Positions 1 through 64,000 of a stretch of 64,000 bases of DNA are shown one piece after another (positions within the stretch are counted from its first letter, which is position 1; each line of letters starts with the position of its first letter). The position numbers and the translations under genes are program-made. The DNA is from a virus (Duplodnaviria > Caudoviricetes), in the IMG/VR virus record IMGVR_UViG_3300027759_000001; one strand, 5' to 3'. The notes under the pieces were generated by a model that saw only the letters and a list, made by a program, of their open reading frames with translations, had not been told where the DNA came from and did not search any database.

Positions 1-889
1 AGGTAACTGATGTCTTTAAATATTCTTTTGTAACACCAACCATATTATCTGTAAAGAAATCACCAGCCTCTCTATCTATCTTATTGTTATTTATCTTATC
101 AACCTTATTAATGTTTATATCTACCTCAGGCATTTTTTCATTAAATCTTACACCTGTATAATAGAATGAAAGTTTTAATCTTGGAAACCAACCAGCTCTA
201 ATTGTTTGTAATGTACGTGAATCAATTAAGTTATCTATTGTTTCTGTAAACTTATTATTTTTATTTACGATTAACTGATCTGGTTTAATTGCTCCTTTTC
301 TAATTTCACCCATTTCATCTTTAGAACAAATTAACATTTCTTTACCTATTTTACTATTCCATCTTGTTGGTCTAGTGTTGTTCATTTGTTTTCCTGTTGA
401 AGATGAATATGATCCAGAAACCTCAAACCATTTTTTGTATTTGTAAATGTATATTGGGTACCAACCATATGAAAGAACAATATATCCCCAATCACTTTTA
501 CCATCTTGTTCCCATCTACCTTCTAAGTTAGATCCCTTAAATGGTAGTAGTTCTGATACTCTTTCAGAGGCATTTGTATTAGTTACTTTTTTAGCTTTTA
601 AGTTGTGAACTTGTTTAAGTTCACTTGTTTTAGTGTCCTCATAGTTACCATCTTCTCTATAGTTCTGAGTATACCTATTATATAGTTCAAAAAAGTCGTC
701 AAGTTTAAAACCAAAAGATGACGCATTACTTTGAATAAACTTATTTATTTGTTGTGATGTAGGGTTTGCGGATTCTTTATATTCATTTATAAATTTAAAG
801 AATATTACTTCTCTTTTAGTAAACGCTTTATCGGCAACTTCCTCTAACAATACTTTTTTAATTATACTATGTAATCCTATATCTTTCAT
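1..889 (-). CDS. Partial (runs off window) phage hypothetical protein with IIKKVLLEE leader
   Basis: Manual translation from ATG at 889: MKDIGLHSIIKKVLLEE...LPFKGSNL...SYGWYPIY..., open to base 1; absent from the ORF track; TATTTAT motif upstream on - strand. Confidence 0.8.
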   Translation of the reverse strand, partial: MKDIGLHSIIKKVLLEEVADKAFTKREVIFFKFINEYKESANPTSQQINKFIQSNASSFGFKLDDFFELYNRYTQNYREDGNYEDTKTSELKQVHNLKAKKVTNTNASERVSELLPFKGSNLEGRWEQDGKSDWGYIVLSYGWYPIYIYKYKKWFEVSGSYSSSTGKQMNNTRPTRWNSKIGKEMLICSKDEMGEIRKGAIKPDQLIVNKNNKFTETIDNLIDSRTLQTIRAGWFPRLKLSFYYTGVRFNEKMPEVDININKVDKINNNKIDREAGDFFTDNMVGVTKEYLKTSVT

Positions 890-965
890 ACTCTATATAA
901 ATATGTTGATATACATATAGTTTTTCCTTTTATGTTATATTTATTGTATAACAATTAATTAAACT

Positions 966-2966
966 ATGGATAATAAATTAGATTATTACCTATCTAAGAT
1001 AGAAAGACAATTAGATTTTCACAGAGGGTTACATTTATTTGAAATGGAAATGAATCCTAATTTTACAAATAAAGCAGTTTTTCTAAAAGAAAGTCAGGAA
1101 GAATATATTACTAATTTATTTGGTGATAATAAAAACATTAGAGAAAGTTATAACAGAGAATTTAATAATGTTCTTGTTGAATCTACATTCAACCCAAAGG
1201 ATGAGGTTAAAAAATTCTTTTCATTTTTAAAAGAAAATTATATTAATGAAATAAATAAAACAAATCTAATAAATGAACAATCAAGTAAAACATTTATAAA
1301 CGAACAATGGCAAAGAGGTTCAGATCCAGTAGGGTATTGGACAATTTTATTTAACCTACTTAAAGCGGCTGGAATAGGTGTTAAATGGGAAGTTGCAAAT
1401 AATCCGGCAAAATCTACATTCATGTATTGGGGACCTTGGGTTATATCAAAAGACATTAATAAAAATGGTGGGTGGCCTGTTAGTTTTACTAGTACGGATA
1501 AAAAACTTTGGTTGTTTAAATTTTCAGGTGGTAAATATGTCGGTCAACCTTTAGCGAATGTTGATTTAGAGTCTAAATATATTGGAACTAAATTTAACTT
1601 AGGTGTATGGGGTAAACTTACTGCAGCCAATGTAACACCACAATTTAACAAGTTATTTATTACCAAACCAAAAGTAGTAGTACCAAAGGCAACGGCTCAA
1701 GATTTACAGATAGGTCAAAAAGTATTTAATGAATTAAAATATGCCTTTGACGGTATGGGAACTTATGAAAACGAGGCCGTAGCGGCATTTAATAAAATAA
1801 AAAATAAATTCCAACTAGATGAACTAAATAGATTAGTTAAATCAAGAGGAGACTTTCCGAATGTATATGAATGGTTAAAGGATGAGATGAGTGATTATGA
1901 CTACACACAATACAGGGCAATATGGGATAGACTTAAAAGTATTGATAAAACAGTCGTAGCACCAAAAGTAAATAATGCATTAAGGGTGGCATCCGCGGTT
2001 GGTGATGTTACGGGAGTGAATGCGGTTGTTTCTGCAGGTGAGAAGGTTGGGACGGCTATTAAGGCAGGATTTACGTGGTTAAAAGATAAAGGTTTACCTT
2101 GGTTCATGGAAAAATTAAGAGAGGGTCTTAGTAGTACTGGAGGTGCAATTTTACAACAACTATTAAATTATACAGGTGTTGGTGCAATTGGTACTACGAT
2201 ATTATGGGCGGCATTAACATTGTTTGATGTGTTTGAAATTTCTACAGGAATTGGTTCTTGGGCTAAATTAATATTTAGTGTTTTAGGATTGTTAACTGCG
2301 GGAGCGTTAGCAAAAACCATTGGTGGATTCCTTAAACCTTTATTTAAAAGTACTGGTGGTACTATAACCAAGTTTATTACATCAATTGCAGAAAAACCTT
2401 GGTTTATAAAATATATTAAACCAATAGTTGGTTGGATTGGAGGTAAACTAGGTTGGGCCGCAGGTTTATTAAAACAAGCTGGTGATTGGGTTGTTAAAAA
2501 ACTTGGAGCAACTACCATCGGTGGTATGGTTACTACGGGGGTTAAATGGTTAGGGCAAATATCTGAAAATTTAATTAAATTTGCTGGTTTTGAGAGTAAA
2601 CAAACAACTGCGTATCTTGCAAAAAAAGATTTACAAAATCAAGGTAAAAAATTAGCAGCAAAAGCGGTTGTAGATCCAACAGTAAAGTATGGTAAAGACA
2701 AATTTGCGCAAGGTGCTGGATATGTTGGTGGTGAAAAGGCTAAAACTGCGGTTGAATTAGGTTATAATATAAAAGATTTAACTAAAAAACCACAAGATAT
2801 AATTAAGCCTTTAAAGAAAAAGATTGATATAAAAAATCTTAGTAAATCTGGAGATGAAGTTATAAAAACATATGATAAATTTGGTAAAGTAATTGATCAA
2901 ACCACCCAACTCGCAAGTAATGAACCTGTAGTTCCTGTTAAAAAGGTTACGGAACCTTTAGGATAA
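966..2966 (+). CDS. Large protein with annexin-like repeat and Gly-rich hydrophobic C-terminal half; paralog of 45921..47564; putative ejection/membrane protein
   Basis: 666 aa ORF; LKYAFDGMGTYENEAV motif; C-terminal half aligns by eye with 45921 ORF. Confidence 0.55.
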   Translation: MDNKLDYYLSKIERQLDFHRGLHLFEMEMNPNFTNKAVFLKESQEEYITNLFGDNKNIRESYNREFNNVLVESTFNPKDEVKKFFSFLKENYINEINKTNLINEQSSKTFINEQWQRGSDPVGYWTILFNLLKAAGIGVKWEVANNPAKSTFMYWGPWVISKDINKNGGWPVSFTSTDKKLWLFKFSGGKYVGQPLANVDLESKYIGTKFNLGVWGKLTAANVTPQFNKLFITKPKVVVPKATAQDLQIGQKVFNELKYAFDGMGTYENEAVAAFNKIKNKFQLDELNRLVKSRGDFPNVYEWLKDEMSDYDYTQYRAIWDRLKSIDKTVVAPKVNNALRVASAVGDVTGVNAVVSAGEKVGTAIKAGFTWLKDKGLPWFMEKLREGLSSTGGAILQQLLNYTGVGAIGTTILWAALTLFDVFEISTGIGSWAKLIFSVLGLLTAGALAKTIGGFLKPLFKSTGGTITKFITSIAEKPWFIKYIKPIVGWIGGKLGWAAGLLKQAGDWVVKKLGATTIGGMVTTGVKWLGQISENLIKFAGFESKQTTAYLAKKDLQNQGKKLAAKAVVDPTVKYGKDKFAQGAGYVGGEKAKTAVELGYNIKDLTKKPQDIIKPLKKKIDIKNLSKSGDEVIKTYDKFGKVIDQTTQLASNEPVVPVKKVTEPLG

Positions 2967-2967
2967 T

Positions 2968-3168
2968 CTATTTTTTCTTATAGTTGTCCCAAAACTTTTT
3001 TAGTTCAACTTTATTATATTTTTTGGATTCACTATCCCAACCACATGAATGACATAAATAAGGGTGTTTATCACCCTTTTCTTTTTTCCATGAGTGATCA
3101 CATTTAGAACATTTAATTTCATTTCCAAATAATATATCGGCTTGTTTCTCTGTGATTATAATTTTCAT
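2968..3168 (-). CDS. MKIIITE-leader small Zn-ribbon protein
   Basis: MKIIITEKQ start; CSKC...CHSC. Confidence 0.7.
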   Translation of the reverse strand: MKIIITEKQADILFGNEIKCSKCDHSWKKEKGDKHPYLCHSCGWDSESKKYNKVELKKFWDNYKKK

Positions 3169-3231
3169 ATTAAATAAATATCACTACAATTACATAATAA
3201 AATTAACTATTATATAAAAAAATCATTTGTC

Positions 3232-3585
3232 ATGGCACACCCATTAATACACGCAAAAAGTTCTGTTAAAAAATACGGAGGTAAGGAAGAAGATTATATC
3301 CATTTACATAATTGGTTAGATGAAACCAAGGCGTGGGTTGGAAATTCATTACACAGGATGTTTAGACACCACTCAGAGGGTATATTTGAGATGGAAAAGA
3401 TATTCGGATCATCATTTATCAATAGTGATGGTAAAGTTGTTTATACACGATATGTGGGAGAAGATCACGTCAAAGAAGATTGTAATAATTATATCCCAAG
3501 TGCTCACGATTGGATAAAGGCGATTGAGTCAAACGAAAGACCAATGTGGATGATACGCACAATGAAGATGAAATTTGACGATTAA
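3232..3585 (+). CDS. DUF6915-like protein
   Basis: MAHP..HA.SS..KYGG..EDY..H.W.D...HR..RHH.EGIF motif pattern. Confidence 0.7.
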   Translation: MAHPLIHAKSSVKKYGGKEEDYIHLHNWLDETKAWVGNSLHRMFRHHSEGIFEMEKIFGSSFINSDGKVVYTRYVGEDHVKEDCNNYIPSAHDWIKAIESNERPMWMIRTMKMKFDD

Positions 3586-3610
3586 CTTATATTTATTATA
3601 AAATAGTATT

Positions 3611-4276
3611 ATGAAAAGATTATTAACATCATTTTTTCTCTTTTTAGAACAATTTGATACACCTGAAGCTAGCGTTTCCTTTGACATGGAGAGTGATGGT
3701 ATAAGTTGGTGGAATGAAAAAGTATGGATTAATATACTTCGTAAAGACGTTAACATACCATCTAATTTTTTACCACTTTTTGATATGATTATAGATAACT
3801 ATGGTCGTGAAATATGGGAAGAATCTATGAACGAAGAGGAAGACGATTATTATAGGGCATCAATATCATTTAAAGTTGACCAAAGACTTATGATTATTAC
3901 TAGTGTAATAACAGAAAATGGTGAAGAACCTGCTAGTGATGATTATAATTTAAATAATAATGAGGATGTAAACACATTTTTGGATGAAAACAACCTTGAC
4001 TCAATCATAATTGAATATCAGGGTGGTGGAGATGATGGGTATATTGAAAACAAAGGAAAAGATAATAATGATGATGAATATAGTTTAAGTGCAGGAATGG
4101 AAGATGTTGTTTATTCTTATTTACAACAATCATTTGGTGGTTGGGAAAATAACGAAGGTGCCTACGGTAAAATTACGGTAACTAAAGAGGAAATTCAAAT
4201 TGATCATATTTGGAATACTAGAGAAGACGTTGATAGTGATTTACGTCTTGTAATAAAACTTGAAGATGTAGAATGA
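3611..4276 (+). CDS. Acidic protein with C-terminal DUF6878-like domain
   Basis: EYQGGGDDGYIE...GGWENNEGAYGKI motif; adjacent to DUF6915-like gene. Confidence 0.6.
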   Translation: MKRLLTSFFLFLEQFDTPEASVSFDMESDGISWWNEKVWINILRKDVNIPSNFLPLFDMIIDNYGREIWEESMNEEEDDYYRASISFKVDQRLMIITSVITENGEEPASDDYNLNNNEDVNTFLDENNLDSIIIEYQGGGDDGYIENKGKDNNDDEYSLSAGMEDVVYSYLQQSFGGWENNEGAYGKITVTKEEIQIDHIWNTREDVDSDLRLVIKLEDVE

Positions 4277-4947
4277 GCAATAAGATAAATAAAATAGCTC
4301 AAGCGATATTCATTTATCTTGAAGACATTGGTCCTTGTGAGGTATCGGTTCATTGTTATGATGAGGATATTGAACAAGTGGGATCATTCCAACCTACAGT
4401 TTTGTTTGATGGTCAAACTCATAATAGAGATAAAAAAGTACCTATGATTGGTACTTTTCGTAATTTCTTTATGGAATATACTGAAGACCATATGGGTGAT
4501 TTAATTAGTCGTGTTGATTTTGATATCAATGATTATCATGAATTAGTTTTTAGAATATATCCTGAAGAAAAAAAGATAGACATTAAAAGTTATTGTTATT
4601 TTATTGAATACTCACCATTTGAATATAAATATGAGGAAACTCCTGAACATATTGTTGAAATGATGGATGAAGATAATGTTAGTTGGTTTAAAGTTGAGTT
4701 TTGGGGTGGTCATGATGATTATTCATTTGATTATAGTAATATGGAAGGTGATGCAGATCCAGGTTTTGTTAGACAATTTGAGGACTATTTTGTTAAATAT
4801 TTGGATAAAAAAACTTCAAAATCTTGGTGGCAGGATCAAGGATCTGAAGGGGAATTCCATGTTAACAGGAACACAATTGATCTTGAATTAAATTTAAAAG
4901 ATGAAGAGTTTAGATCTAGTGGATTCCACAAAGAAATTAAATTGTGA
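4273..4947 (+). CDS. Acidic protein, second DUF6878-like paralog
   Basis: VEFWGGHDDYS...WWQDQGSEGEF; ATGA overlap with previous gene. Confidence 0.5.
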   Translation: MSNKINKIAQAIFIYLEDIGPCEVSVHCYDEDIEQVGSFQPTVLFDGQTHNRDKKVPMIGTFRNFFMEYTEDHMGDLISRVDFDINDYHELVFRIYPEEKKIDIKSYCYFIEYSPFEYKYEETPEHIVEMMDEDNVSWFKVEFWGGHDDYSFDYSNMEGDADPGFVRQFEDYFVKYLDKKTSKSWWQDQGSEGEFHVNRNTIDLELNLKDEEFRSSGFHKEIKL

Positions 4948-4959
4948 TATTTATAAATT

Positions 4960-6096
4960 ATGGGTAAAAATATAATTATTGAGGAATTAGATAGGATAAA
5001 AACTATAATGGGTATTTTGGTTGAACAAGAACAACAATTAGAGCCATTGGTAAGTGGTGATTTAACTATTAAGTATAGTAATTTTGCACCTGACAGGAAT
5101 TTCAGAAAAAACTATGTTTATATTAATGGTGTGTCTGACAAAGATATTACTAAACTAAAAGAATTAAAATTATCAAATACAAATAGTAAAGTTATATTAA
5201 AAAACTATAACACAAATGAAACGTTTGAATTTCCTCAAAAAGAAGTGAAGATAACAATAAATGGTAAATTATATATTCTTGATACGGAGTATAATAAAAT
5301 AATAAAGACATTAGAGACTCATGAAATTGAATTGAATAAGGATTTCCTAAAAAAAATGGAGTCAAAGTTTCCTGATTTTATGATTAAAGTAATGAGAGAA
5401 GTTTATCCTAATAATTGGGGTAAAAATGGTTTTACCGATAGTAATGGTATTTGTGATACTGAGGAAGGTTTAATAAATATTGAAGGGACTAATGTTCCTG
5501 GTCAAACTTGGTCAATACTTAATTACTTTGATACTAATCCTAAAGTAATACAACAATTAATTGAATGGTTTTATAGTGGTGTGTTTAATAATGATGAAAC
5601 ACCACTTAAATCAAGTATTAAGGATTTTGAGAGTTGGATAACAACCAATAAAGAAGAAATATTCAAAGGAGATAATTTAAATAAACTAGTATCACTTAAC
5701 AGAACATCATATGAAAATGGAATTAAGAGTGAAAATACTACAATTGATAAATTAACTCAATCACCATTCAACATTCCAAGAGAAAATATTAAACAATATT
5801 GTTCAGGATCAAGAGAAGATAGATTTGAGGCAAAAGATCTTAAAATAGAAACACCTGATGGAGATAAACACGTTCAAATAAAACCATTGGAATGGTTTAA
5901 GATTGATGAGAAAACAGGTGAATATATTGTTAAGACTTATTATATGAAAAACTATAAAGGTTATTTAAAAAGATACGGACTTAATTATATTGCGTTCATT
6001 AACAATAAAAATATATTAGTCTTTGATAATAAGGATTATGATCTTGATGGGTATCACTATGTGAAGTTCAAGAATAAACCTGTTGAAAAAATATAA
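4960..6096 (+). CDS. Leader-bearing protein with putative C-terminal PD-(D/E)xK nuclease-like domain
   Basis: EELDRIKTIMGILVEQ leader; G...E...D..EAKD...VQIK motif near C-terminus. Confidence 0.45.
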   Translation: MGKNIIIEELDRIKTIMGILVEQEQQLEPLVSGDLTIKYSNFAPDRNFRKNYVYINGVSDKDITKLKELKLSNTNSKVILKNYNTNETFEFPQKEVKITINGKLYILDTEYNKIIKTLETHEIELNKDFLKKMESKFPDFMIKVMREVYPNNWGKNGFTDSNGICDTEEGLINIEGTNVPGQTWSILNYFDTNPKVIQQLIEWFYSGVFNNDETPLKSSIKDFESWITTNKEEIFKGDNLNKLVSLNRTSYENGIKSENTTIDKLTQSPFNIPRENIKQYCSGSREDRFEAKDLKIETPDGDKHVQIKPLEWFKIDEKTGEYIVKTYYMKNYKGYLKRYGLNYIAFINNKNILVFDNKDYDLDGYHYVKFKNKPVEKI

Positions 6097-6098
6097 CA

Positions 6099-7595
6099 AT
6101 GAAGATAGTAATAAGTGAAGAACAATTAAAAACTTTAGTACATCTCATCAAAGAAGATAATGGTAAAATTAATGTTATGTTTGTTGGTGATAGTCATAGT
6201 GCTGGCGATGGATGGACATGGAACTATTTAATTGCAAAAGACCATCCAGAGTGGGACGTTACTCAATTAGCGGTAGGAGGTAAAACAACAAAATGGATGT
6301 TGCAAAATCTTACAACAAAATTAAATGAAAAAAAATATGATTTAGTTTTCATTTATGGCGGAGCTAATGACGTGATGTCACCACAACCAATCTCAACACC
6401 AATAGGTAATATACAAAAAATGGTTGACTTAGTTAATGGTCAAGGAGGTAAAGTGATTGTGTTGGTAGGTTTTGACAGTGAGTCAATATTTAATCCAGAA
6501 AAAGTGACAACAACTAAATATTGTGATAGAGAATGTATGATTGGTTTTAAACCTAAAAGAATAAAATATCAAGCTGATCTACCAAATAGTATTACAGGAG
6601 CAATAATAATACCAAAATTAGTTGGTGATATAAGTTGGAGTAGTGATGGTGTTCACGTAGGATCCGCAAAACACAAGTTAATGAAAGATCACGTTTATAG
6701 TAATATGGGTGATTTAAAAAATATAAAGGTTGACACTAAAACTAATAGTGGTACTAACACCGAAACTCAAAGTGCGTCACAAAAAATATTTAATTCAATT
6801 AAAAACATATTATCTAAAAAAGATAAAATGGAAAGTACTGCAACGCCTGAAGACATTAAGACAATACAATTATCATTAAATGTTATTAATAAAGATGATT
6901 TACCAATGACAGGTCAAATAAATGATGAAACCACTAAAGCAATTGAAAACTATCAAGAAACAAATAATTTAGATAAAACTGGTAAATTAAGTCCTGATAC
7001 AACAGGTGGTATTATAAGTGATTTTTTATTTAAGATAACAGGTAAAAGATATACTTTTGGTAAATCAAGTACTACTGAAAAATCAGAACAAAATTTTAAT
7101 CCGATGGTTATAATAAATCCTGGTGTAAAAGTAAAGACTTTTCCATCTGACATTGAAACTAAGTTCAAAAATGCGGTTGGTGATAATTATGATAGTTTTA
7201 TTTCTGACGTTGAGGAGATTGGTTTAGATCCAAAAATTGCAATTAGACAATTATATACTGAATCCGCATTTAGTCCCGATGTTATGTCATGTAAAAGAAC
7301 ATCAACTGCGGGAGCTAAAGGTATTGCTCAGTTTATGCCAGGCACTTGGCCGTCATATGGTGGTGGTGGTAATCCTTGTAATATTAGTGACGCATTGAAA
7401 GCATATCCTAAAATGATGAAAGTATTGTTAAATAAATTCCCAGGAAGACTTGATCTTTCAATTGCGGGGTATAATAGCGGACCTAACTTAAAAGCTTATT
7501 CTAACGCATTAAAAAACAAAACACCTTTTACGGAACTTAAAGGCGTAATACCAAATGAATCTTATAACTACGCATCTTCAATACTCCAACCATAA
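6099..7595 (+). CDS. Leader + SGNH/GDSL hydrolase + peptidoglycan-binding domain + SLT lytic transglycosylase
   Basis: MKIVISEEQ; VGDSHSAG, GGAND, DGVH; ETTKAIENYQ...TGKL; TESAF...AGAKGIAQFMP...AGYNSGP. Confidence 0.85.
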   Translation: MKIVISEEQLKTLVHLIKEDNGKINVMFVGDSHSAGDGWTWNYLIAKDHPEWDVTQLAVGGKTTKWMLQNLTTKLNEKKYDLVFIYGGANDVMSPQPISTPIGNIQKMVDLVNGQGGKVIVLVGFDSESIFNPEKVTTTKYCDRECMIGFKPKRIKYQADLPNSITGAIIIPKLVGDISWSSDGVHVGSAKHKLMKDHVYSNMGDLKNIKVDTKTNSGTNTETQSASQKIFNSIKNILSKKDKMESTATPEDIKTIQLSLNVINKDDLPMTGQINDETTKAIENYQETNNLDKTGKLSPDTTGGIISDFLFKITGKRYTFGKSSTTEKSEQNFNPMVIINPGVKVKTFPSDIETKFKNAVGDNYDSFISDVEEIGLDPKIAIRQLYTESAFSPDVMSCKRTSTAGAKGIAQFMPGTWPSYGGGGNPCNISDALKAYPKMMKVLLNKFPGRLDLSIAGYNSGPNLKAYSNALKNKTPFTELKGVIPNESYNYASSILQP

Positions 7596-8173
7596 TGATA
7601 ATAAGTGAGTCAAATATTGATGATATGAAATATGAGGTTGAGCAATCCATTGAGGAGTTTGGCCTGATTAAAACATTAAAGAGATATAAATTTCCGTTTA
7701 AGTTGGCAAATATAATGTTCCAACTTACAAGACCATTTACTAGTGAAGAATGTAATCAAATATTATATTATTATCTTGTTGAAAAGAAAGTATTATCAAA
7801 AACGTATGAAGATAAAGATGTTGATGTTGAGATTTCTACCGATAATTTGGAGGGATCTTGGCGTTTTATAATAGAATTTAAAAAAACCAAAGAAGCTATG
7901 AGCGGTTATGGTACAATGTTTTGGGGTGATGAGGATATTTTACCAATAGATGTGACGGTATATAGTAATGAGATTCGTAATTATGATACTGACACAGAGT
8001 TAAATTATCATGTTAATATTAATTTTGAATTTCATAAGATATCTGAGTTGTTAGATTGGTTTAATTCAAATTATTATGATATTATTATAGACACTTGTAC
8101 TGATTGGTTAGAGGAATGTAGATTGGAAATGTTTGAATGGTTATCACAAAATGATCCTGACTATATTGACTAA
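7595..8173 (+). CDS. Hypothetical protein (MIISES leader variant)
   Basis: 192 aa ORF overlapping the previous stop. Confidence 0.7.
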   Translation: MIISESNIDDMKYEVEQSIEEFGLIKTLKRYKFPFKLANIMFQLTRPFTSEECNQILYYYLVEKKVLSKTYEDKDVDVEISTDNLEGSWRFIIEFKKTKEAMSGYGTMFWGDEDILPIDVTVYSNEIRNYDTDTELNYHVNINFEFHKISELLDWFNSNYYDIIIDTCTDWLEECRLEMFEWLSQNDPDYID

Positions 8174-8200
8174 TTAAATCAAATACCATATAATTAAAAT

Positions 8201-8407
8201 ATGGGAAATAATAACAATAATAATGGTGGAGGAATGGGTTTAGGAACCATTCTATTTTTAATATTCTTAGTCCTAAAACTTACAAATTATATTGATTGGT
8301 CTTGGTGGTGGGTAACTGCTCCATTGTGGATTACTGCGATATTATACATTGTTATCGCAATAATAATGGCAACTTATTTTTCAAAAAAAGATTGGAGAAT
8401 AAAATGA
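8201..8407 (+). CDS. Small two-TM membrane protein
   Basis: ILFLIFLVLKLT.YIDWSWWWVTAPLWI hydrophobic pattern. Confidence 0.75.
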   Translation: MGNNNNNNGGGMGLGTILFLIFLVLKLTNYIDWSWWWVTAPLWITAILYIVIAIIMATYFSKKDWRIK

Positions 8408-8652
8408 TACTTGATCAGATAGTTGAGAATTATCCTGATGAGGAAATATTAAAGGCTGATGGTCTTGATGATGGAATCATAGGGATTGAGGAGAATAGTA
8501 TGAGATTAGTTTATTCTAAATCAAAAGTAATTGAAATACTAATGAGTGAGGATATGACAGAGGAAGATGCTCTTGAACATTATTACTTTAATATTGTTGG
8601 GGCATATGTGGGTGAGAAAACGCCAATTTTTGTTGAAGATACTTATATATAA
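8404..8652 (+). CDS. Phage hypothetical protein (start revised to 8404)
   Basis: MILDQ...ADGLDDGIIG...VYS...EEDALEHYYFNIVGAYVGEKTPIFV; ATGA coupling to previous gene. Confidence 0.75.
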   Translation: MILDQIVENYPDEEILKADGLDDGIIGIEENSMRLVYSKSKVIEILMSEDMTEEDALEHYYFNIVGAYVGEKTPIFVEDTYI

Positions 8653-8656
8653 TATT

Positions 8657-8884
8657 ATGGAAAAAACACCAGTAGACACACTTATTAAATTCATTAACGA
8701 GGAGAACCCAAGTAATGAACAGATTGTTGAAAAATTAAATAATCTAAAATCTAATGAAGAAAATATTATTAATAGAGCTTATTTAATTGGATTTTACGAT
8801 AAAGAAAGTAATAGGAAACAAAATAATAATTATTACAAAAATCAATACGGACCAAATTGGTTCACTAATATGTCAAAAATATAA
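8657..8884 (+). CDS. Hypothetical protein (start revised to 8657)
   Basis: MEKTPVDTLIKFINEE, directly after previous stop. Confidence 0.6.
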   Translation: MEKTPVDTLIKFINEENPSNEQIVEKLNNLKSNEENIINRAYLIGFYDKESNRKQNNNYYKNQYGPNWFTNMSKI

Positions 8885-8891
8885 TAGACAA

Positions 8892-9020
8892 ATGAAAAAA
8901 TATATAATTATATTCCTTGTGTTCTTAACAATACTATGTTCTTGTAAAACATCTAAAAAAGCCAATTGTGATGCGTATACCCAAAACGTAGTAAAAGATT
9001 CAACGGTTACATATTTTTAA
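8892..9020 (+). CDS. Small lipoprotein
   Basis: MKKYIIIFLVFLTILCSC lipobox-type signal. Confidence 0.6.
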   Translation: MKKYIIIFLVFLTILCSCKTSKKANCDAYTQNVVKDSTVTYF

Positions 9021-9366
9021 GTACCGCTTCAATAACACCAATACTATTTTTATCCTGTACGGTTTTATTAACTTTAGACTTTAAATAACGAAGACTATCT
9101 TCAAGTTCTTGGCGTTTACTTTTAGTTTCAACAACCTCAAACTCAACATCAATAGTTTGTTCTACATTTGAATTAGGCTTAGTGTTAACCTTAACATCGG
9201 AGAAGATAAATTTAACTGCGGATTTTGACTTCGCAATACTATTAGACTTAACAAAAGTGATCAAGAACACAATCACCTTACCTAATATGGTTAATACTCC
9301 AACGATGATGTTGTACAACACGTCAATAACTTTAATCACAATATCTTTAATTTTCATATCTTTCAT
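9007..9366 (-). CDS. Hypothetical protein with N-terminal hydrophobic segment
   Basis: 119 aa ORF; ATG 4 nt after a TATCTTTG promoter element. Confidence 0.65.
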   Translation of the reverse strand: MKDMKIKDIVIKVIDVLYNIIVGVLTILGKVIVFLITFVKSNSIAKSKSAVKFIFSDVKVNTKPNSNVEQTIDVEFEVVETKSKRQELEDSLRYLKSKVNKTVQDKNSIGVIEAVLKNM

Positions 9367-9370
9367 ACTT

Positions 9371-9401
9371 CAAAGATAGTAAAAACATTTGACTTTGCAA
9401 A
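9371..9401 (-). promoter_or_regulatory. Bacteroidota sigma-A type promoter (-33 TTTG / -7 TAnnTTTG)
   Basis: - strand TTTG (9398-9401), 19-nt spacer, TATCTTTG (9371-9378). Confidence 0.7.
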
Positions 9402-9459
9402 ATAAAAGAACTATCAATGGGCAAAATGTTTTTTTGTTTTAACTGGTATTTATCATTAT

Positions 9460-10626
9460 ATGTCAGAGGAACACAAATTATCACCATTCTTTAAAAGAAG
9501 GATTGACCATCATAAGTTTGAAAAAATGATGAGGAAAGGTATTATCTATATGTATCAAGAATCAAATTCCCTTGAAGAATTTAAATTTAAGTTAGTTAAA
9601 GCAACATTAGAAAATTATATTTATTATAAATATAATATTGATATTGAAGATTTACCTCACAATGATGTGGATAATTTTATTGATTATATGGTTGATACTT
9701 ATGAACCTGTACTTAAGATGTATTATTATAATGAAAGAAAAAATAGTGGTAATATAAATGAAAATTATAGTCCAGCAGGAAAAGAAATTACACCAAACAA
9801 AATTGTTATACATAAATCTAACCCAAAGTTTAGAGATATAATATCAAATGAAGGGTTAAAAGTAAGGGCTGGAGAATGTTATAAAATATATGCAGGTTAT
9901 GGTGAAAAATGTATACCAGCAATCTTTGCAACTAACTCAATAAATAAAAGAGCATCGTTTGATTCCACATATGATGACGATGTTTGGGAAATTGATACTG
10001 AAATGATACCTGATGTTAAGTGGTACAAAGATAAACACTATGAATCAAGATCAAAACATATAGTAACATTTGAAAACATACCTGCAGATGCAATAACATT
10101 AAAACATGAAGGTACAGGTAAGGATTGGGGATTAATGGAATCAACTAATGATGATAAGTTAAGTAAAGAAACAATGGTGGGTACATTTCAAGACATTGTT
10201 GAGGAAACGTTGGAGGAAATTAGAAATATTTGTGAAGTACTTGATATAGATACTTTCCCTGGTTGGTTGTCGTTTGATGGTTGTGATGTTGTTGATACTA
10301 TAGATAAAATAACTATTGTAAATATAGAAAGAAAAAAAGGTATAAGTAGAATTCCTATGTTTGAAGTTGATGTAAATCTGACGCTTAATGGTATTTGGGG
10401 AGGAATTGATTATGATGATTTTATTTATACTATTTCGGATAGAATAATTGGTAAATGGAAGATACATTTAATTTTTAATATTAAAGAACAGGAGAATAGT
10501 AATAAACGAGAAATGTGGGAATACGCAAGGACACTAAAAAATGCAAGAACTCAGGGATCCAAATTAAGGTTCTCTAAGTCTGCAGTCAAAGCAAACCCTA
10601 TGAGGTTTAGACCATACAATAGATGA
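9460..10626 (+). CDS. Multidomain protein: RR-domain + ADP-ribosyltransferase-like domain + acidic domain
   Basis: FFKRRI N-domain; HKS......I..EGL...IFAT...WEID...IP.DAI middle domain bounded by NINE and GLME. Confidence 0.55.
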   Translation: MSEEHKLSPFFKRRIDHHKFEKMMRKGIIYMYQESNSLEEFKFKLVKATLENYIYYKYNIDIEDLPHNDVDNFIDYMVDTYEPVLKMYYYNERKNSGNINENYSPAGKEITPNKIVIHKSNPKFRDIISNEGLKVRAGECYKIYAGYGEKCIPAIFATNSINKRASFDSTYDDDVWEIDTEMIPDVKWYKDKHYESRSKHIVTFENIPADAITLKHEGTGKDWGLMESTNDDKLSKETMVGTFQDIVEETLEEIRNICEVLDIDTFPGWLSFDGCDVVDTIDKITIVNIERKKGISRIPMFEVDVNLTLNGIWGGIDYDDFIYTISDRIIGKWKIHLIFNIKEQENSNKREMWEYARTLKNARTQGSKLRFSKSAVKANPMRFRPYNR

Positions 10627-11213
10627 AAGAGTTAATTAGAAAAATATTGAAGGAAGAAAGAATGAACCCAATCAAAAAGTTCTTCTTTAATCATTGGGAT
10701 GAAATAAGATCCGAAGGGGAATACCCAACTATTGATTATAGTTTAATTGGTAAACTTGGATTTAGAAAAAAAGCAATAGAAATACATGATTACTATCTTG
10801 AATACATTGGTGGTGAAGGTATTGGTGAAGAAAAATTATTAGATTTTTTGTCAAATCAAACATTTGATTCTAGTGAACTAAATTTCAGAAGACACTGGGA
10901 TGATGAAGATTTAAAATTTACGTTTAAGTTAAGTAATGTTCGTATTACTAATGATAGAGATGGGGATAAAAACATTGATGCGGATGCGGACATACTTGAG
11001 GGTTATATTAATATGACAGAGTATAATGATATAGAGGACGAACATTATCAAAACAGGTATGATATTTCAAGGGGTAATAACGAAATAGATGATATGTCCT
11101 CTTACTTTGAGGTTCAGGATGAACTTAGGGCAATAATTCAATCATTTATTATTGATTTTGCAATAAAATATGGTACAGAAATTACCGAAGCTGAGGTTGA
11201 ATTATTAAAATAA
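10623..11213 (+). CDS. LIRKILKEE-leader hypothetical protein, paralog of 11438..11992
   Basis: MKELIRKILKEERMNPIKKFFFNHWDE. Confidence 0.75.
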   Translation: MKELIRKILKEERMNPIKKFFFNHWDEIRSEGEYPTIDYSLIGKLGFRKKAIEIHDYYLEYIGGEGIGEEKLLDFLSNQTFDSSELNFRRHWDDEDLKFTFKLSNVRITNDRDGDKNIDADADILEGYINMTEYNDIEDEHYQNRYDISRGNNEIDDMSSYFEVQDELRAIIQSFIIDFAIKYGTEITEAEVELLK

Positions 11214-11236
11214 TTTGTATATTTGTATTATTAATC

Positions 11237-11377
11237 ATGTCTAACAATATACAAACATACAAAAAGATGAAAACTATAGAGATCACAATTCAAGAAATCT
11301 GGGCGGCAACAAGACCTATTGTTCAGAAGAGCAAGAAATCTTACACTCGTAAGAGAAAACATAAGAATGTGGATTAA
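11237..11377 (+). CDS. Small basic protein (alternative start 11267), weak ArfA-like motif
   Basis: Manual translation ...RPIVQKSKKSYTRKRKHKNVD; TATATTTG at 11218-11225; hairpin/T-run downstream. Confidence 0.55.
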   Translation: MSNNIQTYKKMKTIEITIQEIWAATRPIVQKSKKSYTRKRKHKNVD

Positions 11378-11437
11378 TTCCATTGACCTGATAAACTACG
11401 TCTCAGGTTTTGTTTTTTTATGATATTTATAATTTAT

Positions 11438-11992
11438 ATGAAAGATTTAATCAGAAAAATATTAAGGGAAGAAAAGGTTAATCCTGTAAAGAAATATTTC
11501 TTTGATCTTTGGGATGAACAGAAATCATTAGGTGATACACCAAGATACGATAAGAAGATGGTAAAGAGGCTTGGTTTTAGTACAAAACAAAGGGACATAA
11601 TGGGTTACTACAGAGAATATATGGGTAATGTTTATGACATGAGAAAAGATTTTGAAAGATATCTAACTAGTAAAAAAGAATTAACCACAGACGATATGGA
11701 AGATGAGGGTATTCATACAGGTGGATATGATTTTTCATTTAAATTTCCATATGTTTTTGTAAGAGAAGAAAATAATCAAGTTGAGATATTTGTTGATTTT
11801 GATATTACTCACGGTAGTGTTACTTTAATGACAAACGGTGAGGAATATGATTTAACTGATCACGAATCAATTGAGGATGATCTTTGGTTAGAACTTAGTT
11901 CAGAAATACAAGATATGATACAAGATTTTGTTGTGGCAACTGCGAACTCATTTGGTGTGGAATTTTATGACGTATATGTTCAATGGGGTTAA
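11438..11992 (+). CDS. LIRKILREE-leader hypothetical protein, paralog of 10623..11213 (start revised)
   Basis: MKDLIRKILREEKVNPVKKYFFDLWDE; TATTTAT upstream. Confidence 0.75.
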   Translation: MKDLIRKILREEKVNPVKKYFFDLWDEQKSLGDTPRYDKKMVKRLGFSTKQRDIMGYYREYMGNVYDMRKDFERYLTSKKELTTDDMEDEGIHTGGYDFSFKFPYVFVREENNQVEIFVDFDITHGSVTLMTNGEEYDLTDHESIEDDLWLELSSEIQDMIQDFVVATANSFGVEFYDVYVQWG

Positions 11993-12375
11993 GCGTACCA
12001 ATTAGTTGGAGTAACTTCATTAGTTAATGGATTGATATCAATCTTACAATTTTGTGGTAATAAAGAACTAAATGTTCCACGGAACATATTCACCAATTCA
12101 TCACACCATATCTTATCTACATGACATTTACAAATAACATCAATTCTTAACACATAATCTGTAGCATGAACTATCATCTCAAAATCGCTATATTCGTTAG
12201 AAGTAATACGCCTACCTTCATATCTTACCGTTGGTTTATCAAGTTTTTTAAGGTTGATAGATCTAACATTATATACCACACCGTTACTCATCTCAACTAA
12301 GAAATCCTGGAATAAATGAAATCGTCTCTCAAGGTTCATAATTACAATTATAATAACCACGTATAACATAATCAA
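11989..12375 (-). CDS. Hypothetical protein (start uncertain)
   Basis: 128 aa ORF filling the gap between + strand genes. Confidence 0.5.
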   Translation of the reverse strand: MIMLYVVIIIVIMNLERRFHLFQDFLVEMSNGVVYNVRSINLKKLDKPTVRYEGRRITSNEYSDFEMIVHATDYVLRIDVICKCHVDKIWCDELVNMFRGTFSSLLPQNCKIDINPLTNEVTPTNWYA

Positions 12376-12417
12376 ATACTATTCTGTTAAAACAATTTTT
12401 AAATATATTTATACTAT

Positions 12418-13110
12418 ATGAAAGAACGTTTTAATCCGTTTATTATTAGGAGACTGAAACAAATTGATGATCTTGTTGATGAGGTTTACCATGAGGTAAC
12501 ACCTTGTGATTACGATGAAGATAAGTTTTATATGTACTTCAGGGAGATAACTAATTGGGTGGTAGAAAACTTTGTAAATAATAACAATTTAGGAGACGAT
12601 GATATTGCAATTGATTTACATCATTTCATAAGAGAAAGATATTTTGATGAGTTTTTAGATTACTTTGATAATGCACAATTAAGTTGTAATGAATCTTTAA
12701 ATGAATCTGAGGATTTAGGTGATTTTAATTATAATAATAACGAAGAAAAGAAATTGGATAAAAAAAAAGTAACTCCTTCAGATTTAAAAAAGATTGAATT
12801 TATTGCCGATTATATTGAGATGGTAAGTGGTGAATATTTAAATAGGTCAAATTATAAACCTTGTTTTGTTTCAGTTCAAGCGGGACATAATAAATTTTAT
12901 ATAGTTGTAATTGTTACTGATAAAAAATATACTTTGGAAGGATACGAAAAATTCATTAATGAAAAATTACATAAAACATTCAAAGGGATGGACATTTATG
13001 TTTTATTAATTGATAATAAATATGACGATGGTGATAGTATTCCTAAAAGTTGTGATGATTATTTTAACCATATACCTAAACTTCCTAATACAATTACTAT
13101 AGAATTTTAA
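12418..13110 (+). CDS. RR-domain protein with second domain after NESLNES linker
   Basis: IIRRL...TPCDY...; internal LNE motifs. Confidence 0.7.
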   Translation: MKERFNPFIIRRLKQIDDLVDEVYHEVTPCDYDEDKFYMYFREITNWVVENFVNNNNLGDDDIAIDLHHFIRERYFDEFLDYFDNAQLSCNESLNESEDLGDFNYNNNEEKKLDKKKVTPSDLKKIEFIADYIEMVSGEYLNRSNYKPCFVSVQAGHNKFYIVVIVTDKKYTLEGYEKFINEKLHKTFKGMDIYVLLIDNKYDDGDSIPKSCDDYFNHIPKLPNTITIEF

Positions 13111-13113
13111 AAA

Positions 13114-13716
13114 ATGAGAGATATAATTAAAAAAGTATTAAAAGAAGAAGACGAAAGACAAAGATACATCAAATCTACAGATAGTCTTAGAAAAGTTATC
13201 ACATTATTTCTTAATGATTATATTGAGGATGGTAATAGAATAATAGGTAAAAAATCTCGTAACTATGGTAATCTTCGCGAGGATTGGTGTGTTAACGGTA
13301 AAGAAGTTATTACCGCAATATACTATTACGAAGACGGTAAATTTGATAATGGTACATTACTGATATCATGGGTATTAGTGAAAAAAATAATGAAAATTTT
13401 TAACACAAGAAAAAACTTTGTGATGAGTATAATAGAGGAATGGTATGAAGATACTATGATTCCAAAGTTTGAACAAATAGTTGGTGAAACAGGTTTTTAT
13501 TTTGATGATGTTGATCTATATGATGGAGACCACGATTGTATTCCTGAACCAGTTAAACCTGAAAATATTACAGATGAAGAAATGCTTGAGTTTATTGTAG
13601 ATAATACCGCTTATCGTAGAGATGAGGTTATTAATAAAATTGAATCAGGTGAAAGAGACCTTGAAGATTTTTATTTGGATATTGTTCATACTGTTGAAAA
13701 TAAAAAAAGATACTAG
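13114..13716 (+). CDS. IIKKVLKEE-leader hypothetical protein
   Basis: MRDIIKKVLKEED. Confidence 0.7.
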   Translation: MRDIIKKVLKEEDERQRYIKSTDSLRKVITLFLNDYIEDGNRIIGKKSRNYGNLREDWCVNGKEVITAIYYYEDGKFDNGTLLISWVLVKKIMKIFNTRKNFVMSIIEEWYEDTMIPKFEQIVGETGFYFDDVDLYDGDHDCIPEPVKPENITDEEMLEFIVDNTAYRRDEVINKIESGERDLEDFYLDIVHTVENKKRY

Positions 13717-13779
13717 TAAAGTTGATTATTAAATTGTTAAGTGATATGTTAAGTGTAATGTGAATTATATTTATTATAT

Positions 13780-14502
13780 ATGGATTTAAACAAATTAATA
13801 ACGATTGTAATACCTTGTAAGAATGAGAAGGATATTATATTAAAAACCTTAGATCTCTTAAATCATCAAAAAAACATACAGGGAGTAAAAGTAATTGTTT
13901 GTGATGCATCAAATGATGGTGTAACAAAACTTGACCTATTGAATAGATTAGAGTATCAGCACAGAACCGATATGTTTGATTTACATTTAATGGATGGAGG
14001 TCTTCCAGCAAAAGCAAGAAACAACGGATTTAAAATTGTAACAACACCATATGTGTTGTTTATGGACGCTGACGTATTTCTATTAGATCCAAAGGTACTA
14101 AAAAGATCAGTAGTAAGAATACATAGATACCATTTAGATCTAGTAACGGCAAAGTTCCGTTCGGACAATGGAAGATATAACTACGTATATAAGGTATTTG
14201 ATTTAATACAAACACTTTCCAAGTGGTCAACACCATTCTGTCTAGGTGGATATATGTTAGTTCGTTCAGAGACGTTTAAATCAATCGGAGGTTTTGATGA
14301 AGAGATTAAAGTAGCAGAAGATTATATGTTTTCAAAACAAATCAAACCAAAGAAATTTGGAAGAATAAACAATATTGTATATACACCACCAAGAAGATTT
14401 GAAAACAAAGGTGTAATGTATATGTTAAGACTTATGTTGTCATCATTTTTTAATAGTAACAATAAAGAATACTTTACAAACGACAAAGGTTATTGGAAAT
14501 GA
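13780..14502 (+). CDS. Glycosyltransferase family 2
   Basis: IVIPCKNE, VIVCD.S.DG, ARNNG, LFMDAD, IGGFDE...AED motifs. Confidence 0.9.
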   Translation: MDLNKLITIVIPCKNEKDIILKTLDLLNHQKNIQGVKVIVCDASNDGVTKLDLLNRLEYQHRTDMFDLHLMDGGLPAKARNNGFKIVTTPYVLFMDADVFLLDPKVLKRSVVRIHRYHLDLVTAKFRSDNGRYNYVYKVFDLIQTLSKWSTPFCLGGYMLVRSETFKSIGGFDEEIKVAEDYMFSKQIKPKKFGRINNIVYTPPRRFENKGVMYMLRLMLSSFFNSNNKEYFTNDKGYWK

Positions 14503-15212
14503 AAAAGTGGAGAACAATTATAATGAGTGATTTGCACTTAGGTGCAAGACAATCACAAACAAATAAGATATTAAAATTCTTAGAAGAGAATGAATCTGAA
14601 ACACTAATATTAAATGGTGATATTATAGATGGATGGGCATTAAAGGGTGGTGGTAAATGGAAAAAAGAATGTTCAAAGGTATTCAGACGTTTTATGAAAC
14701 GATCAGAAGAGGGAACAAAGGTAGTTTATATCAGAGGAAATCACGATGACTTTTTAAAACCATTTGTTCCGTTCTTATTAAACAACATAGAGATTGTTAG
14801 AAAATACACACACATTGGTGCGGACGGAAGAAGTTACTATTGTTTTCATGGGGATGTATTGGACTTTGTTATTATGAAAGTAAGATGGTTGGCGGTTCTT
14901 GGTGGATGGTCATATGATTTGATTATTAGATTAAATACAATATACAACTATATCAGGAGAAAGTTTAACTTACAATACCATTCCTTAGCAAATGATATAA
15001 AACAATCTGTAAAGGGAGCAATCAACTTTGTATCTGATTTTGAGGATAACGCAAAAGGTTTAACAAAACAAAAAGGATTTGATGTTGCGGTATGTGGGCA
15101 CATCCATCAACCTAAGTTAGATGTGGACTATATGAACTCAGGTGATTTCTGTGAGAACTCAACTTGTCTTGTTGAAGATTTTAATGGTAATTGGAAAATA
15201 TTAGAAATTTAA
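14499..15212 (+). CDS. plcP: LpxH-like metallophosphoesterase, PlcP-type phospholipase C candidate
   Basis: SDLHLG, GDIIDGW, GNHD, HGD, CGHIH motifs; RWLA.LG..Y and K..VK.A..F...FE segments typical of PlcP/LpxH2; ATGA-coupled to GT2. Confidence 0.7.
   Translation: MKKWRTIIMSDLHLGARQSQTNKILKFLEENESETLILNGDIIDGWALKGGGKWKKECSKVFRRFMKRSEEGTKVVYIRGNHDDFLKPFVPFLLNNIEIVRKYTHIGADGRSYYCFHGDVLDFVIMKVRWLAVLGGWSYDLIIRLNTIYNYIRRKFNLQYHSLANDIKQSVKGAINFVSDFEDNAKGLTKQKGFDVAVCGHIHQPKLDVDYMNSGDFCENSTCLVEDFNGNWKILEI
15108..15199 (+). repeat. 92-bp direct repeat, copy 1 (3' end of metallophosphoesterase gene)
   Basis: Matches 16445..16536 with 4 mismatches counted by eye. Confidence 0.95.
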
Positions 15213-15275
15213 TTTTTATTTGTAAAACCTATTTTCTTTGTGGATTTAAATCCCTATCATTAAAATAAAAATCAT

Positions 15276-15845
15276 ATGAAAAATTTAATCTTTTCTTTAT
15301 TCGTGAGTTTATTTACACTCATGAGTTTTTCACAAACACCTATTGATGTTTATGTTATTAATCCTAACGGATGTCCTTATAGTATTACAAGTACATGGAC
15401 AAGTCCTTTTGGTGGTGGTAACTCAACTATAATTTCAGTAGATAGTTTAATAAATCAAGATGTATGGCATTTGGAAGTTGCAGATTCTAGCAATCAAACA
15501 ATGATAACGGTATGTACAGTTCCAGCACCACCTTGTAATTGCCCTATTGAATGTATGGGACCAATTACTGTTACCCCAAACATGGCAATCACATTAATAC
15601 TTTGTAATACTATAAATGTTGACGAATTAAATGTTTTAACAATTGAAAACCCAATGGAGGGAGTAGTTGTATTCCCACTTTCTGAACCAACTAATTTTTA
15701 TTTAATTAACTCAGAAGGAAAAATTATTAAGTGGTTAAAAAACACCACATCAGTGTCTTTTAATTCGGAAGAGTTACCTTCAGGTTTTTACCATTTAATT
15801 TTGGAAACTCAAACAACTAAAAGAATATATAAACTATTAAAATAA
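15276..15845 (+). CDS. Signal-peptide protein with T9SS type-A-like C-terminal sorting domain
   Basis: MKNLIFSLFVSLFTLMSFSQ signal; LINSEGK...LPSGFYHLIL...KLLK terminus. Confidence 0.6.
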   Translation: MKNLIFSLFVSLFTLMSFSQTPIDVYVINPNGCPYSITSTWTSPFGGGNSTIISVDSLINQDVWHLEVADSSNQTMITVCTVPAPPCNCPIECMGPITVTPNMAITLILCNTINVDELNVLTIENPMEGVVVFPLSEPTNFYLINSEGKIIKWLKNTTSVSFNSEELPSGFYHLILETQTTKRIYKLLK

Positions 15846-15851
15846 AAAAAA

Positions 15852-16403
15852 ATGAAACAACTTGTAATTGACCAAGCCCATTCTGATTTGGGATTTAAAA
15901 TCAGACACCTTATGGTTTCTAATATAAAAGGAACCTTAAAAAACTATTCTGGTGGAATGAACTACACTATGGAAGATATGGGAGATGCCCAAATTCGTTT
16001 TGAGGCCGAGGTTAACTCAATCTCAACAGGAAATAGTGACAGAGACACACACCTTAACGCAGAAGACTTCTTTAATACGGAAAGATTCCCAAGAATGTAT
16101 TTTGAATCAACCTATTTAAATATTACTGATGGTAAAATGAAAGGTGAAATGACAATCAAAGATACAACTAAAATTATTGATTTGATTGTTGATTATAATG
16201 GAAAATCAGTTGATCCTTGGGGTAATACAAAACATGGGTTTGAAATTACAGGTGTTATTAATCGATCTGATTTTGATCTTACTTGGAATGCAACACTTGA
16301 GACAGGTGGTGTGTTGTTGGGTGATGAGGTTAAGTTAAATTTGGATGTTCAGATGATGGAATTAGTTGGTGAAACGGAACCACAAACTGAAATCGCAGAA
16401 TAA
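15852..16403 (+). CDS. yceI: YceI family protein
   Basis: D.AHS..GFKIRHLMVS..KG; SISTGNSDRD.HL...DFF; G..NRSDFDLTWN. Confidence 0.9.
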   Translation: MKQLVIDQAHSDLGFKIRHLMVSNIKGTLKNYSGGMNYTMEDMGDAQIRFEAEVNSISTGNSDRDTHLNAEDFFNTERFPRMYFESTYLNITDGKMKGEMTIKDTTKIIDLIVDYNGKSVDPWGNTKHGFEITGVINRSDFDLTWNATLETGGVLLGDEVKLNLDVQMMELVGETEPQTEIAE

Positions 16404-16444
16404 TATAATTTTAGTAAAACAATAAAATATAAAATCCCTACTTA

Positions 16445-16536
16445 CAACCTAAGTTAGATGTGGACTATATGAATTCAGGTGATTTCTGTGAGAACTCAAC
16501 TTGTCTTGTAGAAGATTTTGATGGTAACTGGAAAAT
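16445..16536 (+). pseudogene. Orphan 3' fragment of the metallophosphoesterase gene (direct repeat copy 2)
   Basis: Encodes ...QPKLDVDYMNSGDFCENSTCLVEDFDGNWK with no 5' part. Confidence 0.85.
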
Positions 16537-16561
16537 TATCACAGTAAAATAACAAAAAACT

Positions 16562-16593
16562 TTTGTAAACACAAACTAAATTTCATATATTTG
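16562..16593 (+). promoter_or_regulatory. Bacteroidota sigma-A type promoter
   Basis: TTTG, 20-nt spacer, TATATTTG; ATG 4 nt downstream. Confidence 0.7.
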
Positions 16594-16597
16594 TTGT

Positions 16598-17080
16598 ATG
16601 AATATTTTTCTATTAGATACAGATACAAAAAAATGTGCACAATATCATTGTGATAAACACGTAGTAAAGATGATATTAGAAACCGCTCAGTTATTGTGTG
16701 GTGTTCATCATATGACCGACCAAGTAACCGACCAAGTACCGTACAAGTTATCACACAAAAATCATCCCTGTGCAATATGGTCAAGAGAATCTCTATCAAA
16801 TTATTTATACCTATGTGATTTAGGTTTGGAGTTATGTAAAGAATATACATATCGTTATGGTAAAAGACATAAGTCTCAGGATGTAATAGAATGGTGTGTC
16901 ACAAATAAACCCAACATTTGTGACAAAGAATTTACAGAGCCCGCACGAGCAATGCCAAATGAGTATAAAGTTGATAGTGTGGTAGAATCATATAGAAATT
17001 ATTACATAGGTGAGAAATCAAAGATTGCCGTATGGAAGAATAGAGAGATCCCTGAATGGTTTAAAATGGAATTGGTGTAA
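16598..17080 (+). CDS. Pyrimidine-dimer DNA glycosylase-like protein
   Basis: MNIF.LD....CAQYHCDKHVVKMILE.AQLL; HKNHPC..W motifs. Confidence 0.7.
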   Translation: MNIFLLDTDTKKCAQYHCDKHVVKMILETAQLLCGVHHMTDQVTDQVPYKLSHKNHPCAIWSRESLSNYLYLCDLGLELCKEYTYRYGKRHKSQDVIEWCVTNKPNICDKEFTEPARAMPNEYKVDSVVESYRNYYIGEKSKIAVWKNREIPEWFKMELV

Positions 17081-17101
17081 GTATATTATCAACCAATGAT
17101 A

Positions 17102-17108
17102 TATTTAT
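17102..17108 (+). promoter_or_regulatory. Representative TATTTAT motif (putative phage late promoter), recurring before dozens of genes on both strands
   Basis: 4-6 nt before ATG at 4960, 17113, 19993, 25925, 35464, 38742, 40040, 40383, 40581, 41768, 42463, 54497, 61456. Confidence 0.6.
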
Positions 17109-17112
17109 TACT

Positions 17113-17958
17113 ATGAACTTACAAGAGAACATACAAAGAATTAGATCAATGATGGGTCTCAGGGAAGAAACTGAGATAAAAGATATTGATATGGATATTT
17201 CTTACAAATACGATCCAAAAGTAATTGAAATTCAAAAAGAATTAACCAATAAAGGATATTATATTGGAAAATTTGGTGATGATAAAGATGGTATTGACGG
17301 AATATATGGTCCAATTACAAAGGCGGCACATGAATCTTACAAAAAAGAAATACCACCAGAAGAGTTTGAATCAAAAAAAACTGAAATGGCTAAAGAGTAT
17401 GTAGATGAAGTGGATGTTAGTGATTTAAAAGAATTTAAATTTCATAAAATACCTGGAGGAACAAATAATTGGAGATCGGCTCAAATAACCGCAGATGTAT
17501 TACCTTCAGTAATTAAAAAATATGGTATAAAAAATATTATCAGAATGAGTGGTGATGACGAAAAACATAAAAGTGATCACCCTAAAACATCTTTAGATAC
17601 TGAACAAAAAATATGTGAAGAAAATGATTGTACTTACCATTTTATTAATGCTCATAGTGGATATAAATTAGGTAAAGGTTATACTAAATCAATACAAAAA
17701 ATTAATGACATTTTAAATCAAGGTAATACATTAATTCACTGTGCTCACGGTGCTGATAGAACTGGAGGAATGGTTGGTGCTTATCTTAAAAATAATGGTT
17801 ATATGACAGATAAAGATGAATTATGGAAATATACCACACAATTTAATAGTTGGCAAAGCTTAATTAATAATAATAATTTTTTTGGAAGTGGTTACGACAA
17901 ATATGCCGACGGATTTTACCCTATCTCAGAATTAAAAAATTCAAAATGGGTTAAATAA
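17113..17958 (+). CDS. MNLQE leader + peptidoglycan-binding domain + CX5R (tyrosine/dual-specificity) phosphatase
   Basis: IQKEL...GY...DGIDGIYGPITKAA; WRSAQ; IHCAHGADRTG P-loop. Confidence 0.8.
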   Translation: MNLQENIQRIRSMMGLREETEIKDIDMDISYKYDPKVIEIQKELTNKGYYIGKFGDDKDGIDGIYGPITKAAHESYKKEIPPEEFESKKTEMAKEYVDEVDVSDLKEFKFHKIPGGTNNWRSAQITADVLPSVIKKYGIKNIIRMSGDDEKHKSDHPKTSLDTEQKICEENDCTYHFINAHSGYKLGKGYTKSIQKINDILNQGNTLIHCAHGADRTGGMVGAYLKNNGYMTDKDELWKYTTQFNSWQSLINNNNFFGSGYDKYADGFYPISELKNSKWVK

Positions 17959-17968
17959 AAGATATAAT

Positions 17969-18451
17969 ATGACCTTACAAGAATCCATAAGAAAAGTATT
18001 AAGGGAAGAATCAATACAAGATAGTTTGTTTGACATGATTAAAACCGATGGATTTAAAAAGGCAGCAAAAGCCGTTGGTGGTGGTAAAAGATTAATGAAG
18101 ATATTAAATATTGATGATGAAGATCTTGATGAATTTATATACCAATATCTAACGGATAATCTACATCCTGATTATAATTGGGGACCCAAATTACACAATT
18201 TATATAAAGAAGATGTAAAAAAATATGGAATTTATGAATTTTCAATAAACGATAAGTATCGTTATGCGTATCTTGGTGAATGGGATGGTTATGATTACTT
18301 ATACACTTTAGTAATTAGTGAATGGGCGAATAACGAATTAACATCATTATTTGGTGATAAATGGATTCCTGTATTTAAAAGATGGTTTGAGTATAACTCA
18401 GGTCTTGAAGTTAGGAAAATAGATTTAAAAAATAGATATTTACATTTATGA
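17969..18451 (+). CDS. MNLQE-type leader hypothetical protein
   Basis: MTLQESIRKVLREESIQDSL..MIKTDG shared with next gene. Confidence 0.75.
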   Translation: MTLQESIRKVLREESIQDSLFDMIKTDGFKKAAKAVGGGKRLMKILNIDDEDLDEFIYQYLTDNLHPDYNWGPKLHNLYKEDVKKYGIYEFSINDKYRYAYLGEWDGYDYLYTLVISEWANNELTSLFGDKWIPVFKRWFEYNSGLEVRKIDLKNRYLHL

Positions 18452-19218
18452 ACCTACAAGAAACCATAAGAAAAGTATTATCTGAAGAAACATTAAAGGA
18501 TAGTTTAACTGATCTAATTAAGACTGATGGTATTGAACGTGCATCAAAAACGGTTGGTGGTTTAACAAGGTTGGCAAAAATATTAGAACTTGATCTTGAT
18601 GACGTAGATACTCAAGAAATGTTGGTTAAAAATTTTATTTACCATACTAAAATTGATCAGATTGATGTGTCATTTATTGAGGTTAGACCATCTGCTAGTG
18701 GAGGTAAGATTCTTACCATTAATTTAAAAACTGATGATACTGCGTCAAATGTAACAAGTTGGTATGTGCATGAGATATGTAATTATTTTAATGGGAGACA
18801 GGACTCACCAGAAGTGAATAAAAAATTATTTCCTTTTAAAGTAAAACCAGCATGGCATCCTGTTTTTGCTTTAAGTGGATGTAAAATATTTTTAGATGCT
18901 GAGATAGTTGATGATGAAGAAGATGATGAGGACTTAATGGAATCTAAACAGAAAGGACCAAGAGAAATACCAAATGAATTAAAACGAAGATCACAACGTT
19001 TAGATGATCTAATTGTAAAGGTAATAAAAGATATAGAAATATGTGAGTATAATACACCTGATGAGTTTATTTATGTGGTTGTTGACGAACTTATATGGGA
19101 GTTAAGAGATGACTACCATGGAGACCTTAATAAGTTAGATAAATTTGATGTGACACAATATGTGTATGACTTCAAATACCGTGAGTTAGAAGATTATTTT
19201 CTTGAGAGTTGTCAATAA
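18448..19218 (+). CDS. MNLQE-leader protein with C-terminal RR-domain after DLME linker
   Basis: MNLQETIRKVLSEE; ELKRRSQRLDDLI...ICEY. Confidence 0.75.
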   Translation: MNLQETIRKVLSEETLKDSLTDLIKTDGIERASKTVGGLTRLAKILELDLDDVDTQEMLVKNFIYHTKIDQIDVSFIEVRPSASGGKILTINLKTDDTASNVTSWYVHEICNYFNGRQDSPEVNKKLFPFKVKPAWHPVFALSGCKIFLDAEIVDDEEDDEDLMESKQKGPREIPNELKRRSQRLDDLIVKVIKDIEICEYNTPDEFIYVVVDELIWELRDDYHGDLNKLDKFDVTQYVYDFKYRELEDYFLESCQ

Positions 19219-19314
19219 AGAATATACGATATTAAATAAAAATAATTAAAATTATGGATGTTTTGAATATACTTATTTTATGTAGATAATACATAAAAAA
19301 AAGACAATAAAAAA

Positions 19315-19929
19315 ATGACAATTACAGAACAGAGATTACAAGAATTAACTAAGATTGCCCCAACAGTATCAGTCAAAATGGATATGGAATGGTTGAGTTC
19401 AACAACAAACACCGCAGACTTTCAGATCCGATTAACAAACACTGGTACATCAGTGATTAAATTAAATGCTTTGATTATTCGTGGTGTTCATTCACCAAAG
19501 ATAACGACAGGAACTATAACATGGAAGGCGTTAAATGACAATACTGATCCATCATGGTTAGGATGGCCTAAAAAAGGAACAGATAACTTACCATATATCT
19601 CAGGACAAAGGAAATTAAATTTCTCTTCAGCAACAAATATCTTTACCAATGAAACGTCTCCTATCATACCAACGGGAACAGGAGTAGTGGTTGGAACCTT
19701 TAGGGTTTCAACAACAACAACATGGAACCCAAATAGCAACTTTGGTTTTGTATGGGAAATGACAACAGGTGGAGTTGTTGGTTATGTAAATTTTGAAACA
19801 CAGTCTTCAACTACATCACTACCAGTTGGTTTTATGCATTACGGACCAACAACAAATACAAATATAGGTAAATGTTTAACGGTAACATCACCTAATGAAC
19901 AAATATTAAATAACAGTCCAAAGATATAA
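19315..19929 (+). CDS. Hypothetical Thr/Gly-rich, probably beta-rich protein
   Basis: 204 aa ORF with TATTTAT upstream and terminator downstream. Confidence 0.7.
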   Translation: MTITEQRLQELTKIAPTVSVKMDMEWLSSTTNTADFQIRLTNTGTSVIKLNALIIRGVHSPKITTGTITWKALNDNTDPSWLGWPKKGTDNLPYISGQRKLNFSSATNIFTNETSPIIPTGTGVVVGTFRVSTTTTWNPNSNFGFVWEMTTGGVVGYVNFETQSSTTSLPVGFMHYGPTTNTNIGKCLTVTSPNEQILNNSPKI

Positions 19930-19942
19930 TAAACTATTAAAG

Positions 19943-19969
19943 ATCCTTCACTAATAATGGGGGATTTTT
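19943..19969 (+). terminator. Rho-independent terminator
   Basis: ATCCTTCA/TGGGGGAT stem followed by T-run. Confidence 0.65.
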
Positions 19970-19992
19970 ATTTATTAACATATTTATCTAAT

Positions 19993-20022
19993 ATGAACCT
20001 ACAAGATAACATTTTTAAATGA
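19993..20022 (+). other. Truncated MNLQE-leader mini-ORF (MNLQDNIFK*) overlapping the next start
   Basis: ATGAACCTACAAGATAACATTTTTAAATGA; TATTTAT 5 nt upstream; ATGA overlap with 20019. Confidence 0.75.
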
Positions 20023-20357
20023 AACGACTTGATACCCTATTAGAACTTTTAAAAACTTATGATTTACCATATGGGGAATACGCAGTGTTTGGTTCGGCTC
20101 CTCTTGTTATTACGGGAATGATTAAAGACGTTAATGACCTTGATGTCATTATAAAGCCTAGATATTGGAGTTTTGATGGTGATGGAGAATATAGGACCAA
20201 TGATATTGAATTTTTTGATAATTGGCCAGGTTTTGATGTTGACGATTTAATTGACAATCACACATTTGAATTTAATGGTGTGTTGTTTGTTTATCCTGAA
20301 AAGGTTATTGAATATAAACGAAAACTAAATAGAATAAAAGATAAAGGGTTATTTTAA
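20019..20357 (+). CDS. Minimal pol-beta-type nucleotidyltransferase-like protein
   Basis: VFGSAPL...G...DVNDLDV motif. Confidence 0.65.
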   Translation: MKRLDTLLELLKTYDLPYGEYAVFGSAPLVITGMIKDVNDLDVIIKPRYWSFDGDGEYRTNDIEFFDNWPGFDVDDLIDNHTFEFNGVLFVYPEKVIEYKRKLNRIKDKGLF

Positions 20358-20363
20358 TCATAT

Positions 20364-20702
20364 ATGAACCTACAAGAAAACATACAAAGAATTAGAGAAA
20401 TGATGGGGGTTAACGAATCTTTTTTAGATTGGTTTAAATCATCCGACAGTAATAATGACGATGAGGATTTTTTAAAATCTGAAGAAGAAAGATTTACTTG
20501 TTCCGATTGCGGAGAAAAAGATTATAGTATGTACATGGTTAATGATGAGATATGGGACGAACATGGTAATGATAAATTAACTTTATGTAAGAGTTGTTTA
20601 GAAAAAAGAATGGGAAGGAAATTAACCAAAAAAGATATTTCACAACATAAAGATGCGTTAGTTAATATACATAATCCTGAAATGAAAGATTTAGAATATT
20701 AA
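20364..20702 (+). CDS. MNLQE leader + Zn-binding phage domain
   Basis: CSDC...YMV.DEIW...LCKSCLEKRMGRKL. Confidence 0.75.
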   Translation: MNLQENIQRIREMMGVNESFLDWFKSSDSNNDDEDFLKSEEERFTCSDCGEKDYSMYMVNDEIWDEHGNDKLTLCKSCLEKRMGRKLTKKDISQHKDALVNIHNPEMKDLEY

Positions 20703-20703
20703 T

Positions 20704-21063
20704 ATGAACCTACAGGAGAACATACAAAGGATTAGATCAATGATGAATCTGAATGAGTCAGATAAAAATAAGATTTGGTTATTAAGAAGACTGGAAACCC
20801 AAGATATAAAAGATTACCTAAATGAACAAATTGATAGTTTAACCGATCAAATTAGTCCTTGTGGTTATAGTACATCTGAAGATTATAAAGATGTAATTTT
20901 TGAAGTTGCAAGTTCTAATTTTATTAATCATTTTAGTGATGAACTTTATGTTAAACATGAAATGTCAGAAATTGAAGAAATTATATGGGACTTATTAACT
21001 AAAAAATATGGTAATTACCTTATAAATCAATTTGACGGTAGAATCTGTGATGATGAGTATTAA
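20704..21063 (+). CDS. MNLQE leader + RR-domain
   Basis: MNLQENIQRIRSMMNLNES...WLLRRL...SPCGY. Confidence 0.8.
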   Translation: MNLQENIQRIRSMMNLNESDKNKIWLLRRLETQDIKDYLNEQIDSLTDQISPCGYSTSEDYKDVIFEVASSNFINHFSDELYVKHEMSEIEEIIWDLLTKKYGNYLINQFDGRICDDEY

Positions 21064-21064
21064 T

Positions 21065-21385
21065 ATGAACCTACAGGAACACATAAGAAAAGTATTAAAG
21101 GAAAACAATAATGGATCAAAATTCTTTCATAGAAGAATTGATTTAGATGAGGTTAAATGGTTACTTTCAATTAATGCAGAACAAATATTTCATGAAACAA
21201 AAAGTTTTAAACAATTTAAATATGAAGTAACTTTAAGGGCAGTGGAATCAATTATGTGGAATGAACATGGAATCGGGTGGGAAGATTTACCTGAACAAGA
21301 AGAAATAGATTTTGTTACAAAAGTATCAGATATGTTTGAGTACATGATTATAGATTTATATAAACATATTCGTGGTAAGTTATAG
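21065..21385 (+). CDS. MNLQE leader + RR-domain (start revised)
   Basis: MNLQEHIRKVLKE...FFHRRID. Confidence 0.75.
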   Translation: MNLQEHIRKVLKENNNGSKFFHRRIDLDEVKWLLSINAEQIFHETKSFKQFKYEVTLRAVESIMWNEHGIGWEDLPEQEEIDFVTKVSDMFEYMIIDLYKHIRGKL

Positions 21386-21414
21386 ATCCTCCATTGTAGA
21401 ATGGGGGATTTTTT
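21385..21414 (+). terminator. Rho-independent terminator
   Basis: ATCCTCCATT/AATGGGGGAT stem followed by T-run. Confidence 0.75.
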
Positions 21415-21549
21415 GTATATTTGTAATGTAGTCAGTTATTAATCATTAAAAAAAATATAGTTATGGAATTAAGTGTGGGGTTATTAGGTATTTGTGTATT
21501 AATTTTAATTGCCGTGTGGGATTTAAATAGTTAAAATAAACTTTGTGAT

Positions 21550-22239
21550 ATGTTAAAAGTATTAGTTTTAGGTCAAGGAAAATTAGGAACGGAGATAACC
21601 TACCAAACAAGGTGGGATAGTTTATCAAGAGGTAAGGATAACATAGATGTAAATAATTTTGATGAATGGGTTCATAAGATGAACGGATATGACGTAATTG
21701 TAAACTGTATTGCAAACACAAACACCTACTCCAACATAAAAGAAGAACACTGGAATGTTAACTATAAATTTGTATCACAACTTGTAACGTATTGTAATGA
21801 GATGGGATCAAAGTTAGTACATATATCAACGGACTATGTATACGCAAACTCAGTAGAATTAGCAAAAGAAACAGATGTTCCTGTACACGATAATAATTGG
21901 TATTCATATACTAAACTATTAGGTGATTCACATATAGAGTTAATGTCAAACAATTATCTTATCTGTAGATTATCACACAAAGATAATCCATTTACTTATG
22001 ACCATGCGTGGACAGATGTAAAAACAAATGCTGACTACACTGACGTAATATCATCATTGGTTGTGGGATTAATTAATTCTGATGTGAAAGGAATATATAA
22101 TGTGGGAACGGAAGAGAAAACAATATATGATTTGGCGAAGAAAACAAAAGTAGATGTGAAAGAAACATTATCACCAACACACGTACCAAAGAATGTTACT
22201 ATGGATATAAGTAAGTTATTAAAACTAAGGAAAGTATAA
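21550..22239 (+). CDS. rmlD: dTDP-4-dehydrorhamnose reductase-like SDR
   Basis: VLVLGQGKLG, IVNCIA.T, HISTDYVY, Y.YTKL motifs. Confidence 0.75.
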   Translation: MLKVLVLGQGKLGTEITYQTRWDSLSRGKDNIDVNNFDEWVHKMNGYDVIVNCIANTNTYSNIKEEHWNVNYKFVSQLVTYCNEMGSKLVHISTDYVYANSVELAKETDVPVHDNNWYSYTKLLGDSHIELMSNNYLICRLSHKDNPFTYDHAWTDVKTNADYTDVISSLVVGLINSDVKGIYNVGTEEKTIYDLAKKTKVDVKETLSPTHVPKNVTMDISKLLKLRKV

Positions 22240-22247
22240 AATGTGAG

Positions 22248-22976
22248 TTAATCGCAACTGACTAACTCACAATCTTCCATTCCCTCAACGTACTCTAACA
22301 GGTTGGTTAAAAGTTTTCCATCAAAATCAGTGAACCATTCACCTTTAACTTTTCTGTCTGAAAACTTGTTATGAATTCTACTTTCAATTAACTCAACACC
22401 CATACCTTTAACAAACCAAGTCTTCTCAACCGAAATATCATATGGACATGAAGTATTAAGTATACGAAGTCTGTCACTTAAGTTATGAGTAATTCCTATT
22501 TTTTTAATAGGGTTTGAAGATAGATCAGGGTGAGTAGAGTCGTATTTTAAAAAATATAGAATACCTTTACTTACTTTGTAGTAATTGATGATCTGTTTTC
22601 TTGCAATTACAGGACTAAAGTTTCCTTTTTTATATAGTTCCGATACCAATATATCATCTCTTTTTAAATCCATCTCATAATAACCTTTTTTTATAAAGTC
22701 AATAAGTTGTAACGGTTTCCATTTATGTATTAATAACATCTTAGTAAAGAATAAGTCATGAGTATCATTTATAAGGTGGTAATGAATGTCATCAATTTTA
22801 TCGGCAATGTATTTTCCGTAGTGAGGCCAATACTTAGTCATTCTAGATAAGATCATTTTACCTCTATCGTATTTTTCTTTTTTATGTAAGTCATTACGTT
22901 TACCTTGCATCCTAGGATACATTTCTATGGATTCAATAAAATAAAGTCGCTCTTTGTTTAATTCTTCAATATTCAT
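22248..22976 (-). CDS. T5orf172/GIY-YIG domain protein
   Basis: LYFLK...KIGIT.N...RL..LNTSCP...IES.IH.KF...VKGEWF. Confidence 0.8.
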   Translation of the reverse strand: MNIEELNKERLYFIESIEMYPRMQGKRNDLHKKEKYDRGKMILSRMTKYWPHYGKYIADKIDDIHYHLINDTHDLFFTKMLLIHKWKPLQLIDFIKKGYYEMDLKRDDILVSELYKKGNFSPVIARKQIINYYKVSKGILYFLKYDSTHPDLSSNPIKKIGITHNLSDRLRILNTSCPYDISVEKTWFVKGMGVELIESRIHNKFSDRKVKGEWFTDFDGKLLTNLLEYVEGMEDCELVSCD

Positions 22977-23149
22977 AGGTGTAAATTTTAAATAGGGGAG
23001 ATTGACAGGAGAACTTCCCGTGATTTAATACAAATATAAATAAATAAAAACATATAAACAAGAAATATTTAAAAATTATACCTGATACATTTTTCATGTA
23101 TAAACAATTACCGTTTATATAAACAAGACTAATCTTTACTGTAATGAGG

Positions 23150-23950
23150 TTAAAGTATCTTTGACCCTTTTTTTAGGTTATCAGTTGCCCATAAAGGTTG
23201 TAAGTTGGTATAATGATTAAGTTTAATAATTTCCTCCTTTATCTTTGTTGATGATAATGGAATTATGTGATCAATATGCCAACCAATAGGACCATAATTA
23301 TCCCAAGACATTCCGTCAACAAATTTAGTTTCTATATAATCACGTAATTCCTGAGGGGTACAACCGATCATTTCATAGGTTGATTTTGATATCCTACTCA
23401 TAATACCAATTAATTTTAAATACGACCTAAGTCTATTTCTTAAGTTTGTTGTTAGTCGAAAAGACTCATCAACCTCCCTTCTTTTTTTAACGTACTTTGT
23501 CTGTCGTTTACTTATGTGTTCCGAATTATCTTTAGTGTATTGTTTTTTTTGATTTCCTATAGATTCTGAATTATTTTTGTAATATTCACGAGTAACTTTA
23601 ACCCTACATTCTTTACATGCAGTGTTTAATCCATCTGATGTAATTCTAAGTTTACCAAAACACGACTTTTCTAAAATTTTTAAACAACTATAACAGTATT
23701 TCATACCTAATCTTTTAGACTCCTCAATAACGTCATTTTCTTTAATGACATCCTCCAAACTCATATTTCTTTTTTTAGAACTTTTTTTAAGTTGACGTAT
23801 TTTAACGGATTCTTCAGTCTCGTTTTCTTTTCTATATTTTTTTATACATGATTTACAATCAATATTTAACCCATCTTTTATTACAATGTTTTTATAGAAA
23901 TTTTCTTTTGGTTGTAATAACCCACATTTGCGACAAACTTTATTTTCCAT
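23150..23950 (-). CDS. HNH homing-endonuclease-like protein with two CxxC finger repeats (start 23950 or 23959)
   Basis: C.KC...K..F...DGL...CK.C twice; MSWDNYG..WHIDHIIP...HYTNLQPLW...NLKK. Confidence 0.85.
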   Translation of the reverse strand: MENKVCRKCGLLQPKENFYKNIVIKDGLNIDCKSCIKKYRKENETEESVKIRQLKKSSKKRNMSLEDVIKENDVIEESKRLGMKYCYSCLKILEKSCFGKLRITSDGLNTACKECRVKVTREYYKNNSESIGNQKKQYTKDNSEHISKRQTKYVKKRREVDESFRLTTNLRNRLRSYLKLIGIMSRISKSTYEMIGCTPQELRDYIETKFVDGMSWDNYGPIGWHIDHIIPLSSTKIKEEIIKLNHYTNLQPLWATDNLKKGSKIL

Positions 23951-23959
23951 AATAAACAA

Positions 23960-25173
23960 ATATAGTTAATCTAATTTATTTAGTAAAACAAAATTAATAA
24001 GAGTATAGGATCAATTTACTCATTCCATCCTACCGTTCGTAAACTCACTACGGATTTCATTCCTAATTTTATCCTATACTCTTTTACCGTCATACTCTGA
24101 CCATACGGTAAAATGTAAGTTATTTACCGTTTACATTCCTATTAAGGATATGTCCTATATTTTACCACATATCCTTTATCGTAATGGGGATTACTGTAAT
24201 GTACATTTCGTTTACATGATGAGGTTATCAGGTATAGAAAGTTTACATTATATAATAGGTTAATCGGAATATATCCGTTTATCTATGATGTTGTTTACAG
24301 TAAACAGGTTAGTGTAAACCATTCGTATATGGATTCGTATATATACGGATAAATACGTATATAAGTCCACAACCTTATATGGTAAAATATAATTTACAAA
24401 CTAAGGGGTATTTGTAAAAAGTATTTTCAGTTATCTAATGTACACTTAATCGACATGATCCATTCTAATGTCGAAAAAACACAAAAAAATCGACATGAGT
24501 AAACTTATACCCGATAGGGTATTAAATTATACCTTTAGTAAACAATTATACCTTATCGGGTATAAATTTCCCCCACATAAACTAATGACCCCATTTATAA
24601 GTAGACAAATCCATTACACATTTTGCGTAACACATTATGTATAATTGTATGGGAGACCAAATGGTCTTGATGAAGGTAATTGTTATGGTGTGTTATTAGT
24701 TGGTAGATGAAAGGGACAATGAGTCTTATAAGGGAAATAACCCTATGGGTTTGTGTAGTATAAGAAACATTATGTCCCCACTTATTACCACTTTACTTGT
24801 ATGTATTAGTTGTCTATTTTTAAGGGGTCAAAGGTTGAAAGGAACTTAAGTTGGACACTAAAGTGGTCGTTGAAGTTATCTTTTAGTGATCTACTAACGT
24901 CCTAAAGGACTGTCCACGGCTTATGTACCATAACTTCATATATTTAGCTGGAGTTTTTGTATATGGAAAAAAGTGGTCCTGTAGGTATCTACAGAGGGGA
25001 TTTATTGGTCTTTACACTATCATCAGGTATGATTGTGGTGGTAAGAAGTGGTAAGTATATACTATAGTAAAAGTGGGAGAAAGTGGTAAAATCATTGTGT
25101 AGTGACGCGAACGAGCCTGACATTTTGACAAAAACAAGTTTTTTAACATATTTATTTATTAACAATCCCCATT
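23960..25173. other. About 1.2 kb non-coding region with iterated motifs and inverted repeats (origin/regulatory candidate)
   Basis: No ORF of 60 aa or more in the track; 15 TTTAC/GTAAA in 24015-24418; several AAGTGG/CCACTT; IRs at 23999/24071 and about 24506/24548. Confidence 0.5.
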
Positions 25174-25473
25174 ATGGAAGAGATATTAGAAGTTTTCAAC
25201 AAAGTTATTAACAAAAGTGGTAGTACCATAACCCTGACATATTGTCACCATAACTTTTCTGGCACGTGTGTTTACGAACAGGTGACTACAAAGGGACTAA
25301 AGAAACCAATTGTTCAAAACTTTTTGGTATTAACTTCAACTGACATGGGAGATGTGATAGAGTATGTGCACAAAAAATCCCCACTATCAAGTGAGGATCT
25401 TACATCTATGAATAAACTAATCAGAGATCATTCGTTGTTGGTAGTTGAGAACTACCTTAATGATCACCATTAG
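25174..25473 (+). CDS. Hypothetical protein
   Basis: 99 aa ORF after TATTTAT motif. Confidence 0.55.
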   Translation: MEEILEVFNKVINKSGSTITLTYCHHNFSGTCVYEQVTTKGLKKPIVQNFLVLTSTDMGDVIEYVHKKSPLSSEDLTSMNKLIRDHSLLVVENYLNDHH

Positions 25474-25632
25474 GTCGGGGGGTCAAGGTCTTCATCGGTA
25501 ATTAAAGTCCTACGGATCCAGTTCCCCAATTTAGAGTGGGGGAACCTAACTAGGATGAAGACACAGAGTATAAGTAATAATAGGTACATTATAGACACAA
25601 TGGCCAAATACAATAATATATTACTTAATATG

Positions 25633-25728
25633 TTAATTATCGTCATCATTATTATATATCCAATTAAAAATTACCAACCCAAATATTATTATCCATAACA
25701 CAACATATACATCTATGTTACTATTCAT
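25633..25728 (-). CDS. Tiny single-TM protein
   Basis: MNSNIDVYVVLWIIIFGLVIFNWIYNNDDDN; ATG 4 nt after TACCTTTG (25733-25740). Confidence 0.5.
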   Translation of the reverse strand: MNSNIDVYVVLWIIIFGLVIFNWIYNNDDDN

Positions 25729-25813
25729 AATACAAAGGTAGGTAAAATAAATCTTGGGGACAAGTGTTACGAGTAAATAATTATCAGACCCTTATTTTTT
25801 TTTATAAGGTAGG

Positions 25814-25877
25814 TTGGAGTCTACACTCCAAGGGGATATACTTTCCCCCAGCCCGTTTCGGACTTAACCACCAACAT
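25814..25877 (-). ncRNA. Candidate small structured RNA (three consecutive hairpins)
   Basis: Follows TACCTTTG (25880-25887); stems GTCCG/CGGGC, GGGGA/TCCCC, TTGGAGT/ACTCCAA. Confidence 0.3.
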
Positions 25878-25924
25878 AACAAAGGTACAAATTATTTTTG
25901 ACATAACCTAATATTTATAGTAGT

Positions 25925-26419
25925 ATGTTAACAAAAAAACAAGAACAGGGGTTAAGGATATTGGAGAGTATAGTCCAATCACAATATCCATTCGTGGTGT
26001 CACTAAGTAAGTCAGATAAATATAGATTAGATGAATACGCAACAACAATGGGGATCATATTAGAGATAGATCCAACTACATTAAGTAAGTTCGTAGGTCT
26101 ACCATTCGCCAAGAAGTTTAAGGAGACCCCAAGTATATGGGATTACTATATGAGGGATCGTGATCTATCATATATCCTTCACCTGTTTGAAGATGAACAC
26201 CAACACATAATGGGGTGGCAGTTTAACAAAGGTATGGAAGAGTTCATTACTAAGGTATACAGTCAACTCCCCACCAACATGAGGGTGAACATATATAGTG
26301 ATTCCCCTGACTATGACATACCTGATTGGGCAAGGAGAACATTACATAGTCCGAGATCATTAACCATTGATAGATTCTTCTTGGCACCAGATAGTAAACC
26401 TCCTAAGTTTGAGGACTGA
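25925..26419 (+). CDS. Hypothetical protein with atypical codon usage
   Basis: 164 aa ORF; TATTTAT 6 nt upstream; mostly AAG/TTC codons. Confidence 0.7.
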   Translation: MLTKKQEQGLRILESIVQSQYPFVVSLSKSDKYRLDEYATTMGIILEIDPTTLSKFVGLPFAKKFKETPSIWDYYMRDRDLSYILHLFEDEHQHIMGWQFNKGMEEFITKVYSQLPTNMRVNIYSDSPDYDIPDWARRTLHSPRSLTIDRFFLAPDSKPPKFED

Positions 26420-26460
26420 CACCATGTCATGTTCATAACTTCTTATAACTAAACTTATAC

Positions 26461-26675
26461 ACCCCCCATTGTTAATAACTTTATATATGACAAGGGGATC
26501 CTGGCATACCCCCTCCCATATGGGGGTCTTGGCATATGTACCCCTCCCCCCCTCCGTATCCCCCCCATATATGACATTTTGACAGGTAGAAAGGGGGTTC
26601 AATGGCGTGAATGAAATATTGGTAAAAAAAATTCTGGAAAAATTTTTGGGAAAAAATTGGAACTATTTCCCCATT
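26461..26675. other. C-tract/G-tract cluster followed by A/T tracts
   Basis: CCCCTCCCCCCCTCCGTATCCCCCCC at 26541-26566; CCCATATGGG palindrome; AAAAAAAATTCTGGAAAAATTTTTGGGAAAAAATTGG. Confidence 0.6.
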
Positions 26676-26708
26676 CCAATTATAGAGTGATGGTATATTT
26701 ATTGGTAT

Positions 26709-27014
26709 ATGAATCACAAGTTAAAAAAAATTGTTAGGGGGGTATTAAGGGAAGAAATGAAACCCCCAAATTATATCAAGAGAAGATATATTTGTATGGA
26801 TAAATATATAACAAAATTAGAAAATGGGGAAGAAACCCTCCCTATAAGAATAAGACGATTAGATTGGACTCATTACCAAATAATAGTGACCGCTTTTATA
26901 AGATCTAATTGTGACGATGGTGATGGGTATTATGATCCAATTATACATTCAAAGATTATGGATACATTTGGTGATAGATTATATGAATGGTATAACGATA
27001 ATATTGATATATGA
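26709..27014 (+). CDS. KKIVRGVLREE leader + RR-domain variant
   Basis: MNHKLKKIVRGVLREE...YIKRRY. Confidence 0.7.
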   Translation: MNHKLKKIVRGVLREEMKPPNYIKRRYICMDKYITKLENGEETLPIRIRRLDWTHYQIIVTAFIRSNCDDGDGYYDPIIHSKIMDTFGDRLYEWYNDNIDI

Positions 27015-27355
27015 ATAACAAGTTAAAAAAAATTATTAGGGGAGTATTAATGGAATCTTTAACTGAGTCAGAACCTCTTTGGTATAGATTACCTAATAAT
27101 ATACTTAATGAATTGGGGATTGAATTATATAACCCTGATGATGAGGCTTATGTTGTTGAGATACATTTTGATACTAAGAACGTATTGATTCAATTATATA
27201 CAGTAGAATTTAACGAATTGGTTCCGTATTGGAATTCTAATCAAATACCTGGTAATATAAAAGATAATTTTGATATACCTTTAAGTGAAATCCCAAAAAG
27301 TTTAAAAAGTCTTATCTTTAGAAGATTAAACCCTAGTTATCACAAATACCTATGA
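27011..27355 (+). CDS. KKIIRGVLME-leader hypothetical protein
   Basis: 5' end nearly identical in DNA to 26709. Confidence 0.7.
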   Translation: MNNKLKKIIRGVLMESLTESEPLWYRLPNNILNELGIELYNPDDEAYVVEIHFDTKNVLIQLYTVEFNELVPYWNSNQIPGNIKDNFDIPLSEIPKSLKSLIFRRLNPSYHKYL

Positions 27356-27633
27356 AGATCATTATAACGGAATCACAATATAATAGAATATGGTTACTAC
27401 GAAGATATAAATTAGTCAGGGATAGTTTTGATGAAATTCTTATGTATATTAAAAATCCTTGTGTGTATGATTCTTTTGAACATTACGAAAGAACATTTGT
27501 GGATCTTATGTTGGATGAACTTCACCCCGAATATTATTTGATTGATAATTTTGATTATGAAGGGATGATCTCCGAACTAAAGGATATGTTCTATGTTGAG
27601 TTAACCGAATTATACTACGAACGTAATTGTTAA
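27352..27633 (+). CDS. MKIIITE leader + RR-domain
   Basis: MKIIITESQYNRIWLLRRY...NPCVY. Confidence 0.8.
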   Translation: MKIIITESQYNRIWLLRRYKLVRDSFDEILMYIKNPCVYDSFEHYERTFVDLMLDELHPEYYLIDNFDYEGMISELKDMFYVELTELYYERNC

Positions 27634-27700
27634 TATATTAATCCCCCCTTCAACAAATAGTTTTTTGTTTTATAAACTATTTATTAGTAAATAATATACT

Positions 27701-27949
27701 ATGGGAAGATTAACAGAATCAGATTTATCACGTATTGTTAAACGTGTTGTTAATGAAAATCATAACCCTTTAGATAGACTTAGGGATGATTTAAATTTGA
27801 TATCACGAAAACTTTTAAGATCTATGGATGAATATTCAACATTAACTAAAAAAGGGGATTATAAAAGAATGGGTGATGAAGTTGATAACCTTAGAAGAAT
27901 GGTTCGTAGGTTAAAAGACGTTATCCAAGAAATAGAAACTAAAATATAA
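27701..27949 (+). CDS. RLTE-leader coiled-coil protein
   Basis: MGRLTESDLSRIVKRVVNE. Confidence 0.75.
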   Translation: MGRLTESDLSRIVKRVVNENHNPLDRLRDDLNLISRKLLRSMDEYSTLTKKGDYKRMGDEVDNLRRMVRRLKDVIQEIETKI

Positions 27950-27967
27950 ATTAGAAAAGAACAAACT

Positions 27968-28363
27968 ATGAAAATCATTATAACAGAACGACAGTCCAAA
28001 CTATTAAGACGTATTATTAGTGAAGAATCGGATTACGAAATGGATGAAATAATTTATGATATTAAAACAACAGATTGTGAAGGATCTAGTCTTGGTAATA
28101 TGTCTTCAATGGGCGTTGATGAGGATGAGGATGGAAACATTGTTGTATTTATCAGATATTGTAAAGGTGATGACGAGGAGTTAGAACATCTTAAAATGAA
28201 AGCAAGAATGGAAATTGCATCAAATTATGGTTTAGATAACCTTGAAGATGATGATCAAACATCAGAATATACAAGTTACGGCAAACCAAGTAAGTATGAC
28301 CCACAATATTCACAGGACCCACGTGAACGTTACGACCATGGAGGTTCACAATCAGGTCATTAA
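27968..28363 (+). CDS. MKIIITE-leader acidic protein
   Basis: MKIIITERQSKLLRRIISEE. Confidence 0.75.
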   Translation: MKIIITERQSKLLRRIISEESDYEMDEIIYDIKTTDCEGSSLGNMSSMGVDEDEDGNIVVFIRYCKGDDEELEHLKMKARMEIASNYGLDNLEDDDQTSEYTSYGKPSKYDPQYSQDPRERYDHGGSQSGH

Positions 28364-28380
28364 AAATTAATAAATTTAGA

Positions 28381-28413
28381 AACCCCCATCTTTTAATTAA
28401 GTTGGGGTTTTTT
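28381..28413 (+). terminator. Rho-independent terminator (near-identical to 32096..32131)
   Basis: CCCCCATCTTTTAATTAAGTTGGGGTTTTTT. Confidence 0.75.
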
Positions 28414-28449
28414 GTTTTATGATATATTTATTACTAAATAAAAAAAATT

Positions 28450-28671
28450 ATGAGAAGAATAGAAAGATTAAGAGAAAACGATTTGAATCGTATCGTTAGA
28501 AGAGTTATTAGAGAAGATAATAAACAAACCCCAAAAGTTGATGATACTGATACTTTAAAAAAACTACAAACCTATTTAAAGGAACTTGTTGATGAAAGCG
28601 TTATAGACAATGATGTAAAGTCCCATATAATGTTTTTAGTAAAAAAGTTAATTAAGGAAAATAAAAAATAA
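28450..28671 (+). CDS. RLTE-type leader small protein
   Basis: MRRIERLRENDLNRIVRRVIRE. Confidence 0.7.
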   Translation: MRRIERLRENDLNRIVRRVIREDNKQTPKVDDTDTLKKLQTYLKELVDESVIDNDVKSHIMFLVKKLIKENKK

Positions 28672-28677
28672 TATATT

Positions 28678-29058
28678 ATGAAAATCATTATAACAGAACA
28701 TCAGTCCAAACGATTAAAACGTGTTGTTAATGAAAACTTTAAAGAAATCTCATGGGAGGATATTTGGTTTAAGTTAAGAAGATTGTCTCAAAGTTTTCAG
28801 TATCCTGATGACGTATATAGTTTTGGTGGTCTTGATTTTATTGTTTCGGAAGACGGGGAAAGTTTGGACTTAATGGACATCTATAGAGATCCTTATATGT
28901 GGAGAGATGAGTACGATGAAGGTGCCGAGGTTTTAGAAAAGTATTCTAATAAACTTAAAAACTTTGTTGATGAGTTTAATTTAAAATATGACTACCCATT
29001 TACCCTTATGTTTAAAATGGGACCAAAATTTAATATGAAATTTTATACTGAAGATTAA
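28678..29058 (+). CDS. MKIIITE-leader hypothetical protein
   Basis: MKIIITEHQSKRLKRVVNE (hybrid of two leader types). Confidence 0.75.
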   Translation: MKIIITEHQSKRLKRVVNENFKEISWEDIWFKLRRLSQSFQYPDDVYSFGGLDFIVSEDGESLDLMDIYRDPYMWRDEYDEGAEVLEKYSNKLKNFVDEFNLKYDYPFTLMFKMGPKFNMKFYTED

Positions 29059-29075
29059 AATTCTTCCTTTTTAAT

Positions 29076-29140
29076 GGGGGCCGGAACCCCGTCCCGACTT
29101 CGTCGGATTTTTTGACCGACCGAACCCTTCGGGTTTTTTT
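29076..29140 (+). other. GC-rich three-hairpin element ending in a T-run (terminator-like)
   Basis: GGGG/CCCC, CCGAC-TTC-GTCGG, AACCC-TTC-GGGTT plus T7. Confidence 0.45.
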
Positions 29141-29228
29141 AATTTATTTGTTATCTACTTAAGTGACTCTTTCAGAAAAAGGTTTCCGTTTTTATTTTTA
29201 GTTATATTTATTAATAAACAATAGTACT

Positions 29229-29852
29229 ATGAAACATTTATTAAATGGAATGCCTGAGTGGGAAAAAAATTCTATTAGAGAACAACACGAAGGAGGAATG
29301 TCTATTGATACTTCTAAGTTTAAAAAACTTATGGAGTCAAAATTGGGAAATGTAAAACCATTAATAACTGAAGCCTTAGCGGCAAATGCAGGTGAAATAC
29401 AAAAATTTCTACAACTCAATCAAGACAATACTCTTGTTGCAGACTATAAGTTTGGTAATAAAAGTGCAATTGCGGCTGGTAAATATTTATTTAAAGGTAC
29501 TGGGATATCCGCTTACAATACTGTTACAAACGTAAAAACACTTTGGGATGCAATGTTGGCCAATAAATTGGATGTCGGAACAACCCCTGGTTTTGGACCA
29601 AAAATGGCAAAAGCTTTGGCTGCGGCACTTGAAACATCTAAAACCTCTATATCACAAACAAAAACTGCGGCACCTGTTGATGCTCCTGTTGTTAAACCAG
29701 TTGTTCCCTCACTTGCTTACAAACCAGAATATAACCCCGCCTCAGTTTCCGATAATACTTCCGTTTATAAAAATAATCTTTTAATAGATCCTTTTAAGAA
29801 ACCTTCCACCCCCGTTTATACTAATCAATTTACCTTCTCACAAAAAATATAA
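29229..29852 (+). CDS. EKNSIREQH-leader protein with peptidoglycan-binding-like segments
   Basis: MKHLLN...EKNSIREQH...LITE; IQKFL...ADYKFG; FGPKMAKAL. Confidence 0.6.
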   Translation: MKHLLNGMPEWEKNSIREQHEGGMSIDTSKFKKLMESKLGNVKPLITEALAANAGEIQKFLQLNQDNTLVADYKFGNKSAIAAGKYLFKGTGISAYNTVTNVKTLWDAMLANKLDVGTTPGFGPKMAKALAAALETSKTSISQTKTAAPVDAPVVKPVVPSLAYKPEYNPASVSDNTSVYKNNLLIDPFKKPSTPVYTNQFTFSQKI

Positions 29853-29865
29853 ATAATAAATTTAG

Positions 29866-29893
29866 AAACCCTACCTCATCGGTGGGGTTTTTT
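29866..29893 (+). terminator. Repeated terminator, copy 1
   Basis: AAACCCTACCTCATCGGTGGGGTTTTT identical to 34555..34581. Confidence 0.85.
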
Positions 29894-29924
29894 GTTTGTT
29901 GTATATTTATTATTAAAGAATATA

Positions 29925-31262
29925 ATGGCAATAGAATCTTTAAGGGTCACAAAAAAAGAACTCCAAACTTATTATACACCAAAAGTCTCCGATTATGAAT
30001 TAATGGTTAACTCAATTAATTCTACTATGGGGTATGGTCAAATTATTCAAAGATATCTTGATAATAATATATTAAACACGTACTTCCATGTTTATAGTCT
30101 CAGTCAAGGTGAGGAAATAGTTATGGATAAAACTTCTGGCATGTCAACATCTGTTTCAAATGCCGGTCCTACATTTTGGAATGTTGAATCTTCTATTGGT
30201 ATAGAATTTTTAAATGGTAATACTGATATTGAGGGTCTTAGAAAATTAAAATATTGTGATGGGTGTATAGATGGTAATGGTCTTGATAAACCCGTTGTTG
30301 ATAATTTTTCAAAAAGATTTAGAAAAGTAGAAGAGTTAGTTTTATCTTATGGTCTTTTGGAAGGTTTTCTTTTTTATGATGATTCGTTACCAAAATACTC
30401 AGATGTTTTTCCTGCGATCAAAAGAGATGATGGTATTAATGTTACTTATCAATTTAAAGACGTTAATACTGGTGCCGATTTAACTGTGGAAGATGTTGCT
30501 TTAATTACAGATACACCTGTTGTTGCAATTAAAGCCTCCATTACTACCGCACCCGTGGTTAAACCACAAGAAGGATCAAACACGGTGATTACATCATGTT
30601 GTGATGAAAGTGTGAGTTATGTGATCTCAGGTCAATATACTATAGGTAATATTTTATATACCGATTCTGTACCAGATGATTCTTATTGTTGGTATGTTGA
30701 ATCTTTAACGGACAGTGATCCAACATTACCCGCTTCGTTTATTTTTAGTTCGGGAGGAAGAAGTTGTGAGGCTTGCGTTAAATTAAATCCATGTCCTGCC
30801 GTTTGTGAGGGAATACAGTTAACTTATTCAACGGATTTACCAATTGATTGTTTGGGTCCTACTACAACATATCAAATAGATTGGAATACAGGGATATTAT
30901 ATAATGATGGTGAATGTGGTAGATCTTCACCGCCGGATGGTGGTTATTATAGTGATGGTACGTTTGTTTATTCTTGGGATGGTACGTTTAGTGAATATGA
31001 TCGTTGTACCACTAGTGGTAGTTACATTATCCGATATTGTTGTGATGATTCAGAACAATTTGTTGATACGGGTGGTAAGGCGTTAACTCCTGGATCATAC
31101 GTTTATTTCTCGGCAGATCATAGTATAACTTATCCTACACCTTGTTGGTATGTTGTTGGACCATCAACTAAAGGTCCATCTATTACAGGAATATTTAATG
31201 GTGCCACTTATGAAAGTTGTAAAGATTGTGGTGACCAAACTGGATACCCATGTAGAGGTTAA
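29925..31262 (+). CDS. Cys-rich protein with internal repeat (possibly structural; start revised)
   Basis: Two CC.....V..G...CWYV...SC..C repeats. Confidence 0.6.
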   Translation: MAIESLRVTKKELQTYYTPKVSDYELMVNSINSTMGYGQIIQRYLDNNILNTYFHVYSLSQGEEIVMDKTSGMSTSVSNAGPTFWNVESSIGIEFLNGNTDIEGLRKLKYCDGCIDGNGLDKPVVDNFSKRFRKVEELVLSYGLLEGFLFYDDSLPKYSDVFPAIKRDDGINVTYQFKDVNTGADLTVEDVALITDTPVVAIKASITTAPVVKPQEGSNTVITSCCDESVSYVISGQYTIGNILYTDSVPDDSYCWYVESLTDSDPTLPASFIFSSGGRSCEACVKLNPCPAVCEGIQLTYSTDLPIDCLGPTTTYQIDWNTGILYNDGECGRSSPPDGGYYSDGTFVYSWDGTFSEYDRCTTSGSYIIRYCCDDSEQFVDTGGKALTPGSYVYFSADHSITYPTPCWYVVGPSTKGPSITGIFNGATYESCKDCGDQTGYPCRG

Positions 31263-31284
31263 TAATTTAAAGATATATATTAAT

Positions 31285-31620
31285 ATGAAAATCATTATAA
31301 CGGAAGATCAGAGTAATAAACTTATTAGTTTCCAAAGAAGGTTAACAGATATTACGTATGAAGCATCATATATGATTGATGATGCTGATGAGTTTTATGG
31401 GAGCGTTGATTTTTGTCGTTATTTCCCCACGTTAAAAAAATATGTGGACGACGTGGTTTATGAAATTATCAATCAATATGAACATCCTATTTATGATATT
31501 GATGAGACAGAAAATTTTATTTATAACCATGTTGGTTATGAAAACTTTGTTAATATGTTAATGGATATGTATGGTGAGAAGATTGAAAACTTTTATAATA
31601 TGAAAACAAAAGATTGTTAA
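31285..31620 (+). CDS. MKIIITE leader + RR-domain (start revised)
   Basis: MKIIITEDQ...FQRRL...FCRYF. Confidence 0.8.
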   Translation: MKIIITEDQSNKLISFQRRLTDITYEASYMIDDADEFYGSVDFCRYFPTLKKYVDDVVYEIINQYEHPIYDIDETENFIYNHVGYENFVNMLMDMYGEKIENFYNMKTKDC

Positions 31621-31622
31621 TA

Positions 31623-31904
31623 ATGGCAATAAATGATATCCCCCAATTTTTTAAGAGACGTTTTAATCAAAAAGAATTTGATAAATATATTGTGAGTTCA
31701 ATGTTTGGGTGGATTGATGAATCAACAAATTACAGGGAATTTGAGGTCAATGTTATTAATGAATCCATTGTTGAATATTTTTGGAATACTTTTGAGTTTG
31801 ATTTTTTTGATGAATCCGATATTGATGATGCATATCAGTTTGAGTCATTTGTTACAAACAAATATGAACAAAAACTTAGAGATTTCTATAATAGAAGCAA
31901 ATAA
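31623..31904 (+). CDS. RR-domain protein without leader
   Basis: FFKRRF...LRDFY. Confidence 0.7.
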   Translation: MAINDIPQFFKRRFNQKEFDKYIVSSMFGWIDESTNYREFEVNVINESIVEYFWNTFEFDFFDESDIDDAYQFESFVTNKYEQKLRDFYNRSK

Positions 31905-31912
31905 ATTATTAT

Positions 31913-31939
31913 AACCCCTACCTCATCGGTGTGGTTTTT
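31913..31939 (+). terminator. Repeated terminator, copy 2
   Basis: AACCCCTACCTCATCGGTGTGGTTTTT. Confidence 0.75.
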
Positions 31940-32095
31940 ATTTAACTATTTAATAACCTAAGGTGATGGATATCAAATAAATTTCTTGTATATATTGTAT
32001 ATGACAATATTAAGTATATTAAGTATTTCGTTCGTGGTTTTAACGGTACTTAAAGACAGGAAAGATTATTTTGATTATTACGGAAAACGTTAATC

Positions 32096-32131
32096 ACCCC
32101 CCAATTTTTTAATTAAGTTGGGGTTTTTTTT
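32096..32131 (+). terminator. Rho-independent terminator
   Basis: CCCCCAATTTTTTAATTAAGTTGGGGTTTTTTT. Confidence 0.7.
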
Positions 32132-32220
32132 GAATATATAAGTATTTATAATAAACAAATAAAATTATGAGAAGAATTATAAGATTAACAGAAAGAGATT
32201 TAACAAGACTTGTTAAAAGA
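32127..32220 (+). repeat. Promoter + leader DNA module, near-identical to 32717..32810
   Basis: TTTTTGAAT..AAGTATTTATAATAAACAAAT...ATTATG.GAAGAATTATAAGATTAACAGAA..AGATTTAACAAGA. Confidence 0.85.
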
Positions 32221-32661
32221 ACCATTACGGAACTTGATAGATCAACGTATGAAAAAGCTGCTGATGTTGCGGGTGAAAAAGGATTTAATAAATTGTCTGA
32301 TAAATTTCGTGAACACGGAAGAGAATTTGGTTTGGGTCGAGAAAAAAGTATTATTGTTATGGTTACAATAGAACATGGTGAAGAAACCGAATTACACGTA
32401 AGAGTTGATAGCATTAAAAATACGTGGTTGAATGATAGTGGGACTTATACTATGGTAACACGACAACTTGATACAGATAAAAAATTGGTTTTTGAATTAT
32501 CTGTGATGCCAAGTAAAATACAATTTTATTTGAATGGTGAGAAATGTTTACCAGCGACAAGGAAAGACGCAATAAAAGTTTTAAAGATGTTTGAATCGGA
32601 AATTGTTGATGTAAGTAAAATTGACCCAAGATCAATATCATATGATGACACTGGATTATAA
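32167..32661 (+). CDS. RLTE-leader hypothetical protein
   Basis: MRRIIRLTERDLTRLVKRTITE. Confidence 0.8.
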   Translation: MRRIIRLTERDLTRLVKRTITELDRSTYEKAADVAGEKGFNKLSDKFREHGREFGLGREKSIIVMVTIEHGEETELHVRVDSIKNTWLNDSGTYTMVTRQLDTDKKLVFELSVMPSKIQFYLNGEKCLPATRKDAIKVLKMFESEIVDVSKIDPRSISYDDTGL

Positions 32662-32756
32662 ATAATAAAAAAATTAATATAAGAACCCCATTCCTAATAA
32701 GAGTGGGTTTTTGTTTTTTTTGAATAAAGAAGTATTTATAATAAACAAATAATATT

Positions 32757-33281
32757 ATGGGAAGAATTATAAGATTAACAGAATCAGATTTAACAAGATT
32801 AGTTAAACGAGTTATCATAGAAGAAAAGAAAAATAAAAAAAATATTAACGAAAGTATTTTATTAACTTTAGGTGGAATTGCGTTAGGTGGGGCGATTATA
32901 AAAAAGGCTTATGATTATTTAAGTAACCGTTCACTAATAAATAAAATGACCCCAACAGGTAATGTTAGAAAATCAACTGGTGGTGACCAAGAAGGTAACT
33001 TCTTTACTATGAAAGAGTATCGTGATAATGATACTGATGAAACGTATTGGGGTATTGATGTTACGGACGACACAAGAGATCAAGGTTTTAGAGATAGAAG
33101 AGTTTTATTATTCAAAGGAGACGACCCTAAAAGAATTGAAAGAATTTTAAAATTAGAAGTTGCTCACGATTATTCGGATCAGGCTAGAATGAGCGATGAT
33201 TATGAAAAAAGGTTTGGACAATTCAAAGCAGACAAAGTAATGCGTATGGGGGATAATACATATGATCATCAAAATTCATAA
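32757..33281 (+). CDS. RLTE-leader protein with hydrophobic helix after NINE
   Basis: MGRIIRLTESDLTRLVKRVIIEE...NINESILLTLGGIALGGAII. Confidence 0.8.
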   Translation: MGRIIRLTESDLTRLVKRVIIEEKKNKKNINESILLTLGGIALGGAIIKKAYDYLSNRSLINKMTPTGNVRKSTGGDQEGNFFTMKEYRDNDTDETYWGIDVTDDTRDQGFRDRRVLLFKGDDPKRIERILKLEVAHDYSDQARMSDDYEKRFGQFKADKVMRMGDNTYDHQNS

Positions 33282-33306
33282 TCTATTAAAGGGTAATTAA
33301 TATGCT

Positions 33307-33762
33307 ATGAGAAAAATTGTAAGATTAACGGAAAGAGATATAACAAGACTTGTTAGAAGAGTCATTAAAGAAAATGAAGAAGGTGATGAGAATACTTCTT
33401 TTGATTTTAGCAAAACTGATAATAAATTATTAAATGATTTTTTTACGGTAAAAAATGATTTTAAATATGAGAATAACATTAACGGTATGGAAATATATAC
33501 CCTTCCAAAAAGGGGGTATAAGGTTGTGGTTGCAACAAAAATAGCAAACGACCCGTCTAACGTTGAACTTAAAGTTTACCTTAGATTCCCAATGGGAAAA
33601 AATATTAACTATTTACGGGATATTAAAGGTAGAAACCATAGTGTAGAATTACCAATTAATGATTATAATGGAATAAGCCGTCTTATACAAGGAGCAATTG
33701 ATTTTGGTAATGCTGAAAATGAATATGATAATCTTCCACCACTACCAGGTACGAGATTTTAA
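33307..33762 (+). CDS. RLTE-leader hypothetical protein
   Basis: MRKIVRLTERDITRLVRRVIKE. Confidence 0.8.
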   Translation: MRKIVRLTERDITRLVRRVIKENEEGDENTSFDFSKTDNKLLNDFFTVKNDFKYENNINGMEIYTLPKRGYKVVVATKIANDPSNVELKVYLRFPMGKNINYLRDIKGRNHSVELPINDYNGISRLIQGAIDFGNAENEYDNLPPLPGTRF

Positions 33763-33841
33763 AATAAAAAAACATTAACCCTTCCTTAAACGGAGGGGTT
33801 TTCTTTTTCCTCTATATGTTTATATTTATAATAAAAAACTT

Positions 33842-34537
33842 ATGAAAAAATTATTATTATTTATTGTTACGGCTACTATGTTATTTAGTTGTAATACAGG
33901 AACAAAAACCGAAAAGTTAGAAGATATTAAATCTGATAAAATTGTTAAGATACATGATGGGTCTTTTGCTTTTTGTGGGGCATCGGCAGCGTTACCTACG
34001 GGAAACAAAATTATTGTTCAAGGTGTTGAGTATTACGAGGGTTGTGCAATCTGTCCTGTATTGAACGGACCATCTCTTTCAAGTTTGGCAATGGAAGGTG
34101 TTAGTGGAACTTATGGTAAGTTCAATGTTGAGAAAAACTTCCAAACTCCTGATGGAACAACTAATACTGTATGGTCTTTATTTTGGTATTATGATACAAC
34201 CACTACTATTCCCCAATTTAATCCTTCAACTAAGGAGTGGGAATATATGACACCATATAACAGATCGTTTGTTATTAACTTGGATTCACCAAGTACAAGT
34301 GAGAGTAATATGTTTGCAATGCCAGGTGTTATCTTTGATACAACATCTTCAGGTATTGTTTTGGCTAAAGTTTATGGTCCACTTAATGAGGCGGCAATTC
34401 CATTACGTAAAGCAGTTCCCGTTAAGAATGGGCAGACATCAGTAACGGCAGCTAAAGTAGGATTCCCTTATCCTGTTGGAACTCCGATCCCCGTTTCTGA
34501 ATACAGTAAGGAACTTCAGAAAAAGAAAAAACACTAA
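33842..34537 (+). CDS. Lipoprotein of unknown function
   Basis: MKKLLLFIVTATMLFSC lipobox. Confidence 0.75.
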   Translation: MKKLLLFIVTATMLFSCNTGTKTEKLEDIKSDKIVKIHDGSFAFCGASAALPTGNKIIVQGVEYYEGCAICPVLNGPSLSSLAMEGVSGTYGKFNVEKNFQTPDGTTNTVWSLFWYYDTTTTIPQFNPSTKEWEYMTPYNRSFVINLDSPSTSESNMFAMPGVIFDTTSSGIVLAKVYGPLNEAAIPLRKAVPVKNGQTSVTAAKVGFPYPVGTPIPVSEYSKELQKKKKH

Positions 34538-34554
34538 CTAAAAATTAAAACTTT

Positions 34555-34581
34555 AAACCCTACCTCATCGGTGGGGTTTTT
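34555..34581 (+). terminator. Repeated terminator, copy 3
   Basis: Identical to 29866..29892. Confidence 0.85.
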
Positions 34582-34644
34582 TATTTTATATTGTTTTGTA
34601 ATAATCAATAACATTGACATATTTATTAATAAACAAAAAATATT

Positions 34645-35061
34645 ATGGCAAGAATTGTAAGATTAACAGAAAGAGATTTATCAAGATTGGTTAGACGAGT
34701 GATATCAGAAGAACAAATGAGTCAACAACAATTCGCTTCAGGTCTATCAGATGGTAGTAGTTGTTTTAGTTCAAAAAATATGCCAATAACATATAAGTTA
34801 GTACAAGCCGATTGGGATACCGCTTATGCATTGTTATTAATGTCTCTTGGTGTTGGTCATGGAATTATAAAATCTCTTACGGGTGTTTATATGGATGATA
34901 AAGAACCAAGTTTATCTGATACAAAATCAAATATACAAAAATCAAAAAACTTTAATAAAGGTTATAACACCGGTAAAAAAGGTGTAGATACAATTTATAA
35001 AACTAATTATAACCAAATATCAACAGAATTGTCAAAGTTAAAAACTTGTGTTTTTGGATAA
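34645..35061 (+). CDS. RLTE-leader hypothetical protein
   Basis: MARIVRLTERDLSRLVRRVISEE. Confidence 0.8.
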   Translation: MARIVRLTERDLSRLVRRVISEEQMSQQQFASGLSDGSSCFSSKNMPITYKLVQADWDTAYALLLMSLGVGHGIIKSLTGVYMDDKEPSLSDTKSNIQKSKNFNKGYNTGKKGVDTIYKTNYNQISTELSKLKTCVFG

Positions 35062-35082
35062 AAATAAATAAAATAATATATT

Positions 35083-35391
35083 ATGGCAAGAATTGTAAGA
35101 TTAACAGAAAGAGATTTAACAAGATTGGTTAAACGAGTTATTAGAGAACAATACGAAGATGATTATACCGCAAGTGGATTTGATTCTATGGGAGATGCAG
35201 CACATTCAGCTTTAAAGTCTAAAGGTCATAGTCATAGAGGTAAAGACGATGAAGGTGAATTCTACATTGTATTTGACGGTGAGAAATTCTATGAAGATGA
35301 TTTTGAAATTGCTGATCACAATGATATGGGAAAAATTCCAAGAGTTGAGGACGGTAAATTAATTATTGCAAATCCTGCGTGGGGATCATAA
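35083..35391 (+). CDS. RLTE-leader acidic protein
   Basis: MARIVRLTERDLTRLVKRVIRE; first 36 nt identical to 34645. Confidence 0.8.
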   Translation: MARIVRLTERDLTRLVKRVIREQYEDDYTASGFDSMGDAAHSALKSKGHSHRGKDDEGEFYIVFDGEKFYEDDFEIADHNDMGKIPRVEDGKLIIANPAWGS

Positions 35392-35412
35392 AAAAATAAT
35401 GAATGGTATTTA

Positions 35413-35441
35413 GACCCCTTAATTAGTTGAGGGGTTTTTTT
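35413..35441 (+). terminator. Rho-independent terminator
   Basis: ACCCCTT/GAGGGGT stem plus T-run. Confidence 0.7.
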
Positions 35442-35463
35442 GTTTCCTGTATATTTATCATAT

Positions 35464-35787
35464 ATGAAAATTATTATAACTGAAAGTCAAAAAGAATCAT
35501 TGGATTATTATCAATTATCTAACTGTATTAAGAGAAGGATAGATCTTGATGGGATTGACGATATTGTTGATGAGGCCATGGAAGAATTTGTTTCACTTCG
35601 TGATACTACTGAAGGTTTTATGGAGATGGTAATTAATTACACATATGACCGAGTTGATGAAGATTATGGTGTGGAAAAATGTTGGGGAGATCAATATTGG
35701 GATGAATTCTCCGCACCAATTAAACGATTTATATCCTCAAGATATGAGGCAAAACTGAAAGAATATTTTGAAAATCATTATAACTGA
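35464..35787 (+). CDS. MKIIITE leader + RR-domain (start revised)
   Basis: MKIIITESQ...IKRRID. Confidence 0.8.
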   Translation: MKIIITESQKESLDYYQLSNCIKRRIDLDGIDDIVDEAMEEFVSLRDTTEGFMEMVINYTYDRVDEDYGVEKCWGDQYWDEFSAPIKRFISSRYEAKLKEYFENHYN

Positions 35788-36106
35788 ATCACAATTTGTT
35801 GATCTTTTCTTTAAACGTAGGTTTGGTCGTATTGACCAACTTGTTGATGAAAAGATGCGTTACTATCCCCCTTGTGATTATACATATGATCCGTACTACG
35901 CTTTTTATGATTACTTTGGTGATGTTCGTAATGCAGTCATATACGAGATGATTGAAAAAGATATAAATTTACCTTGGTCAGAAGAAAATATGGTTAATAT
36001 TGATGAATTATCTGAAACTATGAATGAATGGATGTATGAAATATTCTTTGATAAAGTTAGAGAATATTATGATAAGGTTTTAGAGGATGAAGATTGTGAT
36101 GAGTAA
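35768..36106 (+). CDS. MKIIITE leader + RR-domain
   Basis: MKIIITESQFVDLFFKRRF...PPCDY. Confidence 0.8.
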   Translation: MKIIITESQFVDLFFKRRFGRIDQLVDEKMRYYPPCDYTYDPYYAFYDYFGDVRNAVIYEMIEKDINLPWSEENMVNIDELSETMNEWMYEIFFDKVREYYDKVLEDEDCDE

Positions 36107-36145
36107 TTTTTATTAAAAATATAACTATTTATAATAAAAAACAAC

Positions 36146-36592
36146 ATGAATAGAAGTTACAGTAAAATTAGACACATACAAGAATCCAATCAGATTTTGG
36201 AAAGAAGGTTATTGATTGAACAGGTGAAAATTGGTAGAAATAATCCTGATTGGATTACTTTGGTTTCTAAATTAAAAACCCTTTCTTATTCACCAAGAGT
36301 ATTAACATTTACGGACTTTGATGATATCCCATCTCAAAGTTTGAATTGGGGAACCGCTAAATCTGCTAAAGGTAAATACGGTTTTGCAATTTCGTCAACA
36401 TCTCCAGATTTACCTAAAGAAAGAATGCATTTATTTAACACTGAAGATAGAGAAAATCAAACAGATATGCTCAATTGGTGGACAAACAAAGGTTATAAGA
36501 TGGATGGGTCTGACATTTCAATAAACTTTAAAGATGCGGATAAATTAAAAAATGATATTGTGTCATTTTTTAAAATCTACAATCCAGAATAA
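36146..36592 (+). CDS. Hypothetical protein with HIQE...LIEQ leader variant
   Basis: MNRSYSKIRHIQESNQILERRLLIEQ. Confidence 0.75.
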   Translation: MNRSYSKIRHIQESNQILERRLLIEQVKIGRNNPDWITLVSKLKTLSYSPRVLTFTDFDDIPSQSLNWGTAKSAKGKYGFAISSTSPDLPKERMHLFNTEDRENQTDMLNWWTNKGYKMDGSDISINFKDADKLKNDIVSFFKIYNPE

Positions 36593-36609
36593 ACAATATA
36601 ATATAATTA

Positions 36610-36640
36610 AAAACCCCACCTGAAAAGATGGGGTTTTTTT
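36610..36640. terminator. Terminator between convergent genes
   Basis: AAAAACCCCACCTGAAAAGATGGGGTTTTTTT. Confidence 0.75.
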
Positions 36641-36643
36641 ATT

Positions 36644-37474
36644 TTAAAAAGTTTTTAAATCGTTTTTAGAAAACGTATATTCCGCACTGTACAAGTACTC
36701 ACCAAAGTTAAGGTCATACCAAGGACTTTGTCCATCATCACCTACAAGGATTTGAATGTCTTGTGCTGGCATATAACTTTGAGTCAACATAAATTTTACT
36801 TCATTCTTTTTATTTACACATTTATCTACAACGATAACTGCGTGACCAGGGAATCCACCAATTATAAACACATCACCAATTTGTAGATCAATGGTACTCT
36901 TTGAGGTTAGTTGTTTGTTTAAAGAGTAAGTATTTGCGTAACAGAAAACACCACACATATAAGACCAAAGGTTTTCATTGGTTGGAGTTTTTCCGCCTAA
37001 GTAAGATAAATAATTGGCCTTTTTACCACTTACGTATGAAAACTCTATTTCACTATAACGTTTTTGGGAAAATAAATATTCAGCTCGTAATCTCATAACC
37101 GCATCTGCACATTGATAATCTCTATTTCCTTTAAATGCAAGATCTACTACGGCACAGTAAGCGGATGTGTTGTATTTTAAGGTACCATCAAAATGATGAA
37201 CTTGAGAACCATGAGGTTTTAGTGGTAGATTTTGTAAATAAGACCCCCAAGACCCACCTTCGGATTTAACACGAGTAAATCCATCTGGTGTGTTAAAACG
37301 ATTCTTAACGTTTGTTCCACTTTCATTAACGATTGGTTTATCTTTCACAATGGTATCAGTAACAACTTCAGTTGTTATATTATTGTTTTGTGATGATGTA
37401 TTACCGCAAGATATTGTGGTAAATAAAATGATAAGAGATAAGATAACTTTAGTAGATAAGATAATTTTTTTCAT
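36644..37474 (-). CDS. DUF4846-like Bacteroidota lipoprotein
   Basis: Lipobox TISC; RF..P.GF.RV...YLQNLPLK...QCADAVMRLRAEYLF...PGHAV.V.D...AQSYMPAQ. Confidence 0.8.
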   Translation of the reverse strand: MKKIILSTKVILSLIILFTTISCGNTSSQNNNITTEVVTDTIVKDKPIVNESGTNVKNRFNTPDGFTRVKSEGGSWGSYLQNLPLKPHGSQVHHFDGTLKYNTSAYCAVVDLAFKGNRDYQCADAVMRLRAEYLFSQKRYSEIEFSYVSGKKANYLSYLGGKTPTNENLWSYMCGVFCYANTYSLNKQLTSKSTIDLQIGDVFIIGGFPGHAVIVVDKCVNKKNEVKFMLTQSYMPAQDIQILVGDDGQSPWYDLNFGEYLYSAEYTFSKNDLKTF

Positions 37475-37538
37475 ATTGTTTTTTTTACAAATATAGAAAA
37501 AAAAATAGAATAAAAAAAGAAAATAAAATAAAATTTTT

Positions 37539-37571
37539 TTTGGATTAATCAGATTTTTATTCCTATCTTTG
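37539..37571 (+). promoter_or_regulatory. Bacteroidota sigma-A type promoter
   Basis: TTTG, 21-nt spacer, TATCTTTG; ATG 4 nt downstream; divergent CAAATATA at 37488-37495. Confidence 0.7.
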
Positions 37572-37575
37572 TGGT

Positions 37576-38097
37576 ATGAGAATTGATAACTTTTTAAAAA
37601 ACCTTACTATTGAAGAACTACTTGAAGTACGATCTAAATCTTCAGGTATAATCCGCAATTTCAAAGACGGATATTTCTATATCTGTGAGGTACGTTCCTA
37701 TGGACGTAATTGGAAAGAGTGGGACATTTATAACACCCATACTCTTCAGGAGTTGTGTTACCTGTATGGTGGTGACGATGGTATTGTTGATGTATATTCC
37801 AATAACCCCGACTTGTCTGGCATCGATAACTATGGGGTTCTTAAGTTTATTCCATCCGTGGAGGACCATAAGAAATGGAAGGACTATATGTACCTTAAGA
37901 ATTCTATTCCCCGACATGAGGAAGAACTTAAAGTATGGGATGACCGTGAAAATGTACCATTTAATTATAGACCGAGTTTCGCTCCGTTCTATACTCGTGA
38001 GGATATTGATGGGCAAAAATTAAAGTTGGAAAACTTTGATATGAATTTTGTTGAACCTAAATCTTATGTAAGTTATGATGAAGAAACGGATGAATAA
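37576..38097 (+). CDS. Hypothetical protein (no leader)
   Basis: 173 aa ORF behind a sigma-A type promoter. Confidence 0.7.
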   Translation: MRIDNFLKNLTIEELLEVRSKSSGIIRNFKDGYFYICEVRSYGRNWKEWDIYNTHTLQELCYLYGGDDGIVDVYSNNPDLSGIDNYGVLKFIPSVEDHKKWKDYMYLKNSIPRHEEELKVWDDRENVPFNYRPSFAPFYTREDIDGQKLKLENFDMNFVEPKSYVSYDEETDE

Positions 38098-38251
38098 ACT
38101 TGGGATATTTTTTGCAGGAATTGTTACCTGTGTGTTAGCGATAAGTTTTACGCCAGAGTTTCTTATGTATCTTATTGGGTGTTTTCAGATTGGGTCTTGG
38201 ATTGGAAATATTATGGAAAAATTAATTAAGAAGGAAGATGATGAAGGTTAG
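38090..38251 (+). CDS. Small membrane protein
   Basis: Manual translation MNKLGIFFAGIVTCVLAISF...; overlaps both neighbours. Confidence 0.5.
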   Translation: MNKLGIFFAGIVTCVLAISFTPEFLMYLIGCFQIGSWIGNIMEKLIKKEDDEG

Positions 38252-38705
38252 ACTTAGTGAATCACAGATAACAAAGATTAATTTAACTTTGGATATATTT
38301 AAATGTCAGATTGAGTTATATAATTCAATTAAGACTGATCCAAATAAATTGGATGCATTTTTCTCACTGAATAGAAATCCTTTATTTGATTTAACGGGTA
38401 TCTCCTACTTCAGAACGGGATTAGAATCGGATGGTGTAATCGCAGGTGGAAAACCTGTACACGATCACTTCATACAACGTAAACAAGCAATGAAAATATT
38501 GTTTGATAAGTTGTCCAAAAATAAAGACATGACCTTGGATGAGTTTATTGTTTTCTTGGTTGAGTACGGATCAACCGTTGCAATCACGAAGGAAGAACAT
38601 CAGGTGGTAACCACAAGAGCAAAGAACACAACCAAACTTAACTACGAGTTGTACGAACAATGTGGAATAGTCATTGAAGGTCTTAATAAAATGATCCCCT
38701 TATAA
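38238..38705 (+). CDS. Hypothetical protein
   Basis: 155 aa ORF. Confidence 0.65.
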   Translation: MMKVRLSESQITKINLTLDIFKCQIELYNSIKTDPNKLDAFFSLNRNPLFDLTGISYFRTGLESDGVIAGGKPVHDHFIQRKQAMKILFDKLSKNKDMTLDEFIVFLVEYGSTVAITKEEHQVVTTRAKNTTKLNYELYEQCGIVIEGLNKMIPL

Positions 38706-38741
38706 TAAGGGGATTTTTTGTTTTATGGGATATTTATTGAT

Positions 38742-38972
38742 ATGAAAAAAATTGTAAGACTTACTGAAATACAATTAACTAATCTTATAAATAAAATTGT
38801 TAATGAACATTCTGATGATAATGTATCACGGTTTGATTCAGAAATAAATGTTGAGGATTGGGTTGAGATTTCTGAAAAATGGTCTCAAAAATATAAAAAA
38901 TCAATTGATTGTAATAACCCTAAAGGTTTTTCTCAAAGAGCGTATTGTCAGGGAAGAAAAAAAAGAAAATAA
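38742..38972 (+). CDS. RLTE leader + basic Cys motif peptide (start revised)
   Basis: MKKIVRLTE...VNE...KWSQKYKKSIDCNNPKGFSQRAYCQGRKKRK. Confidence 0.75.
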   Translation: MKKIVRLTEIQLTNLINKIVNEHSDDNVSRFDSEINVEDWVEISEKWSQKYKKSIDCNNPKGFSQRAYCQGRKKRK

Positions 38973-38973
38973 T

Positions 38974-39381
38974 ATGAGAAAATACTCAAACGAAATTATT
39001 GATAAAATTGAACTTATAAAAGAAATTATAGTATCAAGATCAATATTGAGAAACATTAGAGATGACATCAAATGGGAATTAGAAATTGAATCTGATAGAA
39101 TTGATGGTAAAATCTATGAGATTACTTTATACCTTAAAGTTATTGACCAAGATTGTAGTGAGTGTCATTTTGAACCCGATGGAATATTAGAGGAAATTCA
39201 TAAGTACCAAAAAAGTATTTATAATTCTATTAGTAAAATAACTTTTGACCAAAATTTAAATATAGTAAAAGGTAGTGGTTCACTTAGGGGTATTACAGTT
39301 AGTGAAGTTAATTTTGCGCTAGATACAATAACCATTGAATATGGGATTTATATTGATATAGAAAAAGAATATAATTGGTGA
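38974..39381 (+). CDS. Hypothetical protein (start revised)
   Basis: MRKYSNE... directly after previous stop. Confidence 0.65.
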   Translation: MRKYSNEIIDKIELIKEIIVSRSILRNIRDDIKWELEIESDRIDGKIYEITLYLKVIDQDCSECHFEPDGILEEIHKYQKSIYNSISKITFDQNLNIVKGSGSLRGITVSEVNFALDTITIEYGIYIDIEKEYNW

Positions 39382-39382
39382 A

Positions 39383-39688
39383 ATGAAAATAATAATAACA
39401 GAAGACCAAGATAATCAAATTCGTTCATTTGTACGACGACTTAGTATTGCGGATAAAATTATTTCCGAGTTGGATCCTAAAGACATTTGTAGAATATGGT
39501 CAAACACAGAAAAAGACTCGTTATATTTTGCCGATGACGTTATGTTGGGAATTGTATGGGAAATTAATCTAACACTTGGGATTAAAGATTCATATAAAAA
39601 TAAAGATCTGTATAAATTTTTTGAGGATTATGGTTATTACGATAAACTAAAAAACTTTTTTCATAAATCATTTGAGTCATGCGAATAA
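39383..39688 (+). CDS. MKIIITE leader + RR-domain
   Basis: MKIIITEDQ...FVRRL...PKDIC. Confidence 0.8.
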   Translation: MKIIITEDQDNQIRSFVRRLSIADKIISELDPKDICRIWSNTEKDSLYFADDVMLGIVWEINLTLGIKDSYKNKDLYKFFEDYGYYDKLKNFFHKSFESCE

Positions 39689-40026
39689 TCATAACTGAAT
39701 CTCAAAGTAAAATTCTATGGTTACGTAGGCGATTGAATGACCCTGAAATTAATGAATTATTAAAAGATATTGTTATTGAGGGTTTTGATTATACCGATCC
39801 TTGTAACTACGAAACTTATAATAGTTTTGAAACTAACATTGTAAATGAATCCGCAATAACATTTATTAATTCATATAGCGAACTTAGTGGTGAAGAACAA
39901 TTTATTTCAGATAACGAACTTGAGAAGTTTGTTGTTAAGGTAATTGTTAGTAAACATCGTCCCCTAATTGAACGAGAATATAGGGATCGTTATTGTGATG
40001 AAGATGATGATGAATCGGATTATTAA
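39679..40026 (+). CDS. MKIIITE-type leader + RR-domain
   Basis: MRIIITESQSKILWLRRRL...DPCNY. Confidence 0.8.
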   Translation: MRIIITESQSKILWLRRRLNDPEINELLKDIVIEGFDYTDPCNYETYNSFETNIVNESAITFINSYSELSGEEQFISDNELEKFVVKVIVSKHRPLIEREYRDRYCDEDDDESDY

Positions 40027-40039
40027 CTATTTATAAAAT

Positions 40040-40369
40040 ATGAAAATCATTATCACCGAAAACCAAAACTATGTTCTTAGACGATTACAACAATTTATTG
40101 AAATTGTTGAGGATCATATTGAAGGGTATGAACTAAATGAAGATGGGTCATGGTGGTGCCGTCATTTTAATGCGGATACTTTTTTTGAAAATCTAATGAA
40201 TAATTCAATTGAAGAATTTGAAAGTAATAATTGGAATTTCTTCCACGATACTTCCGAAAAAGGTGGTTCGGATATGGACATCAGTATATTAAATAAAATT
40301 ATTGAACAAAACTACGGTAATTATATTAGAAATCTTTTTGTTCGTAAGTGTAATAAATCTCGTTGGTAA
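40040..40369 (+). CDS. MKIIITE leader + RR-domain
   Basis: MKIIITENQNYVLRRL. Confidence 0.8.
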   Translation: MKIIITENQNYVLRRLQQFIEIVEDHIEGYELNEDGSWWCRHFNADTFFENLMNNSIEEFESNNWNFFHDTSEKGGSDMDISILNKIIEQNYGNYIRNLFVRKCNKSRW

Positions 40370-40382
40370 TATATTTATTAAC

Positions 40383-40568
40383 ATGAGAAGATTAAACGAA
40401 AATGATATGAGCACACTTATTAAAAAGGTGGTTGCCAAGTTAAAGGGGGTCTCTGACGACCAGATCAAATATAATATGAAACATGACCTACCTTGGGATT
40501 GGAATGGATCTAAGGAAGGTTTCTACGAAAAGATGGAACCTAAACGTAAAAATTCCGGATCTAATTAA
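40383..40568 (+). CDS. RLNE-leader small protein (start revised)
   Basis: MRRLNENDMSTLIKKVV; TATTTAT 4 nt upstream. Confidence 0.7.
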   Translation: MRRLNENDMSTLIKKVVAKLKGVSDDQIKYNMKHDLPWDWNGSKEGFYEKMEPKRKNSGSN

Positions 40569-40580
40569 TATTTATAACGT

Positions 40581-41264
40581 ATGAAAAAAATTGTAAAACT
40601 TACGGAATCTGAATTAAAAAAAGTTCTCAAAAAAATCATAAATGAAAGTTTACTACTTGAGTCATCTGCTGATTCATTAAATAGAGGTCAATTAGAATCA
40701 ACTTATCGTAAATATAATGATTTGGGTTCAGATGGGACTTTTAATGAAATCTTTAAAAATGAAAGAGAACAAGGATTAACACCATTTACTGAATTTGTCA
40801 ATGGATGTGCAACTAAGGTATCATTAGCAATTAACTCCGCAGGTGGAACTCTTAAACCGAGTTTTATCGTTACCAATGGACCATTTAAAGGTAAAAATGT
40901 TAACACATCCGCAACCGGTCTTAAAAATGAATTATTGAAAAAATGGGGAACTCCTGACGTTAAAATTGATAAGGTAACAAGTTTAGAGGAAGTACAACAG
41001 AAAATTGGACCAGGAAGAAGTGGTGTTTTTATATGTACCCCATGTGGTTTTGGGAGTGGAGCTAGTGGTCATGCAACAATATGGAGTTGGTGGAAGAATG
41101 GTAAAAAAGGTGGTCCGTTAGACGATAGTAGTTATCCTGAAGAAAATGGTGGTACAATATATTTTTGGGGAGTTGGTGGAACAAATGAGGAAGTAGCAAC
41201 AAAGTGTGGATATAATTCTTGGAGTGAATACGAAAAGGCAAATTTTAAATGTAAAACAAATTAA
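40581..41264 (+). CDS. Leader + Tae4-like (NlpC/P60 superfamily) peptidoglycan amidase
   Basis: NGCATKVSLAIN, WGTPD, SGVFI...ASGHATIW, GTIYFW match Tae4 Cys/His motifs. Confidence 0.75.
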   Translation: MKKIVKLTESELKKVLKKIINESLLLESSADSLNRGQLESTYRKYNDLGSDGTFNEIFKNEREQGLTPFTEFVNGCATKVSLAINSAGGTLKPSFIVTNGPFKGKNVNTSATGLKNELLKKWGTPDVKIDKVTSLEEVQQKIGPGRSGVFICTPCGFGSGASGHATIWSWWKNGKKGGPLDDSSYPEENGGTIYFWGVGGTNEEVATKCGYNSWSEYEKANFKCKTN

Positions 41265-41266
41265 AA

Positions 41267-41698
41267 ATGAAAAAAATTGTAAGACTTACAGAAAAAGACA
41301 TTAATATGTTAGTAAAAAAAATAATCAGAGAATCAGATCCTGGTGATGGGAAAAGGGATGATTTTTCAGAATATGAAGGAAGAACCGATATCTATGCCGA
41401 TAACGCAGGGGTTGAAAACAAAGAGGATCCTGAACAAAACCTAACAGAAAGAAATTTAACAAGACTTGTTAAACGTGTAATGAATGAAGACAAAGACAAT
41501 AAAAAAATGGATCTTAAAAGTGATCTTAGAAACATAATTAATGATGAGTATTCTGAAATTGAACCTTCCGATCTTGTTGAAGTTTTGGAAGAACTGTTAC
41601 ATTATGCCAAAAATGATGTTTTTAGAAGTAAAAAACCAAATAAAGGATATATCACTAAAGATGAGGTGAAAAAAAACTTTAAAAAAAACTATAATTAA
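41267..41698 (+). CDS. RLTE-leader protein with a second internal leader copy
   Basis: MKKIVRLTEKD...IRE and internal LTERNLTRLVKRVMNE. Confidence 0.8.
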   Translation: MKKIVRLTEKDINMLVKKIIRESDPGDGKRDDFSEYEGRTDIYADNAGVENKEDPEQNLTERNLTRLVKRVMNEDKDNKKMDLKSDLRNIINDEYSEIEPSDLVEVLEELLHYAKNDVFRSKKPNKGYITKDEVKKNFKKNYN

Positions 41699-41718
41699 TA
41701 TTTAAAAATAATAATACG

Positions 41719-41744
41719 ACCCCACCTCATTAGTGGGGTTTTTT
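41719..41744 (+). terminator. Repeated terminator, variant copy
   Basis: ACCCCACCTCATTAGTGGGGTTTTTT. Confidence 0.8.
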
Positions 41745-41767
41745 GTTTTATATGGTATTTATAATAT

Positions 41768-42076
41768 ATGAAAATCATAATAACAGAAAATCAAAATAAA
41801 TTAACAAGACGATACTTCCAAATAAAAAATGAGGTTCATAATCGTATGGATGGATCCAATCCTTGTTATTATAGGGATTACCATGATTTTGATAGGTACA
41901 AAAGAGATGTTTTAAAGGCGGCAATTGATGAGGTTACAGATGAGTCAGATCTGGAAATCGACCCAAGATCATGGATAAATTTTAGAAATGAACTTTCTTA
42001 TATGTTAAATGATGAAATGAAGGAGTTTTACGATAATGAGATTAACAAAAGGTGTCCAGAATATTTTGGAGAGTAA
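41768..42076 (+). CDS. MKIIITE leader + RR-domain
   Basis: MKIIITENQNKLTRRY...NPCYY. Confidence 0.8.
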   Translation: MKIIITENQNKLTRRYFQIKNEVHNRMDGSNPCYYRDYHDFDRYKRDVLKAAIDEVTDESDLEIDPRSWINFRNELSYMLNDEMKEFYDNEINKRCPEYFGE

Positions 42077-42078
42077 AT

Positions 42079-42390
42079 ATGGTAATAATTCTAACAGAAT
42101 CACAGTATAATTACATAAAAAGGAGGTATCTACACATACTTCCAATCTTTGAACGAGAACTTGAAGATCAGGTTCCAGCATGGTATAACAATAAATTTGG
42201 AAAAAACGAAGGGTTTGAACGTTATTACGACACCGTAAAAGATTCGGTTGTAGAATTTATTATGTACGATATCCCAAATTTTTATGATCTTGATGAGGAA
42301 AATGAGGTTGAAATCAGTAAAAAACTATCAAAAGAGTTTGATTTAATCTTTTTTGATGAGACTAAAAGATATTATGAAGAAAACAGGTAA
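42079..42390 (+). CDS. IILTE leader + RR-domain (start revised)
   Basis: MVIILTESQYNYIKRRY. Confidence 0.75.
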   Translation: MVIILTESQYNYIKRRYLHILPIFERELEDQVPAWYNNKFGKNEGFERYYDTVKDSVVEFIMYDIPNFYDLDEENEVEISKKLSKEFDLIFFDETKRYYEENR

Positions 42391-42462
42391 AATACAGGAG
42401 TAATGATTGTCCTCGTTCAAAAGACGGGGGTAATTTTTGTCCTTATGTTATATTTATCTTAT

Positions 42463-42714
42463 ATGAAGATTGTTATAACAGAATCTCAACATAAATTTAT
42501 TAGAAGATACCAAGAACTCAAAGATTGGGTTAGGTCTGACTATAACTATTTATTGGATCAGGGTAAATCACCATATGATGCAAGAGAGATTACAATAGAT
42601 CATTCTGCAATGACGTACTTGGATGACCCTGACACACAACTTGAGTGGACAGATAAAAATTTGAATATGTTAAGACGATTCATTGAGAATAATTTTGAGG
42701 ATTTAATTAGTTAA
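42463..42714 (+). CDS. MKIVITE leader + RR-domain (start revised)
   Basis: MKIVITESQHKFIRRY; TATTTAT 5 nt upstream. Confidence 0.8.
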   Translation: MKIVITESQHKFIRRYQELKDWVRSDYNYLLDQGKSPYDAREITIDHSAMTYLDDPDTQLEWTDKNLNMLRRFIENNFEDLIS

Positions 42715-42715
42715 T

Positions 42716-43000
42716 ATGAAAATAATAATAACAGAAAACCAAAAAGAAAAGTTAATGATCATAAGGAGAATACCTGAGATTAAAAGTTTAATACAAAACT
42801 TATACTCTTATCAGTATCCTTGTGACTTTGATTCATTGGGCGAATTTATGAGAGCAATTGATGTTGATTTGGCTGAGTCTATTTATCTTCTTGATTGGCA
42901 CGAATCTGTTGAATATGAAACCCTATGGGATATGTCTATGGAGTTTTTTCATAGTGACATAGTAGAACACTATAACCATAACTGCAAAGAAGAATATTAA
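42716..43000 (+). CDS. MKIIITE leader + RR-domain
   Basis: MKIIITENQ...IIRRI...YPCDF. Confidence 0.8.
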   Translation: MKIIITENQKEKLMIIRRIPEIKSLIQNLYSYQYPCDFDSLGEFMRAIDVDLAESIYLLDWHESVEYETLWDMSMEFFHSDIVEHYNHNCKEEY

Positions 43001-43001
43001 T

Positions 43002-43352
43002 ATGAAAATAATAATAACAGAAACACAGAACAAAACTCTTCTTAAAAGATTAAGAAGGATACAGGAAGTTAGAGATACTATAGAGTTTCAAATGGAAGTT
43101 CAAGACCCTTGTAATTTTGAAGATGGTGATGAGTATGCCGATTTTTGTATTGGTGAAGGGATTAGTTTCTTTTATGGTGATGAAAACTATGAGAGAGAGG
43201 ATGATACCTTTGCCGATGAGGATGAGAATGAAGATAGTGGTAGAGAAGAGATTGAAAAATTAATGTCTGAGGAGTACTACGGTGAGTTAGTTTCATTGTG
43301 GGAAGAATATAGTGAAAATTGTGACGATGATGATGACGATTTTGAATATTAA
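43002..43352 (+). CDS. MKIIITE leader + RR-domain
   Basis: MKIIITETQ...LRRI...DPCNF. Confidence 0.8.
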   Translation: MKIIITETQNKTLLKRLRRIQEVRDTIEFQMEVQDPCNFEDGDEYADFCIGEGISFFYGDENYEREDDTFADEDENEDSGREEIEKLMSEEYYGELVSLWEEYSENCDDDDDDFEY

Positions 43353-43362
43353 ATAAGTTAAG

Positions 43363-43998
43363 ATGAAAATAATATTAACTGAAAACCAAATTGAGTTTAT
43401 ACGTAGGTATAAAAAAATCAAAGATCTTGTTGATGAAGGAATTGATGTGTTAAGTCAAGAAACAGATATATGTGATTATGATTTTTTTGGGTTTTTAAAT
43501 GAAATTTGTTGGCAAGTAAGTGATAAAATGGAACATTTAAATTTACCTACCAATACTGTTGGAATGATTGAAAACGTTCACAAGTGGGTTAAGGATAATT
43601 TTGATACTTACATATTAGAAAAATTTGAAATAATCATGTACGACTCTAATTGTAATGAAAGATTTGATGATGTGGATGACGAAGAATATAACCTACAGGA
43701 GTCAGATGACGATGACGATGATAAATATTATTCTACATTAAATAGTTCACTTATTAGGAGACATAATGTTATTATGGAAGAGATGGATCATCATATAACA
43801 AATAATATTTCTTGTGATGAATATCCGGACGACGTTGATGAATTTAAAGATTATATACTTGAAAAAGTCACAGATGAAATGATGTTTAACCATAATGTAA
43901 ATAAGTGGGAATGGCATGATGTCTATTTATCATTAGAGAATATAATTGGTAAACAGATAAAAAAGACTTTTAAATCTTGGATTAGAAAACATTGTTAA
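43363..43998 (+). CDS. MKIILTE leader + two RR-domains joined by YNLQES linker
   Basis: FIRRY...ICDY; LIRRH...SCDEY. Confidence 0.8.
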   Translation: MKIILTENQIEFIRRYKKIKDLVDEGIDVLSQETDICDYDFFGFLNEICWQVSDKMEHLNLPTNTVGMIENVHKWVKDNFDTYILEKFEIIMYDSNCNERFDDVDDEEYNLQESDDDDDDKYYSTLNSSLIRRHNVIMEEMDHHITNNISCDEYPDDVDEFKDYILEKVTDEMMFNHNVNKWEWHDVYLSLENIIGKQIKKTFKSWIRKHC

Positions 43999-43999
43999 G

Positions 44000-44908
44000 A
44001 TGAAAGTAATAATAACAGAAAATCAAAATCGCCTATTACGCAGAGTTCCAGAAATTGAACATTTAATTGGTCCTATGATGGATTTAGTGTATGAATATAT
44101 GAAAAATGGTAATCCGTCCCCACTTAATATGTCCTACTACGATACGTTTATAGATTTTACTACATTAAACATTACAAAAGAAATAGTAAATCGTACAAAT
44201 TTTCGGGGGGATGACAAAATAGAATTAGAAACACAAATACAACGGTTTATAGAAACCGAATATATGGATATTATTAGAGAATATTTTTATTCTCGTATGG
44301 TTAAAAATATTAATGAATCTGATCACGAAATAAAATTTAAACGAAGATACCAAGAAATTGAGGATGGTATTTCGGATTTTATCTTAACCCATACGTTAAC
44401 TGTTATGGACACCTTTGGTAATTTTTTAACTGAAATTTGTTGGAATGTTGCAAGTCAGGTTGTTGGTAAAATGAATATACCTGAAGATGATTATGTTATG
44501 TATAGAAATCAATTGATACGTTTCATTAAAAATAATTTCTACGAGGAATTAAAAGAGTTTTGGGATAGAAATTATTATTGGAGGGACAATAAAAACATCA
44601 ATGAATCTTATGATAAAAGAATGTTACAAAGACGATACCAATACATTAGTGAGTTTATTGATAGAGCTCTTTCACGTTATGATGTTTGTTTATATACTGA
44701 TGTAATTGATTTTGTGGATCGTGTGTTGGATTACACCGCTGATAATTTATATGAATCCTTATTTAAATTAGAATGGGACGACAATCATAATGAATATTAT
44801 CAAGATATATATGATTTGATTTCTGAAAACTTTGTAGATAGAATCCATGAATTCTATGAGGACAATAAACATTTTTGTATAGATGAGGACGGTAATTGGA
44901 TTCATTAG
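44000..44908 (+). CDS. MKVIITE leader + three RR-domains joined by KNINES linkers
   Basis: LLRRV; KNINES..FKRRY; KNINES..LQRRY. Confidence 0.8.
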   Translation: MKVIITENQNRLLRRVPEIEHLIGPMMDLVYEYMKNGNPSPLNMSYYDTFIDFTTLNITKEIVNRTNFRGDDKIELETQIQRFIETEYMDIIREYFYSRMVKNINESDHEIKFKRRYQEIEDGISDFILTHTLTVMDTFGNFLTEICWNVASQVVGKMNIPEDDYVMYRNQLIRFIKNNFYEELKEFWDRNYYWRDNKNINESYDKRMLQRRYQYISEFIDRALSRYDVCLYTDVIDFVDRVLDYTADNLYESLFKLEWDDNHNEYYQDIYDLISENFVDRIHEFYEDNKHFCIDEDGNWIH

Positions 44909-44929
44909 TATATTTATAATAAAAAAACT

Positions 44930-45046
44930 ATGTCAAAAGCGAAGGAAGAAGGTAAAGGTAAAAGAAATCGTAGAAATCTTGCAAAAAATTTAAAAAGGAT
45001 TAATAAAAACGAAGAAGTTATAAAAAGACTAAAAAATAAAAAATAA
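44930..45046 (+). CDS. Small very basic protein
   Basis: Manual translation MSKAKEEGKGKRNRRNLAKNLKRI...; TATTTAT upstream. Confidence 0.55.
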   Translation: MSKAKEEGKGKRNRRNLAKNLKRINKNEEVIKRLKNKK

Positions 45047-45052
45047 AAAATA

Positions 45053-45631
45053 ATGAAAAATCAAATAACCGAAGAATTAAATTTAATCAAATATCTTTTT
45101 GATTATAAAAAAGGAAGAGTAATATCCGAACAAAATAATGTATTACTAACCGAAGCCGATGGTAAGACTAAAGAAGAATATCCCACTTGCGTACAAAATT
45201 TAGGGGATATTGTTACTGGTGGTGGTGGAGTCTCTGCTATTACAGACAAGCAAGGTAATTCGTACTATAGTAACAATAAAGCAACCCTTCAACCTGGTGT
45301 CCCTGGTAACCTAGATATGCTTAATATTAAAAACGTTGATTATTTTTGCGCTGCGGATGGAACCGTTAAATTTGGTAAACCTGACGCAAAAGAACTTTTA
45401 TTGATTAATGCTAAAAAATGTGGATGGGGTGATGATGTAAAAGCATATGAGGCTTCAGGATGGAAATGTGATTCCAAAATGGATGTTGTATCAATTGTTA
45501 AAGACACTGCCGTTAATATTCAAAATAAACTTGTATCTTTAGGTAAAGATATTGGTCCAAAGGGAGTTGATGGTAAACTTGGAGTTAAATCAATGTTAGC
45601 AATTTGGGAAGTTCTTAAAACCGTTAAATAA
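45053..45631 (+). CDS. EEL..KYL leader protein with Cys modules and C-terminal peptidoglycan-binding-like domain
   Basis: EELNLIKYLFDYKKGRVISEQ; IQNKLVSLG...GVDGKLG. Confidence 0.7.
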   Translation: MKNQITEELNLIKYLFDYKKGRVISEQNNVLLTEADGKTKEEYPTCVQNLGDIVTGGGGVSAITDKQGNSYYSNNKATLQPGVPGNLDMLNIKNVDYFCAADGTVKFGKPDAKELLLINAKKCGWGDDVKAYEASGWKCDSKMDVVSIVKDTAVNIQNKLVSLGKDIGPKGVDGKLGVKSMLAIWEVLKTVK

Positions 45632-45697
45632 TAACTTAATCCCTCCACAAGAGGGATTTTTTATTTCCTTTTTAATAACAAATATTATAATTAAATT

Positions 45698-45877
45698 ATG
45701 AACGAAAATCAAAAAGCACAACAGTACGACAGATATATGTATGAGTACGACCAACTAAGTAATCAAGTATCCTCAATCAAAGGTGAGAATTTTGAACTTA
45801 ACGATAGTCAAAGACAACGTATTCATGAATTGGAAAATAAAATGAGATTCATTATGGAGTCAGCATCTAGATTGTAA
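45698..45877 (+). CDS. Small coiled-coil hypothetical protein
   Basis: Manual translation MNENQKAQQYDRYM..., 59 aa. Confidence 0.6.
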   Translation: MNENQKAQQYDRYMYEYDQLSNQVSSIKGENFELNDSQRQRIHELENKMRFIMESASRL

Positions 45878-45920
45878 ATATTTTCCGTAATTTCTTATAT
45901 TTATATATAAAACCATTTAT

Positions 45921-47564
45921 ATGAGTAAAGTAATCCAACTAACAGAATCTGACATTGAAAATGTTGTAAGAGGCGTTATAAAACAAAAAAACACACAAGA
46001 GTTTAAATCCACCAATACTTTAATGGTGGAAATTGATTCTATGTTGGATTTTCATTATAGATCTAATTCTGCATTTTTAAAACACATTGAAGATTTCTCA
46101 GAAAGATTTAATATATTAGAAACCTTTAAAACTAATATAGTTGAAAATATTTTTTCTAATAATAGTATGATCCTTGAGAGGTTTAATAAGTTCTCAAATA
46201 AAGGAGTTATTATGGAATCAACATTTAATTTCCAAGAAGAATTAAATGGTTATTTTAATTTCATTAAATCATCATTACTATATCAGGGAGGTTTTATAAA
46301 TGAATCTAACTACAATAATAATTCTTTAATAAATGAAGGAGGTTGGATTAATGGTGTTTGGAATGCTGCCGTTAATACCGCAAAAACAGTTGGTAATGCA
46401 GTTGTTAGTGGAGCTAAAACAGTTGGTAATGCAGTTGTTAGTGGAGTGAAAGCGGGATATGCAGCGTTACAAGGGGCGTGGAACAAATTAAAAAGTTTAG
46501 GTGTTAGTACATTCATGGAAAATTATAGAGGTGTCCTAACAAGTAATTGGGGTGCGGCTCTACAAATATTAATTGAAGTCTCAACAGAAGGATTTGGTGC
46601 GTTGGTTCCCTTAATAGCTTGGGCAATATTAGCTAACTATGATATTGCTAATATAATTGGAGGATCCCCTAATTGGTTTAATACATTATTTAGTTTGATT
46701 GGTACCGCAACAACAGGTATTGCATCAAAAGCGATTGGTGCGGCAATGCCGTTCTTCAAAACCGCAGGAAAAGCGTCATCGTCAATTATGCAGGCAATAG
46801 AGTGGTTGGCCAAATCAAAATTCGGACAATTCTTCAAACCAATGGTGAATAAGATTTCTGCAGGACTTGGTCAAGTACCTGGATTTATTGCTAAGGCGAT
46901 GACATGGGTTAAAGGTATTTTTGGTCAAGTTTTTGGTGAGGGTGTTGTTGCTTTTTTTACAAAAGGAGCAAATGCGGTTGGTAAATTTATTGGTGAATTG
47001 GGAACAGGATTAAAAAACTTTTTTACTCCTGTTGTTAAAAATGCAAAAGTATTAAAAGGTGGTGTTGATAAGTTTGGTAAAAAAATTATTAAACCTATAA
47101 TTAAAGCCCCTAAAAAACTTGTAAATACAGTAGTAAAAGGCGCATTACAAAAGGGTGCAAATTTATCGCCTAAACTTGCAACGTATCTTGCCACCGCTTC
47201 GGGTAAAACATTGTCAAAAAAATTAGCTATTCAAACCGTAAATACAATTAAAAAAGAACTTACAAGTAAATTAAAAACATATAGTGAAGACCAAGCAATA
47301 GCTTATGTTGAAAAAACTTATGGTAAACCATATGCTGATTTACTAAAAAATTCAAAAACCGCTTATGAGGTTGGTCATGGGTCACATGAAATTGCAACAA
47401 ATCTAAAAGATTGGAAAAAAGCCGGTCAAAACTTGGCAAATTCAGGGAATTGGTCAGGTGAACATTATAAAAACGTTGTTTCAAACACTAAAAAAGTAGT
47501 TACCGCTGGAAATGAATTAATAAATGGTGAACCAAAAGAACCAATTGTAAAACCAGTTGCTTAA
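45921..47564 (+). CDS. Leader-bearing Gly/Ala-rich amphipathic membrane protein, paralog of 966..2966
   Basis: MSKVIQLTESD leader; LINE site; 11-aa KTVGNAVVSG repeat; hydrophobic helices. Confidence 0.65.
   Translation: MSKVIQLTESDIENVVRGVIKQKNTQEFKSTNTLMVEIDSMLDFHYRSNSAFLKHIEDFSERFNILETFKTNIVENIFSNNSMILERFNKFSNKGVIMESTFNFQEELNGYFNFIKSSLLYQGGFINESNYNNNSLINEGGWINGVWNAAVNTAKTVGNAVVSGAKTVGNAVVSGVKAGYAALQGAWNKLKSLGVSTFMENYRGVLTSNWGAALQILIEVSTEGFGALVPLIAWAILANYDIANIIGGSPNWFNTLFSLIGTATTGIASKAIGAAMPFFKTAGKASSSIMQAIEWLAKSKFGQFFKPMVNKISAGLGQVPGFIAKAMTWVKGIFGQVFGEGVVAFFTKGANAVGKFIGELGTGLKNFFTPVVKNAKVLKGGVDKFGKKIIKPIIKAPKKLVNTVVKGALQKGANLSPKLATYLATASGKTLSKKLAIQTVNTIKKELTSKLKTYSEDQAIAYVEKTYGKPYADLLKNSKTAYEVGHGSHEIATNLKDWKKAGQNLANSGNWSGEHYKNVVSNTKKVVTAGNELINGEPKEPIVKPVA
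46383..46446 (+). repeat. 33-bp period tandem duplication (KTVGNAVVSG x2)
   Basis: AAAACAGTTGGTAATGCAGTTGTTAGTGGAG at 46383 and 46416. Confidence 0.9.
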
Positions 47565-47565
47565 T

Positions 47566-47856
47566 ATGAAAATGGAGATATCAAAAATAGTTAGAAAAGT
47601 ATTATTGGAAATTGATGAACCAAGAGATAATTCATTCTCAGTTGAACCAAATGTTAGGATGATCCCAAGGGAAAAACAAATACAAAATATGTTTGGTAAA
47701 TACGAGGATCAGATTCCCAATGATGTATTGAGGTATATGAGAAAAAATCCTCAGTTGATGATGGATAGACTTGCAAGAATATATGGTGATAACTTTATTG
47801 AGTATGCTGAAAAGGCTTATGTTAAAAATATGAAATTATGGAAAGACGAATATTAA
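47566..47856 (+). CDS. IVRKVLLE-leader hypothetical protein (start revised)
   Basis: MKMEISKIVRKVLLE. Confidence 0.7.
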   Translation: MKMEISKIVRKVLLEIDEPRDNSFSVEPNVRMIPREKQIQNMFGKYEDQIPNDVLRYMRKNPQLMMDRLARIYGDNFIEYAEKAYVKNMKLWKDEY

Positions 47857-48431
47857 ATGAAGAATTAAATATGATGAAATATCTCGTTTCTTATAAAAGA
47901 GGTGTCATTATATCAGAACAGACGGATATGGACTCAGAAGAGTCGGGAATGGGTTCTATGTTCAAAGAAAAGATCAAATCAATGTTTGAAAAAGAAGTTG
48001 TTAATGATTCTTCATTGGGTGAGGTTGCAAGTAATGTACCAAGTGTTGATGATGTTGTTTCTAATGATCAGGTTTGTGACATTGTTACCGGAAATGAAGA
48101 ACACGATAATATCATATCAAAAGTTAGGTCTGAGTTACTTAGAATGAAAAAAGAAAAAGGATCAAACTCATTATGGGAAGTTCTTAAGAATGTTAAGAAA
48201 GGTATCAAAATGGCCATTGTAAAAAATAAATCAGGAGACACATCGGAACCTGAAGAACTTGATGAGCAAATTGTGACAGGTGGAATTATGATTGGTACCG
48301 TTATGGTAGGTTGGTCCTTATTAATTGCAATTGGTGCAATTCTACTTATAATTATCATTGCTATTATTGTAATGAAAAATAGTGGTAACGGAAGTGGATG
48401 TAGAAAAAACCTTAAGTGGGGTGAAGTATAA
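47838..48431 (+). CDS. EEL..KYL leader protein with C-terminal TM helix
   Basis: EELNMMKYLVSYKRGVIISEQ; LDEQ followed by a long hydrophobic helix. Confidence 0.75.
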   Translation: MERRILNEELNMMKYLVSYKRGVIISEQTDMDSEESGMGSMFKEKIKSMFEKEVVNDSSLGEVASNVPSVDDVVSNDQVCDIVTGNEEHDNIISKVRSELLRMKKEKGSNSLWEVLKNVKKGIKMAIVKNKSGDTSEPEELDEQIVTGGIMIGTVMVGWSLLIAIGAILLIIIIAIIVMKNSGNGSGCRKNLKWGEV

Positions 48432-49468
48432 TGAAAATCATATTAAGTGAATCTCAAATATTGAATCTTTTAAATGAAGATATGGGTGTTAGTAGATCAA
48501 CATTACCATATGTAAATTTAATTTATAGAATTATAGAACCAATGGTTGAATCTATGGTTCATAGTGGAAAGTCTTCACGACAAAATATTGTAATAGGTTT
48601 AGATAAGATTAAGAGTATTATAAAAAATGATGAAGATTCATTTTTAGAATTCCCAATGGAAGAGATTGAAATTGTTATTTCATTTTCTTACGAAAAAGGT
48701 GATGTGGAAAATAATTTTGCTAGTGGTGGTGCGGCATATGCGTTAGATGAAAAAACTGGTGATTATTCCTACATGAGAAAGCCATCACCCGAAATCCCAA
48801 AAAAAATTAAAGATGAAGTTGAAATGACATTAAATGCATTAATGGACATTGAGATTTACATTGATTCAAAATTTAAGATGAGTCAGATGGATGAACTACT
48901 TATGGATGTAAGAGACACCATTATGCATGAAACATTACATCTGTATGAATTTTATAAAAGATGGTTAAGTACTGGTTCAGGAAATTTTAATGTATCTAAA
49001 ACTTATGCAGGTAGAAAAAATCCAAATACACCAAGAGAAATATACGATTATTATTCTGAATTTTTAGATTATGTTTATTATTCTGAACCATATGAAATAA
49101 ACGCAATGACCCAAGAAGCATACTCAAAAGTTTTACGAATGAGTTTTGACACATTTAAAACAACTAAGTATTGGATTATGTCAAACAAAATGGAAAATTT
49201 TAATGCCGACCAATATTATCGTGAGTTAGAGAAAAAAATAAAAGAACGTAGTGGTGAAGAAACATTAAATTATCATTTGAATAATTTACACAAATTCTAT
49301 TTAAAGCAATATGTTAAAATTTCGTTAGAGAATAATGAATCTGTGTCTAATAAAATACTTAAGACTAAAAATGTTTACGATCTAATAAAAAGTTTTGAAC
49401 TTAGAATTACTCAATCAGGTAAAAATCTTAAACGTAAGTTTATGAAATTGTATACTATTGAAAGATAA
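48431..49468 (+). CDS. MKIILSE leader + HExxH zincin-like domain
   Basis: IMHETLHLYE...YYSEPYEINA. Confidence 0.6.
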   Translation: MKIILSESQILNLLNEDMGVSRSTLPYVNLIYRIIEPMVESMVHSGKSSRQNIVIGLDKIKSIIKNDEDSFLEFPMEEIEIVISFSYEKGDVENNFASGGAAYALDEKTGDYSYMRKPSPEIPKKIKDEVEMTLNALMDIEIYIDSKFKMSQMDELLMDVRDTIMHETLHLYEFYKRWLSTGSGNFNVSKTYAGRKNPNTPREIYDYYSEFLDYVYYSEPYEINAMTQEAYSKVLRMSFDTFKTTKYWIMSNKMENFNADQYYRELEKKIKERSGEETLNYHLNNLHKFYLKQYVKISLENNESVSNKILKTKNVYDLIKSFELRITQSGKNLKRKFMKLYTIER

Positions 49469-49492
49469 CATATATTTATTAAATAAAAAATT

Positions 49493-49903
49493 ATGAGTAA
49501 AGAAATTATCAAAGAAGAACTTAACCAAATGAAATACCTTTTTGGTTATAAACGAGGAGTTATTATTTCAGAGCAAGAAGTGGATGAAGAAAAAATGGTT
49601 GTTAATCCATATACGTTGGAGGCACGTAATGGTAATGTTATGATAAATGACACCATCACTAAAAAAGTTTACGCATATTCATTGTCCGCATACGGTGTTA
49701 AAGTAACTGTAAACGATTTTCCTGGTGGGGATAGTATTAATTACTCAGTTCCTTTTAAAGGTTCAAGTACCCAAGAAATAAGTAATAACAGTGAATTACC
49801 AAAAATAATAAAGGCGAATGCTGGAAAGTGTGAAATAAAGACTGAAGTTGGTGGTATTGCAATAACTCTTAAATGTGTATTTGGTTGCGCTGGTTGTAAA
49901 TAA
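49493..49903 (+). CDS. EEL..KYL leader hypothetical protein
   Basis: EELNQMKYLFGYKRGVIISEQ. Confidence 0.75.
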   Translation: MSKEIIKEELNQMKYLFGYKRGVIISEQEVDEEKMVVNPYTLEARNGNVMINDTITKKVYAYSLSAYGVKVTVNDFPGGDSINYSVPFKGSSTQEISNNSELPKIIKANAGKCEIKTEVGGIAITLKCVFGCAGCK

Positions 49904-49924
49904 ACAACTTAAAAGTTGTTGGTA

Positions 49925-50350
49925 TTAAGAAATACCAACAACCTCAAGTTCAAAAATTAATTTTTTACCAGCCAATGGGTGATTGGCATCAATTACCACA
50001 ACATCATCTTTAACTTCCATAACTTTTACGAAACTAGGTCCCATAGGTCCTTCCGTTTGTAAAACTTGACCAACTTCAACTCCTTCAGGAACTTTATCCT
50101 TAGTAACTTCAATGATCATATCTTCAACATGGTCACCATAAGCATCAAGAGGTTCAATCTCAATTGTTTTTTTATCACCTTCTAACATATCAATAAGACC
50201 TGACTCAAACCCTTTAATGAGTTGTCCTTGACCTAAATTTGTTGTTAATGGTTCTCTTCCTTCGGCCAAAGATGTGTCAAAAATTGTTCCATCTTCTAAT
50301 TTTCCGGTGTAATGTACCGTAACAGTACTGTCATTTAAAACTTTTTTCAT
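49925..50350 (-). CDS. slyD: SlyD/FkpB-type FKBP peptidyl-prolyl isomerase
   Basis: VTVHYTGKLEDGTIFDTS...LIKGFE...AYG...DANHPLAGKKLIFE. Confidence 0.9.
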   Translation of the reverse strand: MKKVLNDSTVTVHYTGKLEDGTIFDTSLAEGREPLTTNLGQGQLIKGFESGLIDMLEGDKKTIEIEPLDAYGDHVEDMIIEVTKDKVPEGVEVGQVLQTEGPMGPSFVKVMEVKDDVVVIDANHPLAGKKLIFELEVVGIS

Positions 50351-50435
50351 AAATTATTCTTTTTTTAAGTATAGAATATATATTTAATAATGTAAAAGCA
50401 AAATAACGATATATTTATTAATAAAACTATAAATT

Positions 50436-50795
50436 ATGAAAAGTTTAATAACTGAAGAAGAAAAATTAAGAATACGGTCAATGCATATTAATGAAAAATT
50501 TTCATTACTAAAAGAACAAGGTCAATTTGATGATTTATACCCAATTGATCCAACAACCGCATCAACCGTAACAACTCCAATAACCGCACCAGCTGACGCA
50601 CCAAAAACAGGTACACCTGAAGCTAAAGCATTCCAAGATTGGATGGATGTAAATCACGTTAATTGGAATCCAAGTGTTCCTGCACAAAATTGGAAAAAAC
50701 TTAATAAAGGAAAAGCTTATGGTCAGTTTGGACCAAAAAGTTTGGCTGCCTGGACAAAGTTTAAAGATGAATACACTAAAACATTAGTAAAATAA
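50436..50795 (+). CDS. EEEK.RI..MH leader protein with peptidoglycan-binding-like domain
   Basis: MKSLITEEEKLRIRSMHINE; AFQDWMD...GQFGPKSLAAW. Confidence 0.65.
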   Translation: MKSLITEEEKLRIRSMHINEKFSLLKEQGQFDDLYPIDPTTASTVTTPITAPADAPKTGTPEAKAFQDWMDVNHVNWNPSVPAQNWKKLNKGKAYGQFGPKSLAAWTKFKDEYTKTLVK

Positions 50796-50800
50796 AAAAC

Positions 50801-51904
50801 ATGGCAAAAATAATTAAATTAAATGAAAACGATCTTAAAAGAATCGTTATTAAAGTTCTTAATGAAAGACGACTTAATGAAGATGATGTAGTCACTAATG
50901 GTTTATCTCCTGGTGCTATCACACAAGACGTTGCCGATCAATTAAAATACACAGAAAATGAAACAGATCCTGAAGACAGATTTGAATCGATATGTAATGT
51001 ATGTACGTCAGGTAAAGAAGGGTTAGGCCCAATAACTCAAAGTGAAAGTGCTTTAGATGGTATTGCTGAAAGTATATATGATGCAATTGAGGAAGGTAGT
51101 TGGTATACTCTTGGTGCGGGAACTAATGAGAAAAAAGTAGAAAATGGTATACGTAATACTAAAAGTTTTCCTGATTTCTGTTATATGATTTCTAGTTATA
51201 GTGCTAAATATGAGGACTTCTTTGAATCAATGGATGGAGATTTTGCTCAAAACGAGGAATATAGACGATATTTGGTATCACCTGTTGCTGATGTTATTAG
51301 ATATAGTACTAAATTAATTGATAAAAAATCTGATGTTAAAGTAGACCCTAAAAAAGATGATGTTGTTACTCCTGGTGGAGGTGGATCTGAGGATAATTGG
51401 AATATGTATATGTGTGTTATTGAGCATCCAAAGGCAATTGGTGAAAAATATGCCGATGGTAAAAGAACTCGTTTTAGAATTGGAACTGATTATTATATGG
51501 GTAATGGTAAAAAAATACGTAAGGGTATTGAATTAGATTATTCGTGTGAAGACAAAGAGTTTGATAATGTTGATTTTGCGGATAAAGAAAATAACAAATC
51601 TAACAACGGTAATAAAAGACCTATAAATGCAGAAATAAAAGACATACAAAAATTTTTAACTGACGAAGGATATGATATCTCAACTGATGGTGAAATAGGT
51701 AGCGAAACCGCAGGTTCAATTATTGATTATATTGTTGATAATAATTCAGACGAATTTAAGCCAGGATCTGTTTTAGAACTTCAAAAGAAAATTAATAGTT
51801 GTTATTCTATGAAAATTAAAGAAGATGGAAAAGTTGGTCCTGAAACATTAGACGCTATTGCAGACGCATTAGAATCAGCACAAGACGGAGATCTTTGTAA
51901 ATAA
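50801..51904 (+). CDS. Leader + annexin-like repeat + Cys module + two peptidoglycan-binding-like domains
   Basis: MAKIIKLNENDL...; IYDAI...GAGTNEKKV; IQKFL...DGEIG; LQKKI...DGKVGPET. Confidence 0.6.
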   Translation: MAKIIKLNENDLKRIVIKVLNERRLNEDDVVTNGLSPGAITQDVADQLKYTENETDPEDRFESICNVCTSGKEGLGPITQSESALDGIAESIYDAIEEGSWYTLGAGTNEKKVENGIRNTKSFPDFCYMISSYSAKYEDFFESMDGDFAQNEEYRRYLVSPVADVIRYSTKLIDKKSDVKVDPKKDDVVTPGGGGSEDNWNMYMCVIEHPKAIGEKYADGKRTRFRIGTDYYMGNGKKIRKGIELDYSCEDKEFDNVDFADKENNKSNNGNKRPINAEIKDIQKFLTDEGYDISTDGEIGSETAGSIIDYIVDNNSDEFKPGSVLELQKKINSCYSMKIKEDGKVGPETLDAIADALESAQDGDLCK

Positions 51905-51905
51905 A

Positions 51906-52409
51906 ATGAATATAATACTCACAGAGAGTCAATATCGTATTCTTCTTGAAAGTCAAGAAGAAGTTGATAGGATATTAGATAAAATTAGTGATGGTGGGTA
52001 TGAATCTTTAAGTGTGGATGAAAAAAGATACTTAGATGTATTTTCTAAACATAAAGGAAGACCTGATGAATTTGTTGATCCTTCCCAAAGTTATGATGAA
52101 AGAGAAGGGGAAAAATTCATATCTTCTTTTAATCATATTCCAAAAATAGAATTTGTTTTTGATTACGAAGAAAAAACTGAAGATGAAACTGCATTATATG
52201 GTACAATATATTTTAAAGATAAGGAATACATTGGTGGTTTATTTTTAAACAAAATGGGGCACTTAATTGATTTTGATTTCTATGATATAAATGAAGATCC
52301 TAAAAGTATTCATGATGATGTTGGAAGATTTCAAGATGAAATTGAAGGTATTGAACCTGAGGTTAAAATGTTTTTTGAGGATGATGTTATTCCATCTCTA
52401 AAAAATTAA
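51906..52409 (+). CDS. MNIILTE-leader hypothetical protein
   Basis: MNIILTESQYRILLESQEEVDRILDKIS..GY.SLS..EK. Confidence 0.75.
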   Translation: MNIILTESQYRILLESQEEVDRILDKISDGGYESLSVDEKRYLDVFSKHKGRPDEFVDPSQSYDEREGEKFISSFNHIPKIEFVFDYEEKTEDETALYGTIYFKDKEYIGGLFLNKMGHLIDFDFYDINEDPKSIHDDVGRFQDEIEGIEPEVKMFFEDDVIPSLKN

Positions 52410-52468
52410 AACTTTTTTAAAAGTTAACATATTTATATATAACAATAAAGATTTGAAAAAAAATTAAA

Positions 52469-53047
52469 ATGAAAAGAAAAATAAGATTAACCGAAAGCGA
52501 ATTAACTACCTTAATTAAAAGAATGGTAGAACAAGCTCAAGAAGACATGAGTATGGAATATACTGAAGAAGATATGGGTTATGATGATGACCAAGAGGAA
52601 TTGTCTAAACCTGAGGTTGTTGACATTATTTCTGATTTCTTTAAAAGTGAAGTATTACCAGAATTAGCACCTGAAGAAAGATCTGAATTGAAACACATGG
52701 CAAGAAAAGCAACTCCTGAAATGACAGAAGCATATCTTAATGAAGATTTAAAAAGTAGATTTAAAAGTTTTAAAGAAAAGGCTATGATTGGTGGAGGACT
52801 TGGTACGATGGTAACAGGAATGATTACCGCTCTTGGTGAATTCACAGGATGGTCAGAACATGAGTTAACTATGAAAATCCATGAGTTTGTTGAAAGTTTT
52901 GGAGCTGGACAATACTCAGGACCTATAACTGTGGCAATGGTATTTGCGGGACTAGCTTTAGCATTAAAAGGTTATTCAGATAGAGCAAACAGATTAGATA
53001 CTCCATATACAAAAGATAAACCTGGAAGTGGATTCAACTCGTATTGA
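52469..53047 (+). CDS. RLTE-leader protein with two C-terminal hydrophobic helices
   Basis: MKRKIRLTESEL...; YLNE then GGGLGTMVTGMITALG and VAMVFAGLALAL. Confidence 0.75.
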   Translation: MKRKIRLTESELTTLIKRMVEQAQEDMSMEYTEEDMGYDDDQEELSKPEVVDIISDFFKSEVLPELAPEERSELKHMARKATPEMTEAYLNEDLKSRFKSFKEKAMIGGGLGTMVTGMITALGEFTGWSEHELTMKIHEFVESFGAGQYSGPITVAMVFAGLALALKGYSDRANRLDTPYTKDKPGSGFNSY

Positions 53048-53083
53048 TTTATATAGGAAATAGATTAGATCACAAATAGATAA

Positions 53084-53113
53084 AAAAACCCCTTAACTTA
53101 AGGGGTTTTTTTA
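53084..53113. terminator. Bidirectional terminator between convergent genes
   Basis: AAAAAAACCCCTTAACTTAAGGGGTTTTTTT. Confidence 0.8.
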
Positions 53114-53433
53114 TTTTCTTTTAGATATTCTTCTAAAATTTCTACAATTTCATCAATCTCATATTTATCTTCATCACTAACTAATTTAAAATTTTTGTAT
53201 TTGAAAAGAAATAACCAAAAAAATGAGAAGTGAATTAAGAACATAAAGAATAAGGAATCTACGGTGATCCCAAAAACACATAAGAAAGGTATTCCAAATG
53301 TTACTATGTAAAACAAAAAATTAAAAATTTCTGTATTAGCAATAGATAAAAACTTATATTGTCTAATTGCTTTTTTTAATTCTTTACATGAAGAGTTTTT
53401 ATATGACTCAGCCTCTTTTCTAATCTTTGTCAT
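53098..53433 (-). CDS. Two-TM membrane protein
   Basis: Hydrophobic core; TATATTTG at 53466-53473 on - strand. Confidence 0.65.
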   Translation of the reverse strand: MTKIRKEAESYKNSSCKELKKAIRQYKFLSIANTEIFNFLFYIVTFGIPFLCVFGITVDSLFFMFLIHFSFFWLFLFKYKNFKLVSDEDKYEIDEIVEILEEYLKENKKTP

Positions 53434-53531
53434 CGTGGTATATTTTAGATAAATGATTCTTATAACAAATATACAATTTTATTTGACATTAAAAAACTAT
53501 TAATCTATTATTTTTTATATATCTTTGTAGT

Positions 53532-54122
53532 ATGAAAAATTTTAAACCTTTAATTATACCTGAAGACTCCGCTTGGAGTAGAAAAACATTATCGGCAAGA
53601 ATATGGAGAATCTTACATTGGAGAATTAGATCGTTCCTAACAGGTTGTAAAAATGTTATTAGATGGTCACCAACAATCTTTAAAGATAGAGATTGGGATC
53701 ACTGGCATATCTATAACATCTTACAAAAGAAAATTGAGTTCCAAAGACAAGAAATTATCTATGCAAATAGACATATGCAAGTTGATATTGATAATCGTGA
53801 TATGACTATAGTTCTTAATTTGATTGAAAGAGTTAAGGAAGATTATTATGGAACTGAATATCTTGATTACTCTGAATCAAAATTTAGATTTGAACCAATT
53901 GAAGGGGATGATGAGTACTGCACAATGGAACAGGATGTTATTTCTGAAAATTACGATGAATACATAAAAAAATATCCATCAAGTGTTCGTAAAGTTTTGA
54001 AAGAAAAACCTGAACTTGATAAAAAAGATTTATGTTTTTGGGTTGCAAAACATAATGAAGAAAAGGCTCACAATCTTCTACATAAAGTATTGAAAGAAAG
54101 AATGAGAGGGTGGTGGGATTAA
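53532..54122 (+). CDS. Phage hypothetical protein (no leader)
   Basis: 196 aa ORF; ATG 4 nt after TATCTTTG (53520-53527). Confidence 0.7.
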   Translation: MKNFKPLIIPEDSAWSRKTLSARIWRILHWRIRSFLTGCKNVIRWSPTIFKDRDWDHWHIYNILQKKIEFQRQEIIYANRHMQVDIDNRDMTIVLNLIERVKEDYYGTEYLDYSESKFRFEPIEGDDEYCTMEQDVISENYDEYIKKYPSSVRKVLKEKPELDKKDLCFWVAKHNEEKAHNLLHKVLKERMRGWWD

Positions 54123-54397
54123 TCTTTAATGTCTACGGATGGTAAGATCATAAGTGGTTGTTTTCTACCGATAACTTTCCACCCCAATCTTACTATAGTC
54201 TCAAGACCGTCAGGATAAAATGTCATACCGTCCTCAATATTTGAAATATATAAATTGACGTGAACCATATATTTCTTTTGACCTTGAACATAACTTAAAT
54301 GGGTAACTTTAACATAACTACCATCACCAAACATCAGGTCAAGTTGACCACATAATGATGAGTTAATTATATCCTCAAGTAATTCATTTTTCTTCAT
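54119..54397 (-). CDS. Hypothetical protein
   Basis: 92 aa ORF. Confidence 0.55.
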   Translation of the reverse strand: MKKNELLEDIINSSLCGQLDLMFGDGSYVKVTHLSYVQGQKKYMVHVNLYISNIEDGMTFYPDGLETIVRLGWKVIGRKQPLMILPSVDIKD

Positions 54398-54496
54398 GAG
54401 ATAAAAATAATCTAACGATTGTTAAAAGAAATAGATTAGATGTTCATTTAATGTAGTTAAAGACAACCAATAAAATTTAAAAACGTATTTATAAAT

Positions 54497-56713
54497 ATGA
54501 AATTATTTAGTTACTTATTTTTGTTGTTGACCTTTCAGGGGTTTGCACAATATTGTCCATATCTTGGACCAGATCAATTATTACCTTGTGGGGTAGGTAC
54601 CACTACTCTAACCGCCGATTTAAGTCAGTGTGGGGTTGGGGGATCCAATCCTAATCAAACTACAAACTATGGTGTGTCTAACATTCCTTATGTTGCTCAA
54701 ACAAATACGGGAACAAGTTTGTTTATGACAGATGACTCACAACAAGGTCCATTTAATATTGGGTTTAACTTTTGTTTCTTTGGGACAACATATACTCAAT
54801 TCTATGTTGGATCTAATGGTTGGATTTCATTCTCTCCAGGACAACCAACAACATTTACAACACAAACAATCCCTACGGGTAATGTTTTAGTCCCTAGAAA
54901 TTGTATTATGGGACCTTGGCAAGATTGGCATCCTGGATTGGGGGGTCAAATTAAATACCAAGTACAAGGTGTTGCTCCGTGTAGAAAGTTAGTTGTTAGT
55001 TGGATTAATATGCCAATGTTTTCTTGTACGTCTAATCTTGGAACATTCCATATTGTAATATACGAATCAACAAACTATATTGAAAATCACATTCAAAATA
55101 AACCTGCTTGTTTACAATGGCAAGGAGGAACTGCAACTCAAGGGATTCATAATTCATTAGGAACTATTGGTATTGCATCTCCAGGAAGAAACTCAACGGC
55201 TTGGACTACTCAAAATAACTCATATAGATGGACACCAAGTGGACCTGTTGTTAATCCTGTTTTAACTTGGTATCAAGTAGGTAATCCAAACCCAATTGGT
55301 ACAGGTCCGACAATTACTGTAACCCCTCCACCTGCAGGGGCAAATTATACTTGTCATTTTGTATATCCTATTTGTAATGTGGGATGGAGTACGTGTAATG
55401 TGGGTATTGGAAATTTGGGTCCTGACACCGTATTTGTGGCTCCTGGCCCACCTAATTTACCTCCACCAATAGTAACAACATTTAACCCAAATTGTGCTGG
55501 TAGTTGTGATGGGACAATAAACGTAGTGTCAAATGGGGGTACGGGTGTTCAGACAATTTCTTGGAATGGTCAACCACCATTGTTTACGTTAACTAATTTA
55601 TGTGCTGGTACGTATTCATTTACTATTGTGGATGCTGCGGGTTGTAATGTTTCAGGTACCACAACTTTAATTAACCCACCACCTGTAATTGCAAATCCAA
55701 TTATCGGATCAGACACTGCGTGTTATCAGTCAATAAATAACATATATACAACAACAGATTTAGGTATGGGATATACGTATCAATGGACATCTGTTGGTAA
55801 TATAACCTCATCACAAGGTAATGATTCTGTGGTTGTTGATTGGTCAGGATTTCCTGCAGGATTTATACCAAATGCAGTTGATATGGTTGCAATAAGTCCA
55901 AACGGTTGTACAAGTTTACCTGTTTCATTTGATGTGAATATTTTTAACGTACTTCCCGTAATAACACCTTCAGGTCCATTCTGTTCTAATGATGAGTTTT
56001 CTACATTAAGTGCAACACCTATAGGTGGGACATTTAGTGGGATTGGTTTGATAGGTAATGATTTTTATCCGTCAAATGCAGATACGTTAAATAACATAAT
56101 TACTTACACTTATACTCAGAGTGGTTGTGTGTTTGATACTACAACAAATATTATAGTTTATGAAAACCCACAAATATCTCAGATTAGTCCATACAATGAT
56201 TTCTTTGAACTATGTGATGGAGATACGATGTCAAGTGTGTATTCGGTAGTTTCAACGTTACCAGGAGGATATAATGAATGGTCATTTTCTAATAACACAA
56301 CTCAATCAACTAATTTTAACATAACATGGGATAGTTTTGGTATGTTCCCACTATCCGTTGTGAATTGGGTAAATGGTTGTCCGTCTAATCAAGAACAAAC
56401 GGTTATTACAATTGTACAATGTCCTAATTTATTATACTATATTCCAAATTCATTTACACCTGATGGTGATGAACATAATAACACTTTTAAATGGACATTT
56501 ACAAGTGGTTTTGATCCTATGAATTTTAATATTTTAATCTTTAATAGATGGGGAGAACTTATTTTTGAAAGTAATAACTCTAATGGTTATTGGGATGGTA
56601 CATACGGAGATACTATGTGTCCTTTGGGTGTATACACATACAAACTACAATTTGATAATCAGAAAAATGATGGTAAATATTTATTCATAGGAAACGTAAA
56701 CCTAATTAGATGA
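54497..56713 (+). CDS. Secreted surface protein with SprB-like repeat and gliding-motility (T9SS type-B) C-terminal domain
   Basis: Signal peptide; C.GSCDG.I.V...GG......W......NLCAGTY...I.DA.GC; YIPNSFTPDGD..N..F...IFNRWGELIF...WDG...GVY. Confidence 0.85.
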   Translation: MKLFSYLFLLLTFQGFAQYCPYLGPDQLLPCGVGTTTLTADLSQCGVGGSNPNQTTNYGVSNIPYVAQTNTGTSLFMTDDSQQGPFNIGFNFCFFGTTYTQFYVGSNGWISFSPGQPTTFTTQTIPTGNVLVPRNCIMGPWQDWHPGLGGQIKYQVQGVAPCRKLVVSWINMPMFSCTSNLGTFHIVIYESTNYIENHIQNKPACLQWQGGTATQGIHNSLGTIGIASPGRNSTAWTTQNNSYRWTPSGPVVNPVLTWYQVGNPNPIGTGPTITVTPPPAGANYTCHFVYPICNVGWSTCNVGIGNLGPDTVFVAPGPPNLPPPIVTTFNPNCAGSCDGTINVVSNGGTGVQTISWNGQPPLFTLTNLCAGTYSFTIVDAAGCNVSGTTTLINPPPVIANPIIGSDTACYQSINNIYTTTDLGMGYTYQWTSVGNITSSQGNDSVVVDWSGFPAGFIPNAVDMVAISPNGCTSLPVSFDVNIFNVLPVITPSGPFCSNDEFSTLSATPIGGTFSGIGLIGNDFYPSNADTLNNIITYTYTQSGCVFDTTTNIIVYENPQISQISPYNDFFELCDGDTMSSVYSVVSTLPGGYNEWSFSNNTTQSTNFNITWDSFGMFPLSVVNWVNGCPSNQEQTVITIVQCPNLLYYIPNSFTPDGDEHNNTFKWTFTSGFDPMNFNILIFNRWGELIFESNNSNGYWDGTYGDTMCPLGVYTYKLQFDNQKNDGKYLFIGNVNLIR

Positions 56714-56907
56714 TAAAATTTGTAAAATATCTTTTAATATGGGTTTCAAGTAACTTAAGTGTACCTTTTTGGGTTGTGGGCCATGTTCATTTAACTATGA
56801 ACATATATAAAGACTTACATGAGATCATTGCATCACTATTAATGAACATAATTGTTGCAATTGGGTTTTGGATTAGTTGGTTAGAGACAAAAAATGATAC
56901 AAAATAA
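56710..56907 (+). CDS. Small membrane protein
   Basis: 65 aa hydrophobic ORF, ATGA-coupled. Confidence 0.6.
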   Translation: MIKFVKYLLIWVSSNLSVPFWVVGHVHLTMNIYKDLHEIIASLLMNIIVAIGFWISWLETKNDTK

Positions 56908-56908
56908 T

Positions 56909-57517
56909 TTATTTTATATCTGTTGACTCTAATAGAGTGTATGAGAATTTGTTTCCGTGAATTTTAGCGGCTTTTTTACAGATTGACATAAACACATTGA
57001 AATCTTTAACTCGTTTGAATACCTGACATCCCTCAGACCAATTCTCAACCCAAGTAGAATCCTGTCCTGACTTGTGAATGTTGATTCCAAACATTCCAAT
57101 ATCAATTATAAATTCCTCAAAGGTTAAATTTTTGTTAGCATCTCTATAGACATTAACATTACCATTCCTTTGACAAAGTGCGTCATATTTACCTTGGTGT
57201 TTATCAATCATCCATACACTTCTGTATTGTTCTGGTACTAATCTTGCCACACCCTTATTGTTATGAAACTCCATAACACCTTTTTTACCTGGATCTGTTG
57301 TCGCCATCCAACAATAAAATTGTAAAATACCTTTTTCATCTTTAAATGTTAATGTGATGTGATCATCAAATACATTTGTTACTTTTTTTGCTACCAAGGG
57401 TGAGTTATTCCTTACTCCAATAATATTAACATCATAACCTTTGTTTGAATTATCCTCAAACCATTTATAACCTTTAGATTTTACTGCAGTTTCAATTTGT
57501 TCTTTAGTATATCCCAT
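56909..57517 (-). CDS. YkuD/L,D-transpeptidase-like cell-wall enzyme candidate
   Basis: GINIH...WSEGCQV His/Cys motif; divergent from endolysin. Confidence 0.5.
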   Translation of the reverse strand: MGYTKEQIETAVKSKGYKWFEDNSNKGYDVNIIGVRNNSPLVAKKVTNVFDDHITLTFKDEKGILQFYCWMATTDPGKKGVMEFHNNKGVARLVPEQYRSVWMIDKHQGKYDALCQRNGNVNVYRDANKNLTFEEFIIDIGMFGINIHKSGQDSTWVENWSEGCQVFKRVKDFNVFMSICKKAAKIHGNKFSYTLLESTDIK

Positions 57518-57577
57518 ATTCTTTTTATTATAAATATCTTTTTAGATTGAATAATATTTATTAATAAATAAAACAAT

Positions 57578-58402
57578 ATGTTATTAAAAAATGGATCCAA
57601 AGGAGAGGACGTAAAAACACTCCAAACAAAATTAGGACTTACTGCTGACGGTGCATTTGGACCTGGAACAGAAAAGAAAGTAAAAGAATGGCAATCCGCC
57701 AATGGATTAACCGCAGATGGTATTGTTGGTGATGGAACATGGTCAAAAATGTTCGGATCTGCTCAAGTTATTAAAGAAGATGTGGTAATTCCTTCAGGTG
57801 GATCATTAAATATTGAAAAATTAAAGGGTCATATACCTGATGCAGTGATTGCACAGATACCTGAGACCGCAAAAAAGTTCAATATTACAAATAATCTACG
57901 TTTGGCTCACTTTTTGGCTCAATGTGGTCACGAATCAGGAGGTTTTAAGGCGGTTTCTGAGAATTTAAACTATTCTGCGGATGGTTTGAAGAAAATATTC
58001 GGAAAATACTTCCCTGGTAACCTAAATGAATCATATGCTCGTCAACCTGAGAAGATTGCGGCTCGTGTTTACGCTAGTAGAATGGGAAATGGGGATGAAA
58101 CCACTAAAGAAGGGTTCAAATTCAGAGGTAGAGGGTATATTCAGTTGACAGGTAAGTCAAATTACACCAATTTTACCAAATTTATTGGTGAAGATTGTGT
58201 TTCTAACCCTGATTTGGTTGCAACTAAGTATCCATTGGCTTCTGCAGCGTTCTTTTTTGATTCAAACAAGTTATGGACTATCTGTGACAAGGGATCTGAC
58301 GATGCAACGGTAACTGCAGTAACAAAAAGAGTGAATGGAGGTACAATTGGACTACCTGATCGTATTAAACACTTCAAAGAGTACTATAATTTACTTAAAT
58401 AA
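57578..58402 (+). CDS. Endolysin: peptidoglycan-binding domain + glycoside hydrolase family 19
   Basis: LKNGSKGEDVK.LQ...ADG.FG..T...V..WQ...GL.ADGIVG; HFLAQCGHESGG...FRGRGYIQLTG..NY...VNGG. Confidence 0.9.
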   Translation: MLLKNGSKGEDVKTLQTKLGLTADGAFGPGTEKKVKEWQSANGLTADGIVGDGTWSKMFGSAQVIKEDVVIPSGGSLNIEKLKGHIPDAVIAQIPETAKKFNITNNLRLAHFLAQCGHESGGFKAVSENLNYSADGLKKIFGKYFPGNLNESYARQPEKIAARVYASRMGNGDETTKEGFKFRGRGYIQLTGKSNYTNFTKFIGEDCVSNPDLVATKYPLASAAFFFDSNKLWTICDKGSDDATVTAVTKRVNGGTIGLPDRIKHFKEYYNLLK

Positions 58403-58452
58403 CTTGACATACACCATAAAATAGATTAAAATTAAATATAAATCTTAATAAT

Positions 58453-58683
58453 ATGTTTTTTACAATCGTTTTATGTGTTTTTACACTAGTTTTAATCGTT
58501 TTTGGAGTTGGTTTGTTTGTTTGGTGGAAAAAATTTGGTAAATCGTTCTTTGATATGGCCAAAAACCTAACTAATATGAATAAAACCATGTTTAACCCTA
58601 AAAATATGGGTAATATGGGTAATATGGGAGATATTAACCAACAAATGAAAATAATCCAAGATTTTTTTAAGAAAAAACAATAA
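58453..58683 (+). CDS. Small single-TM protein
   Basis: N-terminal hydrophobic helix, NMG repeats. Confidence 0.6.
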   Translation: MFFTIVLCVFTLVLIVFGVGLFVWWKKFGKSFFDMAKNLTNMNKTMFNPKNMGNMGNMGDINQQMKIIQDFFKKKQ

Positions 58684-58705
58684 AACCCTATTAATTAGGG
58701 TTTTA
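58682..58705. terminator. Bidirectional terminator
   Basis: AAAACCCTATTAATTAGGGTTTT. Confidence 0.7.
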
Positions 58706-59120
58706 TTTCTTTAATTGATACTATTTCTACGTTTTTACCCTTATTTTTGACCGTAATCTCGTTTTCTTGGGGGTAAAGTATGTTATTATGTATAGTTTCT
58801 TGTACATCTACCTCTTTTTTGGGTATATTTGCGGTAATTATGTAGTATTTTTCACCCGATCCTGTTGAAAATGAGTGGTTTTTGACCAAATTTGACCTAT
58901 TTAGAGCGAAATGTGACCCAATTTTGGTCATATTTATGTCTTTTTTATCATTTACAGACACAATTCGGTATGCTTTTATCGTTTCTGGTAGGTCTTTTAC
59001 CCTATTTATGTGGTATTCTAGCTCATTTTTAGCGTCTTTTTCACTAAAATCCATCGTTTTTAGGTCATTTAATAGGACTTTTTTGTGTATTATTTCACTT
59101 AAAATAGGTAAAATATCCAT
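58695..59120 (-). CDS. Putative R-S-E type ADP-ribosyltransferase-like protein
   Basis: AYR...GSHFA...IITA...YPQENEITV (R...S...ExE pattern). Confidence 0.45.
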   Translation of the reverse strand: MDILPILSEIIHKKVLLNDLKTMDFSEKDAKNELEYHINRVKDLPETIKAYRIVSVNDKKDINMTKIGSHFALNRSNLVKNHSFSTGSGEKYYIITANIPKKEVDVQETIHNNILYPQENEITVKNKGKNVEIVSIKEIKP

Positions 59121-59123
59121 ATT

Positions 59124-59273
59124 TTATGATTGTTTCTTCTTAGGTTTTATCTCAACCTCATAAGGACCTGTGGTTGACTTACTGGTATCATATTTCCAAA
59201 TACTAATTGAGTCTTCAGTTTCGTAAATTCTCTCGTATTTCTTAGTTTCTATAGGTTTTTTCTTTTCTGTCAT
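59124..59273 (-). CDS. Small hypothetical protein
   Basis: Manual translation MTEKKKPIETKKYERIYE...; TTTG, 19 nt, TATATTTG promoter at 59277-59307. Confidence 0.6.
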   Translation of the reverse strand: MTEKKKPIETKKYERIYETEDSISIWKYDTSKSTTGPYEVEIKPKKKQS

Positions 59274-59309
59274 ATACAAATATACAAAAATTATTTAAAT
59301 TGGCAAAAT

Positions 59310-59627
59310 TTATTCTTTATTTTCAGTTGGATCTTCTTCATTTACCGTTGGGGACTCCCCATTTTTCTTCTCTTTTTGTATTTGGTGAAGAATATAACCT
59401 GAAATAGTGAATTGTATTGATGCCCACATTATAATATCGGTCATTGTAAGGTCAGGATACTTCTTTAATAGGAAAAAAACCATACCCCATTCAGCAATAA
59501 TGAACGCAATCCCTGATTCAACACGTTTTTTGGCGAAAAAAGAAGGTGTGGTTGAGTATAATTTAAGGATCTCCATGATAAATCTCTTAATATTTGTCCA
59601 CCCAAAGAAGTATTTTTTGTTTTTCAT
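59310..59627 (-). CDS. Two-TM protein, holin candidate
   Basis: Two hydrophobic helices and charged C-tail, near endolysin. Confidence 0.4.
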   Translation of the reverse strand: MKNKKYFFGWTNIKRFIMEILKLYSTTPSFFAKKRVESGIAFIIAEWGMVFFLLKKYPDLTMTDIIMWASIQFTISGYILHQIQKEKKNGESPTVNEEDPTENKE

Positions 59628-59718
59628 ACCTATAAATATCTTAATGCAATAAAAAAGGGACAGTAGCGAATTGTCCCTTTAGTTTGTTACCTTAACGGTA
59701 ACGATCCTAAGCAAAATC

Positions 59719-60246
59719 TTACTCTCCTTTAGCTAAGTTAATACATTGTTTAAGGTATTCTTTAGTTCTTGGTGATGGTGTATACTCATCGTCTCTTGTT
59801 TGGAGGTTTAAAACTCGTTCAATATCCTTAACTAATTCAGTTCCGTGTTCATTTTCTTTATATAACTCAATTACTTTATCCATTGCTTTATTACATTTTT
59901 GATTTGTTTCATCAAAATAGTTTTTATTTCTGAATTTATTCAAATTATTCATCATTTCATATGCTAAATGGCTACCACCATCTTTTACATCTTTAAATAA
60001 TCTAATGTTATTTAATATACCTAAAGTATCTACCATTGAATTAACCCCATTTCTTCTTTTACTTACTCCAGGTGAGTATCTGGTAAATTCGTCTGCCTGA
60101 CCAACCATCTCATCTAATGAAATTGTGTTTTCAGGTAAACAAGTGGGTCTAGCCTTTTTCTTATCTTTTACTTCTGCATCGTTCTCTAAAAGAGTACGTC
60201 TTATAATGCTTCTAAGTGTGTTTTCATTTAAATTATTTTTTTTCAT
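59719..60246 (-). CDS. LNE...LLE leader hypothetical protein
   Basis: MKKNNLNENTLRSIIRRTLLE. Confidence 0.75.
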   Translation of the reverse strand: MKKNNLNENTLRSIIRRTLLENDAEVKDKKKARPTCLPENTISLDEMVGQADEFTRYSPGVSKRRNGVNSMVDTLGILNNIRLFKDVKDGGSHLAYEMMNNLNKFRNKNYFDETNQKCNKAMDKVIELYKENEHGTELVKDIERVLNLQTRDDEYTPSPRTKEYLKQCINLAKGE

Positions 60247-60326
60247 AGTGAAAAGTTTTTCTATAAATATATTTCAATTGTAAAGTTTATAGGTATTTAT
60301 CTAAATAAATATATAAATTTACACTA

Positions 60327-60737
60327 ATGTCAAAAAATATTGTTACTTTAACCGAATCAGACATACAAAGAATTGTTTTAAGTGTGTTACAAGAAACTAA
60401 TGAATCAAATTTTCTATATGAGGATTTGTTTGGTTCGGTAGAAGAAACTAACTTTATTATTGGTGATTTAATAACCGAGGCGGAATATCAGGGAAGAAAA
60501 GTTCAGTTGGGTAAGATAATGCAAGGTGACATTAAAAAGTCCAAAGTATATGTTAAGAATGATAAAGGTAAGGTTGTTAAGGTAAACTTTGGTTTTGGTG
60601 GAAAATCAGCCAAAGGTAAAATAATGAGGATTAAGAAAAATAATCCTGAAAGAAGAAGATCATTCAGAGCAAGACACAATTGTGATAATCCCGGCCCAAG
60701 ATGGAAACCAAGATATTGGGCGTGTAGAACTTGGTAA
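60327..60737 (+). CDS. LTESD leader + basic conserved-looking phage domain
   Basis: LITEAEYQGRKVQL...VYVKN.KG.VVKVNFG...NPERRRSFRARHNCD...RYWAC. Confidence 0.75.
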   Translation: MSKNIVTLTESDIQRIVLSVLQETNESNFLYEDLFGSVEETNFIIGDLITEAEYQGRKVQLGKIMQGDIKKSKVYVKNDKGKVVKVNFGFGGKSAKGKIMRIKKNNPERRRSFRARHNCDNPGPRWKPRYWACRTW

Positions 60738-60741
60738 TGAT

Positions 60742-61356
60742 ATGTCAGTGATAATTGAAAGAATCGTAAGGAAAAATCTTATACAATATATTAACGAAAC
60801 CGAAATCAGACCTTCTGATTCAGCAGTTAAGAATATTTGTGATGCTGAAAAGTTTTGTCGTGCTCAAGGTAAAATAACGTTTGGCCAATTAAAAGAATTG
60901 GTTGAAAAAGGAACAAAAAAACGAATTGGTATTCATGTTGGAGAAGGGGCATATAAATCACTATTAAGAATACTGCCTTGGTTCATACCTCAACTTGCAT
61001 TAGCTGGTTTTGCAGCAACTTGGGTTAGAGTTGTAAATAAATTATTGAGACCAGCACTTGAAGAAACCTCAAACTATAAAAAATGGTGGGCTAAAGTTAT
61101 TATGAAAGGATTTGACTTGGTTGAGGGAGAATTAAATGCTACTGACCCATTAACACAAATATTCTTTATATCAGATGGTCTATTAACATTAATGGACGAT
61201 AAAGTTAAAATTAAATTTGCAAGATACGTTGCTGAATTAGCTTCAGAAATGCCTGACGATCAAGAAGTCCCTGAATACTTTGTTGAAAATGAATTAAGAC
61301 ATTGGCTTAACGATAAATTCTTACTTGATCCCCCGTTACCACCAAAAAGGTTTTAA
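60742..61356 (+). CDS. YINE-leader hypothetical protein with hydrophobic segment (start revised)
   Basis: MSVIIERIVRKNLIQYINE. Confidence 0.7.
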   Translation: MSVIIERIVRKNLIQYINETEIRPSDSAVKNICDAEKFCRAQGKITFGQLKELVEKGTKKRIGIHVGEGAYKSLLRILPWFIPQLALAGFAATWVRVVNKLLRPALEETSNYKKWWAKVIMKGFDLVEGELNATDPLTQIFFISDGLLTLMDDKVKIKFARYVAELASEMPDDQEVPEYFVENELRHWLNDKFLLDPPLPPKRF

Positions 61357-61455
61357 TTTTCAACACAAAAACAAGTATTTAATAATTCCATATACTTTTT
61401 TGCAAAAGACACTTAAATTGATTAGTATAATCAACATTATATAATATTTATTGAT

Positions 61456-62082
61456 ATGAGTTTTTTAGATTTAAAAATAAAGTCGTTATTAAATGAGAAT
61501 AATAACAAGAGAGAAGAGATTAGAAAAATTGTTAGAGACATTATTTCAATCTTTAAAAAAAACGATGAAGGTGATTTTTATTTACCTGAAGAGATAACTG
61601 ATGAACAATTTTATGATTTTGATAAAATTGATGCACTTTTAACAATTGAATTAACAATTACTATTAATGATGAAATTGACACTTTTGAGGTTGATGCGGA
61701 TTGGGTTTCAGAAGATGATGTTATAGAACTTACAATAAAATATAATTCTGAAAATAAAAAAAGATTATTATATGATTTAAGTGGTGAATTAAATGAAATT
61801 ATTGCACACGAAATTAGACACATTGATCAAGATACAAAAGGGTCATATAATACAAAAGTTAGTAAATTACTAAAAACAGAAAAAAAATATTACACAAAAC
61901 CACATGAGTTAGATGCTCAAATATTTGGATTTAAAAGAATATCTAAATTAACTAAAACTCCATTTGATGTTGTTGTAAAAAGATGGTTTAATACTCACCA
62001 TAATTTACATCAAATGAATGATACTGATGTTAAATATGTGATTAAAAAAATTATGTCGTTTAAAAAAGAAAAAGGACTTTAA
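61456..62082 (+). CDS. LLNE leader + HExxH zincin-like domain
   Basis: IIAHEIRHIDQ...YYTKPHELDA. Confidence 0.6.
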   Translation: MSFLDLKIKSLLNENNNKREEIRKIVRDIISIFKKNDEGDFYLPEEITDEQFYDFDKIDALLTIELTITINDEIDTFEVDADWVSEDDVIELTIKYNSENKKRLLYDLSGELNEIIAHEIRHIDQDTKGSYNTKVSKLLKTEKKYYTKPHELDAQIFGFKRISKLTKTPFDVVVKRWFNTHHNLHQMNDTDVKYVIKKIMSFKKEKGL

Positions 62083-62696
62083 GATCTAAACCTTTCAATA
62101 ATCTTTGTAATTAATTCTGTTAAAGTCGTAGAAGATATTTTAACCGCCAAGTAACCTAATATTATTTTAGATAATACCGTTATATCAGAACTTGTTGCTC
62201 CACCACTCATATCCAATAATTTTGATAAAAAAGGAATAATAAATGTGTATGCTAACATACCCGACATTTTATGACCTGTAACTTTTAAACTATCAACAAA
62301 TGATAAGAAAGTATTTTTTAATTCATCTGTTTTTTCTAACATTTCGTTAAAAGAAGTAACTAAACCACGTTCTTTAATGATACCTAATAATTTACTTAAT
62401 TTTTCTTTATTAGATGTGTAGTAAGTAACCGCACAAGCAATTGACAATAAAGCCAAATCTTGATTAGTCAGTTCAGGGTTCTTACCCTCAAAATAATTAA
62501 ATACTGGTCTTGAGAATCCTCCAATAGCCGCTCCCCATGTAAATAAGAAACTAAAATCTAATTTAGTATCTTCTTTTACAGATCTAACTATCTTCTTAAT
62601 AAACTCTTTAGAACGTTTAATTTCATCACCGATTATAGATTTACTACTCTCTAATAATAATTTTTCATATTGATGTTCAGTTATTACAATCTTCAT
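62079..62696 (-). CDS. MKIVITE-leader membrane protein
   Basis: MKIVITEHQYEKLLLES; several hydrophobic helices. Confidence 0.75.
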   Translation of the reverse strand: MKIVITEHQYEKLLLESSKSIIGDEIKRSKEFIKKIVRSVKEDTKLDFSFLFTWGAAIGGFSRPVFNYFEGKNPELTNQDLALLSIACAVTYYTSNKEKLSKLLGIIKERGLVTSFNEMLEKTDELKNTFLSFVDSLKVTGHKMSGMLAYTFIIPFLSKLLDMSGGATSSDITVLSKIILGYLAVKISSTTLTELITKIIERFRS

Positions 62697-62730
62697 ACTG
62701 AATAATAAATATTACGATATATTTATTATT

Positions 62731-63411
62731 ATGGAAAAATACGTAAAAAACGCACCATTAGAAAAAGGAGATACGGTTGTCTGTATTAAAATGCAAGATG
62801 AATATGGTGTTCCTGGTGGAGTACCGGGGGTTGTTAAATCTGTTGCAAATGTAATGGGGGATATGCAATATTATGTTGAATGGGACAATGGTTCTAAATT
62901 AGCTTTAATTGAAGGTGTTGATAAATGGATGAGAGTTGTCCAAGATGACACAATAGAAGAAAGTTTTTTTATGACTAAAAAGGGTATTATAAGAGAATCA
63001 AAAAAAGCATCTGAAAAGTTTAATGATTTATCTGAGTACTATGACATACGATTAATTAAAAAATTCCTTGACGCATTAAGACTCTCAAGTGTTACTAATA
63101 TGTTCCAAGCGGGTCAGTATCTTTATTTAGGAAAAGAAAGAATTGCCCATGAACACAAATATAATGAATTTAGTGATGATACTCAGGAAGCATTTGATGA
63201 AGTCTTAGATATGGCAGAAGAGGTTAGAGATGAAATGATACGAGGGTCATTTAGTTCTATTGATGATAAAAATCAAGGTAATGATAATGATGACGAAGAT
63301 GAACTTGATTCAAGATATTTACGTAGTGTGGAAAATAAAATGAGACGAGACGCACAGGATCTATTATCTCTTTGGATGCAATTAAAGGGTAATGCAGCAA
63401 GATTGAGATAA
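62731..63411 (+). CDS. DUF4314-like N-domain fused to DUF5049-like C-domain
   Basis: GDTV.CI.M.D.Y...G.V..V......V.WDNGS.LALI.G.D.W; LR.S..TNMF. Confidence 0.5.
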   Translation: MEKYVKNAPLEKGDTVVCIKMQDEYGVPGGVPGVVKSVANVMGDMQYYVEWDNGSKLALIEGVDKWMRVVQDDTIEESFFMTKKGIIRESKKASEKFNDLSEYYDIRLIKKFLDALRLSSVTNMFQAGQYLYLGKERIAHEHKYNEFSDDTQEAFDEVLDMAEEVRDEMIRGSFSSIDDKNQGNDNDDEDELDSRYLRSVENKMRRDAQDLLSLWMQLKGNAARLR

Positions 63412-63439
63412 TTAAACTATTTATAACAAAAACAAAATT

Positions 63440-64000
63440 ATGGCACAATATTTTTTTAAGATGACAAATGAGGAAAGAACTAATATCCTTGACCAACATA
63501 AAACAATTTATGATGGATATGTCACAGAATATGCACAAGGTGAAAACAAACAACCTTTATATGTTCAGGATTTCGCAAACGATAAAGGTGGAATCACGGT
63601 GAACAACAAAGGTGAGGTTAAACCTTACACAAATATGGGAATCAATGAATCTATAGATGGTAGATTGGATATGATTGGAGATGGAGATGACGATCTAAGA
63701 AATGGTACCGTTGATTTCTCAAGTATTGACAATGATGAAGATGATAGTTATATATCATTAGGTATATCTATTAATGACGATGACGATGATGATCATAAAG
63801 ATTTAAGTATGTATAACCCATATCATGGTGATAAAAACTTTGATTTTGATAATGAAGAAGAATCTTTTGATATTGAATTAGATGAAGTTGATGATACAAT
63901 TTTAGATCTTAAACCTGAATGGTCTGATGAAGAAGAAATTGTTAATGACATTTACGATGACGGGTTTGATGAGGTTGACGAAGAAGAAAAAGATGAGTTC
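63440..64000 (+). CDS. Partial protein with EE..NILDQH leader and very acidic tail
   Basis: Manual translation MAQYFFKMTNEERTNILDQH...GINE..., open to window end. Confidence 0.75.
   Translation, partial: MAQYFFKMTNEERTNILDQHKTIYDGYVTEYAQGENKQPLYVQDFANDKGGITVNNKGEVKPYTNMGINESIDGRLDMIGDGDDDLRNGTVDFSSIDNDEDDSYISLGISINDDDDDDHKDLSMYNPYHGDKNFDFDNEEESFDIELDEVDDTILDLKPEWSDEEEIVNDIYDDGFDEVDEEEKDEF

What the first reader, a model, noticed from the sequence alone, without database searches (positions are those of the whole stretch)
9460..44908. Polyprotein-like architecture: (I/L)xE linkers sit at internal domain boundaries
Seen: 44000 has three RR-domains separated by KNINES twice; 43363 has two joined by YNLQES (DNA tataacctacaggag, resembling the MNLQE leader DNA); 9460 has NINE before and GLME after its ART-like domain; 18448 has DLME before its RR-domain; 12418 has NESLNES; 41267 contains a complete second leader (LTERNLTRLVKRVMNE). 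Inference: neighbouring cassettes fused in frame, and the retained motif lets a head protease release individual domains.
Basis: partly seen in the sequence, partly recalled or inferred. Interest (0 to 1): 0.72.

Follow-up and report, generated by a model that had tools for sequence, protein, structure and literature searches.

The report
Phage cargo polyproteins with cleavage-like joints
In an uncultured T4-like giant phage, small cargo genes are repeatedly fused and split at short flexible joints carrying the motif its head protease probably cuts, so several proteins may be loaded as one chain and then cut apart, though no cutting has been shown.

Summary

A leader-free profile of the "RR-domain" and two AlphaFold models put the domain borders on those motifs. 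The only internal low-confidence stretches between domains are NINENY and GLMESTNDDK in 9460, and the two NINES in 44000.

In 60 inter-domain linkers from 52 metagenomic tandem RR proteins:
- [IL]xE occurs in 92% (34-42% in controls).
- [ILVM]xE[SN] occurs in 78% (7-9% in controls).
- Glu beats Asp 51:2, against 33:48 inside domains.

"Fused cassettes" is directly supported. Close relatives encode the same modules alone, each behind its own leader, or in other combinations, always broken at these joints.

"Cut by the head protease" remains inference. Related complete genomes encode a T4 gp21-type protease. Their capsid protein has LINE|A where T4 has its FLTE|A cleavage-site motif. Their core and scaffold proteins are enriched in the same motif. 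There is no cultured relative and no proteomics.

Points against a simple model: some joints are plain read-through relics, two do not fit the motif, and 9460 and 12418 have no N-terminal leader.

The scan had already noted the leaders elsewhere in this same genome, not on other DNA.

Verdict: a new variant of T4-type head cargo processing, with interest 0.62.

The parts
44000..44908 (+). Three-module RR-domain protein (302 aa) with an N-terminal MKVIITE leader
   Evidence: HMM envelopes 13-107/114-204/210-300. AF2 gives three helical domains. The L001 ortholog has 80% identity.
44309..44317 (+). Joint 1 of 44000: INE of KNINE|S
   Evidence: pLDDT<50 at aa 103-107. In L040 this position is the N-terminal MKVIITE leader of a d2+d3 gene.
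44597..44605 (+). Joint 2 of 44000: INE of KNINE|S
   Evidence: pLDDT<50 at aa 193-203. The L041 relative ends with a true stop just before it. It differs from joint 1 at two synonymous sites.
43363..43998 (+). Two-module RR-domain protein (211 aa)
   Evidence: HMM envelopes 13-109 and 131-211.
43687..43701 (+). Joint YNLQE(S) of 43363: an MNLQE leader start with ATG changed to TAT
   Evidence: DNA compared with the starts of genes 20704 and 21065. NLQES is kept in the L001 and L040 orthologs while the following acidic stretch differs.
9460..10626 (+). Three-module protein: RR-domain, Tpt1/KptA-like ART-fold domain, alpha/beta C domain, then a disordered tail
   Evidence: AF2 domains 1-97, 104-222 and 234-343. 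Foldseek hits to Tpt1/KptA with E 1e-4.
9754..9762 (+). Joint INE of NINE|N, between the RR and ART-like modules
   Evidence: pLDDT<50 at 98-103. It is the best-supported homology breakpoint. Stand-alone homologs start the domain at this point, directly after a leader.
10132..10140 (+). Joint LME of GLME|S, between the ART-like and C modules
   Evidence: pLDDT<50 at 224-233. Stand-alone homologs end at GTGK just before it. Orthologs read LWRE|S or GIME|S.
18448..19218 (+). Two-module protein: MNLQE leader, N domain, then RR-domain; joint DLME|S at nt 18934-18942
   Evidence: In the near-identical relative L021 a further module is fused in front through GADLQE|S. In L016 a third module is fused behind through GMME|S.
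12418..13110 (+). RR-domain (aa 10-94), joint NESLNE|S (nt 12697-12705), then a second domain
   Evidence: The four relatives found are all full length, so no split form was seen.
41441..41488 (+). Internal second B-type leader (LTE...VMNE) in 41267
   Evidence: In the L001 ortholog the helix part is replaced, but LTE and VNE are kept.
32844..32852 (+). KNINE|S at the end of an N-terminal B leader in gene 32757, directly before a hydrophobic stretch
   Evidence: It shows the same hexapeptide closing a leader as well as joining domains.

Best explanation
The window belongs to an uncultured freshwater T4-like jumbo phage whose late genes include dozens of small leader-plus-cargo modules.

Shown:
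- These modules are gained, lost, fused and split among close relatives.
- The break points fall on short joints that AlphaFold models with low confidence, suggesting flexibility.
- The joints descend from the N-terminal leaders (MKIIITE|S/N, MNLQE|S).
- Even when the rest of the leader is gone, the joints keep a core: hydrophobic (I/L), any residue (often N/Q), Glu, then Ser/Asn.

Inferred:
- This core is the recognition site of the phage's gp21-type prohead protease.
- A fused protein would therefore enter the prohead as one chain and be cut after each Glu into single domains.
- That would make fusion and fission nearly neutral, which would explain why the domains occur in almost any order and number.
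For: Module shuffling at the joints
- The 9460 family shows it across, and the 44000 family across.

The core persists without the leader helix
- 47 of 60 linkers lack the helix, and 36 of those 47 keep [ILVM]xE[SN].
- NINES is kept in nearly all orthologous 44000-type linkers seen, while the flanks vary.

Glu is specifically required
- In linkers [ILVM]xE[SN] outnumbers [ILVM]xD[SN] 51:2, against 33:48 inside domains.
- In T4, Asp at that position of the capsid targeting sequence blocks processing (PMC9026906).

The joints are the low-confidence stretches between confidently folded domains.

The conservation is at the protein level
- Codons vary across joints: ATT/ATC/ATA, AAT/AAC, TCT/TCA/AGT.

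A protease with matching predicted specificity exists in the lineage
- Related complete genomes encode Peptidase_S77 and a gp23-type capsid protein.
- That capsid protein reads SFLINE|A, resembling the T4 site GSFLTE|A, although it lies 14 rather than 30 residues before the aligned VRR block (PMC9958956).
- All four motif hits in the capsid protein lie within its first 60 residues.
- The core protein has 8 sites against 1.7 expected, and the scaffold 7-10 against 3-5.

Co-expression with head genes is plausible
- The promoter-like TATTTAT stands upstream of the head genes and of the operons holding these genes. 36 of 61 copies fall in the 5.5% of the window just upstream of gene starts.

T4 Alt begins MELITE, which resembles MKIIITE.
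Against: - No cleavage and no packaging have been observed.
- No cultured relative exists, so there are no proteomics.
- Much of the enrichment follows simply from descent, because the joints are former leaders. Some are whole leaders that still keep the Met.
- The joints RQME|S and RQME|G (L005, L014) have Gln, not a hydrophobic residue, at P3.
- 9460, 12418 and 31623 have no N-terminal leader, so how they would reach the prohead is unclear.
- The motif is not depleted inside folded domains.
- In SPN3US, 13 of 14 mapped head-protease sites only remove N-terminal propeptides, so releasing several functional domains has no precedent (PMC10052503).
- The window's own genome could not be searched for the protease.
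Confidence: 0.5

Rival explanations
1. The joints are retained leaders that serve a purpose other than cleavage. Each module would need its own short tag, for example to dock on a scaffold, chaperone or partner, or to cap its first helix. The multi-domain proteins would then stay intact.
For: Many joints are complete leaders (13 of 60, some with the Met). The distance from Glu to the RR motif peaks at 8 residues, close to the roughly 6-10 seen after MKIIITE in single-domain genes. AF2 starts a short helix at or just after the Glu in each 44000 unit. Descent alone predicts the motif at joints.
Against: The same core precedes unrelated folds: the ART-like domain, domains A, B and C of L006/L007, and a membrane-like segment in 32757. 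It therefore is not part of one domain's structure. The Glu-to-RR distance ranges from 4 to 18. The helix part is usually lost while the hydrophobic-x-Glu-Ser core stays. The core lies in the lowest-confidence residues of both models.
Confidence: 0.27
2. The joints are cut, but not in the prohead. Another phage or host Glu-specific protease would process cytoplasmic polyproteins, or processing would happen after injection.
For: Several polyproteins have no N-terminal leader (9460, 12418). Iyer et al. propose post-injection processing for polyvalent proteins (PMC5512222).
Against: No other protease was recognised in the parts I scanned. The motif matches the sites predicted in the capsid, core and scaffold proteins of the same lineage.
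Confidence: 0.13
3. The motif marks a DNA-level recombination joint, an N-glycosylation sequon (N-E-S), or is just a by-product of AT-rich composition, with no role as a peptide signal.
For: The genome has 30% G+C, so I, L, N, E and K are common. The joints do coincide with recombination break points. NINES and LNES contain N-x-S.
Against: Composition-matched shuffles and in-domain controls give 7-9% against 78% observed. Codons differ between joints. P2 is Asn in only 21 of 58 sites, and LQES, LMES and ITES have no sequon. The strict Glu-over-Asp preference has no explanation at the DNA level.
Confidence: 0.05

Closest known systems
Phage T4 capsid targeting sequences and gp21 processing of internal proteins IPI-III and Alt
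   Same: A gp21-family protease is present in the lineage. Short N-terminal leaders end in hydrophobic-x-Glu. The cargo is diverse and includes an ART-fold enzyme, as with T4 Alt. T4 propeptides run from 7 to 65 residues, Asp in place of Glu blocks processing, and the targeting sequence is proposed as an evolutionary way to load varied proteins (PMC9026906, PMC3012670). T4 Alt starts MELITE.
   Different: T4 cuts one N-terminal peptide from each cargo protein. Here up to six unrelated modules sit in one chain with the motif at every joint. The cargo repertoire is far larger, and nothing has been tested experimentally.
Polyvalent proteins of phages and conjugative elements (Iyer, Burroughs, Anand, de Souza, Aravind 2017; PMC5512222)
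   Same: Several unrelated effector-type domains, including ART-fold ones, sit in one polypeptide of a phage, with solo versions of the same domains elsewhere. They are predicted to be packaged and delivered with the DNA, and release of individual domains has been proposed.
   Different: In those proteins the proposed processing is by an embedded metallopeptidase domain, and no junction motif is described. Here no peptidase domain was found in the proteins. The joints instead carry a linear motif for a protease acting in trans, and the modules are small, about 90-130 aa.
Head maturation in giant phages phiKZ and SPN3US (gp175, gp245)
   Same: Diverged gp21 homologs cut after Glu in a three-residue motif, with Ser preferred at P1'. 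Many head and ejection proteins are substrates, and long propeptides are cut at several sites (PMC10052503, PMC9026906).
   Different: Their motif is A/S/G-x-E, not I/L-x-E. In SPN3US, 13 of the 14 mapped sites remove N-terminal propeptides that are discarded. Release of several functional domains from one chain has not been reported.
MuF-domain polymorphic toxins of temperate phages
   Same: A constant head-targeting part is joined to interchangeable toxin or effector domains. This comparison rests on my own knowledge and the mention in PMC5512222.
   Different: Pfam found no MuF domain in the proteins scanned. The address here is a 7-25 residue leader, not a structural domain.

Membership tests
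T4-type CTS / gp21 substrate system | The genome encodes a gp21-family (Peptidase_S77) prohead protease beside a gp22-like scaffold and a gp23-type capsid protein | tested here: met
   Met in two related complete genomes that share the cargo families: G001 (304 kb) and G002 (321 kb). The window's own genome is not held; earlier scan notes call it T4-like.
T4-type CTS / gp21 substrate system | Candidate sites are hydrophobic-x-Glu with a small or polar P1', and Asp is not tolerated | tested here: met
   The linker logo reads P3 I/L in 48 of 58 sites, P1 E, and P1' S/N in 47 of 58. The E:D ratio is 51:2. The capsid protein's predicted site is LINE|A.
T4-type CTS / gp21 substrate system | An N-terminal targeting peptide is present on the packaged precursor | tested here: inconclusive
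   44000, 43363, 18448 and 41267 start with a leader. 9460 and 12418 do not.
T4-type CTS / gp21 substrate system | The protein is found in the virion, cut at the site | not testable with these tools
   There is no cultured relative. The closest capsid protein in GenBank phages has 41-43% identity (an uncultured phage, a Microcystis phage and Flavobacterium phage immuto), and the cargo proteins give no hit.
Polyvalent proteins (PMC5512222) | Two or more unrelated effector-type domains in one phage polypeptide, with solo versions elsewhere | tested here: met
   9460 has an RR domain, a Tpt1-like ART fold and an alpha/beta domain. L009 has six modules.
Polyvalent proteins (PMC5512222) | An embedded processing peptidase (MPTase or similar) is frequently present | tested here: not met
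   Pfam finds no peptidase domain in 9460, 12418, 18448, 41267, 43363 or 44000. This feature is common in the family but not obligatory.
MuF polymorphic toxins | N-terminal MuF (Phage_Mu_F) domain | tested here: not met
   No such Pfam hit in the 20 proteins scanned.
ADP-ribosyltransferase superfamily (middle domain of 9460) | ART fold | tested here: met
   Foldseek probability 1.0 and E 1e-4 to 1e-3 to Tpt1/KptA tRNA 2'-phosphotransferases over about 117 residues. Pfam gives only a sub-threshold DUF5820 hit. Catalytic residues and activity were not examined.

The most novel reading that the evidence does not exclude
A T4-type prohead protease would double as a polyprotein-processing enzyme. 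Any cargo module joined to another through a hydrophobic-x-Glu-Ser joint would be carried into the head and set free there. Cargo genes could then fuse, split and reshuffle without cost. This would be a phage counterpart of RNA-virus polyproteins and a natural multi-cargo delivery format.
Probability: 0.42. Interest if true: 0.78.

Novelty: new variant of a known kind. Interest (0 to 1): 0.62.

Why it matters
If the joints are cut, this lineage shows how a phage can enlarge and reshuffle its injected-protein arsenal. One address and one protease would serve any number of domains, and gene fusion or fission would cost nothing.

That would explain the very fast turnover of these gene arrays among 80-98% identical genomes.

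It would also give a compact natural design rule for loading several proteins into T4-type capsids: a leader, then modules separated by a six-residue joint.

Even if the joints are not cut, the data define three things with no annotation in Pfam or among GenBank phages:
- a large family of modular proteins;
- a roughly 90-residue helical RR-domain found in 282 cluster representatives;
- a Tpt1-like ART-fold cargo domain.

Tried and rejected
- Megablast and blastn of the window against GenBank phages gave no match. tblastn of 9460, 17969 and 44000 against the same collection also gave none.
- An exact 44-mer from the window was not found in IMG/VR, and no whole genome is held. The protease and capsid protein therefore had to be read from related genomes.
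- A first, unfiltered breakpoint analysis gave only 25% against 15%. Many "breakpoints" were alternative start codons or ragged ends of alignments. I then used only well-supported breakpoints.
- Foldseek of the 44000 model against the PDB gave nothing meaningful, so the RR-domain fold stays unassigned.
- N-glycosylation sequon reading (N-E-S): rejected because most joints have no Asn at P2.
- Recent gene conversion as the cause of the two identical KNINES: unlikely, because the two copies differ at two synonymous sites and the flanking domains share only about 25% identity.
- Depletion of the motif inside domains, which constant exposure to the protease might produce, was not seen.
- I ran no complex prediction of the protease with a joint peptide.
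Full report
**Context**

The window has 30% G+C and is packed with small genes, mostly on the + strand. Pfam shows type IX secretion sorting domains, peptidoglycan-binding domains, SLT, Tae4 and phosphatase domains, which points to a Bacteroidota host. Earlier notes of this scan describe the genome as a roughly 290-kb uncultured freshwater T4-like jumbo phage, and they had already flagged shared N-terminal leaders in other windows of the same genome. No whole genome is held, the window has no match in GenBank phages, and an exact 44-mer is absent from IMG/VR.

**The observation**

- 44000 has KNINES twice.
- 43363 has YNLQES.
- 9460 has NINE|N and GLME|S around its middle domain.
- 18448 has DLME|S.
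- 12418 has NESLNES.
- 41267 has a second B-type leader at aa 59-74.

The DNA quoted for 43363 is also correct. It differs from the ATGAACCTACAGGAG start of gene 20704 only in the first codon, TAT in place of ATG. That joint is therefore a former start of an MNLQE-type gene.

**Domain borders defined without the motif**

I aligned eight single-domain paralogs, removed the leader and built an HMM. It finds three RR-domains in 44000, two in 43363, a C-terminal one in 18448 and an N-terminal one in 12418. The envelopes end or begin within a few residues of the motifs.

AlphaFold2 models agree with this.
- 9460 folds into three domains: 1-97, 104-222 and 234-343. The only low-confidence stretches (pLDDT below 50) between them are 98-103 (NINENY) and 224-233 (GLMESTNDDK). 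Other dips lie inside the middle domain and in the disordered C-terminal tail.
- 44000 folds into three helical domains. Its low-confidence stretches are 1-5, 103-107 (NINES), 193-203 (ending in KNINES) and a short dip at 132-134.
- The middle domain of 9460 matches the NAD-binding ART-fold lobe of Tpt1/KptA tRNA 2'-phosphotransferases (Foldseek probability 1.0, E about 1e-4). "ART-like" is therefore fair.
- The RR-domain has no PDB match.

**Is it more than chance?**

Bare (I/L)xE is frequent here, about 1.8 per 100 residues, so its mere presence near a border means little. The fuller pattern is not frequent.
- In the window's proteins, [ILVM][NQM]E[SNQ] occurs 35 times against 6.3+-2.5 in within-protein shuffles. 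Nearly all copies lie at the ends of leaders or at internal borders.
- For an independent sample, I searched the leader-free RR profile (A1) against 1.84 billion cluster representatives. This gave 282 hits at E<=0.001, and 65 of the best 150 have two to four domains.
- In 60 inter-domain linkers from 52 of those proteins, [IL]xE is present in 92%. Same-length windows inside domains give 42% and shuffled proteins 34%.
- [ILVM]xE[SN] is present in 78% of the linkers, against 9% and 7% in the same controls. [ILVM][NQ]E[SN] is present in 50%, against 0-1%.
- The logo reads P4 N, P3 I/L, P2 N/Q, P1 E, P1' S.

**Fusion and fission**

They do.

The 9460 family:
- L008, L010 and L011 lack the middle domain exactly between the two motifs and read NINE|SNDDK.
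- L012 has the middle domain as its own gene, with a short leader ending in E directly before YSPAGKE.
- Most of the 65 metagenomic homologs of 69-221 aa cover nearly the whole domain. The roughly 20 I read start with a short N-terminal leader, and most place an MNLQE-, MKELIR- or similar leader directly before YSPAGKE. The stand-alone ones end at GTGK, just before the GLME joint of the window.
- L006, L007, L009 and L013 string three to six modules together. Almost every junction reads hydrophobic-x-E followed by S or N; the L013 junction carries two extra residues after the Glu.
- L005 fuses the 9460 ortholog to the ortholog of the next gene, 10623.
- L016 fuses an 18448-like protein to the N-domain of 9460.
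- L018 has that N-domain alone behind MNLQE.

The 18448 family: in a contig 87-98% identical to the window, the 18448 ortholog carries an extra module in front, joined by GADLQE|S where the window has MNLQE|T.

The 44000 family:
- L040 (83% identity) encodes d2+d3, starting MKVIITENQ where the window has VKNINESDH.
- L041 (81% identity) encodes d1+d2, with a true stop just before the second joint.
- P0069 has four domains. Its last one is the ortholog of the window's stand-alone gene 42403, joined by DPEIVTE|S.

Across the related loci, 81% of 26 well-supported homology breakpoints lie next to [ILVM]xE, against 37+-10% of random positions.

**Origin of the joints**

The joints descend from N-terminal leaders.
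- Thirteen of the 60 linkers still hold a whole MNLQE-type leader, two of them with the Met.
- Others are MKIIITES without the MK, such as PEIVTES and PEFVSES.
- Others are reduced to NINES or LNES.

A large part of the enrichment is therefore inherited and is not by itself evidence of function.

**Evidence for continuing constraint on the core**

- 47 of the 60 linkers have lost the helical part of the leader, yet 36 of these 47 keep [ILVM]xE[SN].
- NINES is kept in nearly all orthologous 44000-type linkers I saw, while the residues on both sides differ.
- The two KNINES of 44000 differ at two synonymous sites, and the joints overall use several codons for I, N and S. The conservation is therefore at the protein level.
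- In the L001 ortholog of 41267, the helix of the internal leader has been replaced, but LTE and VNE remain.
- Glu is strongly preferred over Asp. [ILVM]xE[SN] outnumbers [ILVM]xD[SN] 51:2 in linkers, against 33:48 inside domains.

**Is a fitting protease present?**

Two related complete IMG/VR genomes that share these cargo families (304 kb, and 321 kb with terminal repeats) encode a Peptidase_S77 (T4 gp21) homolog. It sits between a portal gene and an acidic scaffold gene, followed by a gp23-type capsid gene.
- The capsid protein reads ...SFLINE|ATSE... This resembles the T4 site ...GSFLTE|AEIGG..., where 65 residues are removed (PMC9958956). The spacing to the conserved VRR block differs: 14 residues here against 30 in T4.
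- All four [ILVM]xE[SNAG] hits of the 620-residue capsid protein lie within its first 60 residues.
- The small core protein has 8 hits against about 1.7 expected.
- The scaffold has 7-10 hits against 3-5 expected.
- This is the pattern known for gp21 substrates in T4, where gp22, gp67 and gp68 are chopped up and short propeptides are removed from IPI-III and Alt (PMC9958956, PMC9026906).
- T4 Alt begins MELITE, which resembles the MKIIITE leader.
- A promoter-like TATTTAT stands 10-25 nt upstream of the core, protease and scaffold genes in the relatives, and upstream of the operons that hold 9460, 12418, 17113-18448, 40581-41267 and 41768-44908. 36 of 61 plus-strand copies fall in the 5.5% of the window just upstream of gene starts. 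That suggests these genes are expressed together with the head genes.

**What remains inference**

No cleavage and no packaging have been observed. The closest capsid protein in GenBank phages has only 41-43% identity (an uncultured phage, a Microcystis phage and Flavobacterium phage immuto), and the cargo families are absent from GenBank phages.

Points against a simple model:
- RQME|S and RQME|G joints have Gln at P3.
- 9460, 12418 and 31623 have no leader.
- The motif is not depleted inside domains.
- In SPN3US, 13 of 14 mapped head-protease sites only remove N-terminal propeptides (PMC10052503).

I therefore put the cleavage model at about one half. The main rival, at about a quarter, is that the leader core is kept at each module for some other reason and the proteins stay whole.

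**Comparison with known systems**

The system works like an expanded form of T4 capsid targeting and gp21 processing. In architecture it resembles the "polyvalent proteins" of Iyer et al. (PMC5512222). It differs from T4 in placing the motif between several modules of one chain. It differs from polyvalent proteins in having no embedded peptidase and in carrying a defined junction motif. I rate it a new variant of a known kind.

Noticed in passing
window 35464-36106: Two RR-domain modules lie next to each other in different frames with a 20-nt overlap. The second has the usual KIIITESQ leader, but a TTG (Leu) stands where the ATG should be, directly after an in-frame stop. It may be a TTG-started gene or a half-way state between split and fused.
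   Followed up: partly
window 19975-20018, upstream of gene 20019: A decapitated leader, ATGAACCTACAAGATAACATTTTTAA, encodes MNLQDNIF followed by a stop. It has Asp in place of the usual Glu and stands just before a gene that has no leader. It looks like a leader fossil.
   Followed up: no
window 9763-10140 (aa 102-227 of 9460): The middle domain has the ART fold of Tpt1/KptA tRNA 2'-phosphotransferases and forms a metagenomic family of at least 65 clusters with no Pfam annotation. It is a candidate NAD-dependent enzyme, possibly acting on RNA or DNA ends.
   Followed up: partly
window-wide; examples at 9447, 12406, 17102, 40569, 41756: TATTTAT lies 10-25 nt upstream of many gene starts, and upstream of the head protease, scaffold and core genes in related genomes. 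It is probably this lineage's late-promoter element, comparable to TATAAATA in T4.
   Followed up: partly
window 17113-17958 and 40581-41264: One protein combines a peptidoglycan-binding domain with a dual-specificity phosphatase behind an MNLQE leader. Another is a Tae4-type (T6SS amidase effector) protein behind a B-type leader. Both are enzyme cargo of the kind expected for injected proteins.
   Followed up: no
L001 3598-4026 compared with window 41267-41698: In the 80-90% identical relative, about 30 nt coding the helix of the internal second leader are replaced by unrelated sequence, while the flanks, including LTE and VNE, are conserved.
   Followed up: partly
window 966-2966 and 45921-47564: The two large paralogous proteins also carry internal LINE|Q, FINE|Q, VIME|S and FINE|S around aa 97-128.
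   Followed up: no
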